Assembly: GCA_002269645.1 (NCBI GenBank)
Contig: NIVC01000862.1
Span: 186,001-250,000 of the forward strand
Source of the DNA: Macrostomum lignano
Taxonomy: Eukaryota
DNA length: 64,000 nt
Direction: 5' to 3'
Shown: positions 1 through 64,000 of the stretch, piece by piece
Position numbering within the stretch: the first letter of the stretch is position 1
Layout of the letters: the number at the start of each line of letters is the position of its first letter
The notes under the pieces: generated by a model
Seen by the model: the letters and a program-made list of their open reading frames with translations, nothing else
Databases searched by the model: none
What the model was told of the DNA's origin: nothing
Program-made: the position numbers and the translations under genes

Positions 1-621
1 GATAAATTTAACCCAAGAGCAATTCTGTCAGAGATGTAGTGGAGTGATAAATTTCCAGCATTCAGAGCTCTATGGAGCAGAAATTGAATCTAACCAAAGT
101 CATGCTTGACTAACCAAATTCATGTCATTCTAAACATTGGGTATCATAGATAATCAATCCCATATTATACTCATAGAGTTGAGTAGATGCTGTGAACCTA
201 ACGGTAATTCTATAAGCCAGTGAACTTATAACTTCTTCGAAGATATTCATGTTTGAAAAAAAACAAGTAATGAATTCAACAAAGTCCAAGAAAGTGCAAA
301 AGCTTTCATTAAAAGCAACCATCAATCCATTATATTTCTGGTAAAGCATTTCCCAATGCAAAAAATCATGCTCGTTAGTCACCCTACTAATTAAAGCTGC
401 TTATTAAAGCTTTATTATAAGAATAAGTTTGAATAGTAAGCCTAAATGATTTTCTTTTTCACTTTGCTTAGGATATTAATGAGAAACCTGTATGAGCACG
501 ATGAGGTGCAACGTAATTACGCTCGTAGTTAATATTTATGCAGGGTAGAATGCATTGGTTTTCGGCTAAAAATATACAAATCTCGTTTCCCCTACTTTTA
601 AATACTTTGAACTGGGACACT

Positions 622-1608
622 TTAAGAGCTACTTAAGCGAATGCGAGTTCCTCCCCCAAGGTCAATAAAATACTCGCCCTCGACTCTGCTCGGTAGTACC
701 AGCTGAATGCAGAGTGACGGTGGCATCGGTGGCATGGCTGCTACGACTGGGATGTCACCGGTTTGGATTTCTGGTGCAGCCGGTGGAGTAGGAGGTTCGA
801 ATTCTCGCAGGAGATCGGTTAGGCTTGCTTCTGCCATCATTCTGGCTTGCTCCATTTTTTTTCCTGCGACTGGAACAGGCCTGTAGGGTGGCATCTGTTG
901 CTGCTCAGCTTCTTCATTTGCCATCTCAACAGGCTCCAACTCGATATCCTGGAAGAAGGCAGTATCCAACTCCGAAGGAGCTGCAAAACCAGTGGAATCG
1001 TCAGCCGGGTGGCCGGCATCAGCAGTTGGAAGCCCGGCACCGTCAGCGGGGAGGCCGGCATCAGCAGTTGGAAGGCCGGCACCGTCAGCGGGGAGGCCGG
1101 CATCAGTAGTTGGAAGGCCGGCACCGTCAGCTGGGAGGCCGGCATCAGTAGTTGGAAGGCCGGCACCGGTTGAACCAAAAAAATCTGATTGCTGCTCCAC
1201 AGCGGCAAGTGCAGCAGCAAGCAGATCAAAGTTTGCGTCGGTAGCGTGCTGAAAATCTTCATCAGGCTGCTGAAAGACGCCCTGAATTGTCTGGCTGAGT
1301 GCGCTGACCGGTGCTCGACTGCGCTCGATAATGTTGAGCTGCTCTTGACGCTGGGCAGCCTCCAAGGCAGCAAAGCGGGCTCGTTTTAAATCTCCAGGTG
1401 AGCTCCAGTTAATAATAATGTGGTTTTTGTGAGCTCGAACTTGCTGGCGCACATTAAAGAGCTCACGCGTCTGGCACTCGTGGCAAAGCAGCCAGCGACT
1501 GACATTGCAGCTGCTTTTCATTTTGTGACGTTTTAAGCCACCGAGCTCACATGAGTTGCAGGAAATGCATACCTCGTACACATATGAAGGGCAGCGCGAT
1601 TTATTCAT
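622..1608 (-). CDS. Orphan single-exon ORF (328 aa) with Cys/His-rich N-terminus and 14-aa tandem repeats
   Basis: Long GC-rich ORF in AT-rich flanks. N-terminus has CISCNSC..LKRH..C and CHEC-x13-H-x2-H (zinc-finger-like), followed by an acidic/Pro-rich region. No family recognised. Confidence 0.55.
   Translation of the reverse strand: MNKSRCPSYVYEVCISCNSCELGGLKRHKMKSSCNVSRWLLCHECQTRELFNVRQQVRAHKNHIIINWSSPGDLKRARFAALEAAQRQEQLNIIERSRAPVSALSQTIQGVFQQPDEDFQHATDANFDLLAAALAAVEQQSDFFGSTGAGLPTTDAGLPADGAGLPTTDAGLPADGAGLPTADAGLPADGAGLPTADAGHPADDSTGFAAPSELDTAFFQDIELEPVEMANEEAEQQQMPPYRPVPVAGKKMEQARMMAEASLTDLLREFEPPTPPAAPEIQTGDIPVVAAMPPMPPSLCIQLVLPSRVEGEYFIDLGGGTRIRLSSS
999..1167. repeat. Coding minisatellite, 42-bp unit x4 (dimer of related 21-bp halves)
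   Basis: Encodes GLPTTDAGLPADGA-like repeats in the 622..1608 ORF. Confidence 0.9.
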
Positions 1609-1748
1609 TCCAAATTTTTAAATGTTTGAATAGAAAAATCAAATTGAAGTTAAATTCAAATTAGAAGTAGAAACTTATGTCCCGTATTCAAGTATACGGT
1701 GTCTTATATACCTCGCTTATTCGAATCTGCGTTAATAAAAACATAGCC

Positions 1749-1795
1749 GCTATGTTTACAGCTTAGCTATGTTTACAGCTTAGCTATGTTTACAG
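1749..1795. promoter_or_regulatory. 17-bp unit x3, each carrying TGTTTAC (Forkhead-type core)
   Basis: TGTTTAC at 1753, 1770 and 1787, about 150-190 bp upstream of the ATG at 1608 (minus strand). Function is inferred only. Confidence 0.3.
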
Positions 1796-2048
1796 TCAGT
1801 AACCCAGCCGTCTCAGAAACCGGGTTTTTTAAAATAATTTTATTAGAAAACCCAGGTACAGAGCCTCTATTGAAAGCATACATGTACAAAAGTTCCTTTG
1901 CACTTGCCGCCAACTGGAACTCCCGACCAGACTGGGGAGCAATAAAACTGATAACTATTGAGCGTCCAATTCCATTTAGCAACACACCCACCACCCCAAG
2001 AAAGGGGGAGATGCTTGGCTATTATAATCTTATTAAAGCAGCATCTTG

Positions 2049-2091
2049 TTATTGAAACTTTTGCCTAATTAATAGGCAAAAGTTTCAATAA
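2049..2091. repeat. Perfect palindrome, 19-bp arms and 5-nt loop
   Basis: ttattgaaacttttgccta-attaa-taggcaaaagtttcaataa. Confidence 0.9.
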
Positions 2092-3348
2092 ATTCCAAAA
2101 TTCCAAAATCCTTAAATTCCAAAATCAAGTGATTTTTTCAACAGTTGGTAGCTCAAATTTTAGACATGAATTGCAAATTGATTTTATTGTAATCATTGAA
2201 ATAAAGACACGCCCCTCCTCCTTTTACGATACCCGATTGAATATTAAATGTCATTCAGAAGCAAAGCATTGCCTGGTTTTATGAACCGAACCGCCTGTGT
2301 CCGTCGTAGCAGAACACACATTTGCCAATACTCATTCATTGCGGTTAACGGAATTCCCGCGGAGCCCCACCCCATTCGCAAATACTTTCACCAATGTACT
2401 CTCACTAGGAGGTCTCACGGAATTTCCATGGCCTGCCCTGCGGCAGAGTCGCTCAATGGATTTACATAGGGCCGTATGTTCACTCACTAGGGCCCATGGC
2501 TTTTCCACGGAAATTCCTGCGGCAGAGTTCTGTTATCCCATACTACTACTGTGGGAGAGACGGATGTGGTCGTCCGCTGAGCGACACCACGCCACGCAGA
2601 TGGAGATGCAGCAGATGTCAAAAGCAATTGTGATCTCCCTGCATAATCGATCCTCTCCGCTAGAGAAACAATGGAAGTCGAACAATAGCAGACTTCATCT
2701 TTTGCTATTCAAATTGCCCAAGTCATACATCCGCAAAGTTCTGGGTCGGAGGTGGATTCCGAATTCTCCAGTTTCAAAGAAAATCTTTCCTTGGGAATCC
2801 TTGGGTACGTTGGTTTAGGCGGGGCGGGTGGGCTCCGAGGCAAATACATGTAGAGGAAAACTGACTGACTGAATTAACAGACTTCTGACTGAGTGCCTAC
2901 AACAGGGATAATACTCGTACTACTGAACGGGCATCATTATTCGATAAAACAAAAATTTATAGGTTCAAGCAGCCAAGGTCTTCTGGAATGAACAAGGCGC
3001 AACGTAGCTCGTAAATAATTCACTTATCATTGGAAATATTAAAAAACCAAGAAAATTCAAGATTTAAACACAAATACATGTATAGCCTGATTAATAAAAT
3101 AGAGCTTCTAAATGCGACTCGTATTTAAATACATATCGAGTTTCCTGCACAATTTTACATGAAAGCATCTTCCATTTATAGAAATGGTAGAAGAAAACGG
3201 AAATACACGAAATTCGAATGCAATGCTAATATTTCATTAGCTTTATTTGATTTTTCCTTCTGTAAATATTTTTACCACACCGCAACACAAAAAATGTATC
3301 GCAGGTAATCACAAAAGGGATGTTTTATTTAGGCTTTTCCTTCCAGAA

Positions 3349-3687
3349 TGTGACGAATAAAGGCCGGAAGACGGTTTTGTGTAGCGGGTAATTAGATAGT
3401 TCACGATTTAGTTTAGCAGATCGGCAGGCCGCTTCCACCCTTAGACTTAAAGTGTTGCTTAAGACAGCTTAGATTTAGATATATAGAAAATTGCTAGGAT
3501 CGGGATCAGTTGATTAATTGGTGGGCCGAGGTAGGCGGCGGAAGAGTTGAGGCAAGGAGGCCGGATAGCTTAGGGGTTTGCAAGCCTAGAGCGAGAAGCG
3601 AAGCAAAGAGGGAGGGAAGTGCAAGAGCGCGAGCGGCCGCTGACTGTAGTGTAAGCATATATTTAATTGGTAGGTAAACAGATAACA
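3349..3687. mobile_element. Possible solo LTR
   Basis: TGTGAC...TAACA termini, GC-richer than the flanks, near-matching 4-bp flanks agaa/acaa. Confidence 0.3.
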
Positions 3688-4044
3688 ACAACACCCCTAA
3701 TCCAAAACCCAGTCAAGCCCCCACGCGCAATGTAAATGTAAAAATTAATCAAGAAAATATATCGTGCAAGAAAATCATAACGTCAGTACATGTACGAGTA
3801 CATAGATAGAACTACTTTACGAGAAATAACAACGATATGAATGAAATACAAATAATAGAATAAATACATACGAGGCTATGAAAACAAACAATTAACAGCA
3901 AAATAACCGCGATAATAATACGTATGGAATATTGTTAAAATTAATGAAAGAATACAGTACAGATGCTTCTACGAAATTACGAATTACATTGTCACAAGAA
4001 GATTAACTAAACTCTAAATCTTAAACGGGCCTTTTACGAGCGTA

Positions 4045-4245
4045 AAGTTCATAGATTCGCATCTCGCTGTTCAGCGCATAAGCTAGCAGAAAGCGGTGCA
4101 GCTGAAATTGGCCACACAGAGGACAGCTCCGTCAGATTCTCTCGGTTACACTCGACGCCGTTCACCTGCAGCGAGAATTCATTGAACCGGTAGGCGCAGC
4201 AGTCCTGTCTGTTGTAGATGGTAACGCAAGAGACAAAACGATGTA
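4045..4245 (-). pseudogene. Locus A: truncated, frameshifted F-type lectin exon relic
   Basis: Reads FVSCVTIYNRQDCCAYRFNEFSLQVNGVECNR, then a 2-nt shift to VANFSCTAFC*. Very similar to exon 2 of locus B. No 5' half and no PAN exon found. Confidence 0.85.
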
Positions 4246-5178
4246 GCGGCCAGCTGCCCCTCTCACCGTCCCACCATTGATTTCCAGCTTGTAGAGTGTG
4301 GCTGCACGATCCCCCAAAAATTGACTTGCATGTGCTTCCGTCGATAGGTTTTCAACAGTGTCCAGCTTCATTGTTATAATCCGAGCAATAGTTGCACAAG
4401 AACTCTCTCTCTCTCTCTCTCTCTCTTTCTCTAACACTACTGCGAGCTACATCTCTTGCGAATTTCGAAAAGATCTGTTTAGAGAAAGCATCGGTAAGAT
4501 GGGATGATATTGTAATTAAGTTTTTACTACTTTTCTTTATAATCCACCCACCGTTCGTTGCGGGTATCCTGATACAATTGCTTTATCACGGTAAGCGATG
4601 GATAAACTTGAAGTAAACTTTGACTGAACTATGAGTAAACTACGAGTAAACTAAGAAAACCAAGGGTAAACTCTGGTTTCACTTTACATGTACATTACGT
4701 GCGCAACTTACTGAAAATGGACGTCGATAGGATGATAAACGATTCGCCATTGATTGCTGGTAAAGGCAGACGCGTTGAACAGTCGGCACGAATCAACCAG
4801 GCAGTAGAATCCGAAGCAGACTGCACAGAACTAAGCAGTCTGCCAAGCTTCATTTTTGAAAAAGTAAGCTCGGATAGAGTACACCATGATAGTCAAAGCC
4901 ATGTAGTATCAGGAAAATCAGTCACAGAACGCTTTACGTCCTTTTTTAAATCTTGTATTTTACAAAAGTATTGTATGCAGCTAGACCTAAAGTGAAGGCT
5001 GATTTTTATCGCTCTTGGATTGGATTTAAAACTTTTGAGTTCTAATTTCAAAGGCGAAAATGGAAAAAAATGACTGTTATAATGATCTTAGTTGATCGCT
5101 TATCGTCTTCACGGTCCTCGGTTTAGTAGTCAACTGGACTACTAGCAAAGTGCTCAGCTGTGAATTCGAATGGATGTG

Positions 5179-5667
5179 TATAATAACACCCGCCTCGATT
5201 TTGTTCTATGGGAAAGAAAGTCCGAGGATGCGTTTCTCAGGCCGAGGCGAAGCCGAGTCTATGAATGCATGGACTTTTATACTTAGCATCTGGACTGGTA
5301 GCGAAAAAATTCGCGTTACCACATGAGGCCATCAGAAATGTATTTAATTTTTTATCGCGAGGCAACGACGCAAATTCAAACTGATTAATTTTATATTCAG
5401 GAAGGACTACTTGTGATTGGGAACGAATTATATACATATGTTGTTATATATATTAGCAGTGTGCAGAGAAAAAGATGCCATAGAAGTATAGAAGTCCATG
5501 ATGAATGTCTCTCCTGCGCTCTAAACTTGCGTTTCCGTCTTTCTAACTGAAGCAGACTAGATGGTAACTACACTGACACTACTTTTGGAAATGTGTCGAT
5601 GGTACAAATGTGGGGGCTTTACCCCCACACCCCTCTCGAGCACAAAATCGAGGCGGGTGTTATTATA
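5179..5667. mobile_element. MITE-like element with perfect 26-bp terminal inverted repeats
   Basis: tataataacacccgcctcgattttgt (5179-5204) and its reverse complement (5642-5667). No coding capacity. Confidence 0.75.
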
Positions 5668-6228
5668 TATACACTTCTTCTGTGAGCGCGTGATCAATCT
5701 AGACAAGCTTTCGATTCGGAATTACAGCAGAACTAAAAGCACTTTTAACCACAAAATATATTCCTGCACAACTTTACCTGCACATTAGACTCAGTTCTTG
5801 GAAAATCATCAATGATGATTGCAGAATTGCTGCACAGCAAAGGCAAATCGTAAAAGATCTTGACACACCTCTTATGTTATCTTCTTGTAGACAAACTCTT
5901 CTTTAATTTTGTTGTGTCTAAATAAAGTTTCAAAGCCAAATAACAAATTCGTTTCGGATGCAATCAAGAGTTTTTGGTTTATTGAGGCTTAAACTTTTAG
6001 TAATTTGAGTTTAACTGAGTAATTTGTTCAGTCAAGTTCAGTTACAAGGATCTGTCTACGCTCGTAAAGTGTCATTGATAGCTTTACTCGATGCTCAATT
6101 GAAGAGGCTTATCTGATTGTGTTGATTTATTAGAAACAATGAGGTCATTTGTCGATTTTTTGTCTACATGTATCTTGCTTTGATATTCAGACCAGATCTA
6201 GGAGTTTGACATCGCCGTCATTGTTACA

Positions 6229-7762
6229 TCACACAATCCCATAAATCTCTATTTCACAGATTGTAAGAGCATATGGCAGAAGGCTCTGCACCTGAACTCG
6301 GCTGCCGAAGGCGTTGCAGCTGAAGTTGGCTAGAGAGAACGGCTCCGTCAGGTTCACTCGGTTGCATTCGACTCCGTCCACCTGCAGCGAGAATTTTCTC
6401 AGCCGGTAGGCGCAGCAGTCCTGTCTGTTGTAGATGGTGACGTAGGAAACAAGAGCAGAAGCAGAAATTTGTGTTATCCACCACTGGCCGTAGCCGTTTT
6501 TAGTGTGGGAGCAGGATCCCGTGGTGTAATCTTGGCCAGTGTTGCCGTCTATAGCTCGGGTGCAGACGCCATCGTGAGTCAGGCTGCTCTGCTCGCAGTT
6601 TGAAGTGTTCAAACGACGCGGTTCTAAGATTTGATAGCGGGATTGATTATTTTAGCCGTCATGAGATTTAGGAGTTATTTACACAGTTTTTAACAGTAAA
6701 AGTACAAAAAAATAGCCGCGTTTTTTATACAAAGTAAAATTCGCCCCCCTCTCTAGAAAAGTTTTGCTGCTCCTGAACGGAGCAACGAAGCAAAGGAGCA
6801 ACTTGATGTCGCTAGCTATCTGGAACGTTCAGATAGTCAATGATTCTGCCAAGACGGCTACCTGCAGAAGGTGCCGACGGCGTCGGGGTGATGACTGAGT
6901 ACTTAAGAAACTGTTGAAAGCAACTCGCAGTTGAGATTTGCACACTGTCGAGGCTTCATCTGTGCCATAGTGCACAGCAGGTCCGTTTCCAAAGCACCCT
7001 GGTGCTATTTTTTTGAAGATTTGGATAAGGCCAGTGGCTGCCAAAATCAGATATCGGCGTGCTAATGAAATTTGAAAGCATTGCAAGACCGCACTGAGGC
7101 ACAGTGCTGATTGGTACACTAGGTGTATGGAACACATGGGCGCTTATTGAAAAACAAGACATTCTGGCAGAACGTTGGTGAGCGCCCCTGTCTCTTAGTG
7201 AGAGCCCCCTCTGTCTCTTGGTGGGTGTCCCTGGCTCTTGGTAAGTGCCACAAGCCTGTCTTTTAGACCGGTTGATGCCATGTCCAAAAAGTAACAAAAG
7301 TGTAGGCACTGCGATTCGTCGAGCTTGCGTGGTTGGCCTTATCATGCAGTTTTTGGAGGTTTTCGTGTAGCGAAATTTTTTTGGGGGCCGCGGCCAATTT
7401 GTCTACTGTTGCTACTCCAATTGTCTATATTCGTGTTATTATTCCGATCAAAGCTCACCGAGATGTCTCTTGTAAACATCGAATTTGCAGTCAACAGCAT
7501 CACACTTGTCCCAAGTCGAATTATAAAATGCGGAGAGATTGAAGAACTGACACAGTCCCTGGATCCAGCTGAAGCCGAAGCAGCCCAACACTTGATTCGT
7601 GCATTTTCTAGCGCAAAACAGCGGGTTTTCGCCCTGCACCACCTCCTCCATCGATGGGGGAGCAACTGGGCTGCTGGATTTAACGATTAAATAGGTAGCA
7701 ATGGTTGCCATGGTGATTCTACTGGCAGAAAGGAATAGAAGTATTATAACTTTATTTCGCAT
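6229..7762 (-). CDS. Locus B: secreted PAN/Apple + F-type lectin protein (intact)
   Basis: Exons 7459..7762 and 6229..6623, phase-1 intron (G|GTGAGC ... CTTAG|AA). Signal peptide; CARKC..CFGFSW..LC; AIDG; CSHT-x-RQDCCAYR matches the H-x26-R-x-D-x4-R motif. Confidence 0.9.
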
Positions 7763-8989
7763 GATTAACCACTTAGTCAATTTCGGTTTTATGAATAATT
7801 TCAGTTGTAGATTCCTGAAAAAGCCTGAATATTCCGTCTGTTTCTGATCTCTGCCTTTACAATTGATTAGGTTTGAACGCTTTGCATTTGCTTGGATGAC
7901 CTTGGATTTTGATTGGCCACTATGAATGCATGTTAATACATTACTTTTCTACTTGCAGTAACTAATCATGATAAAATTATTTCGACTGGCTTTTTACCAT
8001 GGTCATAGTCTTCTTTCCAAACCAGCTATATGCAGTATTCTAAATCCTTTGATTATTTAAGTATTAAGTATTTGAGTATTTAAACAGAAATAACATCTTC
8101 CTATTCCGAATAAATCTCATTATGAATCAGTCCGACGATTCAAGTACTCTCTGCAGAGGCTGTTGTAACATAGCAAATGATATATTTCGCCATTTTTTCT
8201 TAGTTTTATGCTTGCACCTTAGAATTTTAGAAGCTTTGGTTTAAAACAGGGGTCGGCCGGCAAGCTTCGGCCTGCGGCCACGAAGCCTCTCTATACGGCC
8301 CTCAGGTCCTTTGTGTTGTGTCTTTTGTTTTTTTATGACTAGTCAAAGGAACAAGTCACGAACTTAAGACTATATTAAAACCAGCCGATCTTCGACTCTT
8401 GTCTCATTATATATTTATTTCTGCAAGCCTAGCTTGCTCTCGTTACACGTAGATTGCTAAAGCGTACGGTGCACTGGGAGGCAAACCATTTTGTTTATGG
8501 TTCAGCTTGGCTTATAGCCACAGCACTTTGAAACTTCACAATAGCAATTCGGGTCCGCTCAAGTCTTGTGTCTGTTCTTAGCTGCCTCCTTTTCTCCCTC
8601 TGTTTTCTCATATCCCATCTCCCCTCTCTCTTCTCTTCCCTCCTCTCCCGTCTCCTTTCTCATCTCCCCACTTTACCCTCTCTTCTTTTTCTATTCTCTC
8701 TGGTCTGCAGTCATGAGCTGGATTCTGTATCTGGCCCTTAATTTAAAAGTGTTTGCTTACCCCCGAGTTTCAAGGTAAGTGACCAGAAATATTTGTTTTT
8801 TAAAACATACTCTTGGAACTTTTGTTCGCTTCAGTTAGTGACTCGTTAAAGCGCATTTACGTTAACGTTAAGAAATTGGAATCTCTATGTGACAACGACA
8901 TAGGATTATAATAAAATCGAACTTTACTATTTCAAATTATTTTGTTCAGTAAGTTTAATTGTTGGTGACGACATTTGCATGCTCTAGTC

Positions 8990-10347
8990 GTAAATTTCAA
9001 ACCCTCAAATCGTTAAGAAATGTAGCCTGCAAGTTTTGCACGCGGACCATGCTGCCGAAGGCGTTGCAGCTGAAGTTGGCCACGGAGAACGGCTTCGTCA
9101 GGTTTACTCGGTTGCACTCAACGTCGTCCACCTGCAGTGAGAAGTGGTTGAGCCGCTAAGCGCAGCAGTCCTGCCTGTTGTAGATGGTGACGTACTTGAT
9201 GTGTTGTCTCTTTGCGAGCTGCATCTCCCACACCACTGGTTGGCGGCAGATTCTGTAGCGCTGCAAATGCTAGAATTGAACTGGTCCCTGTTGCCATCGA
9301 TGGCTAGGTCACAGCTATGCGTTGTGTGCATTGAGCTCTGGTTACAGCCGGTGGTACGTAGAACAGCGCGTTCTGGAATACGTTTTAAACCATACGAGCA
9401 TATACATGTAAATGCTAATTTTTACTGATGCTAGCTCGTAAGAATACCAATAACAGTGTCCCGCACAACGGAATCCCGTACAGCAATCCGATGTTGGCTG
9501 ACAAATATGTATTTCTACATTATACCGACGTTCAACCGACGTATGACGTCTTTATCCGTCGATGAAATGTAGCGTCGGATTGCTGTACAAAACCAGACTT
9601 TTCAAGTTTTCCTGTTGATATTAGGGTATTCAGGGGCGTCGCCAAGGGGTGGATGACAGGGGGGGACATGTCCCCCCCCCCCCAGTAAAAGATCTGGGGG
9701 GACATGCCAGTGCTTTGTGCCCCCCACCCCACCTTGTGGCCCATTGTGGAAATCAATAATTTTGCTGCATGGCGACAAAAACGTAGCGCCTACGGCGCTA
9801 AAATGAGTGCCTGCGGCGCTAAAATGAGTGCTTTTGGCGCTAAAATGAGTGCTTGCGGTGCTAAAATGAGTGCCTGCGGTGCTAAAATGAGTAGGATGCA
9901 GGATTATAAAATGTAGAATTCTTGGCTTTGTCCCCCCACCATAAAATCCATGGCGACGCCCATCAGGGTATTGCTAAAACTATGGGCTACCTCAGGCTTC
10001 CCTCATGGCCTCTTGTCGCGTCGATTTGCAGCGGCAATTAGTAAAGCATACCTTTTCCGTAAGCTCGTGTGTAGAGGCTACATTTGGATGAATTTTGCCA
10101 GTCTGCTCGAAGATAGGCACTGACATTGAACAGCCTGCACAGATTGCGTTACCCAGCTGAAACCGAAGCAAGCTGTCTGTTGGCTACACCTGACTGCACA
10201 GGCTACTCTATTGCCGACTGATGCAGCCTCCATGGCAGTTGAAGCTGTGCCACTGTCCTTTTTAACCAAATCAAACTTGACCTGCTGCGAGCTGTTGAAT
10301 GATAAAATTACGAGTATTGGCCACGAGAATAGGATTGTGGAACACAT
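8990..10347 (-). pseudogene. Locus C: PAN + F-type lectin pseudogene
   Basis: Exon 1 (10052..10347) has a +1 frameshift after CFGFSWV. Exon 2 (from 9372) has a 2-nt insertion at QW-W, an in-frame TAG in RQDCCA*RL and a further 3' shift. CSAT replaces CSHT. Confidence 0.85.
9631..9964. mobile_element. Non-autonomous hAT-type element in the intron of locus C
   Basis: TIRs CAGGGGCGTCGCCA / TGGCGACGCCCATC, perfect 8-bp TSD AGGGTATT (9623-9630 and 9965-9972), internal 21-bp minisatellite of about 5 units. Confidence 0.85.
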
Positions 10348-12303
10348 TTTTGCTAAAGTTCTTTAGTGGAGCTGCTCTTTGGACACGAGAACGAATGATA
10401 ACTCTTTTATACTGTCATTCTTGTCGATTCCTATTGGTTTCAGTTTTTTCCCCGCCAAACTCGATAAATCTTTTAACGATATTTGCCGATGAAAAGCAAA
10501 CTTTTAAATTTGAGAGCGCCGACTTTACTCGTTTACCACTGTTTCAATGAATTTTAAATTATATTTTTACGGGGTGATATTTACTCCTAGTTAACAGCAA
10601 GATAACAACCAGTAAAAGGCGTGAATTGAAGCAGGTGCGAACTGTTGGACATTGATTTTATTTATTTTACCGTTTGCCAAAAAGCTTCCCATTGGTGTTT
10701 GCCGTCGCTAATACGCTTATTATAGTGAATTTAGGATAGAGAAATTCGATTTCACAAATACATATCGTATACTAGCTGTCAAAGTAAATCGATGACGATA
10801 TATCATACTAGTTCTAATTTTCCAAGTCGTATACTATTTAACAAAGTGCTGCCATTACAAACATTTCCTCATTTCTCCCCCTGTTTCATGTATCTCATAT
10901 GTTTACCATTTTTTATCTGAATTCTGCTTTTGGTCTGAGGTTCGCGTCTCATGCTGTCTCAAGCCAAAACTGGCCCAGTCCTCAGCAGTGCCCTCTGTTG
11001 TTTCATGCCACAGCTCCGACTAAGTGGCAGACTTTAGCAATATGCTACTGTCATCAGTAATGTTTTCGCATTAGAATCCATAGAAAACTACACGAATACG
11101 AGCTAGTGAAACGGAACATTGTTTTAGTATTAATTAAATAGCTGACGTATAATTTGTTTTACTTAAACAGCATTTAAATCGCACAATGCTGAGGCCCTTT
11201 CGTACGAGACAGAAACTCGGGACGATTTTATTACGAGCGTACTTTATTATATTTTAAGATTTGAGACCACATTTGCTACTACTTTACCTGTCTCGTTTAT
11301 TTCGTTTTTGATCGACTACGTGTTCAAGAATGTCAGTTCAGCACATTTGTGCGTTTTTCAGTCCTTTCTGCAGGCTAGAGGGGAGTTATACGAGCGTAAA
11401 AATGAGAATGGGACCACCGCATTAGGATAAAACAATAAAACAACGCCTTCCCCATGTACGCTTACCCAGCACAACTTTAACTTTTACCAGTCAATCAACG
11501 ATGAAATTCCAACTCCTTGACATTTTTGTCACTGCTAAATGCACTCCCGTGCATCAATCCAATGTCAGCAGCGCTGTCCGACCTCTCGACTTTCCAACAC
11601 ATCGATTTGGCTAGCAAATTGGTACTTTTAAACTGCACTGCCGTTCAGCTGACGTATAATTTCGGCATTCGTCGGCGTAATGTGTGAAAAAGCATTTCCC
11701 AGCGATGTCGAGTAAGTTGGGTAAATCAGCGGCTATTGGAGTGTCGATTTATGATTGAAGCACTCTTCAACGTTTCGGAATTTTTAATTGAGGCTTAAGA
11801 ATCCGCGCTTTTACTTTTTTTGCATGCGTAGTATGTATTTTTTTATATATTTGAATGCGTCAGAGTTGGTTGCATCTACGGCTGGTAAAGGAAAAATAAT
11901 TTTTGAGACGGAGTCCTGACGTAGCTATCCATATAGTTGGAATTATTCGAAGTCCAGTTTTATTGAATACTCGTAATGTAGAATAACTTTTTGAGAACTT
12001 GAAAACTTAAAAAAGTTTGAAGTGGAATAAAGGGTTAGAAGAATAATTTGTTTTTAAAATTAGCAGAAAAGTAGAAAATATCAAAGCTGAAATCTAAGAC
12101 TATCACTTTTTGGCTTTAAGTTGGAGTGAAGATATATACGTTGTAGGATAAAATTTTTTAAGAAGTGCACAAAAACAAGTAAAAATATCACCTACAATTT
12201 AAGCGGTTCTTTGATTCTATACGCTCGTACGTTTGCTAATTTAGCGATTGCAAATCATTGTTCAGCCACAAGCTATTCGAACTAAGAGTGATGCCGCAGA
12301 ATT

Positions 12304-13049
12304 TTAGTATACCTCAACTTCGCACAAAATTAGATAATTTGTGACGAGACTTTGGACTCGAACTCGGCTCCCGAAGGCGTTGCAGCTGAAGTTTCCAATG
12401 GAGAAGGGCACCGTCAGGTTCACTCGGTTGCACTCGACGCCGTCCACCTGCAGCGATAATTTGTTGAGCCACTCCTGACAGCACTCCTGCCTGTTGTAGA
12501 TGGTGACATACTTGATCCAAGTAGCGTTGACCAATTCCACTTCCCACCACTCGTTTGGACCATTTTGCGTGATGCTGCAGAGAGCTGTCAGTTGCGACCT
12601 GTTTCCGTCAATCGCGCTCTCGCAAACGCTTAGGTGATTCGTAGTGGAGTACGTGGAACTCTGCGTGCAGTTGGCTGCTCTCTTCTTCTGGGGCACTGAA
12701 AATTTCAATACGGCAATACAAAACTACATCTCTATGTTATAGATATGAGTCGAAAATTTTACTTACTAGGTAGAATAAAAACGTCGCAGTTGTTGCAGCC
12801 CGTCCAGGCATTCTCATAGGAGCTAATGTTAAAAAGACCACAAAGATTTTGCAGCCAATTAAAGCCAAAGCAGCCAGTAATTTCAGCGCATTTCATAGCG
12901 CAGTCGATCGAACTGAAGCCGGGCACGGATTTAGCGACCGCTGGAGCCTCGGATGCACCCATTTTTACCACTTGAAAAACAGGATCCTGAGTTGACGGTC
13001 GAGCAGCCAGGATGACCACCAAAGCTAAGAGTAGAGTTTTCGAGGGCAT
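12304..13049 (-). CDS. Locus D: secreted PAN/Apple + F-type lectin-fold protein (intact ORF, non-canonical sugar site)
   Basis: Exons 12767..13049 and 12304..12695, 71-nt phase-1 intron (A|GTAAGT ... TTCAG|TG). CSIT and RQECCQEW replace the H..RxD..R motif. Confidence 0.9.
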
Positions 13050-14829
13050 TTTCAACTTTTCTTGACTTCTTGCGTACTGAGGCCAGCTCAAAACGCCAGA
13101 GGCAATTTTTTATGCTTTTTATCGCAACTCATACGTCTTACTACAGCTGCAGCTTTGTTGGCATTGGCTAGCGGTGGGGCTACACTTGTGTCCATGTGGC
13201 CAATTGGTCTGCGGCTTGACCTGCATGCACTGCATTGGACGGGGCTCGAGTGCGTATGCTTATGTTTGTTTATTCCGGCATGGTGATTTTATCCATTTCT
13301 GTACAACTCACAGTTGAGGGGAGCCAGGGGTAAAGGCCCGTTTGCTGTCTATTTCTCTCCCCTCTCTCCCTCTCAATCTTTGCCTGCAAACCATTGTACT
13401 CGCGTTACGCTTTGATGGATAAAGTGAATGGAAAACTTTTCGTTTTATAGTTTAAGCATGGCTTCCATCGCAGCCAAGTATTTGAATTCACAAGTAGTAC
13501 TGGCGGCAGCATGGCTTGAGTCCTTAACTCTGGTATTTTGATGTCTTCTGAAAGCTAAAGCCCATGGGCATCCTTCCTTCTCTTGGTTTGTCGGTTTTCT
13601 GGGGATCTCGTGCATTATTGCCCGCAAGTCGAATCATGTATGGTGTACAGTGGCCTTGATTTCTCATCGTCAGACAGTATCACACACGCTCTGTGCCTTG
13701 AAGATTGGTCCTTACCCCATGAATCCCAAGAAAATTCATGAAAAGTAAGTTTTAGTGCACGAGCCAAAAAAGTTATGTCGCCAAGTTTGGAATCGAACTG
13801 CAGAGCTTCTATAAGCCCCCTTTGCCATGTCAGGGGGGGGTCTTTCTCGAAACTTGCGTAAGTTCTATGGTAAGTTCGATCTTAAGTTAAAACTTTACGC
13901 TCTGCGTAAGACCGTAAGTTGTTTTCGAGAAAGACCACCCAAGTCCCCTGTCTTGGCTGGATACTGCACAAATTAAGACAATTTTTCTCTCTGGCAGACA
14001 GCTTCTGTGCATCCAAAAGAAGTAACCCATGCAGATGGCAGTAGTTTAGTTTTAATTCCATTTTTTCGCTAAGCAAGTTTCTGCAAAGGATGCAGCTGTA
14101 GTTTCTGCCACTGTCCATTGTCCTTTACTGGCCCCACTGTCCTCCTTCCCCTTCCGCTTTTCTCCAAACCCGCCAAGTCCTCCCCAAAGCGTCGCGGTCC
14201 GGCACTTTAAGTGAATAGCGCAACTTTTTTCAGAAAGATTTGCCACCAATTGTTTCGTTTCGCATCCAAGGAAATCTTGAAACAATAATCTGGGGTAGAG
14301 CTCTTTCCCAAACCATAACTTTCATAATTTAGTAGTTCACGACATTTAAAGCGAGATCAACCAACAGATACTAGAATCTGTGGATCAACCGTACCGGTCA
14401 AAATTGAGTTGACCAAGCAGAAGTTACGATAACTTTATTAAAAACAACGCAAACACTTCCCTATTTGCCGAGCGTTGAACTAAAAATCTGCCGGCAGCCG
14501 TATTGCATCGGGGATTGATGAGTGTTCGGGGAAGAGCTGTGGCACTTCAGATCCTTGTTCAAGGCATCCTTGGCTCATCCATTCCCCGCGCGAAGAGCAG
14601 GTCCCAGTCCCAGAGATGACTGTGGGAAAATATGAAAGCAAAAGTTTCCGCGCCAGAGGCTGCTACTCAGCTTGCATGCATCTTGAACAAAATTACGCCT
14701 AGATGGATTCCAAAGTAAAAAATTCAGAAGGTATTTTAATGAATCAAAACTGTTAGATTAAATTTAAAATTACTTTAATGTTTGTTAAATATTGCAAATC
14801 TTGAAAAGCAAAGCTTGAATTTCAGGAAA

Positions 14830-15250
14830 ACACGATTGTTTTGTATCGGTAATCAAATTTGTTGACTTGGTGCTGGCGCCCCCATTGCTTAGTAGCCACC
14901 AGAACACTACTCAAATAAACAACAGCCTCAAAAATGCGAGTCTCCACCGAAAAGTCCTGGCTCCTTAACGATTGCAATAAAGTTTTTGACACCCTGGCGA
15001 CATTACGTCTCACAACGTGCCCATTGCGCTGACTCCTGAGAACTTACAAGCGCGCCAATAAGGGCTGGAATCGCTCGACAACCCCATAGTGAGCCACCAG
15101 GGCTCACTACACTGGCATGGACCTATACCCAGTCAGTCAATGATGCAACTATATGCTTTACATTTCAGGTGAGCGAGGATTAACCACCAGTGTCCCAGCA
15201 GAAGGCCTCTCCTCTTGCCTCCTCAACTCCTCAGAATTTTCTGCTTCCAA
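14830..15250 (-). mobile_element. Decayed RTE-like LINE reverse-transcriptase fragment
   Basis: LLQSLRSQDFSVETRIFEAVV..SVL resembles the post-RT region of RTE elements. Many stops. Confidence 0.4.
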
Positions 15251-15889
15251 AGCGAAAAAGTTTCTGACGCGCTTCAGTGCGTTGGCTCAATGACCCTAGC
15301 TACATGGCCAATTCTCGTCTGCTTGCCACAGGGTCTGCAATGACGCCGCAGATTCAATGAAAACTACGAAAGAGTTTTGTATTGCAATTCGCTTAAGTTG
15401 AAAAGATTTGGAGCTTTTCTGTCTTATGCAATAAATATTTTTTGTTTTAAACTTTAAACCCTAAACTCTCTACTTACTTTGAAAAATTTAGTAAGATAGA
15501 TGCATCTATTAGCTCAAATAATTTACATTGAACTCAACGCATTAAAATAAAACATTACCACGGAATATTTGCACTACTTTAGTTGCCAATGGGCAAATCA
15601 AGTTTTAAACCCGAAATTTTGTAGATGCGACCTGTGCTTTCTGCTATTTGATTTAAACCGGTGTTTGTTGATCAGCTAAACCTTCAATATGCAAAAAAAT
15701 TGTAAATTTCTTAAGGCTCTTTACTTAAAATTATTTTCACTGGAAAATTTCATTTCAAAAGATCCATTGTAGAGATTGATAGAGATCGCAGCAAACGCAC
15801 AAAGGCTTTATATGATCGGAAGTACAAGAGTTAATTCAAGGTACTAATAATAACAAAAAATCCTATCGCAATAACGCCGAGAGAAGAGG

Positions 15890-16150
15890 TTGAGACCGTC
15901 CTGCAGTTCAAATCGAGGCGCACGCTGGCCTGCTGCGCGCCGCCTTTTAGATCCGCGACGAGCGAGTTTGCAGCGCGGCACTGTATCGCCGCGCCGGCCT
16001 GGTCCGACCCACCGATCTGTTGCGCCGTCGGCGACTCCAGCTGGCAGGCCACATCATCTGCGCCGAGTCGAACTGCTGGAGGCGCTGCTACTGACGCCAC
16101 GGACACCCACGGAACTGACAGGCGCGCACTCGGCGTTTTTTCGACTGCCT
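15890..16150 (+). mobile_element. RTE-like LINE 3' fragment
   Basis: LYRRAGLVRPTDLLRRRRLQLAGHIICAES; same family as 25359..25628. Confidence 0.7.
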
Positions 16151-18293
16151 GCTGCCTGATTCTGGCGCCCCGGATTTCGTCGGTGTAGCGGTCTGTCTTC
16201 GCGACCAAGCCGTGAGACAAGCCCTGTGAAGCTTTTTGTGATTATTAAGATCTTATCTGACATTGCATTTTGCTGGTGTTGCTGTTTAATAACTTGAGAA
16301 TCAAGTTAACAATCAAGCGAAGACTTACAGCTCAAAAATGCGGCAAAATTGATAGGTTTGGCTGCACATAATTGCTTGCACTTCGCCCGCTCAGCCGCCT
16401 GTCTCCGCTGAGTTTGTATCATAGAGCTGGGAGTTTTTCCGAGGTGAAATCTCAGACTCAAGTGGCTCATTCGACTTCAAACGAACGGAGTCACAAGGTC
16501 TTGCGCACATTGGCGCACTGGGGATTCCCTGCCTATAAATACCTTGCTCGTTAATCTGCAAATCTGCACTCGGTGCTGTATTCGCTCGTCTTAGTTATAA
16601 CGTTCCGACATAAGCTCACATCACCAAAGGCCGAGACCAGACAGACTGGTGGCAGTACTACCTACGCTACTGAGAGAGAGCTTTCGAGAAGCAGCAACTG
16701 CGAAAGCCAAAGGCACAGCGTGAGTACCTGTTACTTTGGTGGCAGCGGTGGGATTTGAAGACCTACCAGGCCACACCCGAGACACACTCCTCTACTTAAG
16801 AATAGTTCGCCAGAAATTTTCTTGATTGCCATTTTTCAGTAGGAAAATAGCCTGGAAAAAGGACTCAGAAACATTAAATCGATGTCCAAGCTCGTACGTG
16901 CGAGTACAACACAGCTTTGAATGTTTGAGCGAATTTCGACGGGTATCCGTAGCGCCTTGGGCCCCATAAGGGGCCAACCTAAAAGGCACAGAATGTGTAC
17001 ATGGATGGCAATGAGAAATTCAAAACCGCTGTACACCGCGTGTGAGCGCTAGTGCTCGCTTCCGTATCCATGTGCTTGCTGAAGGGTCAGAGAGATGGGC
17101 ATGACTGATGTTTTATCTTTGTCTGCTGTCACCTTGTGACAGTTCCCAAAGCCCCTTGGCCAACAAGAATAACAAAAGTTATGGCTATATACGAGCGTAC
17201 ACGGACAGAAGAACCTGTGATTTTCATCTGACGCAACCAAACACACAGCCACAGTGAGAAATCTTAGCATTCTTGGTAATTTCAGTGTTAATTGAGAAAA
17301 ATATATTCATCTCTGTTTAATATTTTTCGAATTTTATTTTAGATTAAAAACTGCCCAGAAATTCTCTCTAGTCATATCAGTTGTAGATGAAGTCCAGCAT
17401 AAATGAGAGAGCGCTTGCGCTGCTAAATGCAATCATTAATACAATGCAATCTGTCAAATCCTAACCCTTCTCAAAACAAAGTCCTCTGTTGTTTCAAGCC
17501 ATAGCTCAGATACTCGTAAAGGGGCAGATTTTTGCAATATGCTACTGTCGTTAGTAAAGTGCTCGAATTAGAATCCGTAGAAACTACTACACGAATGCGG
17601 CCCATATAGTGGAACAAAGCGCCATATTTTAGTCTGAATCTTTTTTTTACTTAAACTATATTTTACATGACAAAAAACTCTGACAATTAAATTTTAACTA
17701 CTTTTTATTACCTTTTAGGACTTAGGACCAGAATTACTACTACTTTTTCACCTGTCTCGTTTATTTCATTTTCGATTGACAACGAAACGTTTCACACGTT
17801 CACACGTTCAGCAATGTCAGTTGAGGCGAAAGTCCCTAACAATCCATAGTTGGAATTAGTCGAAATTCAGTTTTATTGAAGAATGCAAAATAATTTTCAC
17901 ATGTAAAGAACTTGAAAAGTTTAAAAAAAATTAAATTTGAAAATTGCATTATAATAAAAATTTCCTTTTTAAAAATTAAATACAGACAAGTCTACGAGTA
18001 TCAGAGCTGAAATATAAAATTATCGTTTTTGTCTTTGTGTTGGAGATAAAATAAACACATTCGTTAATAAAACTTTTAAGACGTATAAAAAAACAATTTA
18101 ATGAATCCTATATACTAAAATGAGTATTCATAGGCTGGTTGTTTAATTTCTATAAGTTTGCTGAATTTATCGATGCTTTCATTCGTCTTTTCAGCAATTA
18201 GCTGCATGCGTGGCGTCAAAAAATGACACTAGAATCATTGCTCAGCCACAATCTGTTCGAACTAAGAGTGATGCCGCAGAATTTTAGTATACC

Positions 18294-19030
18294 TCAACTT
18301 CGCACAAAAGCAGGTGATTTGTGACGACTTTGAACTCGAACTCGGCTCCCGAAGGCGACGTTGCAGCTGAAGTTGGCCACGGAGAACGGCATCGTCAGGT
18401 TCACTCGGTTGCACTCGACGCCGTCCACCTGCACCGAGAATTTGTTGAGCCACTCCTGACAGCACTGCTGCCTGTTGTAGATGGTGACATACTTGATCAA
18501 AGTAGCGTTGACCAATTCCACTTCCCACCACTCGTTTGGACCATTTTGCGTGATGCTGCAGAGTGCCGTCAGCTGCGACCTGTTTCCGTCAATCGCGCTC
18601 TCGCAACCGCTTAGGTAATTCGAATTGTAGTACGTGAAGCTTTGGGTGCAGTTGGCTGCTCTCTTCTTCTGGGGCACTGAAAATTTCAATACGGCAATAC
18701 AAAACCACATCTCTATGTTATAGATATGAGTCGACATTTTTACTTACTAGGTAGAATAAAAGCGTCGCAGTTGTTGCAGAACGTCCAGGCATTCTCATAG
18801 GAGCTAATGTTAAAAAGACCGCAAAGATTTTGCAGCCAATTAAAGCCAAAGCAGCCAGTAGTTTCAGCGCATTTCATAGCGCAGTCGATCGCACTGAAGC
18901 CGGGCACGGACTTGGCGACCGCCGGAGCCACGGATGTACCCATTTTTACCACTTGAAAAACGGGATCCTGAGTTGACGGTCGAGCAGCCAGGATGACCAC
19001 CAAAGCTAAGAGTAGAGTTTTCGAGGACAT
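18294..19030 (-). CDS. Locus E: paralog of D with a C-terminal frameshift (possibly non-functional)
   Basis: Exons 18748..19030 and 18294..18676. A 2-nt deletion relative to D (AGTCTCGTC to AGTCGTC) removes the last strand ILCEVEVY. Has CSIT / RQQCCQEW. Confidence 0.8.
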
Positions 19031-19812
19031 TTTCAATTTTTCCTGACTAATTCCGTGCTGAGGCCAGAAGAATTTTTTTACGCTTTTTATCCCAACTCAT
19101 ACGACTGTCTACAGCTGCAGCTGTTGTCATTGGCTAGCGGTGGGGGGGGCTAAAGTTGTGTACAACTAGCTTTTCGGCTTGACCGGCATGTACTGCATCT
19201 GATCAGGCTCGAGTGCGTATGCTTATGTTTGCTGATGTTGGCATGGTGATTTTCTTCATTTTTTATAGCTCCAAACTTTAACTATTAGTTTAGGAGAGCT
19301 ACATGTAGGGGTGAGCCGTGTCACTGGCTTGCTTCTCTCCCCTCTCTTCCCTCAATTTGCCTCAAATAATTTTATTAGCATCACGGAAAAAGTAAATGGA
19401 AAATTTTCTTTCATAGACAGCAAGCAAGTCTTTGCATTTGTTGTGCGCCCTTTTCCTCAGGAGCGCTGGCCTGCAGCCTAACCTGTTGGGAAGTTGCGAC
19501 CCACAGGTTCCCAGTCAGAGTTCTCGGCCTACGTCCGATGGAGAAGCAGAGAAAGAAAATGAACTTACTTAAATGAAAAAATTCCTTAGTTATTGTAGTT
19601 AGCGCCAAGTTCATCTCGCCATTCGGGATCGAACTTCAGAGCAGCTAAGCTTTCATGGCTGGATATTGCACAAATTAGGACAAATTTTTCTCTCTGACAG
19701 ACAGCTTCTGTAAGTCCCGAAGAAGTAACCCATGCGGGAGGCTACAGTAGCTTAAGCTGAAATTTTATTTTTCTCTTTAAGCAAGTTTTCTGCTATGGGT
19801 TTTGTTTTTTTG

Positions 19813-20009
19813 CCACTGTCCATTGTCCTCCATTGTCCTCCACTGTCCTTCAGTGTCCTCCACTGTCCTCCACTGTCCTCCACTGTCCTCCACTGTCCTT
19901 CACTGTCCACCACTGTCCTCCACTGTCCTCCACTGTCCTCCACTGTCCTCCACTGTCCTTCACTGTCCTCCACTGTCCTCCACTGTCCTCCACTGTCCTC
20001 CACTGTCCT
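19813..20009. repeat. 10-bp minisatellite (CCACTGTCCT)n, about 19 units
   Basis: Directly visible. The ORFs over it (STVLHCPPL / GQWRTVEDSG repeats) are by-products. Confidence 0.95.
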
Positions 20010-20455
20010 TTTTCCCTTACGATTTTCTCAAAACCCGCCAATCCCACGCATCCAAGGAAATCTTGCACCAGAATTTGGAGTGAAGCTCTTCCCCAAAGCA
20101 TCACTTTCTAGACACGCAGTTTTTTCAGCTTCATTTTGCACTAACCGACTTGATACGAGTGCTGAATCATTAGTGCTACAACTTAATATCAGTTTGAAAT
20201 CGAAATTTATTATTGGCTATAATTTCTTTTTAGTCTCCGAGTATTTTACAAAAAAATTCGGGAAAACTCTCTCAAAGATCTCGTGAAGCCGTTTGCTTGG
20301 TGAGTAAAATAAAATTAAGTTTATCAGTGCTTTTTAAATTATTAGACTTGTTTTTCTAGCAAAGACAATCTACTTGTAACACAACTTGTCAACGCGTTGT
20401 AAAGTTTTACTGTTTTAAAATTCTTTCGAATAACTGATTACACCTGCCTAATGGG

Positions 20456-20551
20456 TTCAGTCGCAGCTATTGCGCGGCACATCTGAAGGCTGCGTTCAGT
20501 CCAAGGACTGGAGGGTCGCCACACACACCTTCAATTACCTAGCTAATGCTG
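20456..20551 (-). mobile_element. 3' fragment of the CORE-type SINE family, inverted relative to the adjacent copy
   Basis: Matches 43072-43180 nearly base for base (gcagctattgcgcggc..atctgaaggctgcg..ttcagtccaag..caattacc.agctaatgctg). Confidence 0.75.
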
Positions 20552-20558
20552 ATATAGG

Positions 20559-20800
20559 AGGGGTTCTAGCCCAGTGGTTAGAGCGTCGAACTCACGACTT
20601 GAAAGTCAGGGGTTCGATTCCCGATCCCACTGGAGCAATTTGTGTCCTTGAGCAAGGCAATTAACTTGACTCTGCATTGCTTCAGTTCACCCAGCTGTAA
20701 AATGGGTAACAGTGTAGAAACGAACAGCCGTGCGCAGTCTTCAGTTGCGCCAAGCAATAGCTGCGGCTGAGCTGTGGGTTGCGCACATCTGGCCCAGTTT
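20559..20800 (+). mobile_element. tRNA-derived CORE-type SINE
   Basis: A box TAGCCCAGTGGTTAGAGC and B box GGTTCGATTCC, then TGTGTCCTTGAGCAAGGCAATTAAC...CAGCTGTAAAATGGG resembling the MIR/CORE domain. A second copy is at 43030..43320. Confidence 0.8.
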
Positions 20801-22084
20801 TCTCATGCCAAGCACAGATTGCTACTAGTAGCGGGACGCCCTTGATAACTCCAGGAGTTCCAGCTTGGACTTGGTTGGTCTGCTTTTCTGTGCATCAGAA
20901 ATCGAAAAAAATGCTTTTCTTCCGCAATGCGCAACCGTTTGTGCCGTGCAATACTTCTTGCTTTCTCATATCTGCAAAACAGGAAAGCAGGATCTGAACA
21001 AAGCATGATGCTCAACCGCCAACCGATGCTGATGCTGATCCGCCTTTGGTGAGCTGCTTAACCAGCTTTTCAGGGCGGGCGTGCCCATGTCGTTCTCCTT
21101 GGAGACCGCGTCCCATTGTACCACAGCAACTAAAGCTAAGCGGGGCTTACTACCACTTGAGCTTTTGATTCTTTTAAAAGAGTATTTAATCTTTGCGTCA
21201 GGTGCAACATCACATCAAAGTTTTGAGAATAGCTTGTTTAGTATGCTTACTTGGCAAAATTGGGAGACTTTTTTCGATTCCTTAGAGAATGGAATGTGAC
21301 AAGACCGATTGAGCTGAAACTTGCTAATTTATTATCGATCTGGCTTAGCATTAGTAATCTAATCTCGAGTTCCAAAACTGATGGTTGTTTCAACAATACG
21401 ATGGCAAAATATTTTCTCATATCTGAATATTCGATATTACGGACAGACGTCCTGGATAACTTTATCAAGTGTATTTTGGCTAATGCTAAATGGGATGAAT
21501 TAATTAAAAAACTGGTTCCGAAAACTGTTAATAAGACGCTTTTTTCTATTAAGAAAACTTTAGCGGTTCAAGTAGCAGGCCATTTTAGCCGACTGGATGC
21601 TGAGAAGCCGCGAAACAGCAGAGAAGCTGGTTTTTCAGAGCCGCGTCAAGACATCAGTGGAACTGCTGCAACCAGTGGTGACGACAATGTACAAAAGCGC
21701 ATAATAAAACTCAAGCGAGGTAGCAAAGGCCGTCAAAGTGTTTGAACTCGTGAAAAAAATCGCCTCGCAGAGTATAATGTTTCAGATTTGATGGACAGCT
21801 GAAAATTCACAAGAATTCAGAGATTTGCGTTACACTGCTGACTTTTTTTAACTGTCCGACGAAGGAGAATCTGCCAAATTCTTTTCAGAGTTGAAAAGCA
21901 CCTACGCGACTCTTGTTCAAGCCTATGCCAAACCATTTGACAATCCTGACCATCTGACCAAAACAGATTTTGTTCTTTGTTTTGGATGAGTCTTTTATCC
22001 CAATGGGGAATCAAGCTCTTTCTGAGCAGCACATTTTTTTCTAAAACTCCTCATTAAGGATCCTTTGACTACACTAAGCCGGAA

Positions 22085-22270
22085 GGGGGGCCGTAGCCCA
22101 GCGGTCTAGCGCAGGCTCTGGTGTGCCAGCGACCCAGGCTCGATTCCAAGTGCAGTCACATTAATTTGGGGCTAAATTGGAATCTCGGCTTGGCTCTGCT
22201 CGTGCAATTAACGGCCTTGAGAGCCAACCCCCCAAGGCCCAGTGAAGTGTACATGCCTAACGATAAAATA
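22085..22270 (+). mobile_element. Probable tRNA-derived SINE of a second family
   Basis: TAGCCCAGCGGTCTAGC (A box) and GGCTCGATTCC (B box). No complete cloverleaf. Confidence 0.5.
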
Positions 22271-24134
22271 AAGTTAGGGCCGCTGTACACTCCTGAGTGA
22301 GTGTGTGCCTGCGTACGTATCCGCGCGCTTGTATGCCTGCTCAGGGGAGTCGGCGGAATGGGCAGTAATGCCTCTCGCCGGTTGTGTGTTGATGTCGCTT
22401 AAAGTGCGCCAGGGTGCACACAACCCCCCTGCCTCTAGTAAAAAAACGACACAAAGCTGGAATACTCTTATTTGTGCACTTCTCCAGTCTGCAGTGTTAA
22501 TGTTATTTCCATTCCACTTGGGCTGCTCACGGCACCAATTTTCAACAGTGCAAGTCCAGACCTAGTTAATACGGCCCGGCAGGTCAGCATGTTCAGTGCG
22601 CCTCTTTGGCAGGTCCTTACGAAAATCAGCAAAGTATAGCGCGAATCAACGGCTGGTCACAGAGGAGGTGGGCAAAATTGCAGGATGTTTGCTAAACAGC
22701 TCAGCTGATAATAAATTTACTCATGATTACCAAGAAAGACCTACAGACTCCTCTTTCAGCAAACATTTGAACGTAGAAAATTTTGAAGCTTCAAATTAAA
22801 CGATGGCACCAGCTAGTATCAGTCTTGAAAATATTCAAACTAAACGCTCGCAAGCAGACAATGCAAGTAAGTTGCGGCTTCCTGAAAGCAACCGGATGCA
22901 ACTCCCATCTCATATGCACGCCTTTGTGAATCTACAAATCCTAGAGCTGGCCACCAAGGCATTCATTGAGCTGAGCAACTCCAGCCAAACCGAAGACGGT
23001 CTCTGCTCAACCGGATCTGCGGACCAAAACCAGCTCAGTCAGAGATGCTTTTTGCACTGGCAGCACAGCTCGCGTACAGACAGATAATAAAAATTTGGAA
23101 AGGCAAATATTTCGAACCCCAAGACATTACCCAATTCAGAGTTGACAGCGTCATGTCTCACAACAAGGAGTTTGCCTAGTCCTTCAACTGCAGGGCGTCA
23201 AGCAGGATGAACCGGACCGATAAGTGCTCCTATTGGAAGACTTGAGCTGAGGTATAGTGTTTTGACTATTGCTAAAAACTGGTAAAAATCTAAACATTAA
23301 GCACAACAATGTTAAGCAAACAGTTAAATAATAAACGGAAGAGTTTAAAAGCAAATAAAATCTATTCAGCTTTGATTATTTAAAAGTGTGTTCTTTAATT
23401 ACAATATTCCTCACATACAAGATTGGAACAAAAATTACAGGCTGAGTCTGAATTCGTCAATAAGCTCTTATTGGAAAAGTTACTAGTCATAACAGAAGTT
23501 ACTAGTCAGTAGAGAATGTGCAGGAAATAACGCGATAACGCGATACATGCATCCTAAGCTTCTAAGCCTTGCTATGCAGAAGATATCAGAGTGCTGCACA
23601 AAAGACAGGAATATGAGAAGTACAGCAGAATGAACCAGAAGAAGGATAAGAAAAAAAGAGACTCAGTAGTGTTATACAACCAACAAGCTGGAATAGCAAA
23701 GCTATATAAATCAAAAAGGCTGCCAGACAAAGCAAACATTTACCAGATCATGCGCAAACCCAAAAGCTGTTTAGCAGATCACTTTCAGTATTTGGTTAAA
23801 ACCTCATGACAAGGAGTAGAAAAAGCTTAAGGATTGACTGATCAATAATCCTACATACGATTTTATAATCGATAATTGTGTTTCAGCTAAAACATCAAGT
23901 AATGAGAGCACTAAGTGCTTTTAAGCTACAGCATAAAAACCCTTTATTTTTACTGAACAAAATACACGTTATGTAGATAAACGTAAAACTGTTAGTTACA
24001 TTCTTTCTCTACTAGAGTTAATTGTTTTAAGCTTTGGCGGAAAGCTTTGAATTAAATTCCAAAGTCAGTTAGTAAATTATGGTAAAATTTTTATCAACTT
24101 CATTCCAATCAGACCACCTGGTTTCATCTTCTCC

Positions 24135-24933
24135 TCACTTGTAGAATCCAAAGGCTTCAAACTCGCAGATAGTGAGGCTATCATCTTTGAGGCTCAATAT
24201 TCGAACTCGGCTGCCGTAAGCATTGCAGCTAAAGTTGGCCACGGAGAACGGCAGTCTCAGGCTCACTCGGTTGCACTCGACGCCGTCCACCTGCAGCGAG
24301 AATTTGTTGAGACGGTGAGCGCAGCAGTCCTGTCTGCTGTAATTGGTGACGAAAGAGACATGAGCAGCAATCCGCAGCTTAGCCTCCCACCAGGCTGGAA
24401 ACATTTCCGGTCGCTCGCTTGTGTGAGAGCAGGATCCGTACTTGAAGTTTTGCTAGGCATCTCCATTGATGGCGCGCACACAGGAGGCGTCGCGTCGCTG
24501 CGAACTTTGCTGGCAGCCAGAGAAGTCAAGCTGTTGCAATTCCGCATTGTCTACTGGGATTCGAAAGGAAGGGAGTTTCAGTTATAAGCTAATTAAAGGA
24601 GACAAAATAATTACGTCGGACAGCAGAAGCCTTACCGAGTGGCCGAGAGTATAGGTCGCAACTGGCCGATGGATGCCAGGCCTTGGTTCTATACGCTGTC
24701 CGGTTGAAGAATCGGCACAGATGCAGCAACCAGCTGAATCCGTAGCAGTTGGGTATTTTTGAGCAGTGCTCAGCGCACAACAGTCTGTCTAGAGCGGCAG
24801 ATCCGATGGAGGCTGGCGCGATTAAACTGCGCTGTTTAAAACGCTTGAATGTAACCTGCTGCTGCGATACGTCACCAAGCAGAACTGTGCCACAGAGTAG
24901 CAGGGAAATAACTTTATTAAAGTTACTAGCCAT
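24135..24933 (-). pseudogene. Locus F: PAN + F-type lectin gene with one premature stop
   Basis: Exons 24636..24933 and 24135..24553 splice in frame (phase 1, 82-nt intron). TAG at 24453-24455 in AINGDA*QNF. Otherwise retains CSHT and RQDCCAHR. Confidence 0.85.
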
Positions 24934-25358
24934 TTGCTTACTACCTTGATATAACCTGCTGAACAGGATTCGGTACAAATATTCAGCTTTTAAAGCTAAC
25001 TTTTCACGTATCAGTGAGACTTCTTAGAATTTAAGTGCGCGATGGCTTTCATTGGCTGTTGCCTGATCACTCACGCGAAATAGCCGTCAATCATGAATCC
25101 TTAGTAAAAGTGCATCTGTAGAAAAAATAAATGTTAAACGTCGTTTTTTTCCAAACTAAATGACTATCTAACTAGTATTTTATTAACCAGCAAATGCTTG
25201 ACATGCTTTATAAGGGCTGGAAACAACGTATCGATTTTACCTTCAGTCGACCTTCTCGAAAAACTTTTGGTCGACGCGAATACAACGGATTAAATCTGTT
25301 CTATCAGACATCCCCCTGCATGCATGCCATCCACGATCTGCAGTGCCTAGTGGCGTAC

Positions 25359-25628
25359 AACAACAACAACAACAAAATACGCTGTCAGGATGGCAAAAGT
25401 CAGCGTCACAGGGCGCGCTTCATGGCTTGGGCGCGAACAAAGGCCGCGCCACCGGCAGTGTCCGGCGCGCCGGCGTCAGCCAGCAGACAGTCGACGTAAC
25501 GCCGAGTTCGCGCTTGACCTCGCCGGTAGGGTGCCTGCAGCGTGAGCAGCAGCACCTCCTGCACCGGCTGTGGGCAGTACGACTCGGCGCGGATGAGATG
25601 GCCTGCGAGCTGGAGTCGCCGACGGCGC
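25359..25628 (-). mobile_element. 5'-truncated RTE LINE copy with (TTG)n tail and 10-bp TSD
   Basis: LRRRRLQLAGHLIRAESYCPQPVQEVLLL...; plus-strand (AAC)n tail at 25359-25373; AGTGGCGTAC on both sides (25349-25358 and 25629-25638). Confidence 0.85.
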
Positions 25629-26504
25629 AGTGGCGTACGCAGTAATTTTATTTTTGGAAAAAGCCGGAACCGTAACGGGCGCAACTATTTGGTGTCATTT
25701 ATATCTCAATATTTTGTGTTTGGTGTTGGGTGGGAGCCCCTGTCTTTTGATGGGTGCCCCTGACTCTTTGATGGGCGCCCCTGTCTCTTGATGGGCAACG
25801 TCTCCCCATCCCCCCATACCGCTTTAGTGCTGAATTGCATCAGCCCAGAAATTCAACTTTTCTGCTTTTCCGCACGCACTCAGCTAAGCAGGCTTAATTT
25901 AAGCCTTGTTGTCAAGCTGTCAGCTTGCCATTCTCTCAGGCACGAGTGTCACCAGCTGCCTTAATTCCTCCCACCCAACTACTGCATGCTACAGGCCTAA
26001 TTGTCGATAGGAACACAACTTGAATAGACAAACGTTTTAGAATGAAAGGGGTGTATATGCAGAATGTTTCCTGACGGGGGCTCGTTAGACAGGATTCCTG
26101 CTGTTAATGATACTGCCGCGTTGCTGAGCAGCTGCTGTACTCCCGAAACATGGAAGCCACTGTAGAGATTGGCTGTCTGAAGCTGTCGTTATCTCTCAGC
26201 GAGCACTCTGTCACCAAAAGCAATATTTGGTGGAGACAGATACGAGTTGATACGGATCAAGCAGTAACTATAATAGGAAAGTAGACGTACTTTTCCATAA
26301 AGCAGTAGTGAGGACGGACTTTCAGCCCAGATGTGTCGGCAAAAAATCCCCTGTCTTTGTACTGTCATTACTAATGTAATTAAAATGGCATTTTTCCTTC
26401 CCTCTTATCTACAAGCTATTTGCTGTTTCTATCCTCGATCTTTCCTGATTGATTCCTACTATCAGATATTTGATTAAGGTTTCTGGAAGCCACCTGACAT
26501 GCGG

Positions 26505-27700
26505 GGCTGTCGTGTGTATAAGCGATACGGGGTGTGGAAAAATCACGTGACTCACGTTTCACCCGTATCGGAGTTGGAGTTGTGTGCTCCTATCTGTTAC
26601 TCTAAGGTACTAAGTCACTCAAATCAATAAATCGTCTAAGAGTATCGAAATCGGCCCAGTGGATCCTATCCAATCCCTAAAGAATAGGGAGGCCTCAATT
26701 CAATAACTCAATAGAAATCAACTGATCAATAACTCAACCAACCGGCAATAACTCAGCTCTCAATAATCAAAGAACAAAGACTTCAACAAAGGCTTACTAA
26801 TTGGTATTGGTCTCCCTCGGAGATATAGCCTCGTTTGGCTGCTCTAGCAAAGCTCAAAACCTCTTGAGGCTGCTCCGAGTCTGAGAGTTCAGCTCGGATT
26901 TTCGCTTGTACTTATACACAAACTTTGCAAAATATAAATAGTAACATGATTCATAGTTTAAGTTTTGCTGTGCGTGTTTGCGTTACTCTTCTTACAGTAG
27001 CAATTTATGAATGAATGAACCCCTACAGCTCTGAATTAGTTTAAGCTCTTTGATAAGGCAAATTTAGCGAGAAAGTCAAAGCTGACAGGATAATTTATTG
27101 CGCTATCGTTCTTTGATCGGCAATACGACCTCAGCTGAGTAACTATGGTGAGGCTTCCAGTGCACCCAATGGTCAAACAGTTTTCAGTCGATTAACGAAT
27201 CAATCATTTTAAATTCGAATTCAACACTGTCCTGTACTTTAGTGCTCACACAGGCATCAAATCGGCTTATTTGATATAGAATTCACCAGTTAGGGTCTGC
27301 AGAGGGCCACGACTGCTCTGAATCAGTGCTTTTGGAGAGTTTGTAGTCACATTTATGGCCAGAAGCTTGCATAGGGGAATTTAATAATATAATAGAACAC
27401 CCCAGCCCTAGAGCTCGTAGTCTCGTCTTTACAAGAACCCCCTGCAAAAAGTCCTTTTTCGGCTATGAATTCGAGATTGACAATAAAAAGACACTATTTA
27501 GCACGTTGATCCAGAGCTCTCCTAGTCGGAAACAGAAAGATCTGGGTTGGTGAGCTAGTTTGAATGGAGTAAACTTGTTCCTCGGATTATCTAATCTAAT
27601 TCTAAGTCTCTCACCGTCTTTTCTTAGCTATAGGACCTTGCTGCTCGTCCGCGATCTTAGGGGGGTCAGATCCGGTGAAATTTTTCTGATTCCGATTTTG
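26505..27700 (+). mobile_element. LTR-retroelement-like relic; 27400-27680 is homologous to 40470-40810 (opposite strand)
   Basis: TGTCGTG start with TCACGTGA and AATAAA. Shared blocks include tcttagctataggacct (17/17) and ggctatga.tt.g.gattgaca..aaaaa.acacta. Confidence 0.45.
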
Positions 27701-28149
27701 ATAAGAACCTGTAAATGCATTTTGATTAACTTTAATAACAGCAGCCGCAGTAAACAGCTACAAAGCCTTGGGCTTTGGTAGGCCCAGTTGCTGTGCCGGT
27801 TTCACCGCATTTGACAGCCTGCTCAAGTCCTACTGACAGTTACAGATCTGGTCTCTGGGGTGAAAAATGCGATGCAAAATACCTGTGGCATAGCAGCTGG
27901 GCGTAGAATTGACCATTCAAATTATAAAAATATCAGAGATTCCATTAACGTTAATTAGAGTTTTCTGCAGTTTCAGAAACTCACAAAGGCTGTTGAATGT
28001 CGTGAGCTAAGATTGAAGCAATCCTAGCGCAATTTGGAGCTTCTTGGGTCCATCGCTATCACCTATTCGATAAGAAATGCTTCAACCTAGCGAGCTCCGA
28101 TGCTTTGATGATGCCGACACCCTACCAGTCTGTGCAAGCCATACAGAGC

Positions 28150-28520
28150 GAGCTGCAGTGATCCCTGCTGTGCAAGACTCAGTAATATGTCTGTTTCGAA
28201 TTCTACTGGCAAGCGATGGCTAACGCTCTTTCCTGCCGATTGTTCAACATATCTACTTTTTTTCAGCAAGATTTCGTTTTCTTACACAAATCTGAATTTG
28301 TCTCTGATGGCAGGCTGAAACGACGGCTGTCGCATCTCCAACAGGCTTGACATGAGCTTGGAAAATCTCAACAAATTTACTCTATTCGTCAACGGCATGG
28401 AATGTGCCAAGGAGGACAGCAGGGTTCAGTACTTCTCTGTGCTGGCGCTCAAAAGCTTTGGCTACGGCAGTCGAGTTCGCCTAGTAAGTCGCCTAGGAGT
28501 TGAGTCTGTGCGAATTCCAG
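28150..28520 (+). pseudogene. Locus G: heavily decayed PAN + F-type lectin relic
   Basis: CFEFYW...CRLFNIS (28192-28255, PAN-like), *WQAE, then ISNRLD..LNKFTLFVNGMEC...FS...GYGSRVRLVS (28334-28495, FTL-like). Stops and frameshifts lie between these. Confidence 0.6.
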
Positions 28521-30328
28521 CTATATGGGTCGCCTGTATCTTTGTTGTCATAGCAACCGGAGAGTTCGACACCCGTGTTTTAAAGAGTTAATAAGAAGCC
28601 TGTTCAAAACGTAAAAGAATTTTTAACAGTCTATAAGAAGGCTTTATTTTTAGATATTGTTTTAATACTATTTAATTTTCTCAAACTTTTTCAACATAAA
28701 CATTTTTAATCTCGTAAGAAGTAATTTTACTATGCTCTAGTTTGTGACACTGACATTGATTATTTTATATTTTCTACAAGTTTCTCAGCTTTCTACCTTC
28801 AACTTTCGTACCTTCATTTTAATACGCTTTGAACTCCTCGTCGTTCTTCCATCCTAACGGATTTCTTCCCACTGCACTGCGTACTTTGTTGCGTATTCGA
28901 AGAAAACAAATTGTTGCAGTAAACAACTCATTGTCATGCCTAGCCTGTAAAGATAGGGGGTGGGGGGCAGACTGGTGCTTTCCCAGACAATGCGGTTCAT
29001 GAATTCAGGGAGTGACAAGACACATATCGCCAATTTCTGAGCGTGAACTCAAAATTACATTCAATGCGGCTATCAAAGAAGTTTTGTAGTGCAGTTAAGC
29101 TAAATAGGACGTACCTAAGCTAGTGGAGTCAGCTGCTGGGCAGTCTAACAACAGTAAACTAAAACTTTCGAGCCCTCAAGCGATTTTGGATGTAAAAAGC
29201 AGGCCAAGTGAACCATTTGGCTTAATTTTTAGTTTGCACAGCTTCTTCGCACTGCTTTTTTCTGGAAGATGATTTTTAAGGAACAACTGACTTCAGAATT
29301 GACCAAACGTACTTCAAGTCTCAACCATGAGCTACTCATATATATATTGTTGGCAAACTAAACTAGCTAGCTCGTACATCATTTGCAATTCGAGCATTAA
29401 TGCTTTTCAGTTATAGTTTTTGTTTGCCAAAATTTCAAATTTCTCCGACAATCTTCGTGATCTTCTCTTTTTTACATCTTGTTGATTTTCAGATGTGTCG
29501 AAATTCAAGTTAAAATGACAATTTTGTCAGGAAAAATTTTATTGAGATTTTTCGGCTAGAATCAAATCGACAATACAAAAATTATTGAAAATACGTAGAA
29601 AGAAGAAACCTTCACTACCGATACAGACTCTTGTCTCATGGAAATTTCATATGCTGAGCAGGAAGGGAGAAGTAGGAAACGAATGAAGGGAAAAAACTGC
29701 AGTAAACTTTTTTTACTTTGCTTAATACGATGCGCCAGAGAAGCCTATGCAGATTGCCCCTGAATACAATATCAACAATAAAAACCGTTCAACCCAGTGC
29801 AGTGCAAAAGTTTCCCACCATCCGGCTTGCAAAGCAATACATCATTGTAGAAGATGGGAACTGCAAGCGGAACCAGAAAGTCTAACCGAAAGGCTTCTTT
29901 GCAGCCTTGGTTTTTACCATATCCTAGCGACCGTGAAACAGGAAGTTACAGAGCAGCCTCTGGCTTCAACCGTCGTTTGACGAGACGAGCATCCTGGTTA
30001 TCTCTGCTCTCCCAAGTTCCTGCATTAACTAGACTCTTATATGAGAAATAAACAGATTCTGCATGCTAAAAAATGACTTCCAAAAACACATGAATCATGA
30101 ATCAACAAAATTCTGTCTTTTTGTATTAAAAACTATATTTTTATATAGATAATCCGAGAAAAATTATTGGCTTATCTACCGCGGATCCAATAATACGTGC
30201 GACAAGCAAAAAGTAAGCCAAGACCTCATCAGTATATCAGTTGCTCTTGAAGTCGCAGCTAAAATGCAAACGGCGATCATCTATAGAGACTCCCCTCGCA
30301 AACCGTGTACGGCTGAATAGAACCAATA

Positions 30329-31094
30329 ATGCATTGCACGAAGCTGTTACTTCTGCTGATCTTTGCTGGCGTTTTGGAGCGATTCGATGCCAAAATCGTG
30401 TTCACTGCTGTCAAACAGCGCAGCGTTTCGGCTCCTGTCGCAATAGAAACCACGCCGAGCAACAACCGACTGAACTGCGCAGAAATCTGCACGAAGAAGT
30501 CAAACTGCTTCGGCTTCAACTGGTTGAAGGGCCAGTGCCGCGTCTTCGACTTGTCAGCTTTCTTTAGTGACGTGTGGGAGCGCTCGGATGAGTGTGATGT
30601 GTACACCATAAAGAGCGGTGAGGGCATCATGTTGTGATAACCTTCTTTCTAGGTTGAAATCATGTAAAATAATTTGTAAATAAAATCCTCTCGTACCTTC
30701 AGAAATGCTCCAAATCGCCGGGTGCAACCAAAGCTCCGATCAGGGCGGCCACGTGTGCGAACGAGCCATCGACGGAAACAAGAATCCCAATTTGTACTAT
30801 AAATCCTGCTCTCATACCGTCGACGGATACGCCGGTTGGTGGGAGGCGCACCTGGCGGCTCCTGCCCTCATCTCCTACGTCACGATCTACAACCGGCAGG
30901 ATTGCTGCGGTGGCCGGCTGAGTAATGTCAACCTACAGGTGGACGGCGTCGTGTGCAACGTGTTGAACCAGGTCAAGACCTATAAAATTGGCTCGTTTAG
31001 CTGCAACGCCTTTGGTAGCACGTTCCGGATCGCCCATCGATTCTCGCAATCGCTCAACATCTGCGAACTTGAGCTCTACACCATCGTTAACTAG
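30329..31094 (+). CDS. Locus H: secreted PAN/Apple + F-type lectin protein (intact)
   Basis: Exons 30329..30617 and 30703..31094, 85-nt phase-1 intron (G|GTGAGG ... TTCAG|AA). CSHT...RQDCCGGR. Confidence 0.92.
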
Positions 31095-31689
31095 GTGCGG
31101 AAACTGACCAAAACCGTTGGATTACTTTCGTCACGGAATGTGTTTGATTCTCGAGTATACTCTGAACAAACTGAAAATTGAAACTCAATTTTAATATATT
31201 CATCAAAAATGTTCTAACGTTCAACTGAGTCTAAACTACACAATTTAAACGCAATCTAACGACGATTTTAGTCTAAATCGTTGTTATGATTCCTCTATAA
31301 AAATCGAAATTTTAAATATAATGGAGCCTGCTTCAATGAAGAATTATCGATGATCAACCAATTGATAATGAATATCCAACTCTGCCTTGACAGAGGAGCA
31401 TAATACATATAGCTTTTGCAGCCCATCTGGGCTTACACGCATTTGATTTAATGCAAGACATACTTTCGAAAAGTAATGGAGCCTTTGCCTGATGCAGCGG
31501 GCGCGCAGGCGCAAGTCGACCTGCATCGACTGCGAGGTCGACTTTTTTGCGAGGGCTGTCCGAAAAGCCATAATATTTGCGAGCCGTTATATTTGAAAGC
31601 CATTATACGGGGGCTGTCCCAATAGTAGTGATACTTTTCATTATATCTCTCAATCTGGAAACAAAAGTTATGAACGAAAATGTAGCAGG

Positions 31690-32075
31690 AACTCGACCGC
31701 GCTTTCAGCAGAGCGTGCACTGCACTTCGCTGTCCAAGCGACTGATGCGGGTCGACCTGCGCCTGCGCGCCCGCTGCATCCGGCTGTTCCCGCGCGTACG
31801 CACCCACCGCTGCTCACCCCGAGGAGGGTCGTGCCTTCTTCGACTGCCTGGCTGAGCAGCTGGAAGAGGTGCCAAACCGCGACACGCTGGCGGTGTTCGG
31901 AGACCTGAATGCAGTTCCGCAGTGGTCCGAGCGCTCGCCCTTTGTCGCTGGACGCGAGAACCCCAACACCGATGTGCTGGAGGACCTGCTTGACCAGTTA
32001 GACCTGGCAAACACCCAGTTCCGCAAGCCCCCCCCCCCTGCCCGCCTGGTCACCTTTGCGGGCTGCAAGAGAAGG
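31690..32075 (+). mobile_element. RTE-like LINE AP-endonuclease fragment
   Basis: RVDLRLRARCIRLF..AYAPTAAHPEEGRAFFDCLAEQLEEVPNRDTLAVFGDLNA...NTQFRK, with the APE GD(L/F)NA motif. Frameshifted. Confidence 0.8.
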
Positions 32076-32151
32076 CGGCTATTGATGGTTGGTATGCTTA
32101 CGTAAAAATTACGTCAAAGTAGCTTTACATTGTAATTATATTGCATCATCT

Positions 32152-33051
32152 GGCGCCCCTGGTGCTGGCGCCCCTGGTGCTGGCGCCCCTGGTGCTGGCG
32201 CCCCTGGTGCTGGCGCCCCTGGTGCTGGCGCCCCTGGTGCTGGCGCCCCTGGTGCTGGCGCCCCTGGTGCTGGCGCCCCTGGTGCTGGCGCCCCTGGTGC
32301 TGGCGCCCCTGGTGCTGGCGCCCCTGGTGCTGGCGCCCCTGGTGCTGGCGCCCCTGGTGCTAAAGCCCCTGGTGCTAAAGCCCCTGGTGCTAAAGCCCCT
32401 GGTGCTAAAGCCCCTGGTGCTAAAGCCCCTGGTGCTAAAGCCCCTGGTGCTAAAGCCCCTGGTGCTAAAGCCCCTGGTGCTAAAGCCCCTGGTGCTAAAG
32501 CCCCTGGTGCTAAAGCCCCTGGTGCTAAAGCCCCTGGTGCTAAAGCCCCTGGTGCTAAAGCCCCTGGTGCTAAAGCCCCTGGTGCTAAAGCCCCTGGTGC
32601 TAAAGCCCCTGGTGCTAAAGCCCCTGGTGCTAAAGCCCCTGGTGCTAAAGCCCCTGGTGCTAAAGCCCCTGGTGCTAAAGCCCCTGGTGCTAAAGCCCCT
32701 GGTGCTAAAGCCCCTGGTGCTAAAGCCCCTGGTGCTAAAGCCCCTGGTGCTAAAGCCCCTGGTGCTAAAGCCCCTGGTGCTAAAGCCCCTGGTGCTAAAG
32801 CCCCTGGTGCTAAAGCCCCTGGTGCTAAAGCCCCTGGTGCTAAAGCCCCTGGTGCTAAAGCCCCTGGTGCTAAAGCCCCTGGTGCTAAAGCCCCTGGTGC
32901 TAAAGCCCCTGGTGCTAAAGCCCCTGGTGCTAAAGCCCCTGGTGCTAAAGCCCCTGGTGCTAAAGCCCCTGGTGCTAAAGCCCCTGGTGCTAAAGCCCCT
33001 GGTGCTAAAGCCCCTGGTGCTAAAGCCCCTGGTGCTAAAGCCCCTGGTGCT
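32152..33051. repeat. 15-bp tandem array of 60 units: 14x GGCGCCCCTGGTGCT then 46x AAAGCCCCTGGTGCT
   Basis: Perfect units. The variant switches sharply at 32361/32362. Confidence 0.97.
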
Positions 33052-33481
33052 AAACCCCTGCTGGCTTAACAAAGGCGTAGGCGTGGTGCTGGCTAGTTTT
33101 TCGAGGGCTTTTCACTGTGCCAATTTTGATCACAAGCAACCGATCATGCAAAAGTATCGATTTCAATTTCTAAGCAATTTCTTAGCCACAATGCCGTTTA
33201 GGCTCGTACAGAATCTTAACATTTTCTGATCGAACGGTTAAACCATTTAAAAAAAAATTAATTGAACTGCAACCATTATATTGAGAAGTGCAATCAGCAG
33301 ACAGGAGGGCAAAGGCAGCGGGGTGGCAGCGAGCACGAAGCAGCGACGCGGCGGAGGGTCTCCCGCAAAAAATCCCATCTTTCCGGAGCACTTTGTGCGA
33401 AAATTTTACGAGTTTTGTGGGAAGCGTCCTTCGACTCGAGTTGTTTATTGCAGCATCAATACTAGACGTAATTAGGATTGT

Positions 33482-33514
33482 TTTTCCCAGCCAAGATTTT
33501 CTTGGCTGGGAAAA
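33482..33514. repeat. Perfect 14-bp-arm hairpin
   Basis: ttttcccagccaag-atttt-cttggctgggaaaa. Confidence 0.85.
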
Positions 33515-34260
33515 TAAAATCGAAAAAAACACGATAATTGCCATCAATTAGTAGTAAATTTACAAAGCTACTCTGGAATTGTTCCCCACTAGTGTGGGAA
33601 AGCTGAATCGCTAGACACCTGTTCGATTTCATTATGAACAATGGTTTCAGGCTCGTTGAAAACCCTACGGAAACTCCATACGCTTGTACCAGTTCTAAAA
33701 AAGTGAGGAGATTTTTTTTCAACTGACAGCTAGTGAGAGAAGTAAGGATGAACGTGTTTAACAATAATTAAGAATTTGTTGGTTTGATGATAAGCAGGCA
33801 CGCGCAGGAAACGCTCATATTGAGAGACAATTCGTCATTCACAAGTGTCAAAATTTATATTTCCTAGAAAGCAGAATTTTTTTCCCCGGATAAATAGAAT
33901 CGTTGTCCATCGTTGAAATCAGCATTGTCTGTTTTGAAAAAACAGCTCCAGCCCACTGCTACTAATAGCAATATAGACCGAGCGGTCTCCGGTCGTTATG
34001 ACGTCCCGAGTAAATAAATTGCCTGATGCAATGGTGCTGGGGCACTCACAAAGCACTTCTTCTATGCAAGTACAGGTAACAGTATGATAGCAGTACCCAA
34101 TGATATCTGGTCGCGTATATATATATACTCAGAAACAGTCAAAAGTTCCACCCTACAAGCGAGATGCATTTTTCTCACTTATTGCGAGTGACGCAACTTA
34201 CGGCACGCGCGAAGCTTATTGCCACTTTTGGTCGGCTTGGGTCCGCTTAATGGTACCATT

Positions 34261-34549
34261 ACGCCGCCACACCGAGCGAGGCTGTTAATCAACTGGAAGA
34301 ACAGCTACAACTGCTCACTCTGCGCTGGCCTTCCTGGTCCCCAGACATGAATCCCATCGAGCATGTCTGGGACTTCCAAAAACGCAGCATTCGAAAAGAG
34401 AATCCACCACAGAATTTTGCGGAGCTGCGTCATGCGATTGAAAATGCTTGGCAGCAGCTTTCCAGGACTTTCTGCGCCGCCTCATCCTGGGGATGCCCCG
34501 CAGGGTCGCTGCACTTCTGAGTGCCAGGGGATCCCACAGGCGTTATTAG
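34261..34549 (+). mobile_element. Tc1/mariner transposase C-terminal fragment
   Basis: PPHRAR then WPSWSPDMNPIEHVWD...NFAELRHAIENAWQQL...LILGMPRRVAALLSARG. Frameshifted. Confidence 0.85.
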
Positions 34550-36472
34550 GCATCTCGATTCTGACTGCATATTGCATAAAAACAAACTCTTACATGATTT
34601 TGTGCGACTGACGTTTATTATTGATTCTATAAACTTTCCCTTCCTCGCGGCGGCTTATTTGCGTAACTTGAGGGTCGAATTGTGAGTGGGAAGCTGTCGC
34701 AATAGGTGAGAAAATTTTCATTTCGCTTGGTGGAACTTTTTGCTTTTGCTGAGTATATGCTACCGAACAGGCGTAATTAACCCGCAACCCCACCAGCAGC
34801 AAAAGGAAGGCAAAGGCAGCGGGTTGGCAGCGAGCACAAAGCAGCGACGAGGTGGGGAAGGCGACCCCTTCGTATGTTGCATTTATTTTGCGCAATACAC
34901 GGGCGTCGTACGTCGAATTCGAAATTGATCGATAAAACCGAGGAGAATAAAACAATAAAAAATAAAAATAAATCTGAGCACTTGCACACAGACGGTCCAG
35001 CCAGAAAATACTGGGTCGAAGAACCCACGGCACGCGGCGGAGGGGGGGGGCGGAGGAGAGGTGGGCGAAGGGGGGTGGGTGGGGTTAACACACTTTACAC
35101 TGAGGCCCACGGAGCAGGCCTAGTGTAAAGTAGACAGTACGCGCTGGCCTTTACTGATAGGAGTATGGTAGCAGTTCTGTCAATTCCGAAAGGATAAATA
35201 CAGGAAGCACTTACCGGTAGAGTCAGTTCGAATTGCAACAGCCTTGATTGTATTTGCCGCTGGTATTTAGTCTGTTTATTTCTAGCCACTTCGTAATGAA
35301 ATGGATTTTTGCAGACACCACTTCTGCGTCTCTTTATTTGAAAAGCTTTTAAATCTCAATTGGCATCAAAACCGGGCGAAGCAGGAGCAAACTCAAATAC
35401 TCAAATATAAATATACTCAAAACCGGCCCGAACAAAAAGGGGAGAGAAAGGGAGGCAGGGTAAGAAGCAGCGCCAATCAGAGTGGCCCGCAGAGCAGAGC
35501 AGACAAGCCAGGAGAGGGGGAGAGCCACACAGGGCTGAGAGAAAAGAGAGAGATAAATCGGGCTCGTATTCCTCTCTGTTTCAAGTCCGACTATCTTAAA
35601 GCCTTGGCATTATGATGCAACCGTTTTTACGAAGGGCCTGAGGTATTCTAAAAGTGACACCAGGCACCATTTCTTGCGGGCCACGGGAGAGAACACCACA
35701 GGAAAAAACTGATACCAGTTTTATAAAAATAACTCCTGCCTATTGTTCCTTAAGCAATCGATATTGTTCGTAACAAATCCGAAATCCGAAATCCAGAAAA
35801 AATCTACTTTCCTGTATTCCTGTATTTCCTGTATTCACACAATCGAATTTCAATGGGGCCATGTTATGTTGCACGAATCAATGCACAATGAGATGCCTGT
35901 CGTTTGCGGAAGTTGCTGAAGCTCAGTCTGAAAAGATTCTGAGTAGGCTGCTTGAGTCGGAGCTCCAGATTATCCTGGTATGATAGGGCAGCAGCCTCCA
36001 GCTGTGTTCGAATCACTGAGTGAGTGGTTTTTTCCGTGACGTTGGCTGGTACACCTGCCCAAAAATATTGTAATAAAGACTAGGCTTAAAAAGCACCGGC
36101 GCTTCTGTTGAATGCATTTTCGCAAAGAACACAGAAGTCCATTGTATGCATTGTTTCTCATTTTTTGCTTTCAACGAATGGTCGTCCTGGTGGATCTTTG
36201 GGGGAACCCTTATCCTTACACCGGTTACGTTCCAATTCCACTCTTTTCTGTTGTTTTATATTTTCTGTTTAAGCAAAAAAACTAACGATTTAACAGAGCG
36301 GATGGCTTTACTGCTTTTTATTTTCTTGAAAAACCCAGTTTGAGTTTACCAGTAGTGAAAACTTGAGAGCCAATGGCAGCTTACTCGAAGCAGTATTAAA
36401 GCACGAATCTTGGTGCCACTATTCCAAGCCAAAGCTACGGATTCATCGATTCGATCCTTAGATATTGAAACA

Positions 36473-37714
36473 ATGAAACGGGATCGCGTGCTGTCATTGC
36501 TGCTTTTGTCAGTTGTGGTTTTTGACACTATTACGGCTCGATTGGTGTTCTCAGCAGTGAGAATGCGCGGCTACTCGAGCCCAGTGGCCATCGAGTCTAT
36601 CGCTGGCATCGGTAGGATGCAATGTGCCAAAGATTGCTCCGAAAAAGCTGGCAACTGCTTTGGTTTCAGCTGGATGCCGGGTCTGTGCCGACTGTTCAGC
36701 TTGTTGGCATTCCACGACAACGAGTGGGAAAGTTCGGATCTGTGTGACGTGTACACCGTTGAAGCTAGTGAGTGCTTGGAACGGTAGCATGCTGTAAATT
36801 AAAGTTATCGGCAGTTTATGGATCACCCCATAAACTGTCCAGTCTATAGAGTATAATAAAGCACTTAATATCGAGTATTAGGACAATTGATGCACAAGAG
36901 GTCTATTAAGAAAGATTCCAGGTGACGGTTCAGTGGTACGGCGTGTGCTTGCGGGTGTCAATGGCTAATCTCATAGTTAAGAGGTTTCGACTAGCTAATC
37001 AAGAATTAGCCTCGTCAGTCACAAATTCGACTACTAAAACAAAATGAGCCAATCTAGCGTCAGAAAATTATAGTTTGGAATAGATGTGCGTTTACATGCA
37101 CGTCAGCGTGTGCCTAATACGTGCGTAACCTTAAGAAACATATTACTAGTGCTCTGTCTCAACACCCTCTTGTCTGGCTGATGTTCATCTGTCCCCGAAA
37201 GTTGCGTTGCATCAGTCCTTGAAAATTATCGAAGTTCTTGACTAAGTTAAAAATTTAGCAAAGCCTACTAACTACATGTAAAAAATAGCCAACTGACTAA
37301 TAGTAGATTCCTATTTTCCACAATTCAGAGAAGCTCCAATTCATCGGCTGCACCCAGAGCTCCACTGATGGCAACAAAGTTTGCGAAAGAGCTATCGACG
37401 GTAACAAAAGCCCAATAATTAAAGATGGGTCTTGTACGCACACGATGGATAACTTGGCCGGTTGGTGGGAGGGTGAGCTGTCCGCTCCCGCTCTGATCTC
37501 GCATGTCGTCATCTACAACAGGCAAGACTGCTGTGCGGATCGAATCAACCAAGTCAACTTGCAGGTTGATGGTGTCGATTGCAACCGACTGGATTTGACG
37601 GTGACGTTCAACGTGTCCAGCTTCAGCTGCAACGCGTTTGGCAGCCGGTTTCGCATCGCTAGTCGCCCAGTAAAGTCGATTAATTTGTGCGAGGTCGAAG
37701 TCTACGGAGCCTAA
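36473..37714 (+). CDS. Locus I: secreted PAN/Apple + F-type lectin protein (intact)
   Basis: Exons 36473..36767 and 37329..37714, 561-nt phase-1 intron (A|GTGAGT ... TTCAG|AG). CTHT...RQDCCADR. Confidence 0.92.
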
Positions 37715-40349
37715 CGCGCTAAAATGTTTAAAGGCTGAAGACTACACTCCCTTTGCAGAAAAAAACTATGAACACAACAAAACTATGAAACTTTAAGAAA
37801 GCCGTTGATAGATCTTAAACTAAACGTAAGAAAAATGTTTCGTAGAAAACTCTAGAACACTCTGTAGCTTGATTATATCCAGCTTATTGTACCGTAACGA
37901 ACCCAGTTATGAACCCAGAAGTTATGTACCTAGAAGATTTTTATCTAGTTAGCAGTTTCAAATAAATAATGGACTCGCTAAAAAGAGTGGCTAAAAGCAC
38001 TATGTCGGCTGCATGCATATTTCAGAGTTGTTTTCAGATCTCTACTTTAATCAAAATTGGTAGAAATAGGAATGTCCAAAATTTTTGTTCAGCGCATTCG
38101 GTCAACATTCGAAAAAACCTGCAGAGGTAAGCTTTACCTCGTGGAGGGCGCTAGGAAGAAACCTGCATAATGGACGCAGAGATGCAAGATTTTTTGCTGA
38201 AAAATCCCTTTCAAACAATATAAAGTCGATTGATGAGAAGCTGGTTGGACGCTTTCCTGAGAAGCCCCATCGTTCTATATACACGTACAAGCGTAGCATG
38301 ACATATTGAATTGCATATGGCATACTTTCTCGAGTTAATATAAACGCTTGGTCATAAAACTCCATTAGCCGTTCCGTTTTACATGTCCTCTGCTTCACAT
38401 ATAGCACGCAATATCAATAGTAAAGTCAGAAATATAAGAAGCATAGATTGAGGTGTGAGGTCGAAGCTTCCTACCATAGACAAGGTTTTTTGCGCCAGGT
38501 CAAAAACTCGTTTTTTGTTGCCTATGGCCGAATCCAAGTGATGAATAAAGCCATTTTCCACCTACGTATAAATGGGGAATATATACCATTTATTCAACTC
38601 GTGTAATAAACGTTGAATATTAAATGTAAAAAAACTATATTTCATTGAAAAAATCGACAAAAATAATTGCTTGAGGTTAAATTTTTGCTTGATATGCAAT
38701 TAAAGACATAAATCGCTGCTGCATGGCAAAAGTACTGAGGTCTGGATGTAAAATAATACAGAAAAAATGTTGTTTTTTTGCCTTCCTCAAACAGAAAATC
38801 GAGCTGAAACTACTGCAAAGAAGCTTCTTCAGGAAATCCAGGTGGTTACACTATTCTAGAAGAAATTTGGAGTCGGGTTACTTTTTGCTAGAACAGATGG
38901 TGCATGGATGCGGTTTCCATAGCTACCGTTCCTGAAAATTGCAGAAGCATGGGAACTCAAGTTCCTTCTTCGATTTCATTATCCGTCAGCAACCGTCGAT
39001 TTGGTAGTTATGTGGTAAGATTTTTCTTGCTTAGGACCTGTAGGGGTCTTGATAAATAGCATTAGAGAGCCGTTTTTCTGTTTTTAACACTATATTGCCA
39101 ATATTTCACTTTGGACTGACCGAAATTCAAATAAAGCGGGTAATGCTTTTCGTTCAAGAGGCAGAGTTTTTAAACTTTTCTCTTTTTTCTACCTTTCGGT
39201 GACATTTCAGTCTTTCTTTAGTGTCTTTTTCATAAATGGATTATTTAGACTGGATTTTAGCCCAGTTTTTTCAACGAATATCCACCGAGCTATGCTAAAA
39301 CATAGTGGCCATTCGTACGTAGCCCCTCCTCGTTAATACAGAATATAGTTTTGTTAAAACAAAAGTTAGTATAAAACTCTTGAAGCCGCTTGTCTAAAGG
39401 CTAGTTTTTTTAAACGTCGAAAAGTTCTGTATAGTTTCCTCAATACATTTTAGGATTAGAAAAAAATGTGTAATAGCTATTTTTTAATCCAAATATTCCG
39501 GTTTTTAGACTCTCATGGGAATAGCCATGCACCATATACAATCATAAAAAATACACAATACAATCATATTAATCATACAAAAATGTGCGAAATTTGTTCA
39601 TAAAACGCATTTTGAGCGTTGCCCGTTCTCAAATTTTATTCTCAGACGATTTATCAACAAGCTTCTGATTACGCCTTGAACGCAGCACAAAAAGCTACTT
39701 GCTTCATCAAAACTGTCCATCGAAAATTTGCAGAGCATTTTTGCTGATTTTTTAAACTAAACAAATGGAAACATCTTTTCGTAAGATAGTAAGTAGCACC
39801 AGCAGTAGTATCTTGAAGAACACTACCAGTTTTTCCCCTACGATTAGTTACTAAATTATCGAGCTGTAGGTCATGTTTTGAAACTCAAATATTGCTTCTG
39901 TCAGAAGAACTTTATTCACAGAAGGATGTTTATTGCAAGATTAAGTTTTGTTTAGAAAAATTCGAACGGACGTTAGCGAGATGGCAAGTTTCATGTTGTC
40001 ATCATTAAATTAGGAATGCAGCCCCTGATTTAATTCTCTAAACTCTATTCTTCCAGTTCTCTTTCTTAACTTATCGTAACCAATGTACCGTGGATTATTC
40101 TGTGAATTTCATTAAAAGTTGTTTTAACAGATTAATCAGCATAAAAAGAGCCAAATTTAGTATTTTAACTACGAGCTAATTTTACGCTGTATTTGTTTAG
40201 ATATTTCAATATTATTTATAACTGGCTTGTTTAAAAAGTGCGTTACGAGCGTATGTACGTTCCATAGTGCATTAGTAGCTCGTACGTTCGTTCGATCATT
40301 TGCACGTTAAAAGTATGCTACTATTATGATGGTTTTTTTTCTCATTATT

Positions 40350-41766
40350 CTTATCATTTGATGGGTTTCGACCTTTCGGCCCCCTTGTGGGGTCGAAGCC
40401 TTCGGACCTCAGGTCTCAGAAATAAATCAATTAGAGTCCTGGCCCCTCACTCCTGTCAGATGGTCAGCCCCATGGTAGCTTGATCGTGTGGCGAGCAGTC
40501 TAGGTCCTATAGCTAAGAGAGGGACAGCGAGAGACAAGCAGGGAGAATTTTGAGGGTAGAAATTAGTTAATCCGCAGATTAGCTAACTCGCTGCCACCAG
40601 CCCGTACGTCCTGGCTCACCACACCGGGACTCTCGAAATCGGGCTTCCGACTAGAAGGGGCTTTGCACGTACCTGCCAACTAGTGTATTTTTGCTGTCAA
40701 TCGCAAAGTCATAGCCAATAATAAGGGACACTGCTGGGACTAGATGGCATTGGCCATGCAGGTACAGAGGGGACTTGTGCAGGGGATTCTTGCAGTGTCG
40801 AGGCTATGGGGTAGCTACATGTACTATTACATTGCTAAATACGAAGAATTGTACTTTTGGCCTTCAACGCGCCAACTAGCCTCTCCTAGCGCTGATGATA
40901 GGCTAACTCGAACGTCAGAGACCGCATGATTCATCACGCTTGGCGAACCTAGAGTGCACAGAGTACATCTCTGGAGCCGATTCTGCACTATTGGCAATTT
41001 CGCTAACTGATTTGATAGATTGATCGACCGAGAACTGCCTTGCCATTGGTCCACTGTGACCGGCGCCTACTAGCTTAGCTACTCATCTGAGCCATCGGCA
41101 AACAAAGAAATAAAACGGATAAAAATAACTGTTGGATTTAACCTTCTCCTTAGATCACTTCACTCTTCAGATTGAATAGGAGTTTCAGACTACTAGCAGT
41201 ATTATTGAATGACTTCTGCCTCAGCAACAGCACTACTGAACAAAGTGAGCAGAAGTGTGCGCCTAAACCAGCTACTGAAACAGGAGACAGATATGGAATC
41301 ACCCAATCAAGCAAGTCTAGGTAGCCTCTCACCTAACCAATCAGAAACTCAACAGCCGGAGACCAGGTAATCCACAGCGACCGAATCGGCTTGATGCTTC
41401 GCAGCTGTAGACTCGGGATGATGCTGTCACAATCTTCGCTGTTAGCTAGCAGGTGATGCTCTTCACTTGATGTTCGCTGCCGGTGACCGGGGGACTCGTC
41501 CTTGATGATGATGGGGGAGTCGTAATCCGGGGATCAAGAAACGACGGTCAGTTCCTGAACCGAGCGTGACGCAGCGTCAACCGGTCGCAGGAAGAGGGGT
41601 TCAAGTCTGAGGTCCGGGCGGGCCAAAAACACCGGTTTAAATAGCCACCTGGACCGCAGTTTGTTAAAATGAGCGCCGAATTTTCTGATTGGATGAGCTA
41701 GTTGCCACCCAAAATCACGTGACCGGGAGTTCCTATCAGTTCCCACAGGGTCGTAAAAACATGACA
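40350..41766 (-). mobile_element. LTR-like segment (41055..41766) plus adjacent internal/leader sequence
   Basis: On the minus strand: TGTCA...TCACA termini, CCAATCAG and TATTTAAA motifs, TGG just after the end. The adjacent sequence is shared with 27400-27680. No TSD found. Confidence 0.45.
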
Positions 41767-42309
41767 GGTGCGGCCATAAATCAATCAAAATCACAAAAAA
41801 TGATTTATGACTTTTCGCGTAGAATTGACAAAAATGAATGAAAAAATATACATTAGAAAGCTCTTATTAAGTAGAAAGTGAAGATAATGAAGATAAATCG
41901 CTAATCGCTAATCCCAAAGTACTTTTAGGGGTAAAACGCATAGCTGTCAAAGCTTTCACACGCTTGAGTGAACACGAACAATAGGCTCTGACCTCATAAA
42001 TCTTGATGGCCTGTCAAAATGATGAGAAAAAAGCTACCGCCCGCATCCTCTCAGACCATCTGGCGCCCGCTTCAACACTGAGTGAGGCGCAGGTGGCTGT
42101 CAGACCAGCTTCGAAAGCGATGATTTATGACCCAAAAAGCTGCGCCTATGTTATTATGACTACTAGTATTACCAGACGTTATATCTAGTATAGATTCTAT
42201 GACAATTCGCAGAAAAAGGATAAAAATGCCCATTGCCCACTGTTAGTAGGCTAGTAGGTTTAGAGCCCATGTGCTAGCGCGGGATTTGGAAAAAAGTGCG
42301 TCCTCATCA

Positions 42310-42310
<1 letters not shown>

Positions 42311-42359
<49 letters not shown>
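42311..42359. repeat. (ATT)n microsatellite
   Basis: About 16 units, directly visible. Confidence 0.95.
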
Positions 42360-42363
<4 letters not shown>

Positions 42364-43029
42364 TACCATTAAAGTACTTACTGATTCCAGCTGTAATGCC
42401 AACTTCACTGTAAACTGGGTCCCCGACAAGTCTCGAGATGATGGAGTCTTGGCGATTTGCGAGGTCTGGCATTGAAAAAATCTCTTTTGGATATTGTACG
42501 CTTAAGGCAATCTGCCTAGCTCTGAGCAGACTCCATTATTGTCATTACTGTCAGTCTCTCAGATAAAAGTCAAATAATTGATACCGATATTTAGGGTTTC
42601 TTTCTCAATTGCCAGAATTGGGAAGCAAAATGCTTATTCGTTGTCGAAGAGCCTGTTTGTGCAAACGAATAGTCTAAGGAGCCAATTGCGGGAGAGCAGA
42701 CAAAAAAGTCATTATTCGCCAGTTGAAAGGCGACATTTGAGAACATTTTTTCAACATTGAACCCTCCAACTACGAGTCGTAAATTGATATAAAGCCAATC
42801 CAGACAAAGATGAGAAGGGAAAGAGAAAACCGGACAGTCTCGACCAGTGGAAACGCCGCTTTAGGACTTACATGTAGGGCCATAGAGTAGTGAAATCAGT
42901 TCCTTGCTGCTCGGGCACTCTTCGCTGCCGGGACGATCCATGTTTAACATTAAAGTCCAGTAAATCGTAAGATGAATAGCTATATAAACTCTAGATAGAT
43001 ACTTTAATACTCGTATAATAATAATCGAT

Positions 43030-43320
43030 TATACCTGCCCCAGTTGGGCCAGATGTGCAACAGACAGCTCAGCCGCAGCTATTGCGCGGCGCATCTGAAG
43101 GCTGCGTACGGCTGTTCAGTCCAAGAACTGGGGGGGGGGGGTTATCACACACACCCTCAATTACCCAAGCTAATGCTGGGACCCATTTTACAGCTGGGTG
43201 AACTGAACTAATACAGAGTTAAGTGCCTTGCTCAAGGACACAACTCAGAGTAGGGTCGGGAATCGAACACCTGACCTTTCAGTCGAGAGTCCGACGCTCT
43301 AACCAATAGGCTACAACCCT
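43030..43320 (-). mobile_element. Near full-length tRNA-derived CORE-type SINE
   Basis: Minus strand reads TAGCCTATTGGTTAGAGC, TGTTCGATTCC, TGTGTCCTTGAGCAAGGCACTTAAC..CAGCTGTAAAATGGG; same family as 20559..20800. Confidence 0.8.
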
Positions 43321-44003
43321 TTTAGTAGTCTCTGGCTACAACCCAACAACTCTAGAATATTGGGTGACAACTCAGTGAAATTTGAAATTCTTGAGGAAGC
43401 AACAAGAGACTCCAGAACAATTGTTTTCTGCTGCATAAGGGCTTAGGAATTCCATGATGCATCAGAAGAATTTTCAGTTTTTTAGTAGGATTGGTTTTTT
43501 AAACTTCCTGTCTCTTCCTATACAACCGGAAGTGCTACTGGATGTAAAAGGTACCAGTAAAACAATAGGCAACTTTTTCTACGCATTTAAAAGAATTTCT
43601 GCGATTTAAAAAACTGTCATTTCCATGACACCACAGAATATTGTCAGTAAGCAGCAAATTCAAAAAAACTTTTTTACGCAATTGTTTTCTGTTGACTCCA
43701 AAAAGCACTTCTAAGACACAATAAATCCTTATAAAACTGAGCCACTGGCGAGCGAATTTCACCTACGTGCTGTTCCGGTAGCTTTAAACAATACAAGTCC
43801 GGGAAAAAAACACCAGATTGTTTTTGTTCATTGTGTAAAATAATCCAGCCACGGATGCCGGTTAAAATCTTCTCAAAAAAGAACTCAAAACAATAGCTAG
43901 TTTTATCAAATAGCTATTTTTTCAATCACATGATGCTACATTCACTTTGATATAAAGTAAGTAGCTAAGTTTTCCTGGATGCTTCATAGAACCGGCTCCC
44001 AAA

Positions 44004-44969
44004 ATGTTTATGCCAGCGCTGCTGCTGTTTCTGCTGATCGCTCAGGTCGCTCTGTTCACCACGAGCTCTAGTGGCTACGAGCTTCTCCAAAAGTCGCCTG
44101 TTCCTGACTGTTCGAGCTCGAGTCCTGCGCCTGAAGTGGCGTCGAACCCGGTCGGGCTGAACAACGCAGCGGCCTGCGCCTTGGCCTGCACTGTGGCTAC
44201 GGCGAGGTGGTGCTTCGGCTTCTACATGACGAAATCGAACTGGTGCCGACTAGTTAGATATGACGCTTTCATAAAGAGCTGGCTTGACACTGCGCACTGT
44301 CCGGAGTCGATTTACGTCCTACCGATGCCCGGTGAGCTAGGGGATTTTCTTTTATAGAAGTTTACCCCAAATAGACTTGGAAAGGCCAAATAAGACGAGA
44401 AAAAGATTACTTTGGATGCACTTGTCTTTTTTTCAAGGCCGAGCCGATGCTTGAATCTATAATTATATCTACGTAATTTAATTGTATTAAATTATTATCT
44501 GCATCGGTCATAATAAAATAAATAGCTATTTACGTATAATTTTATTCTGCAACGCGTGTGCAAACTATTCTCTATCATTTTAGATATCGTGAAGCTTAAT
44601 GCCGTAGGATGTACTCAAAGCAGCAATTACTTAAACGGCGTTTGCGAGCGAGCTATAGACGGTGACACAAATCCAAAATTTTCTGGACAATCATGCAGCC
44701 ACACTTTAAATACTGCTGATCAATGGTTTGAAGCTCAATTTCAAACGGCCGTGTTTGTCTCGTACGTCACCATCTACAATAGGAATGACTGTTGCACTAG
44801 CCGAATGAACAAGCTCTCGCTGAGAATGGACGGTGTAGAGTGCCACCGCGTCGACGTTTCCTACTCTGTGGCCAATTTTACCTGCAACGCTATTGGAAGC
44901 AGGTTCCGGGTCTACAGCACCCAGTCGCAAGCAGTGAATATATGCGAAATTGAGTTTTTTGGCCACTGA
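44004..44969 (+). CDS. Locus J: secreted PAN/Apple + F-type lectin protein (intact)
   Basis: Exons 44004..44331 and 44584..44969, 252-nt phase-1 intron (G|GTGAGC ... TTTAG|AT). Six-Cys PAN; CSHT...RNDCCTSR. Confidence 0.92.
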
Positions 44970-45510
44970 ATTTAAAATGCCGATTAATCCTGCCAAATAA
45001 ACGGACTCTTTTCGGAACATTTTCGGACAGTAAAAAACCAAAAATTTATTGATCTTGCGCTTAAAATCTCTTGTCGATCCACTCTTATATTTTCTGTCGT
45101 TTATTGGTACATCGTTTTTGGTTTCCTCGAGAACCTCGAGATTTTGGTGCGTGTTCACTTTTTAATGTATCCTCCACTTGCCCCGGGCGAACGTCCATGG
45201 TCTCAGTGTAAATTTCATTTATTTGCATTGGTGCAGATAAACGGTTATGGGTAGGCTGCCTGGGTTGAAACGCGATTGAAACGCTCTACATTTGTCTGCC
45301 GTCACTGTCTATGGTTGAAGCATATTTTAATTATATTCAATTCATCACTTATAGCCACTGTATATTTCACTGCCAACAAACACAAGACCAAATACAACAG
45401 GAATGAAACACGAAGTAAACGAAATAATTCAGTAAATAACGCTTGGAAGCTCAAAATGATATGTGGCTGGAGAGTTCATCAATAGTTACCTCAATAGTTA
45501 CATCTGTCAG

Positions 45511-46224
45511 TTAGCGTGGTGTAATGTTGAATGTGCAATTGTCAAATTTGCAGTTCTCAAAAACGCTCGCCTGGTTGGCACCAATCGATACGCCTTGGTT
45601 AGCTACAATTGACCCAGCCATGCCCAACGCAGTCGTATTTTGTGACAGTACGATGCATCCAGCAGTCGAACTTGCTCCCGCGTTGCTGGCGCTCTGACCA
45701 GCCGATGCCAGGGTTTGTTCCGCAGTGCCAGAGAGTCGCCCACTGATTGCTCGGGATAGGTTGACTTTTTTGGAGAACTTCAATCTCTTGTTGTAATGTT
45801 CAACGCTCTCCGCTCGTTTGTGACCGGTCACGGCTTGAATCTCGGAAACGCTGACGCCATCCTCCATCAAGTTGGTTACAACGGAGGCGCGTATGCAATG
45901 ATTGGTGTGCGCACGATTGCTCAGTCCCGCCAGCTCACACAATTTCTTCATGAACTCATTAAGGCAGTGTTTGCCGAGTACAAGGCTCTTGTGATACCAG
46001 AAACCTTCCATGGAAAACCCTCGTTCCAGCGGTTTAGGCCACAGACAACCGACGTCATCTGGTATTTTTGCCAGGTACATCTCCATCGCACGAACCGGAC
46101 ACGTATTCGGGTCAGTCGACGTTTCGGCCAAAATGATCGACTTTCGTGTGGTTGGGTCGTCCGCCGTTACTGAGCTACTGATACTGAGCCGGACTTTACT
46201 GCGAACTCTCAAAGGTGGCGACAA
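45511..46224 (-). mobile_element. Crypton-type (DUF3504-like) tyrosine recombinase, C-terminal part
   Basis: CPVRAMEMY, LWPKP, WY...LGKHCL, NHCIR (H-x-x-R), VTGHK, VEHY (catalytic Tyr) and terminal FDNCTFNI. The N-terminal catalytic Arg region is absent. Confidence 0.8.
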
Positions 46225-46379
46225 TTTTATGTTGTTGATTATTAAAAAAAGTTAGTTTTTTGTGAATTGTTTTTGCAAGCAATTTAGGCGACTGTGTATT
46301 TTCCTATTTATCGATCCTATTATAGGAGTATTTTCCTACGTTGAAGCTACCATCAAATAACTGAAGCAGAAAAAGGCAC

Positions 46380-46940
46380 CGGGAGAAGATAGCATCAAGG
46401 CAGAACTCAAGGTGATGAGAAAATCACTTGGTAGAGGAAAGCAAATGAGGAAAGCATTTGGTAGAGTCTGCCATGAGGCACCGTGGAAAATGAGCAAGTT
46501 TGATTTTGGGAAAGGGATAACTGCTCTGATAAAGAGCTTGTACGAAGCAGCGAAATCTAAAGTTCTCACTGGTTCTGGACTACTGTCGATGTACGAAGAG
46601 GATGCACGCTGTAGCCTGTCCTATTTACATAGTTTCTTGAAAATTCATGGAACACTTGAAGGCCATTGTAGAGACGCGAGATGCGCGGCGAGGCGGATAA
46701 ATGATATCCGGTTTGCTGATAACGATTCTGAAGTCCTGGAGAAATATGCCTGAAAAAATGTTTACAGAAGCTTTTAGAAAACCACCGAGAGATACGGAAT
46801 GGAAATTGGCACTGAGAAGAGTAAATTTCATGATGATTGGCAAGAGGAGCTCACGGAGAATCAGTTGGTGAATGTGAAGGTTAACTGTGTAGGTTTAGAA
46901 CAGGTGAAGAGCATTAACTACATTGGATCTAAGATTTGAA
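46380..46940 (+). mobile_element. Decayed RTE/BovB-like LINE reverse-transcriptase fragment
   Basis: LIKSLYE...INDIRFAD...LEQVKSINYIGSKI across frameshifts. Confidence 0.75.
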
Positions 46941-47108
46941 TCTTGAATAAAAGACAACGGAAAGCCAGGAATAGAGATTTGGGTATAGCTAAAAGTTAGT
47001 AGACCATGAAAAGTCCACATAAAATACAATGCTGTTATGAGATCGGCAGCATATTGGCAGTTCGATATAAAGGAAATAATAGAATTTAGAATTTGTTTTC
47101 TTAATTTT

Positions 47109-47545
47109 GGCACTCATTTTGGCGCCGCAGGCACTCATTTTGGCGCCGCAGGCACTCATTTTAGCGCCACAGGCACTCATTTTAGCGCCGCAGGCACTCA
47201 TTTTAGCTCCGCAGGCACTAATTTTAGCGCAGCAGGCACTCATTTTAGCGCAGCAGGCACTCATTTTAGCGCCGCAGGCACTCATTTAGCGCAGCAGGCA
47301 CTCATTTTAGCGCAGCAGGCACTCATTTTAGCGCCGCAGGCACTCATTTTAGCGCTGCAGGCACTCATTTTAGCGCCGCAGGCACTCTTTTAGCGCCGCA
47401 GGCACTCATTTTAGCGCCGCAGGCACTCATTTTAGCGCCGCAGGCACTCATTTTAGCGCCTCAGACACTCATTTAGCGCCGCAGGAACTCATTTTAGCGC
47501 CGTAAGCGCTATATTTTGGCGCCCTGAAGAAAAATTATTGATTAC
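47109..47545. repeat. 21-bp minisatellite (GGCACTCATTTTAGCGCCGCA)n, about 19 units, from the same element family as 9631..9964
   Basis: The unit is the reverse complement of the 9795-9892 repeat. Flank 47497-47543 matches the reverse complement of 9750-9800. Confidence 0.9.
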
Positions 47546-47582
47546 CAAAACGACTCACAAGGAAGGCTAGTGAACTTTCTCA

Positions 47583-48095
47583 GTGGCCAATTTTACCTGC
47601 AACGCAGTCGTCATCTAAAAAAATCGATCATTCGTCAACAAAATTTAATCATTGAAGAAAAAAGCTGATTTTGGTCAGCAGTGTCCGCCTTTGGCTTGGT
47701 TGAATTTGCTCAGCTCAATGAATGCCTTGGTGGCCAGCTCTAAAACCTGCAGAACTATAGTGGCGTGCATATACGATGGGGTGCATCCGATTGCTTTCAG
47801 TAGGCTGCTTCTTTGTTGTGTTGGTGGCCAAATTTTTCTTGGGGAGCAAAGATTTGTCAGAAGAAGGGCTCAAAGTTGTTTTGTTCGGTTCCCAGATTTC
47901 CATAGGCTAATTGGATCAGCTGACTGGTTCATCCAGATGGCGCTCTGAGGCTCGAATTGTTCGATGCTGCAGCCCGTTTCAGTAGTTCCGCTCTGCTGGC
48001 CATCGGGGACTGGTGGGATCAAGTTCACCGGTTGAGCTGCCTGCAGAAGCACCACCAACAGCAGCTGCAGAATTGCGAGTGCAACGCCTGGCGTT
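47583..48095 (+). pseudogene. Locus L: possible fragmented F-type lectin relic
   Basis: 23 bp identical to locus J exon 2 (gtggccaattttacctgcaacgc, 47583-47605). Further on are gccatcg..gggatcaagttc, caccaccaacagcag and ctgcag..gagtgcaac, collinear with exon-2 motifs. Confidence 0.35.
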
Positions 48096-50475
48096 GCTTT
48101 GTTCAGATTCTGCTTTCATTTTTGCAAATAAGAGAAAGCAAACAGTGGATTGCACGGCAGGAAGGATTTCACACTGCTTTCTACTTGGCAGAGCAATGCA
48201 TTTGTTTAATCTGGCACTAATTAGTATGAAGACTCATCCGAGTCTTGGCTCAAAACTTTGGGTCATCTAGTTTCACACAAAAAGCATGACGTCATTATCT
48301 CTGCACGAAACACATAAATCGTGAAGGACCGGGGGGGGGGGGTATCACGGCAGATAAATGGACGAAGGATCCAACTGAATTACGCTTGACACTGTGACGA
48401 GACCCTTCTGAGTTCGGTACTGACGGCTATGCACAATAATAAATTATCAGACAATCTTACGGCCGAATCGAGTTGACTTGTCTTATCCTATATATTTGAA
48501 GAGATAGGATACACTTTTAGTTTTATCGCCGTTAATTTTTTGATGTTAAACAACTGCAAACGGGCACAACGCGGCGGACCAACCGAAAAGCACGAGACAA
48601 GAGACCGATTAGCGCAAAATCGCGATTTAACAGTCTTTTAAATAATTATTTCAATAAATAATAAATAATAATAAATAATAAATAATAAATAATAAATAAA
48701 AAAATTTAGATATTACTTTTTAATAATAAATATTTAAATAATTTAAACAATATTTCCATGAAAGATACCGTAAAACAAATTTTAAGCGTACGTATTGAAT
48801 AACTTTAAAATTCGCTAATGAATAGTAGATAAATTAATACAATACTAAGGAGACATTAATAATACCATATTACAATATTTACGAACAACTAAATATCAAC
48901 ATCGTTACAACACGTTAATTGGGTAATAAAACAGCTCAACCAGTTGAAAAAAAGCCCATGTAATTACCTAAGTAATCCTTACTTTCCTAGGTAATTTACT
49001 TTGCGAGAACTTCCAGAAAGTTTTCTTACTGAAAGGAATACAATCAATATTACTCAGATACATCGAAAAGTCGCCATCACAGAAAATCCCATCTGTGGTC
49101 GCCACTTTTGAGAGTGCATGCAAAGTCTCTCAATCTTTGCGAGCAGCACAACTTATAGCTACGCCGAGGCAGACTTGAGTTGGGGAATGAAGTGGGGTAG
49201 CGCTGTGCGAAGGCTGGACGAATTAAAGCTACCCCTCAGCTCTCTCGCTAGAGTGGCAACTTTTGTATGTTGCTGAGTATACATTAGGAGAAAAAGCAGT
49301 AGCTAAAATAGAATTTGTAGCCATTTTTATCCAAATCCATGGAAGCTATTAATTATATTGAAATCAAAGTTTTAAATAAAACAAACTTTTCTCTGTCTTA
49401 GATTTTTAATTAAATATTTTTGTCAGTAAATTTATTCATACTTTTCTTAAAAGTAAACGAAATCTGATTTAACGAGAAAAACTTTTCCGTGCTGATATCC
49501 TTGTAGATTCGGTTTGGTTCGGTTGGTCGCGCTTTCTGCAACAGGTAATCTTAGTTTATTTTAAAACTCTCCCAGCAATACTGAGTATATCTATATTTAT
49601 CTAAGCTATCTGCTTCAATTATTCATAGTATTGATAGATGAATATTATCTCTTGCGTTAATGGGCAAAGCAGTTTTTTACTATTGGCATTCTAAAATCCA
49701 ATTGAAGCATTATAACGGTGCTAAATTAATAAGACGTAAAAGCGGTAGTTCTCGAGATTGCTATGGAACTGATATTGACTCATAAAATATTGAGTCCAAG
49801 CTTACAAACTATTAGTAACTATATTTTGCCTTGGAACAGCCAGAATGTTCTAGATAGAATTTGATTCAACCTTGTATTTTTGAATATACGAGTATTTATC
49901 TTGGAAATCTCTGGGTCACACTGCTTATTACTACAGTTTTACCGGGTAATAAAAGTATTACTGCTAAGTAGTTGACTAAACTACGAGGGTAGAGACGAAA
50001 CAAATTTTATGCAGCATTCAGTGTGTCAGCTAAAAGGTTGATTAAAACAAATATGTCAAAGTTATAGATAATTTCAGTGATATAACAGGTAAGGAAATAT
50101 TGAAAGTTACTCTTTTATCTGATCTGATAATATTGATAAAAAAAGTAGGCTAATCGCCTGCTTAAACAAGACTGCATTGTCTCGATCGCAGTGTGACAAC
50201 ACGAGCGGCAGAAATATAAAGAATAGTAGCATTTTAAACTGATGCCTAGAAAGATCTGCATACTAAATAAGTGCTACTCATATAAAGCTCTTTTCGAAGG
50301 TAATATAAATTTGTAGGATATGGTGCAGAAATATTTGACGATTTTTCATCAACGTTGATCTGTTTTTAAATAGACAATCACGGCTTTGCAGATTACGTAG
50401 ACTCAAAGAGCCCAAAATTCAATCTGTTACGCTCATATTTTTGTACCATTTATTATCCATCCGTTCCATGCTAGT

Positions 50476-52501
50476 TCAGGCAACCCTAATTCCAAAGATG
50501 TACAGCTCGCACATTACCAGACCTTTGCTTAGTGGAGTTTGAATTTTCACAACGTTGCCATAGCGACCGCAGGTGAAGTTGCGAATAAAGAATGGAACGG
50601 AGGTGATAAATTCGACGCACTGGAGGCTATCCACACTGATCGTAAGCTGATTGAGTCGTTCTGAGCAACAGTCCTGGCGATTGAAAATCTGAACCTTGGT
50701 GACGTAATAGCCCGGACCAATGTCCGTCTGCCACCACTGGTTGGATGACTCGCTCGTGTGGCTGCAGTAACCGTTTCGAAAGTTCTGATCAGTATTGCCG
50801 TCGAAGAGGCGGGAGCAGACGCCGCCCCAGAGATCTGAGCTTTGCCGGCAGTTGGTCAGGTTGATGCGTGTCTCAACTGAAATTGATGGGTTAGAATAAG
50901 CGTTGGAATTGCGCGCGTAACGCTTTCGATTGTGCAAGGTCAAACCTTAAGGCCGGTTCGCATTATCACTAGTAGCTCCGTGGGTTAATGATTACGAGTA
51001 CTTGATCATCACCAGAGCCACGTTTTTGGGCCATTAGCCAAAAGTTTAAAAGCTTGTTGTCGGATCTGTCCTCTATTGCGACAAAAGAGAGCTGAACAGC
51101 CACACTGTACGCCATCGCCTTATTTTCTATTACAACCAGACGCACAAGGGGCGTCCCGGCTACCGACAAAAGGAACACGAGAAATGGACAAAGTATGAGT
51201 ACACACTAGCAAATACCTCCGTGCCTCCATCTGGTGTGTATGATGGCCGCCGCCAAACATACTCATATGTGAGTAAGAGCCCTTGAAAATCTTACTGTAT
51301 TTGTTCCTTATATTGCAAGTTGAGCCTAATATAAAATACGAGTATTTAAACGAATAGCTTTCTCAGATGCGCGTTGCTGAAAAGATATTTTCGATATCGA
51401 TTGGTCAATATTTGAGCGATGAATATGAAAGATGAAAAAATACTTTATCGGCTTGCTTCACAGGAGCAGACTGTTGACAACAATGCTGAAATTGAATTTC
51501 CTAAAGAATGTTCCGATTTTCATTCAAACTGGTAGCTCAAGTTTCCTGGTCAAACAAATTCTTCAGCAAATATTGCATTTTTCGACTGCAAATAATGCAA
51601 TTTTTAGCCGTGATAGATTGTTTCCCCACAAAAGGTTATGGCTCGTAGAACGATAGGACACATATACAGTAGACAGGGTGTACGATCTAAGGGTAAGGTA
51701 AAATAATAATCTTTAAGGTATCAAACGTAAAAGTATGTTTGGAAGCATAGAAGATTAAAAATTGTAGATTTTATCAGGAAAATCTGCTAACATCTCAATA
51801 TGCGTAGTAATTGCTGGAGGGAAATTAGGCACTCAATCGTCATGCCTACTAAACTGTCAATAGTTTTGAAGTGTTACTAGGTCTATATGCTGTCACATGC
51901 TCGGTAAACACAATTTTTATGTCGTCGTTTTGAGTTCGTGCCGAATGTGCCGACAAGTTCTTGGTTGTGACAACTGAGGCCGGCTTACATTACCGCTAGT
52001 AGCTCAAGTCTGCTCTGGGTTGGTTCAGCTCGAATTTAAACAAATTTGATCAGCTGAGCTGCCAACGGTGATGCACGTTTGAACTATTAGAAACTGATAA
52101 AAACGTGCTCAACTCTGTGCCATTAAGTATGCGATAGATATTTGGTACATGCACTCACCAGGCATAGGCATAGTGTAGACTGACTCGGGACAGAGAGATG
52201 CGTTAAGCCACGTCTTGACCAGGACGTTAAATTCAACCAGACGGCAGGAATTGAACTGGGACAAGTAGAAAGCAAAGCATGAGTCATTGTTTTCAAAAGC
52301 CAGGGTGCAAGCCAAAGCACAGGCTCGAGAGTTATTCAGTTCGGCTATTTCTACCGAAGCCACCTCTTCGATTGGTGCGGTGCGGCCTTGACAGGCAGGA
52401 CGCGGTGACTGCTCCAGTAGTTGATAAAAAGCGGAACTGCTGGCTGTCAGAGAAACGGGTAGCTTCAGAAAAACGAGAACTATGACCGATGGTACGAGCA
52501 T
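50476..52501 (-). CDS. Locus K: secreted PAN/Apple + F-type lectin protein (intact, most divergent lectin domain)
   Basis: Exons 52159..52501 and 50476..50876, 1282-nt phase-1 intron (G|GTGAGT ... TTCAG|TT). LFDG; CSHT...RQDCCSER. Confidence 0.9.
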
Positions 52502-53022
52502 TTTTGTGCGCTCCGAACTGTTCTGAAAGGACTGGAAAGCAGAGCTCATCTATTGTCGCAAAACTGTTAAGGGTTTAAGAATTGCAATGCCTGATAGTTC
52601 ATTGGTTACAGCAAACATCCCAATGAGGAATATTGCCGCCCCAATCAGATTTAGCTGTTTCATAAGTTTTTAAAATGGAGTTTTTCTAGTAGGTTCGCAT
52701 GGGAACTGTCTCAGAAAATCCTTTTGCTGTCATGTTTTTGATCCTGAACGACCTTTGTTACTGTCATTGAAAATTCATTGACATTTTTCTGAACAAATTT
52801 AAAAGCATATTAGTAGGCAATTTAAAAAAGTTAAAACCAGAAGTGATTAAGGGTAAAAAAGTACTCCGTAGGCATTTTAAAATTCACGCTTGTATTTAAT
52901 TCTTATTCGAAGCAGTGGATAAATAATGACTATAGGTAATTTCAACATAAAGTGCTGTAAAAATAACTTGTAACTACTAATATTATATGGTTTGCGAAGG
53001 CTTTTACATATCTCGCATGCAG

Positions 53023-54940
53023 CTAAGAGATGAGATATTTTGCTTCGTCTGGGTTCATCTTCCGGAATTGCTCCATCCGCTGAGCACGCTCCAAGATGCC
53101 ATCCACCTGACCTCTGTAGATGCCCTGCATTGACCAGAGAAATCCACAGAAAAAGAATGAGAGGAAAAAGTACATAATGATCTGCCACTTCAGAGTGAAT
53201 AAAGTCGGCTTGTAGGCTTGACGAAGCGGCTGATTTAGCGTGGACTCTACGATGCTAAACATCAAAGCAACCACCAGAATGCTGAGGAAGTTGGCGGATG
53301 CAAAGAAAGCTGTCACAACAGAGATCGACATTCGGAAGAAGAGTCTACGGAAGGAATACTTTCGGAGAATCCGCTGCCGCACAATGGCGTGTCCGGTTGG
53401 CGCCCCGCCAGAGCTGGTGACGATGGCGCCGGGATCAGGGGTGCTGGTCTTCCTGACCTCCCGGCCGTTCTCCTCCTCATCGGCGTCGGCTCTCCGACGA
53501 TCTCCACCATCGTCTAGCAGAGCGGCGACATCGGCGGCGTTTTGATCCAGACGACGCAACTGACGCTGCGTGCCGATTGTTAGGAAAGCTTCAACTACCG
53601 CACAGATTGTGAACATCAGGACAAATACACTGATAGTGATGTCCATGACCTGCAAGTTGGTTGGGCGTGACTATCCGTAGTTCAATAACCTTTGACACTC
53701 GATGCTTGCGCTTCAAGCTTTCTTATTTTAATAAGAAATAGAATCTTACAGCGAAATTAAACTTCTTGGTGAGTTTATTTATTAAAAATCCAAAATTTAA
53801 ATAGTCCAAATCTATTGCTGCGGGGTTTAATAGTAGATTAATTAACACTAGAGCTGCTGGCAACCCAGCGAAACGCTTCCGGCGGCACCGAAACTAGCGT
53901 TCAGGAAATTTTGTCCATTCCGCTGACTCGACAGCCTTCGGCCTCAGGACAATTTTCGTGAAAAGAACCACATAAATAACGGAACTGAACCACTGGTCGT
54001 GGCACAAGAGTCACGAGCTACCACCAAACTACTTTGGCCCCTTCTACGGTTTTTTAGCGGCTCAGATTTCGAATTCGGTATCAATTTACCGATGAAATGA
54101 GCTGGCGACCTTTGCAAAAACGTATACAGTATATTTGTCGTATCACTAGTGAGTTTAATATGCTCTCTAGAGAACACCAAATCGAGTTACGCAATGGACA
54201 AAGTCGGTCGTAAAAATACTCAGCGATACGAAAGATGCGCTTTCCTAATCGGTCTCCAGCTCATTTCTAAGAAAATCGAGTACGTCATCCTTCAGTCTGA
54301 GCTACTGTTTAGTATTGCAGGGGAGTTGCAGTAGATATGTTAAAGACCTATACCTGGTATACAGGCTGGACCGCCACAAAATACCATTTATAAAAGCTGA
54401 AAAAATTATAAATTCAAACATACGAATACAACCAAAATACCTAGTACAAGTATGCTGAACTTTTATTCGATGCTCTACTAAAAGTAGGATTATAAGTAAA
54501 ATACGCTTATCAAACAATCTAAGAAACTTCAAAGCATATACTCTCGTACCCAATAGTTACGACTCTTATTCATGGCATATCGGTTAGTCAAGAAATAAAG
54601 GAAGCTAAGGTGTTGTTCTGGTTGAGGTTAAACTAAATTTCAAACTTAATATACTGCCGCAATCTCAGTGAAATCATGCACTTACATTAGAAATGTAGCA
54701 GGACGCCTTGATTTCCCAGTAAGCGTTGGACACGTTGCTCGGTCTGTTCTTGATGAACATCCATCTGGAGATAATACTGAAGTTCTCGTGGCCGCACAGC
54801 ATGTACAGCGGCCGAACCATGAAGATGTGCATTGCCAGCAACAAGACGAAATTCACAAACAATGTTAAAATTATGACCAAACGAAATCCCTGATCAAAGA
54901 CTTCTCGAATGTCTACGCGGACCAACTTTAATAGCAACAT
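53023..54940 (-). CDS. Four-transmembrane protein (~312 aa) with claudin/PMP22-like topology
   Basis: Proposed exons 54686..54940, 54441..54454, 54354..54396 and 53023..53649, all GT-AG and in frame. Four hydrophobic segments; the first loop carries NFS/NVS/NHT sequons and AYW..C..C. Confidence 0.6.
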
Positions 54941-57900
54941 TTTTATTGTAGATCAGCATGCAGAGGGTACGCCGAGGAAGCTATTCTACTAACCAAGGGT
55001 TTGAACTGATCCAAGAACTAACTACCAAACTTTTAGCTGCATCTTAGTTTATGGGGTGAACTTCATTTTTACTTATAGTTGGTTGTTATTTATTGACAAT
55101 TTGACAATAATTATATATATAGCAACTGGAAACAAACAATTTTATATTCATGACGAAAGCCATAACGAAGTCGTGTTTTGTTTAGAATTCTCTCTGCGTT
55201 GCTTCGCCCATTCAAATTTTAGATGCTATTTATAGAATTCTGCTTTGTGCATAGCAACAATAAATACTTTCCTTTACGATGAATGGATATTAGCTTAAAC
55301 AAGAACGAAGGTCGTCAAAGTGCGCATTGGAACTCCGCTGTCATAAAGAATAATTAGGGAAGTTAGCAGTCAGTATGCATGTAACTAGCAAGCTTTTAAA
55401 ACCTTTTGTATTGTTTCTAGACAGAGACAAAGTCTCGATTGTTATACAGGGGAAATGAGAATTCACCTGAGCTAGAACCCCCCCCCCAAACACTGCAGAG
55501 ATCGGTACAGATTTTTGTTCTCATGACGTCCCAAAGACAGCACTAAGCATGTTTACGACCATTTTATGAACTCAGGACTGACTAAGCGCCCACCGTTTAG
55601 AAGGCAGTATGCATACACTACTTTCACTACTTTCTCAAGCGCAGATCATTGTAAATGTAACTCAATATGTCAAAGTACACAAACTTTTTATTTTAAGTCT
55701 GCACTCTACAATAAAAGTCTTTACTAGTCATGGATACAGAGTAAAAACGCTGCAGTCCCGACAGTTGTTCGCTAAACTCAAATTCGTGCGCGAGAATCTA
55801 TTTTTAGTGATGAAGAAAGAATAACTGGAAATGTTAGAAATCAATGATGAACGGTCAATCAGTTACATCTAGCAGCTTTTACAACTAGGTAACAATGCCC
55901 AATTCAATTCATCTTAAAGATCGCAGCACTTCTACCATGCAAAATATTGTCAAAAACGTTTAGTGCACAAATTGACACGTATCAGTGATTTTTATAGCTT
56001 CTCAAACTGAGCTAGTCTAGTACTAAATACATTGGCTATGGGAACATGCAATGGTTTAAGTTAGGCTAATCCTCTGCACTGCACTGTGGAGGAGCGTCAC
56101 ATGCATAGGAAAGCAAAGTAACACTTCCGAAAGATGAAACAAGCGATTTTTGCATGGCCGGAACAACCAAACAATAGGGCATGCATCTGGAGGCTGTGGA
56201 TGCAACAAACGTATGCTTCGGCTATGCAATGGGGTGGCTGCACTTTACCCTTTAAAAAACTTTCACAGGTACAAGCTTTGGACAAGCTTTGTCTATCGGG
56301 CCGCTTTGAAGACGAGACATGTTTTTTCCTTTCTGTCGTCCCATTTGGATCCGGTACTCTAGCACAGAAAAACAACAAAATTGATGCTACTGATGGATTA
56401 TTAAAAAATAGGGTAACATTTTTGTTTCGTATGGCATTTATGCTGCAGAAAGTAGTTAACCAGATACGAAACGTTTGGAATTCATCACTCAGAGGCGCAT
56501 GATGTTTTAAATGGCCAACTGAGGGGTCAAAATCGCATAAATTGAAAAAAAAATTTTGTTGCTAACCATTCGTGTTTTCACATAAATATATTCTCGTTAG
56601 TTCAAAACCTCTTAAAAAGATAAACTGCTCCTAAATACATAGCTTTGGCCGTGAAGTCGGCTAAGGACTCTTAGTCGTGCGGCGGGGGTGCAGCTTCGAA
56701 CCATGGACTTATCTAACAATTATATTTGTTTAGCGCAGATTATTTCAAAAAATTGTCAAAACGAAACTTGTCGATCTCTTTTGTCTATGGCCATGAATTC
56801 AGCGCTATGCCATGGAATCATATATGCTTGCGAGACAATAAAAATCACCGCTTATATTCGCACCTTAGACATATTCAGGGCGACATTGTTGAAAGCGTGG
56901 TGGAACTCCGATTCCTTGTGCAGCAGTCTTTCCTCGTAGTGCATTTGTAGAAAGTTGGGCCAAAACATTTTCTTCAAGAATTCTCACACTGGCTGTAGCG
57001 ATCTACCTGGAAAAAATAGTAAATGAGACAAAATACAGTCGGAATAACGACAAACCGATACCGGTTCAAGTGACCCCAGATGCAGGTGAAGCGGCTCTGG
57101 TGGCTTTGGACGCTCAAGAGACGTATTTGATGGCTCCCGACGGCTAGGGCACAACTCTGGTGGGTGTCGACGCCTGCGAAAGACGGTTGATTTTGTGTTC
57201 GAAATTGAAAAGCATGGGGATGCTAATTTAAGATGACGGTGCTAAAAGCAAGGTTGCATGTATATCCCATAGTTTTTGGGATCTTTTTGTTCTGTCAAGT
57301 GAGTTATATGAGCATATTGTTATTAACACGCATGAATCGTTGTGAGATATTAATTGTAGAACACTTCTAAAGCTCCTAACAAAGGACCAGGTCTGCACAC
57401 GAATTTAAACGATTTTTTTCAGCTTAATTTAGAAACACAACGGCATCCAGCCTTGCCAATGCCGATGTACTCGCGTGCCGGAACACTGTTTGGTTCCTGC
57501 CGCTCAGCTGCTGAGCTGATTTAGACCGGCACAATGCTCGCTCGTCCATGCGCGCTGAAAATTTTCTGGGCACAGAAAATTCTGCCTGCTGCGAAACAGT
57601 AAACCAGCAAAGCGTGTCGCCTTTGCCAAGGAAGTAGGACTAACGGCAGAGAGAATCTCTGAGAATCGCTGGGACTCTTGACAATTAGAATCCAGCTTAG
57701 CGGAGCAGTACCCAGTCCCGGAAGCAATTGCTGCTCCAGTTGAAGTCTTCTATGGAGAGGAAGACTCAGCGTCTCTCCGATTCTTCGCTACTTTATCTGT
57801 ACCAGCAGGCGACACTTCAGCCGATGGCGGGCCCGGAAGACGTCCGGAAATCGCGTTAGCGATGAAGTTCTCAGGAAGAGGAGAGAGAAAGAGACTGAGC

Positions 57901-58575
57901 ACGTTGAATCTTTTTTTAGGGGCCGGATGAAGCTCTGAGGGCTCCAATCGGTGCCTGGTTGGGCGGGCCTGGGCGGATCCCAGCAGTATTATTCATCTCG
58001 CCCTTCGCGATATTTTTCCCAAATAGGCATGGGATTGTGTAAGCAGCTTGAGCATGCTAACATTTTTATCCATACTTCTACCTCAAATAAACTGACTATA
58101 AAAACTCTCATCTAACTTCCTAACTATTGAGATCTAAGGCTTCTCCTTTCTTTACTTGCCACATGAAATCTCCAGGGCAAGATTTTGTGAGTCGGGATTG
58201 GCGGTTCTTTGATTAGTCTAGTCGTGGCCCTAAACTACTACAGCCAATGTACCTCACTATCTCATTTCATAGCTCATGCCGAAATGATTCATAATTTCAG
58301 TAATACATTACCACTGTAAGTTATTTTCAGCCTTTAATCAACTATTGCCAGCCCTGCCAACCCAAAGAAAAGCCTATATAGACTGAATTCCATCCGTCTC
58401 CTTATTGGTCGTCAAAGTCAGCCAATTGGTTTCTAACAGACTCCTCCCACTGCTTCCTCCCGCACTGTAAAACCGACTATATCTGTCATAGCATATCATA
58501 TATGCACATGCGAGTTAATTTTTCCTAATCACTTTGAACACCCATAAAGCAGTCAAGTCGTAAAATCAAAGCGAG

Positions 58576-59952
58576 ATGCAAAGCGTTGACGCAAATTTGA
58601 GCTGCATCGATGAAGGCTCGCCAATATTGTCATCGAGAGTTGTCGTGACCATCTCGGGTGTAGCCATGACTCTCATGGTGTCGCTCGGACTTCTTGGTAA
58701 TACGGCTGTGATTTTCGGCCTAGTCAAATTTGGCCGAGCTACCAATCCTTACTTCTTTATCATTACCATTATGGCTGCGATTGACATGTTAGTATGTCTG
58801 GTGGACGTGCCCCTGTACGGAGTTTTTACGCTAAACAACTTCAAATGGCCAGTGTCTCGAGCCTTGTGCAAGCCTTACCTAATAGCAGACTACATCCTGT
58901 GCAGCATGTCATCGTACTGCGTAGCCATTCTGAGCTACGATCGCTCCGTGCTAGTGATGGAACCCCTGCGCTACCAGAAGATGCAGACCCGCCGTAAAAT
59001 ATCGGGTATTTTAGCCTGCTGCTTTGTGCTGGCCAACTTTCACACGCCGCTGATTCTGCTCTGGCCCAAAGTTGGCGGAAATTCCACGGAAAGCTGTGAA
59101 GATCACGGATGCTCGGTGCAGTATGAAGAGAGCCTGGCCTTGCAGCTGTGCGGAGTGCTAATCCAGTTCTTTCTGCCGTTCTCTGCCACGGTCATCAGCA
59201 GCTGCCTAGTGTACACCAGAATGCGCCAACGAAAGCAGCTGTTTTACACTCTGCAGGGAGGCATCGCCCAGTTTGCTGGCCAAGACCGAATGCTTCGTTT
59301 GGCTGGCAAGGCGAGCCGACGAGCGGGCCGGTGGCTGATTGTCTTCGACTCGATCTACACGACCATGTGGCTGCCGTGCATGCTGATGGTAGTCATCCGT
59401 ACGCTGGTTGACAAGGCTCTGTTCTCGCCAACGCAGCCGCTATTTCACATTTTCCAGCTGTGCTGGTGGCTCCTGCTGTGCAACAGCGTCGTCAATCCGT
59501 TTCTGTACATTCGTTCGTGCGATCCGGTGTGTAACTTCTACCTGTCGCTGTTCTGTCGCTGCAGACAACGGGCAGGCAACAATACGACTCGGATTCAGCA
59601 GCAGAATCAGCAAATAGCGGCAACAACCAGACAGCGACTCAAAGAGGCAAATGAACATCCCGGCCATCGAAATGGACGGACGCCAGTTCGTGATGACGAA
59701 CAGCAGCAGGAGCAACAGCAGCAGTCTGAGCAGCTGCAAATTGACGTGCTCATCAATGGCGGCCTGGGCATCAAGAGACGGCCATCGTCACGATCGCGCA
59801 TATCCGTGGCTGGTAACGAGATCCCCCTGCTGAGCAGCTATCACAGCCAGCGCGACAACGAGGAGGCTGACGAACAGCGGGCCAGTCAATCAAAGCTGGA
59901 GAACAGAGTGGATGAAGTTGATAGCGATAAAGAAACTGAAGCGCAGATTTGA
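58576..59952 (+). CDS. Intronless rhodopsin-family (class A) GPCR, aminergic-like (histamine H3/H4 or muscarinic-like)
   Basis: GN (TM1), AAID (TM2), LCKPYLIADYILC...SYDRS (TM3 with Asp3.32), FFLPF, WLP, NSVVNPFLY (NPxxY), long Gln-rich C-tail. Confidence 0.92.
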   Translation: MQSVDANLSCIDEGSPILSSRVVVTISGVAMTLMVSLGLLGNTAVIFGLVKFGRATNPYFFIITIMAAIDMLVCLVDVPLYGVFTLNNFKWPVSRALCKPYLIADYILCSMSSYCVAILSYDRSVLVMEPLRYQKMQTRRKISGILACCFVLANFHTPLILLWPKVGGNSTESCEDHGCSVQYEESLALQLCGVLIQFFLPFSATVISSCLVYTRMRQRKQLFYTLQGGIAQFAGQDRMLRLAGKASRRAGRWLIVFDSIYTTMWLPCMLMVVIRTLVDKALFSPTQPLFHIFQLCWWLLLCNSVVNPFLYIRSCDPVCNFYLSLFCRCRQRAGNNTTRIQQQNQQIAATTRQRLKEANEHPGHRNGRTPVRDDEQQQEQQQQSEQLQIDVLINGGLGIKRRPSSRSRISVAGNEIPLLSSYHSQRDNEEADEQRASQSKLENRVDEVDSDKETEAQI

Positions 59953-60502
59953 CTAACGTAGCTGCTAGAGCTTTTAACTCGCATTTTAGGCGCGATGTAG
60001 ATGCCACAGACAGCTGAAGCAGAAAGACGTAACACTTGCAAACCCTGCAAAAATTGCTGGACTCTCGTAGATTGGAAGTCCGATGCTTTCGCCGATTTTC
60101 GCCGATCTCGCCGATACATTTTGCCGCGAAGAAAACGGTTCTCAGCGAAATGTACACTCTGCGCCCTTCTAATATATTTTTGCATGTGTAATGCGAATCA
60201 AACAGGCTTCAGAAATATCGCGAAATGCAGAACATGCAACGGACTTGAAAATTTCGAATTTGCAGATTTGTTTTAACAAAATCCTATATACTAAAAATGA
60301 AAATCTTGCTTGTGCGCAATCGATTTTCTCAAGAATGGCTTAACCGATTTTCATGAGACTTGCGGTGTTCGATCGGTGTAATAATAGCAGTACTAAATCT
60401 TAGATTTCAAATGCTCACTTTGTTTCTGTATGTTGTCTGGCGTACAGTACTGGTAATCAAGTAGGGTGAACTTGATTAATTTTTTGGCTAGTGAGAAACA
60501 CA

Positions 60503-61100
<598 letters not shown>

Positions 61101-61263
61101 ACGCACCGATCATATATTTTTTTCTTGGACCTTCGTAGGAAACGAATACGACTTGAAAACATTGTCATATAGTTGTGGCTGGACTATTTTCATGCTGTTA
61201 AAATTCTTAGAATTGGACAGTGACTACTTGTATATTATCACTGCTTATCAAACTACCGCTTTT

Positions 61264-61689
61264 ATTATAGCTTTTGTCATGCTATCTCAGCCTAGGGACA
61301 TCCAAACTCAGCCAGCCCCATTCCGCAATGCGTTTTTTGGCTCGAGCTAGTCGAGTTTTACCATAGACATGCTTCTTAAGGCCATGCTATCTCAGCCTGG
61401 GACATGCAATCTCAGCCAATATAGATTTCAATTGCAAACAGATCTCAATGCTATCATTTCTGTAACGTGACATGAAATGGCAACAAACAGCAATGAATGA
61501 ACGCAGCAAGAAAAGTCAGTAAGAATCTGAAAAGTGGCTGAGATTGCATGTCCCAGGCTGAGATAGCATGGCCTTAAGAAGCATGTCTATGGTAAAACTT
61601 GACTGGCTTACGTAAAAAATCGCACTGTTGAAATGGGCTGGCTGAGTTTGGATGTCTCTAGGCTGAGATAGCATGACAAATACTATAAT
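61264..61689. mobile_element. Foldback/MITE with ~155-bp inverted arms
   Basis: 61264-61418 pairs with 61535-61689. Each arm has an internal duplicate of catgctatctcagcct.ggacat. Confidence 0.85.
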
Positions 61690-61822
61690 TGCAGCTCTGT
61701 TTTATTGCAATATTTTAAACATGCCTGTAGAGTATCAAAATAAGTTGCAAGCATGTGATTTTCATTTTGCCTAAAACTGCAAGAAGACTGATGCACTATC
61801 GCTTTTGTCAGCCAAGTTGATA

Positions 61823-62046
61823 CACCTTTTCACGTTCAATTTTGAACAAAGTCCAGTTCTAAAAAAACTAGCGGAAATTCAATTCAGACAATTCAGACTG
61901 GGGACAATTTTGTCTATGGCTAAACCTCGCTTCCGTAGCAGAATGTTTTGAACTGGGTTTTGTTGCCCCAGTCTGAATTGTCTGAATTGAATTTCCGCTA
62001 GTTTTTTTAGAACTGGACTTTGTTCAAAATTGAACGTGAAAAGGTG
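61823..62046. mobile_element. MITE with perfect 81-bp TIRs and TA target duplication (Tc1/mariner-like)
   Basis: 61823-61903 is the exact reverse complement of 61966-62046; TA at 61821-61822 and 62047-62048. Confidence 0.88.
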
Positions 62047-64000
62047 TAGTTAAGCCAACAAAGTTGAGAACTACCATTTGGCAGCACTAGATTTGGTCTT
62101 GCCCATAGACATAGACGGATAAAGGCAACCAAGTTGAAAATTCGGCCATAGACATTAATCTGAAGAAGGAAGCGGAAATCTATAGATTAGAAAGTATGCT
62201 TAAAAACATGTACTCGTACTTCTATGCAGTAAAAATTTGAATCATATGCTTGGTTGTCCATTTTCGTCTATTTCTTTGTTTACGTCTATGGACCGTCCAT
62301 GGCCGGGTCCAAGTGAGAAAAGCTCATTCATGTGGATACTTTAAAGCGTTTTATAGAAAGTTTTCCCAGGCCTCGTGCACTTTCTTTATAAATGGACACG
62401 TTCATTCCTCGATATTTAGCCAAAGCACCGACACAATACCAAATATAAAATGTGCATGACCAAAAACTTGTGCAATTACCCTTTCATAATGAATTACACA
62501 ATACTTGCCTTTTTGCCTTTTGCTTTCACTGCTGCCAAAGTGAAATGTCAACGCGCGACCAGAAACAACTGATAAAGCAAATGTTCTACTGCTTCAGTCG
62601 ATCACTCTTTTTAGCCCTTCCAGGCCAGGAAATGTCAGTCTCCTTTTACTTGAAAAAAACGAAGGCTTTTTGCCAATGTCGCCAAAACCGCCGAATTTCG
62701 TCCCAAAGTTCCCCTGGGAGAGAGTTCGCTGTGGAAAATTGCTTGGTAATCGTTCAAATAAGTCAGCAGTGCTCGTATGCTACGGGGGCGAGGGCGGCCT
62801 CTCCGCGTGTGTTCCAATGAATTTTTCGAGTTTATTTTATTAGAATTCTGAGCAAACAGCGATGTAAATAGGACCGGTGTCTACTGAAATTCATTTTGCT
62901 ACTTACTCATTGTGAGCCTCATAAGCTGCTATTAAGAGCCATTCAATAGGAGTGTTGAAACGAATATATCAAACATTTAGTTTCGACTTGTTCTCGACAA
63001 AAAGCATGGGAGGGTCTATTACTAAATAAAAAATGCTTTCTGAGGCACGCTTCATCTCTGCATTTTTTGCTCGGCAAATTCAATTACTGTGAGTATTTCA
63101 AGCAGCAGTTCCCACCATTGCTCCGCGAGCCAAGCTGCTCTCCCCCAGTTTGGCCGATTTCTCCGACCTGACAGCGGCACTTCCGGCAAGTTCGCTATGG
63201 GCTCAACCAACCAAGCCTGGGATTTTTTTTCTTCCCGGATCTACTTGCTGAAAAAAAGTGCAGCGAGACGGGCGCAAGCCTCCGAATTCGGGGCAAAGAA
63301 AATCCCTCCCCACGAGCGACTGCCAGAGTGAGGAGAGACACCGGGAGCGACTTCTCATTCTCTCTCACGTTCTCTCCCGCAGGGTTTTAGATATTTAATC
63401 CCGAGGGAGGGCGGACTTGGATAGTCGCAGATGGATGATTGATTATTGTCTGCAGAATCTGTTAATCGTTCCACATCCACACGGGGGTCTGGGGCCCACT
63501 ATGGACGCTAGCCAGAGTCTATTAATGTTAGTAACTTATGCTTGATCCGTTGAAGGCTGATAAAACCCCCTGATGCTGTAAATTACGGCGGGCAAATCAA
63601 CTGTGATTGAATAGATTTTATGTCTATAAATTCTGCAAAAAGACGCGGCTGACATGTACGCTACGAAGGTAAATTAGACGTCAAATTAATTCACCAAGTA
63701 TAAAGTCCAGCGATTAGTTTTGGACTTTTTAAATAAATAAATAAGAGAACTACAAAATGATAAACTTCGAAGAAGTTTTAAACGCAGCTACGCATCCGAT
63801 GGTTACTGGAATCGATTGCTAATCTAGGTAGTAAAGCATAATGTAATACTCGTAAAATGGATTGCTAATCTAGCCTTGACGAATAGCCGAATAATGAAGT
63901 CTGCAGACGGAGCCCATAAAAAACAATCAATCAATTCTGTAATCGCATGCGGAAGAGGGTTTTAAAAGAATAATTAATCACTAACTGAACTGAAAGTATA

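Follow-up and report, generated by a model that had tools for sequence, protein, structure and literature searches.

A tandem cluster of genes pairing a PAN/Apple-like module with an F-type lectin domain in the flatworm Macrostomum lignano

Organization of the cluster

The window analysed here, a 64-kb stretch of Macrostomum lignano DNA (64,000 nucleotides), contains exactly 11 loci in which a PAN-like exon is paired with an F-type lectin exon. All of them lie within positions 4064-52501, and neither tblastn nor a profile-HMM scan of the six-frame translation found further loci of this kind in the rest of the window. They are built to a single design, in which an exon for a signal peptide and the PAN-like module is followed on the same strand by an exon for the F-type lectin domain (FTLD), with a phase-1 GT..AG intron between the two. 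At all eight loci with readable junctions (B, D, E, F, H, I, J and K) the donor is GTGAG or GTAAG directly after the last exon nucleotide (N), and the acceptor is a pyrimidine-rich AG that restores the frame; intron length across the loci ranges from 71 to 1282 nt. Of the 11, six remain intact (B, D, H, I, J and K), the other five (A, C, E, F and G) being disabled:

Locus A, 4064..4821, minus strand: pseudogene, from tblastn and HMM matches; exon-2 remnant 4064-4396, exon-1 remnant 4732-4821; in-frame stop, 3' frameshift, most of exon 1 gone, GA microsatellite in the intron.
Locus B, 6229..7762, minus strand: intact, 232 aa (splice model); exon 1 7762-7459, intron 835 nt, exon 2 6623-6229.
Locus C, 9012..10350, minus strand: pseudogene; exon 1 about 10062-10323, exon 2 9012-9385; both exons frameshifted, stop in CDR4 (CCA*RL).
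Locus D, 12304..13049, minus strand: intact, 224 aa, fucose triad lost; exon 1 13049-12767, intron 71 nt, exon 2 12695-12304.
Locus E, 18294..19030, minus strand: recent duplicate of D with its 3' end disabled by a 3-bp insertion and a 2-bp deletion near 18327.
Locus F, 24144..24933, minus strand: near-intact pseudogene; exon 1 24933-24636, exon 2 24553-24144; one in-frame TAG near 24453, frame otherwise open and full fucose motif retained.
Locus G, 28069..28547, plus strand: pseudogene, both exons badly decayed; the PAN exon has two stops and the lectin exon has lost its N-terminal half; frameshifts.
Locus H, 30329..31094, plus strand: intact, 226 aa; exon 1 30329-30617, intron 85 nt, exon 2 30703-31094.
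Locus I, 36473..37714, plus strand: intact, 226 aa (splice model); exon 1 36473-36767, intron 561 nt, exon 2 37329-37714.
Locus J, 44004..44969, plus strand: intact, 237 aa (splice model); exon 1 44004-44331, intron 252 nt, exon 2 44584-44969.
Locus K, 50476..52501, minus strand: intact, 247 aa (splice model); exon 1 52501-52159, intron 1282 nt, exon 2 50876-50476.

The spliced products of the six intact loci are uninterrupted over 224-247 aa, and the mature proteins would be small, with two domains in about 200 aa. Their hydrophobic N-terminus and the lack of any later transmembrane segment support a secreted character. The first-pass annotation had described at least 11 loci of this two-exon, phase-1 design, six of them intact and with secreted products; that description stands, with the count now fixed at 11, the same six splice models open and the design seen at each of the eight readable junctions.

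The spliced product of locus D is identical to the M. lignano UniProt entry A0A1I8G576, an independent model, and locus E matches the truncated entry A0A1I8G6K3; both entries are unreviewed and automatically named. The exact sequences of the other five intact genes (B, H, I, J and K) are absent from the large public protein collection that was searched. The decayed locus G has its nearest relative in the C-terminal unit of M. lignano A0A1I8GI06.

The F-type lectin domain

Exon 2 encodes a true F-type lectin domain, as the first-pass annotation had proposed, and three kinds of evidence agree on this. In Pfam, both PF22633 and PF00754 score above their cut-offs in the intact copies (in I, by homology), with F5_F8_type_C_2 reaching 37-49 bits against a cut-off of 27.8 (44.5 in B, 40.5 in H, 39.1 in J and 48.9 in K). 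A phmmer search of the PDB returned 3CQO (E=1e-18) and 1K12 (E=5e-14), both of which are matched by H, as well as SpX and lectinolysin. Finally, the AF2 model of the H domain (pLDDT 73-92) has as its best Foldseek matches 1K12 (1.9e-10), 3CQO, lectinolysin and SpX. Paralogs of these genes carry the UniProt name "FTP domain-containing".

Of particular interest is the candidate fucose pocket, whose residues were mapped through the published numbering of the eel agglutinin AAA (PMC5712786) and the phmmer-PDB alignment. H134, R161, D163, the vicinal pair C164-C165 and R168 correspond by alignment to AAA H52, R79, D81, C82-C83 and R86. Of the six intact copies, five (B, H, I, J and K) carry the motif H-x26-R-x-D-x4-R, including the H/R/D/R residues of the fucose triad, as do pseudogenes A and F. 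Loci D and E lack it, their three key residues being I, E/Q and W (the site of D reads CSIT and NRQECCQEW), and in pseudogene C the motif His is replaced by Ala. The fucose motif that the first-pass annotation had cited for F-type lectin domains is found in all the intact copies but D, in which sugar binding, to judge from these residues, has probably been changed or lost. The vicinal Cys-Cys pair is present in every copy, D included. Paralogs P0063, P0102 and P0001, from elsewhere, likewise carry substitutions of one to three triad residues and, together with D, indicate that fucose binding is not universal in the family.

The Ca2+ site of AAA is formed by N35, D38, N40, S49, C146 and E147 (PMC5712786), and D120, S131 and C218-E219 align with its ligands D38, S49 and C146-E147. 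At this putative site D120 is invariant and C218-E219 is conserved, while at position 131 B, H, I and J have Ser, D has Leu and K has Tyr.

The N-terminal module

For exon 1 the evidence is weaker but coherent, and it points to a PAN/Apple-like module. The C-x3-C-x5-C-x9-C core is invariant, as are C50, C54, C60, C70 and C89; Apple domains add to such a core an outer Cys pair near the two termini. J and K have an additional N-terminal Cys, making six in exon 1 (Apple-type in J), whereas H and I are without it and have an odd total of 13 Cys. When a profile of the exon-1 family was run against the PDB, PAN/Apple structures ranked first (1HKY at 0.0098, 4A5V at 0.025), with PAN proteins spanning E-values of 0.0098-3. 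AF2 predicts one long helix with four or five strands, and the Foldseek matches to this model are weak (E >= 0.47, TM 0.37-0.48), being mainly SML-2, plasminogen, the HGF N domain and MIC4; the model of the K exon also returned mostly PAN modules, again with weak E-values. UniProt labels some of the paralogs Apple or CW.

The HMM scan that the first-pass annotation had called for gave a divided result, with F5_F8 above its cut-off but PAN_1 above its own (21.4) only in H, at 24.6 bits; D scored 14.5 and paralog P0063 19.2, and no Pfam PAN match was found in I, J or K. The earlier reading of exon 1 as PAN/Apple is supported, less strongly than that of exon 2, by the match in H, the cysteine core and the PAN-led profile and fold lists, and is weak for I, J and K, which have no such Pfam match and Foldseek E-values of 0.47 or more.

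Divergence and evolution of the family

The six intact products share only 28-54% pairwise identity, in keeping with the wide divergence first reported (I is 54% identical to H; K is the most divergent copy). As judged from the alignment, variability is concentrated in the loops equivalent to CDR1-3 (entropy 1.3-1.9 bits), which surround the conserved pocket; values of 0.33-0.72 bits are found in VCxRAIDGN, CSHT and CDR4. There are 25 invariant columns, 13 of them Cys, and the reading frames persist though silent sites are saturated (pS 0.64-0.80 in every pair except D/E). That the pocket residues have been kept in five of the six intact copies despite this saturation argues for selection on the pocket itself. 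The cluster had also been called diversifying; in the sense of positive selection this is not demonstrated, because the synonymous sites are saturated. The comparison by region and pair gave no signal of positive selection, pS exceeding pN almost throughout the cluster copies.

Loci D and E form the one recent pair, with 85.8% nucleotide identity over 1.2 kb, intron and flanks included (dN 0.069, dS 0.130, omega 0.53). The other copies in the cluster are old, and in a neighbour-joining (NJ) tree those of the window are intermingled with paralogs located elsewhere. A birth-and-death mode of evolution, as first proposed, is borne out by these old paralogs, the one recent duplicate pair and the five pseudogenes. 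Among the paralogs elsewhere, P0063 is intronless, with signal peptide, PAN module and FTLD in one open reading frame. No full-length two-domain relatives were found outside M. lignano, and from the sequences now available the family is specific to the Macrostomum lineage. The literature yielded no paper describing it, and the pairing of PAN/Apple with an FTLD is not among the F-type lectin architectures of the family review (PMC5712786). The domain architecture is new; the lectin family itself is known.

Possible roles

The best explanation of these observations, and one that we consider reasonably probable, is a secreted PAN-FTLD family engaged in fucose-type recognition at the body or gut surface. 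The conserved pocket would bind terminal L-fucose or similar sugars, the variable rim loops would give each paralog its own fine specificity, and the PAN module would supply a second binding or oligomerising surface, through which the proteins could cross-link or agglutinate, much as the two-headed proteins proposed in the first-pass annotation might. Such recognition would most likely take place outside the cell, on the surface of the epidermis or gut, and serve defence or the handling of microbes or food; an immune or surface-recognition role is drawn purely by analogy with other F-type lectins. UEA-I, a fucose-binding lectin, is specific for Fuc-alpha1,2-Gal only, so that endogenous fucosylated ligands are possible even where it does not stain. 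It gave background staining only on M. lignano tissues (PMC4890501), a weak hint in favour of non-self ligands.

The same modules might instead serve structural or physiological secretions (mucus, rhabdite, frontal-gland, adhesive or extracellular-matrix products, or gut lectins capturing fucose-rich diatom polymers), with PAN and FTLD cross-linking glycoproteins. This we consider possible but doubtful. It fits secreted, cysteine-rich products with two potential binding modules, and a related M. lignano protein joins an FTLD to WSC, another carbohydrate-binding module; in an acoel worm, genes of the fucolectin family are markers of epidermal and secretory cells (PMC8097308), and several of the gland types of M. 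lignano are uncharacterised (PMC4890501). It is not obvious, however, why such a role would call for some 20 paralogs that diverge so strongly and vary at the rim of the pocket, no mucus or adhesive proteomic link was found for these proteins, and the M. lignano adhesion papers do not mention the family.

Rather improbable, in our estimation, is a function as seminal-fluid or gamete-recognition lectins whose divergence is driven by sexual conflict in a promiscuous hermaphrodite, though oysters do employ FTLDs as polymorphic sperm bindins (PMC5712786) and lineage restriction, high divergence and turnover are traits typical of reproductive proteins. The cluster copies show no measurable selection signal and this analysis found no gonad link for the genes; the main text of an M. 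lignano seminal-fluid in situ screen does not contain the word "lectin", and lectin, fucolectin, Apple, PAN and FTP are all missing as terms from the accessible part of its supplements. Least probable is re-use of the lectin fold for protein-protein binding, with sugar binding lost or never important and the motif residues structural, which would suit the triad substitutions in D, E, C and paralogs P0063, P0102 and P0001 and the report that one substitution can abolish FTLD binding (PMC5297725) but not the retention, despite silent-site saturation, of triad, vicinal disulfide and Ca2+-aligned residues (with Tyr at position 131 in K) in five of the six intact copies.

A bolder extension of surface recognition, which we offer only as a tentative and on balance unlikely proposal, is that these genes form part of a Macrostomum-specific, germline-encoded variable recognition repertoire of some 20 or more paralogs in several clusters, with glycan specificity set by CDR1-3 and each lectin having its own PAN partner, acting in mucosal immunity or in partner or sperm recognition. 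If true, this would be an independent new case of lectin-based repertoire expansion, on a pairing unreported for F-type lectins. These lectins are well studied as a recognition family, and their flatworm members are essentially uncharacterised. M. lignano is amenable to RNAi, transgenesis and in situ hybridisation, and with six intact, divergent genes lying in one compact cluster this makes glycan specificity, tissue of expression and role (defence, mucus or feeding, or reproduction) directly testable. The triad-less copies (D, and the remnants E and C) beside triad-bearing ones also offer a natural series for the loss or change of FTLD specificity.

Comparison with known systems

The closest parallels are the eel agglutinin AAA (1K12), the striped bass MsaFBP32 (3CQO) and the eel eFL isoforms, which share with the flatworm proteins the fold, the HX26RXDX4R motif, the vicinal Cys-Cys and secretion, and whose Ca2+-site residues have the aligned counterparts given above; on both sides there are multiple isoforms, with CDR1 and CDR2 varying about a pocket that is conserved. 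The flatworm FTLD is shorter than theirs (about 125 vs. 140 aa), with deletions after the CDR4 strand, and has an extra disulfide pair (C104, C115) bracketing CDR1, and its genes form a tandem cluster. Each protein has only one FTLD, joined on its N-terminal side to a PAN/Apple module, whereas other F-type lectins have tandem FTLDs or are combined with CTLD, pentraxin, CCP or FA58C. Within M. lignano itself, the WSC-FTLD protein A0A1I8J1D5 (P0027) has a closely related FTLD that is again preceded by a small cysteine-rich module of carbohydrate-binding type, but this is WSC in place of PAN, and its gene model, with three WSC-FTLD units, may have run tandem genes together.

Oyster sperm bindin also presents an FTLD repertoire with diversity around the fucose pocket (PMC5712786), while in the flatworm the diversity sits in many old germline paralogs, without demonstrable positive selection or a known gamete link. 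The apicomplexan PAN/Apple lectins (Sarcocystis SML-2, Toxoplasma MIC4 and Eimeria MIC5) give exon 1 its best matches in sequence and fold, if marginal ones (E 0.01-0.6), but are tandem PAN arrays without an FTLD. They show that a PAN module can bind galactose-type sugars by itself, as the flatworm module may. The C. elegans CTLD class IV proteins, in which a C-type lectin domain is joined to a CW/PAN module, are similarly small and secreted, unite a lectin with a PAN-type module and have undergone multigene expansion (PMC5297725). Since the lectin domain is C-type in the nematode and F-type in the flatworm, and the phyla differ, this likeness is one of analogous, convergent architecture rather than homology of the whole protein.

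Gene models and organization of the cluster

Searching the window by tblastn with the exon peptides gave ten pairs of exon 1 (signal peptide and PAN-like part) and exon 2 (F-type lectin domain, FTLD) plus one decayed locus, while a profile-HMM scan of its six-frame translation placed both exon types at eleven loci, A to K, between 4064 and 52501, with no further exon match at E < 0.1 in the rest of the window. Loci A to F and K are on the minus strand and G to J on the plus strand. At every locus with a readable junction the donor (N/GTGAG or N/GTAAG) falls one base into a codon and a pyrimidine-rich AG acceptor restores the frame; the introns are phase-1 and 71-1282 nt long. Complete products of 224-247 aa are encoded by B, D, H, I, J and K. 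The first-pass annotation had described at least 11 loci of a shared two-exon, phase-1 design, six of them intact, and the nucleotide-level junctions, the locus count and the list of intact copies all agree with it. The other five loci are disabled, as follows.

Disabled loci of the cluster
A: exon 1 reduced to a remnant; a stop and a frameshift
C: both exons frameshifted; one stop
E: 3-bp insertion and 2-bp deletion close to the 3' end
F: one TAG as the sole lesion
G: exon 1 with two stops; half of exon 2 gone

An assembly artefact was rejected for E, whose 2-bp deletion lies outside any homopolymer, and for F, whose lesion is a clean TAG; both lesions are probably real, with polymorphism possible.

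The spliced model of D agrees at every residue with UniProt A0A1I8G576, so that the exon join had been predicted independently; E equals the truncated entry A0A1I8G6K3. B, H, I, J and K have no exact match in a collection of 15 billion sequences. Stronger support for the gene model than this UniProt identity comes from PAA66165.1, on contig NIVC01001584.1, where a single intronless ORF spans the signal peptide, the PAN part and the lectin domain.

The F-type lectin domain

Exon 2 is, by profile match and predicted fold, an F-type lectin domain. The profile scan proposed as a check on this identity bears it out, with 37-49 bits against Pfam F5_F8_type_C_2 (cut-off 27.8). Among PDB entries, phmmer ranks MsaFBP32 (3CQO, 1e-18) and eel agglutinin (AAA; 1K12, 5e-14) first, then pneumococcal SpX and lectinolysin. 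These same lectins are the best Foldseek matches of an AF2 model of H (pLDDT 73-92 over the FTLD), with CBM32, discoidin and APC10 folds ranking below.

Binding-site residues were mapped through the AAA numbering (PMC5712786) and the phmmer alignment against the PDB. H134, R161, D163, C164-C165 and R168 of copy H align with AAA His52, Arg79, Asp81, Cys82-Cys83 and Arg86, and D120, S131 and C218-E219 align with the AAA cation ligands. The F-type lectin motif HX26RXDX4R (PMC5297725) is kept in B, H, I, J and K. In D and E the key triad positions are Ile, Glu/Gln and Trp, and several paralogs elsewhere also deviate; the fucose-binding motif is present in five of the six intact copies and lost in D.

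The PAN/Apple-like module and secretion

The annotation of exon 1 as PAN/Apple fared less evenly in its profile scan, PAN_1 exceeding the cut-off only in H (24.6 vs 21.4 bits), with D sub-threshold and I, J and K giving no match. A Cys core, C-x3-C-x5-C-x9-C, and a distal Cys are invariant in exon 1. When a profile built from twelve exon-1 peptides was ranked against the PDB, PAN/Apple structures came first (Eimeria MIC5, 0.0098; Toxoplasma MIC4, 0.025; the HGF N-domain, 0.34; then factor XI apple domains). Foldseek matches of an AF2 model of K exon 1 (pLDDT 70) are weak (E of at least 0.47) and mostly PAN modules: SML-2 lectin, plasminogen, HGF NK1 and MIC4, together with a fungal copper oxidase, an enzyme with an N-terminal PAN domain. 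Automatic UniProt names of the paralogs include "Apple" and "CW domain-containing". A PAN-only profile had no significant match among 5.8 billion sequences, a collection too large for so short a domain. Profile rankings and model together point to a PAN/Apple-like module, on weaker evidence than the FTLD identity. The six Cys of J and K form the full Apple pattern; in H and I the N-terminal partner is missing, leaving an odd total of 13 Cys with Cys89 unpaired, which could allow a disulfide-linked dimer.

All copies begin with a strongly hydrophobic 10-mer (mean Kyte-Doolittle 2.5-3.6), and hydropathy of the products gave no later transmembrane-like segment in any copy. The proteins are accordingly predicted to be secreted, as had been proposed.

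Divergence and selection

Identity among the intact copies is 28-54%, and pS is saturated (0.64-0.80) for every pair but D/E. The latter share 1.2 kb at 85.8% identity, intron and flanks included (dS 0.13, dN/dS 0.53), and are a recent segmental duplicate. That frames have stayed open, with 25 invariant columns (13 of them Cys), while silent sites became saturated argues for long-term purifying selection. The cluster had been called diversifying, and in the sense of divergence it is; positive selection finds no support, since Nei-Gojobori comparison of all pairs and of four gene regions gave pN < pS in almost every region, and with silent sites saturated pN/pS is uninformative for or against it.

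Variability within the FTLD peaks in the loops aligned to AAA CDR1, CDR2 and the post-His loop (entropy 1.3-1.9 bits, maximum 2.58), while VCxRAIDGN, CSHT and NRQDCCxxR stand at 0.33-0.72 bits. The family thus resembles the eel isoforms and oyster bindin (PMC5712786) in combining a conserved pocket with a variable rim.

Some 150 nt of exon 2 form a core with 81-84% identity among A-F; for B-D the core pS is 0.38 vs 0.6-0.9 elsewhere. Recent gene conversion was considered and rejected, since no pair shows near-identical tracts and the identity is evenly moderate throughout. The core peptide is conserved in paralogs from other loci too, and the pattern looks like constraint under purifying selection rather than recent conversion.

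Other features of the window

Rfam and tRNA scans found no Rfam family or tRNA gene in the window. The remaining features are these.

Features outside the lectin exons
622-1608, minus strand: 328-aa ORF with four 42-bp repeats at 999-1168; marginal DUF1502 match
32155-33060: very regular 15-bp minisatellite GCCCCTGGTGCTAAA, 60 copies, 99% matches
45511-46224, minus strand: 237-aa ORF in the J-K interval; Phage_integrase 36 bits, DUF3504 weaker
47109-47502: 21-bp tandem array between J and K, ~19 copies
53023-53655, minus strand: 210-aa ORF with hydrophobic segments, adjoining K on the right
58576-59952, plus strand: intronless 458-aa rhodopsin-family GPCR just outside the cluster; 7tm_1, 111 bits
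60506-61100; 61264-61689; 61821-62048: (TGTATA)n microsatellite, 99 copies, then two self-reverse-complementary stretches

The integrase-like ORF is probably the remnant of a tyrosine-recombinase (Crypton-like) mobile element within the cluster. The 21-bp array has a relative at 9732-9892, in the intron of pseudogene C (85.7% identity, opposite strand), and the two look like fragments of a common repeat or mobile element. The minisatellite gives rise to long spurious ORFs on each strand and lifts local GC to 0.525. The two stretches after the microsatellite match their own reverse complements at 79-85% identity and are palindromic or inverted-repeat structures, and the 42-bp repeats encode a Gly/Ala/Asp/Leu/Pro-rich (AGLP-type) peptide repeat. 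Neither the exact GPCR sequence nor the 210-aa ORF occurs in the public protein collection searched; the latter has no Pfam match.

The wider family

In a neighbor-joining tree the window copies are interspersed with M. lignano paralogs encoded elsewhere (P0001-6, P0063, P0102 and the C-terminal unit of P0026), which indicates an old, dispersed family of at least about 20 members. With five disabled loci, the recent D/E duplicate and old paralogs interleaved in the tree, the tandem cluster is evolving by birth and death, as first suggested.

Some relatives depart from the two-exon plan. P0063, the intronless PAA66165.1 (10001-10657 of the NIVC01001584.1 region examined), is solitary within 20 kb, has Gln and Gly in place of the His and Asp of the binding motif, and could have arisen by retro-copying or by loss of the intron. 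P0027 (A0A1I8J1D5) consists of three near-identical units of FTLD and WSC, a small Cys-rich carbohydrate-binding module, and P0026 (A0A1I8GI06) joins FTLD-only units to a PAN-FTLD unit bearing a signal peptide of its own. Each of the two looks like a run-on model covering another tandem lectin cluster at a different place in the genome.

Possible function and relation to known lectins

Our literature searches found nothing linking Macrostomum with F-type lectin, FTP, Apple or PAN, and those on planarians, immunity and single-cell data gave nothing useful on the family. The sole paper with both Macrostomum and "fucolectin" deals with an acoel worm, whose epidermal and secretory cells have fucolectin genes as markers (PMC8097308). 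In a M. lignano seminal-fluid screen the main text never mentions lectin, and the supplements searched contain no lectin, fucolectin, Apple, PAN or FTP terms. The fucose-specific plant lectin UEA-I gave background staining only in M. lignano (PMC4890501), which hints weakly at non-self ligands.

The best reading is of a secreted fucose-type lectin repertoire that would act, as a candidate role, at body or gut surfaces, the PAN module providing a putative second surface for binding or oligomerising. A reproductive role is a live rival, as is a structural or feeding one.

In an exhaustive HMMER search, the full-length two-domain relatives among the matches listed all come from Macrostomum lignano, and none of the listed non-Macrostomum matches with an upstream extension has PAN upstream of the FTLD; the best 150 matches are dominated by multi-FTLD proteins, which may mask weaker two-domain relatives outside Macrostomum. 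The family is a real, uncharacterised and apparently lineage-restricted variant of the F-type lectins in a birth-and-death tandem cluster. It is no new kind of system, since lectin gene expansions and unusual FTLD pairings are both expected. The FTLD partners given in a review of F-type lectins are CTLD, pentraxin, CCP, transmembrane and FA58C, with PAN not listed (PMC5712786), and the closest architectural parallel is offered by the "C-type lectin + CW/PAN" class of nematodes (PMC5297725).
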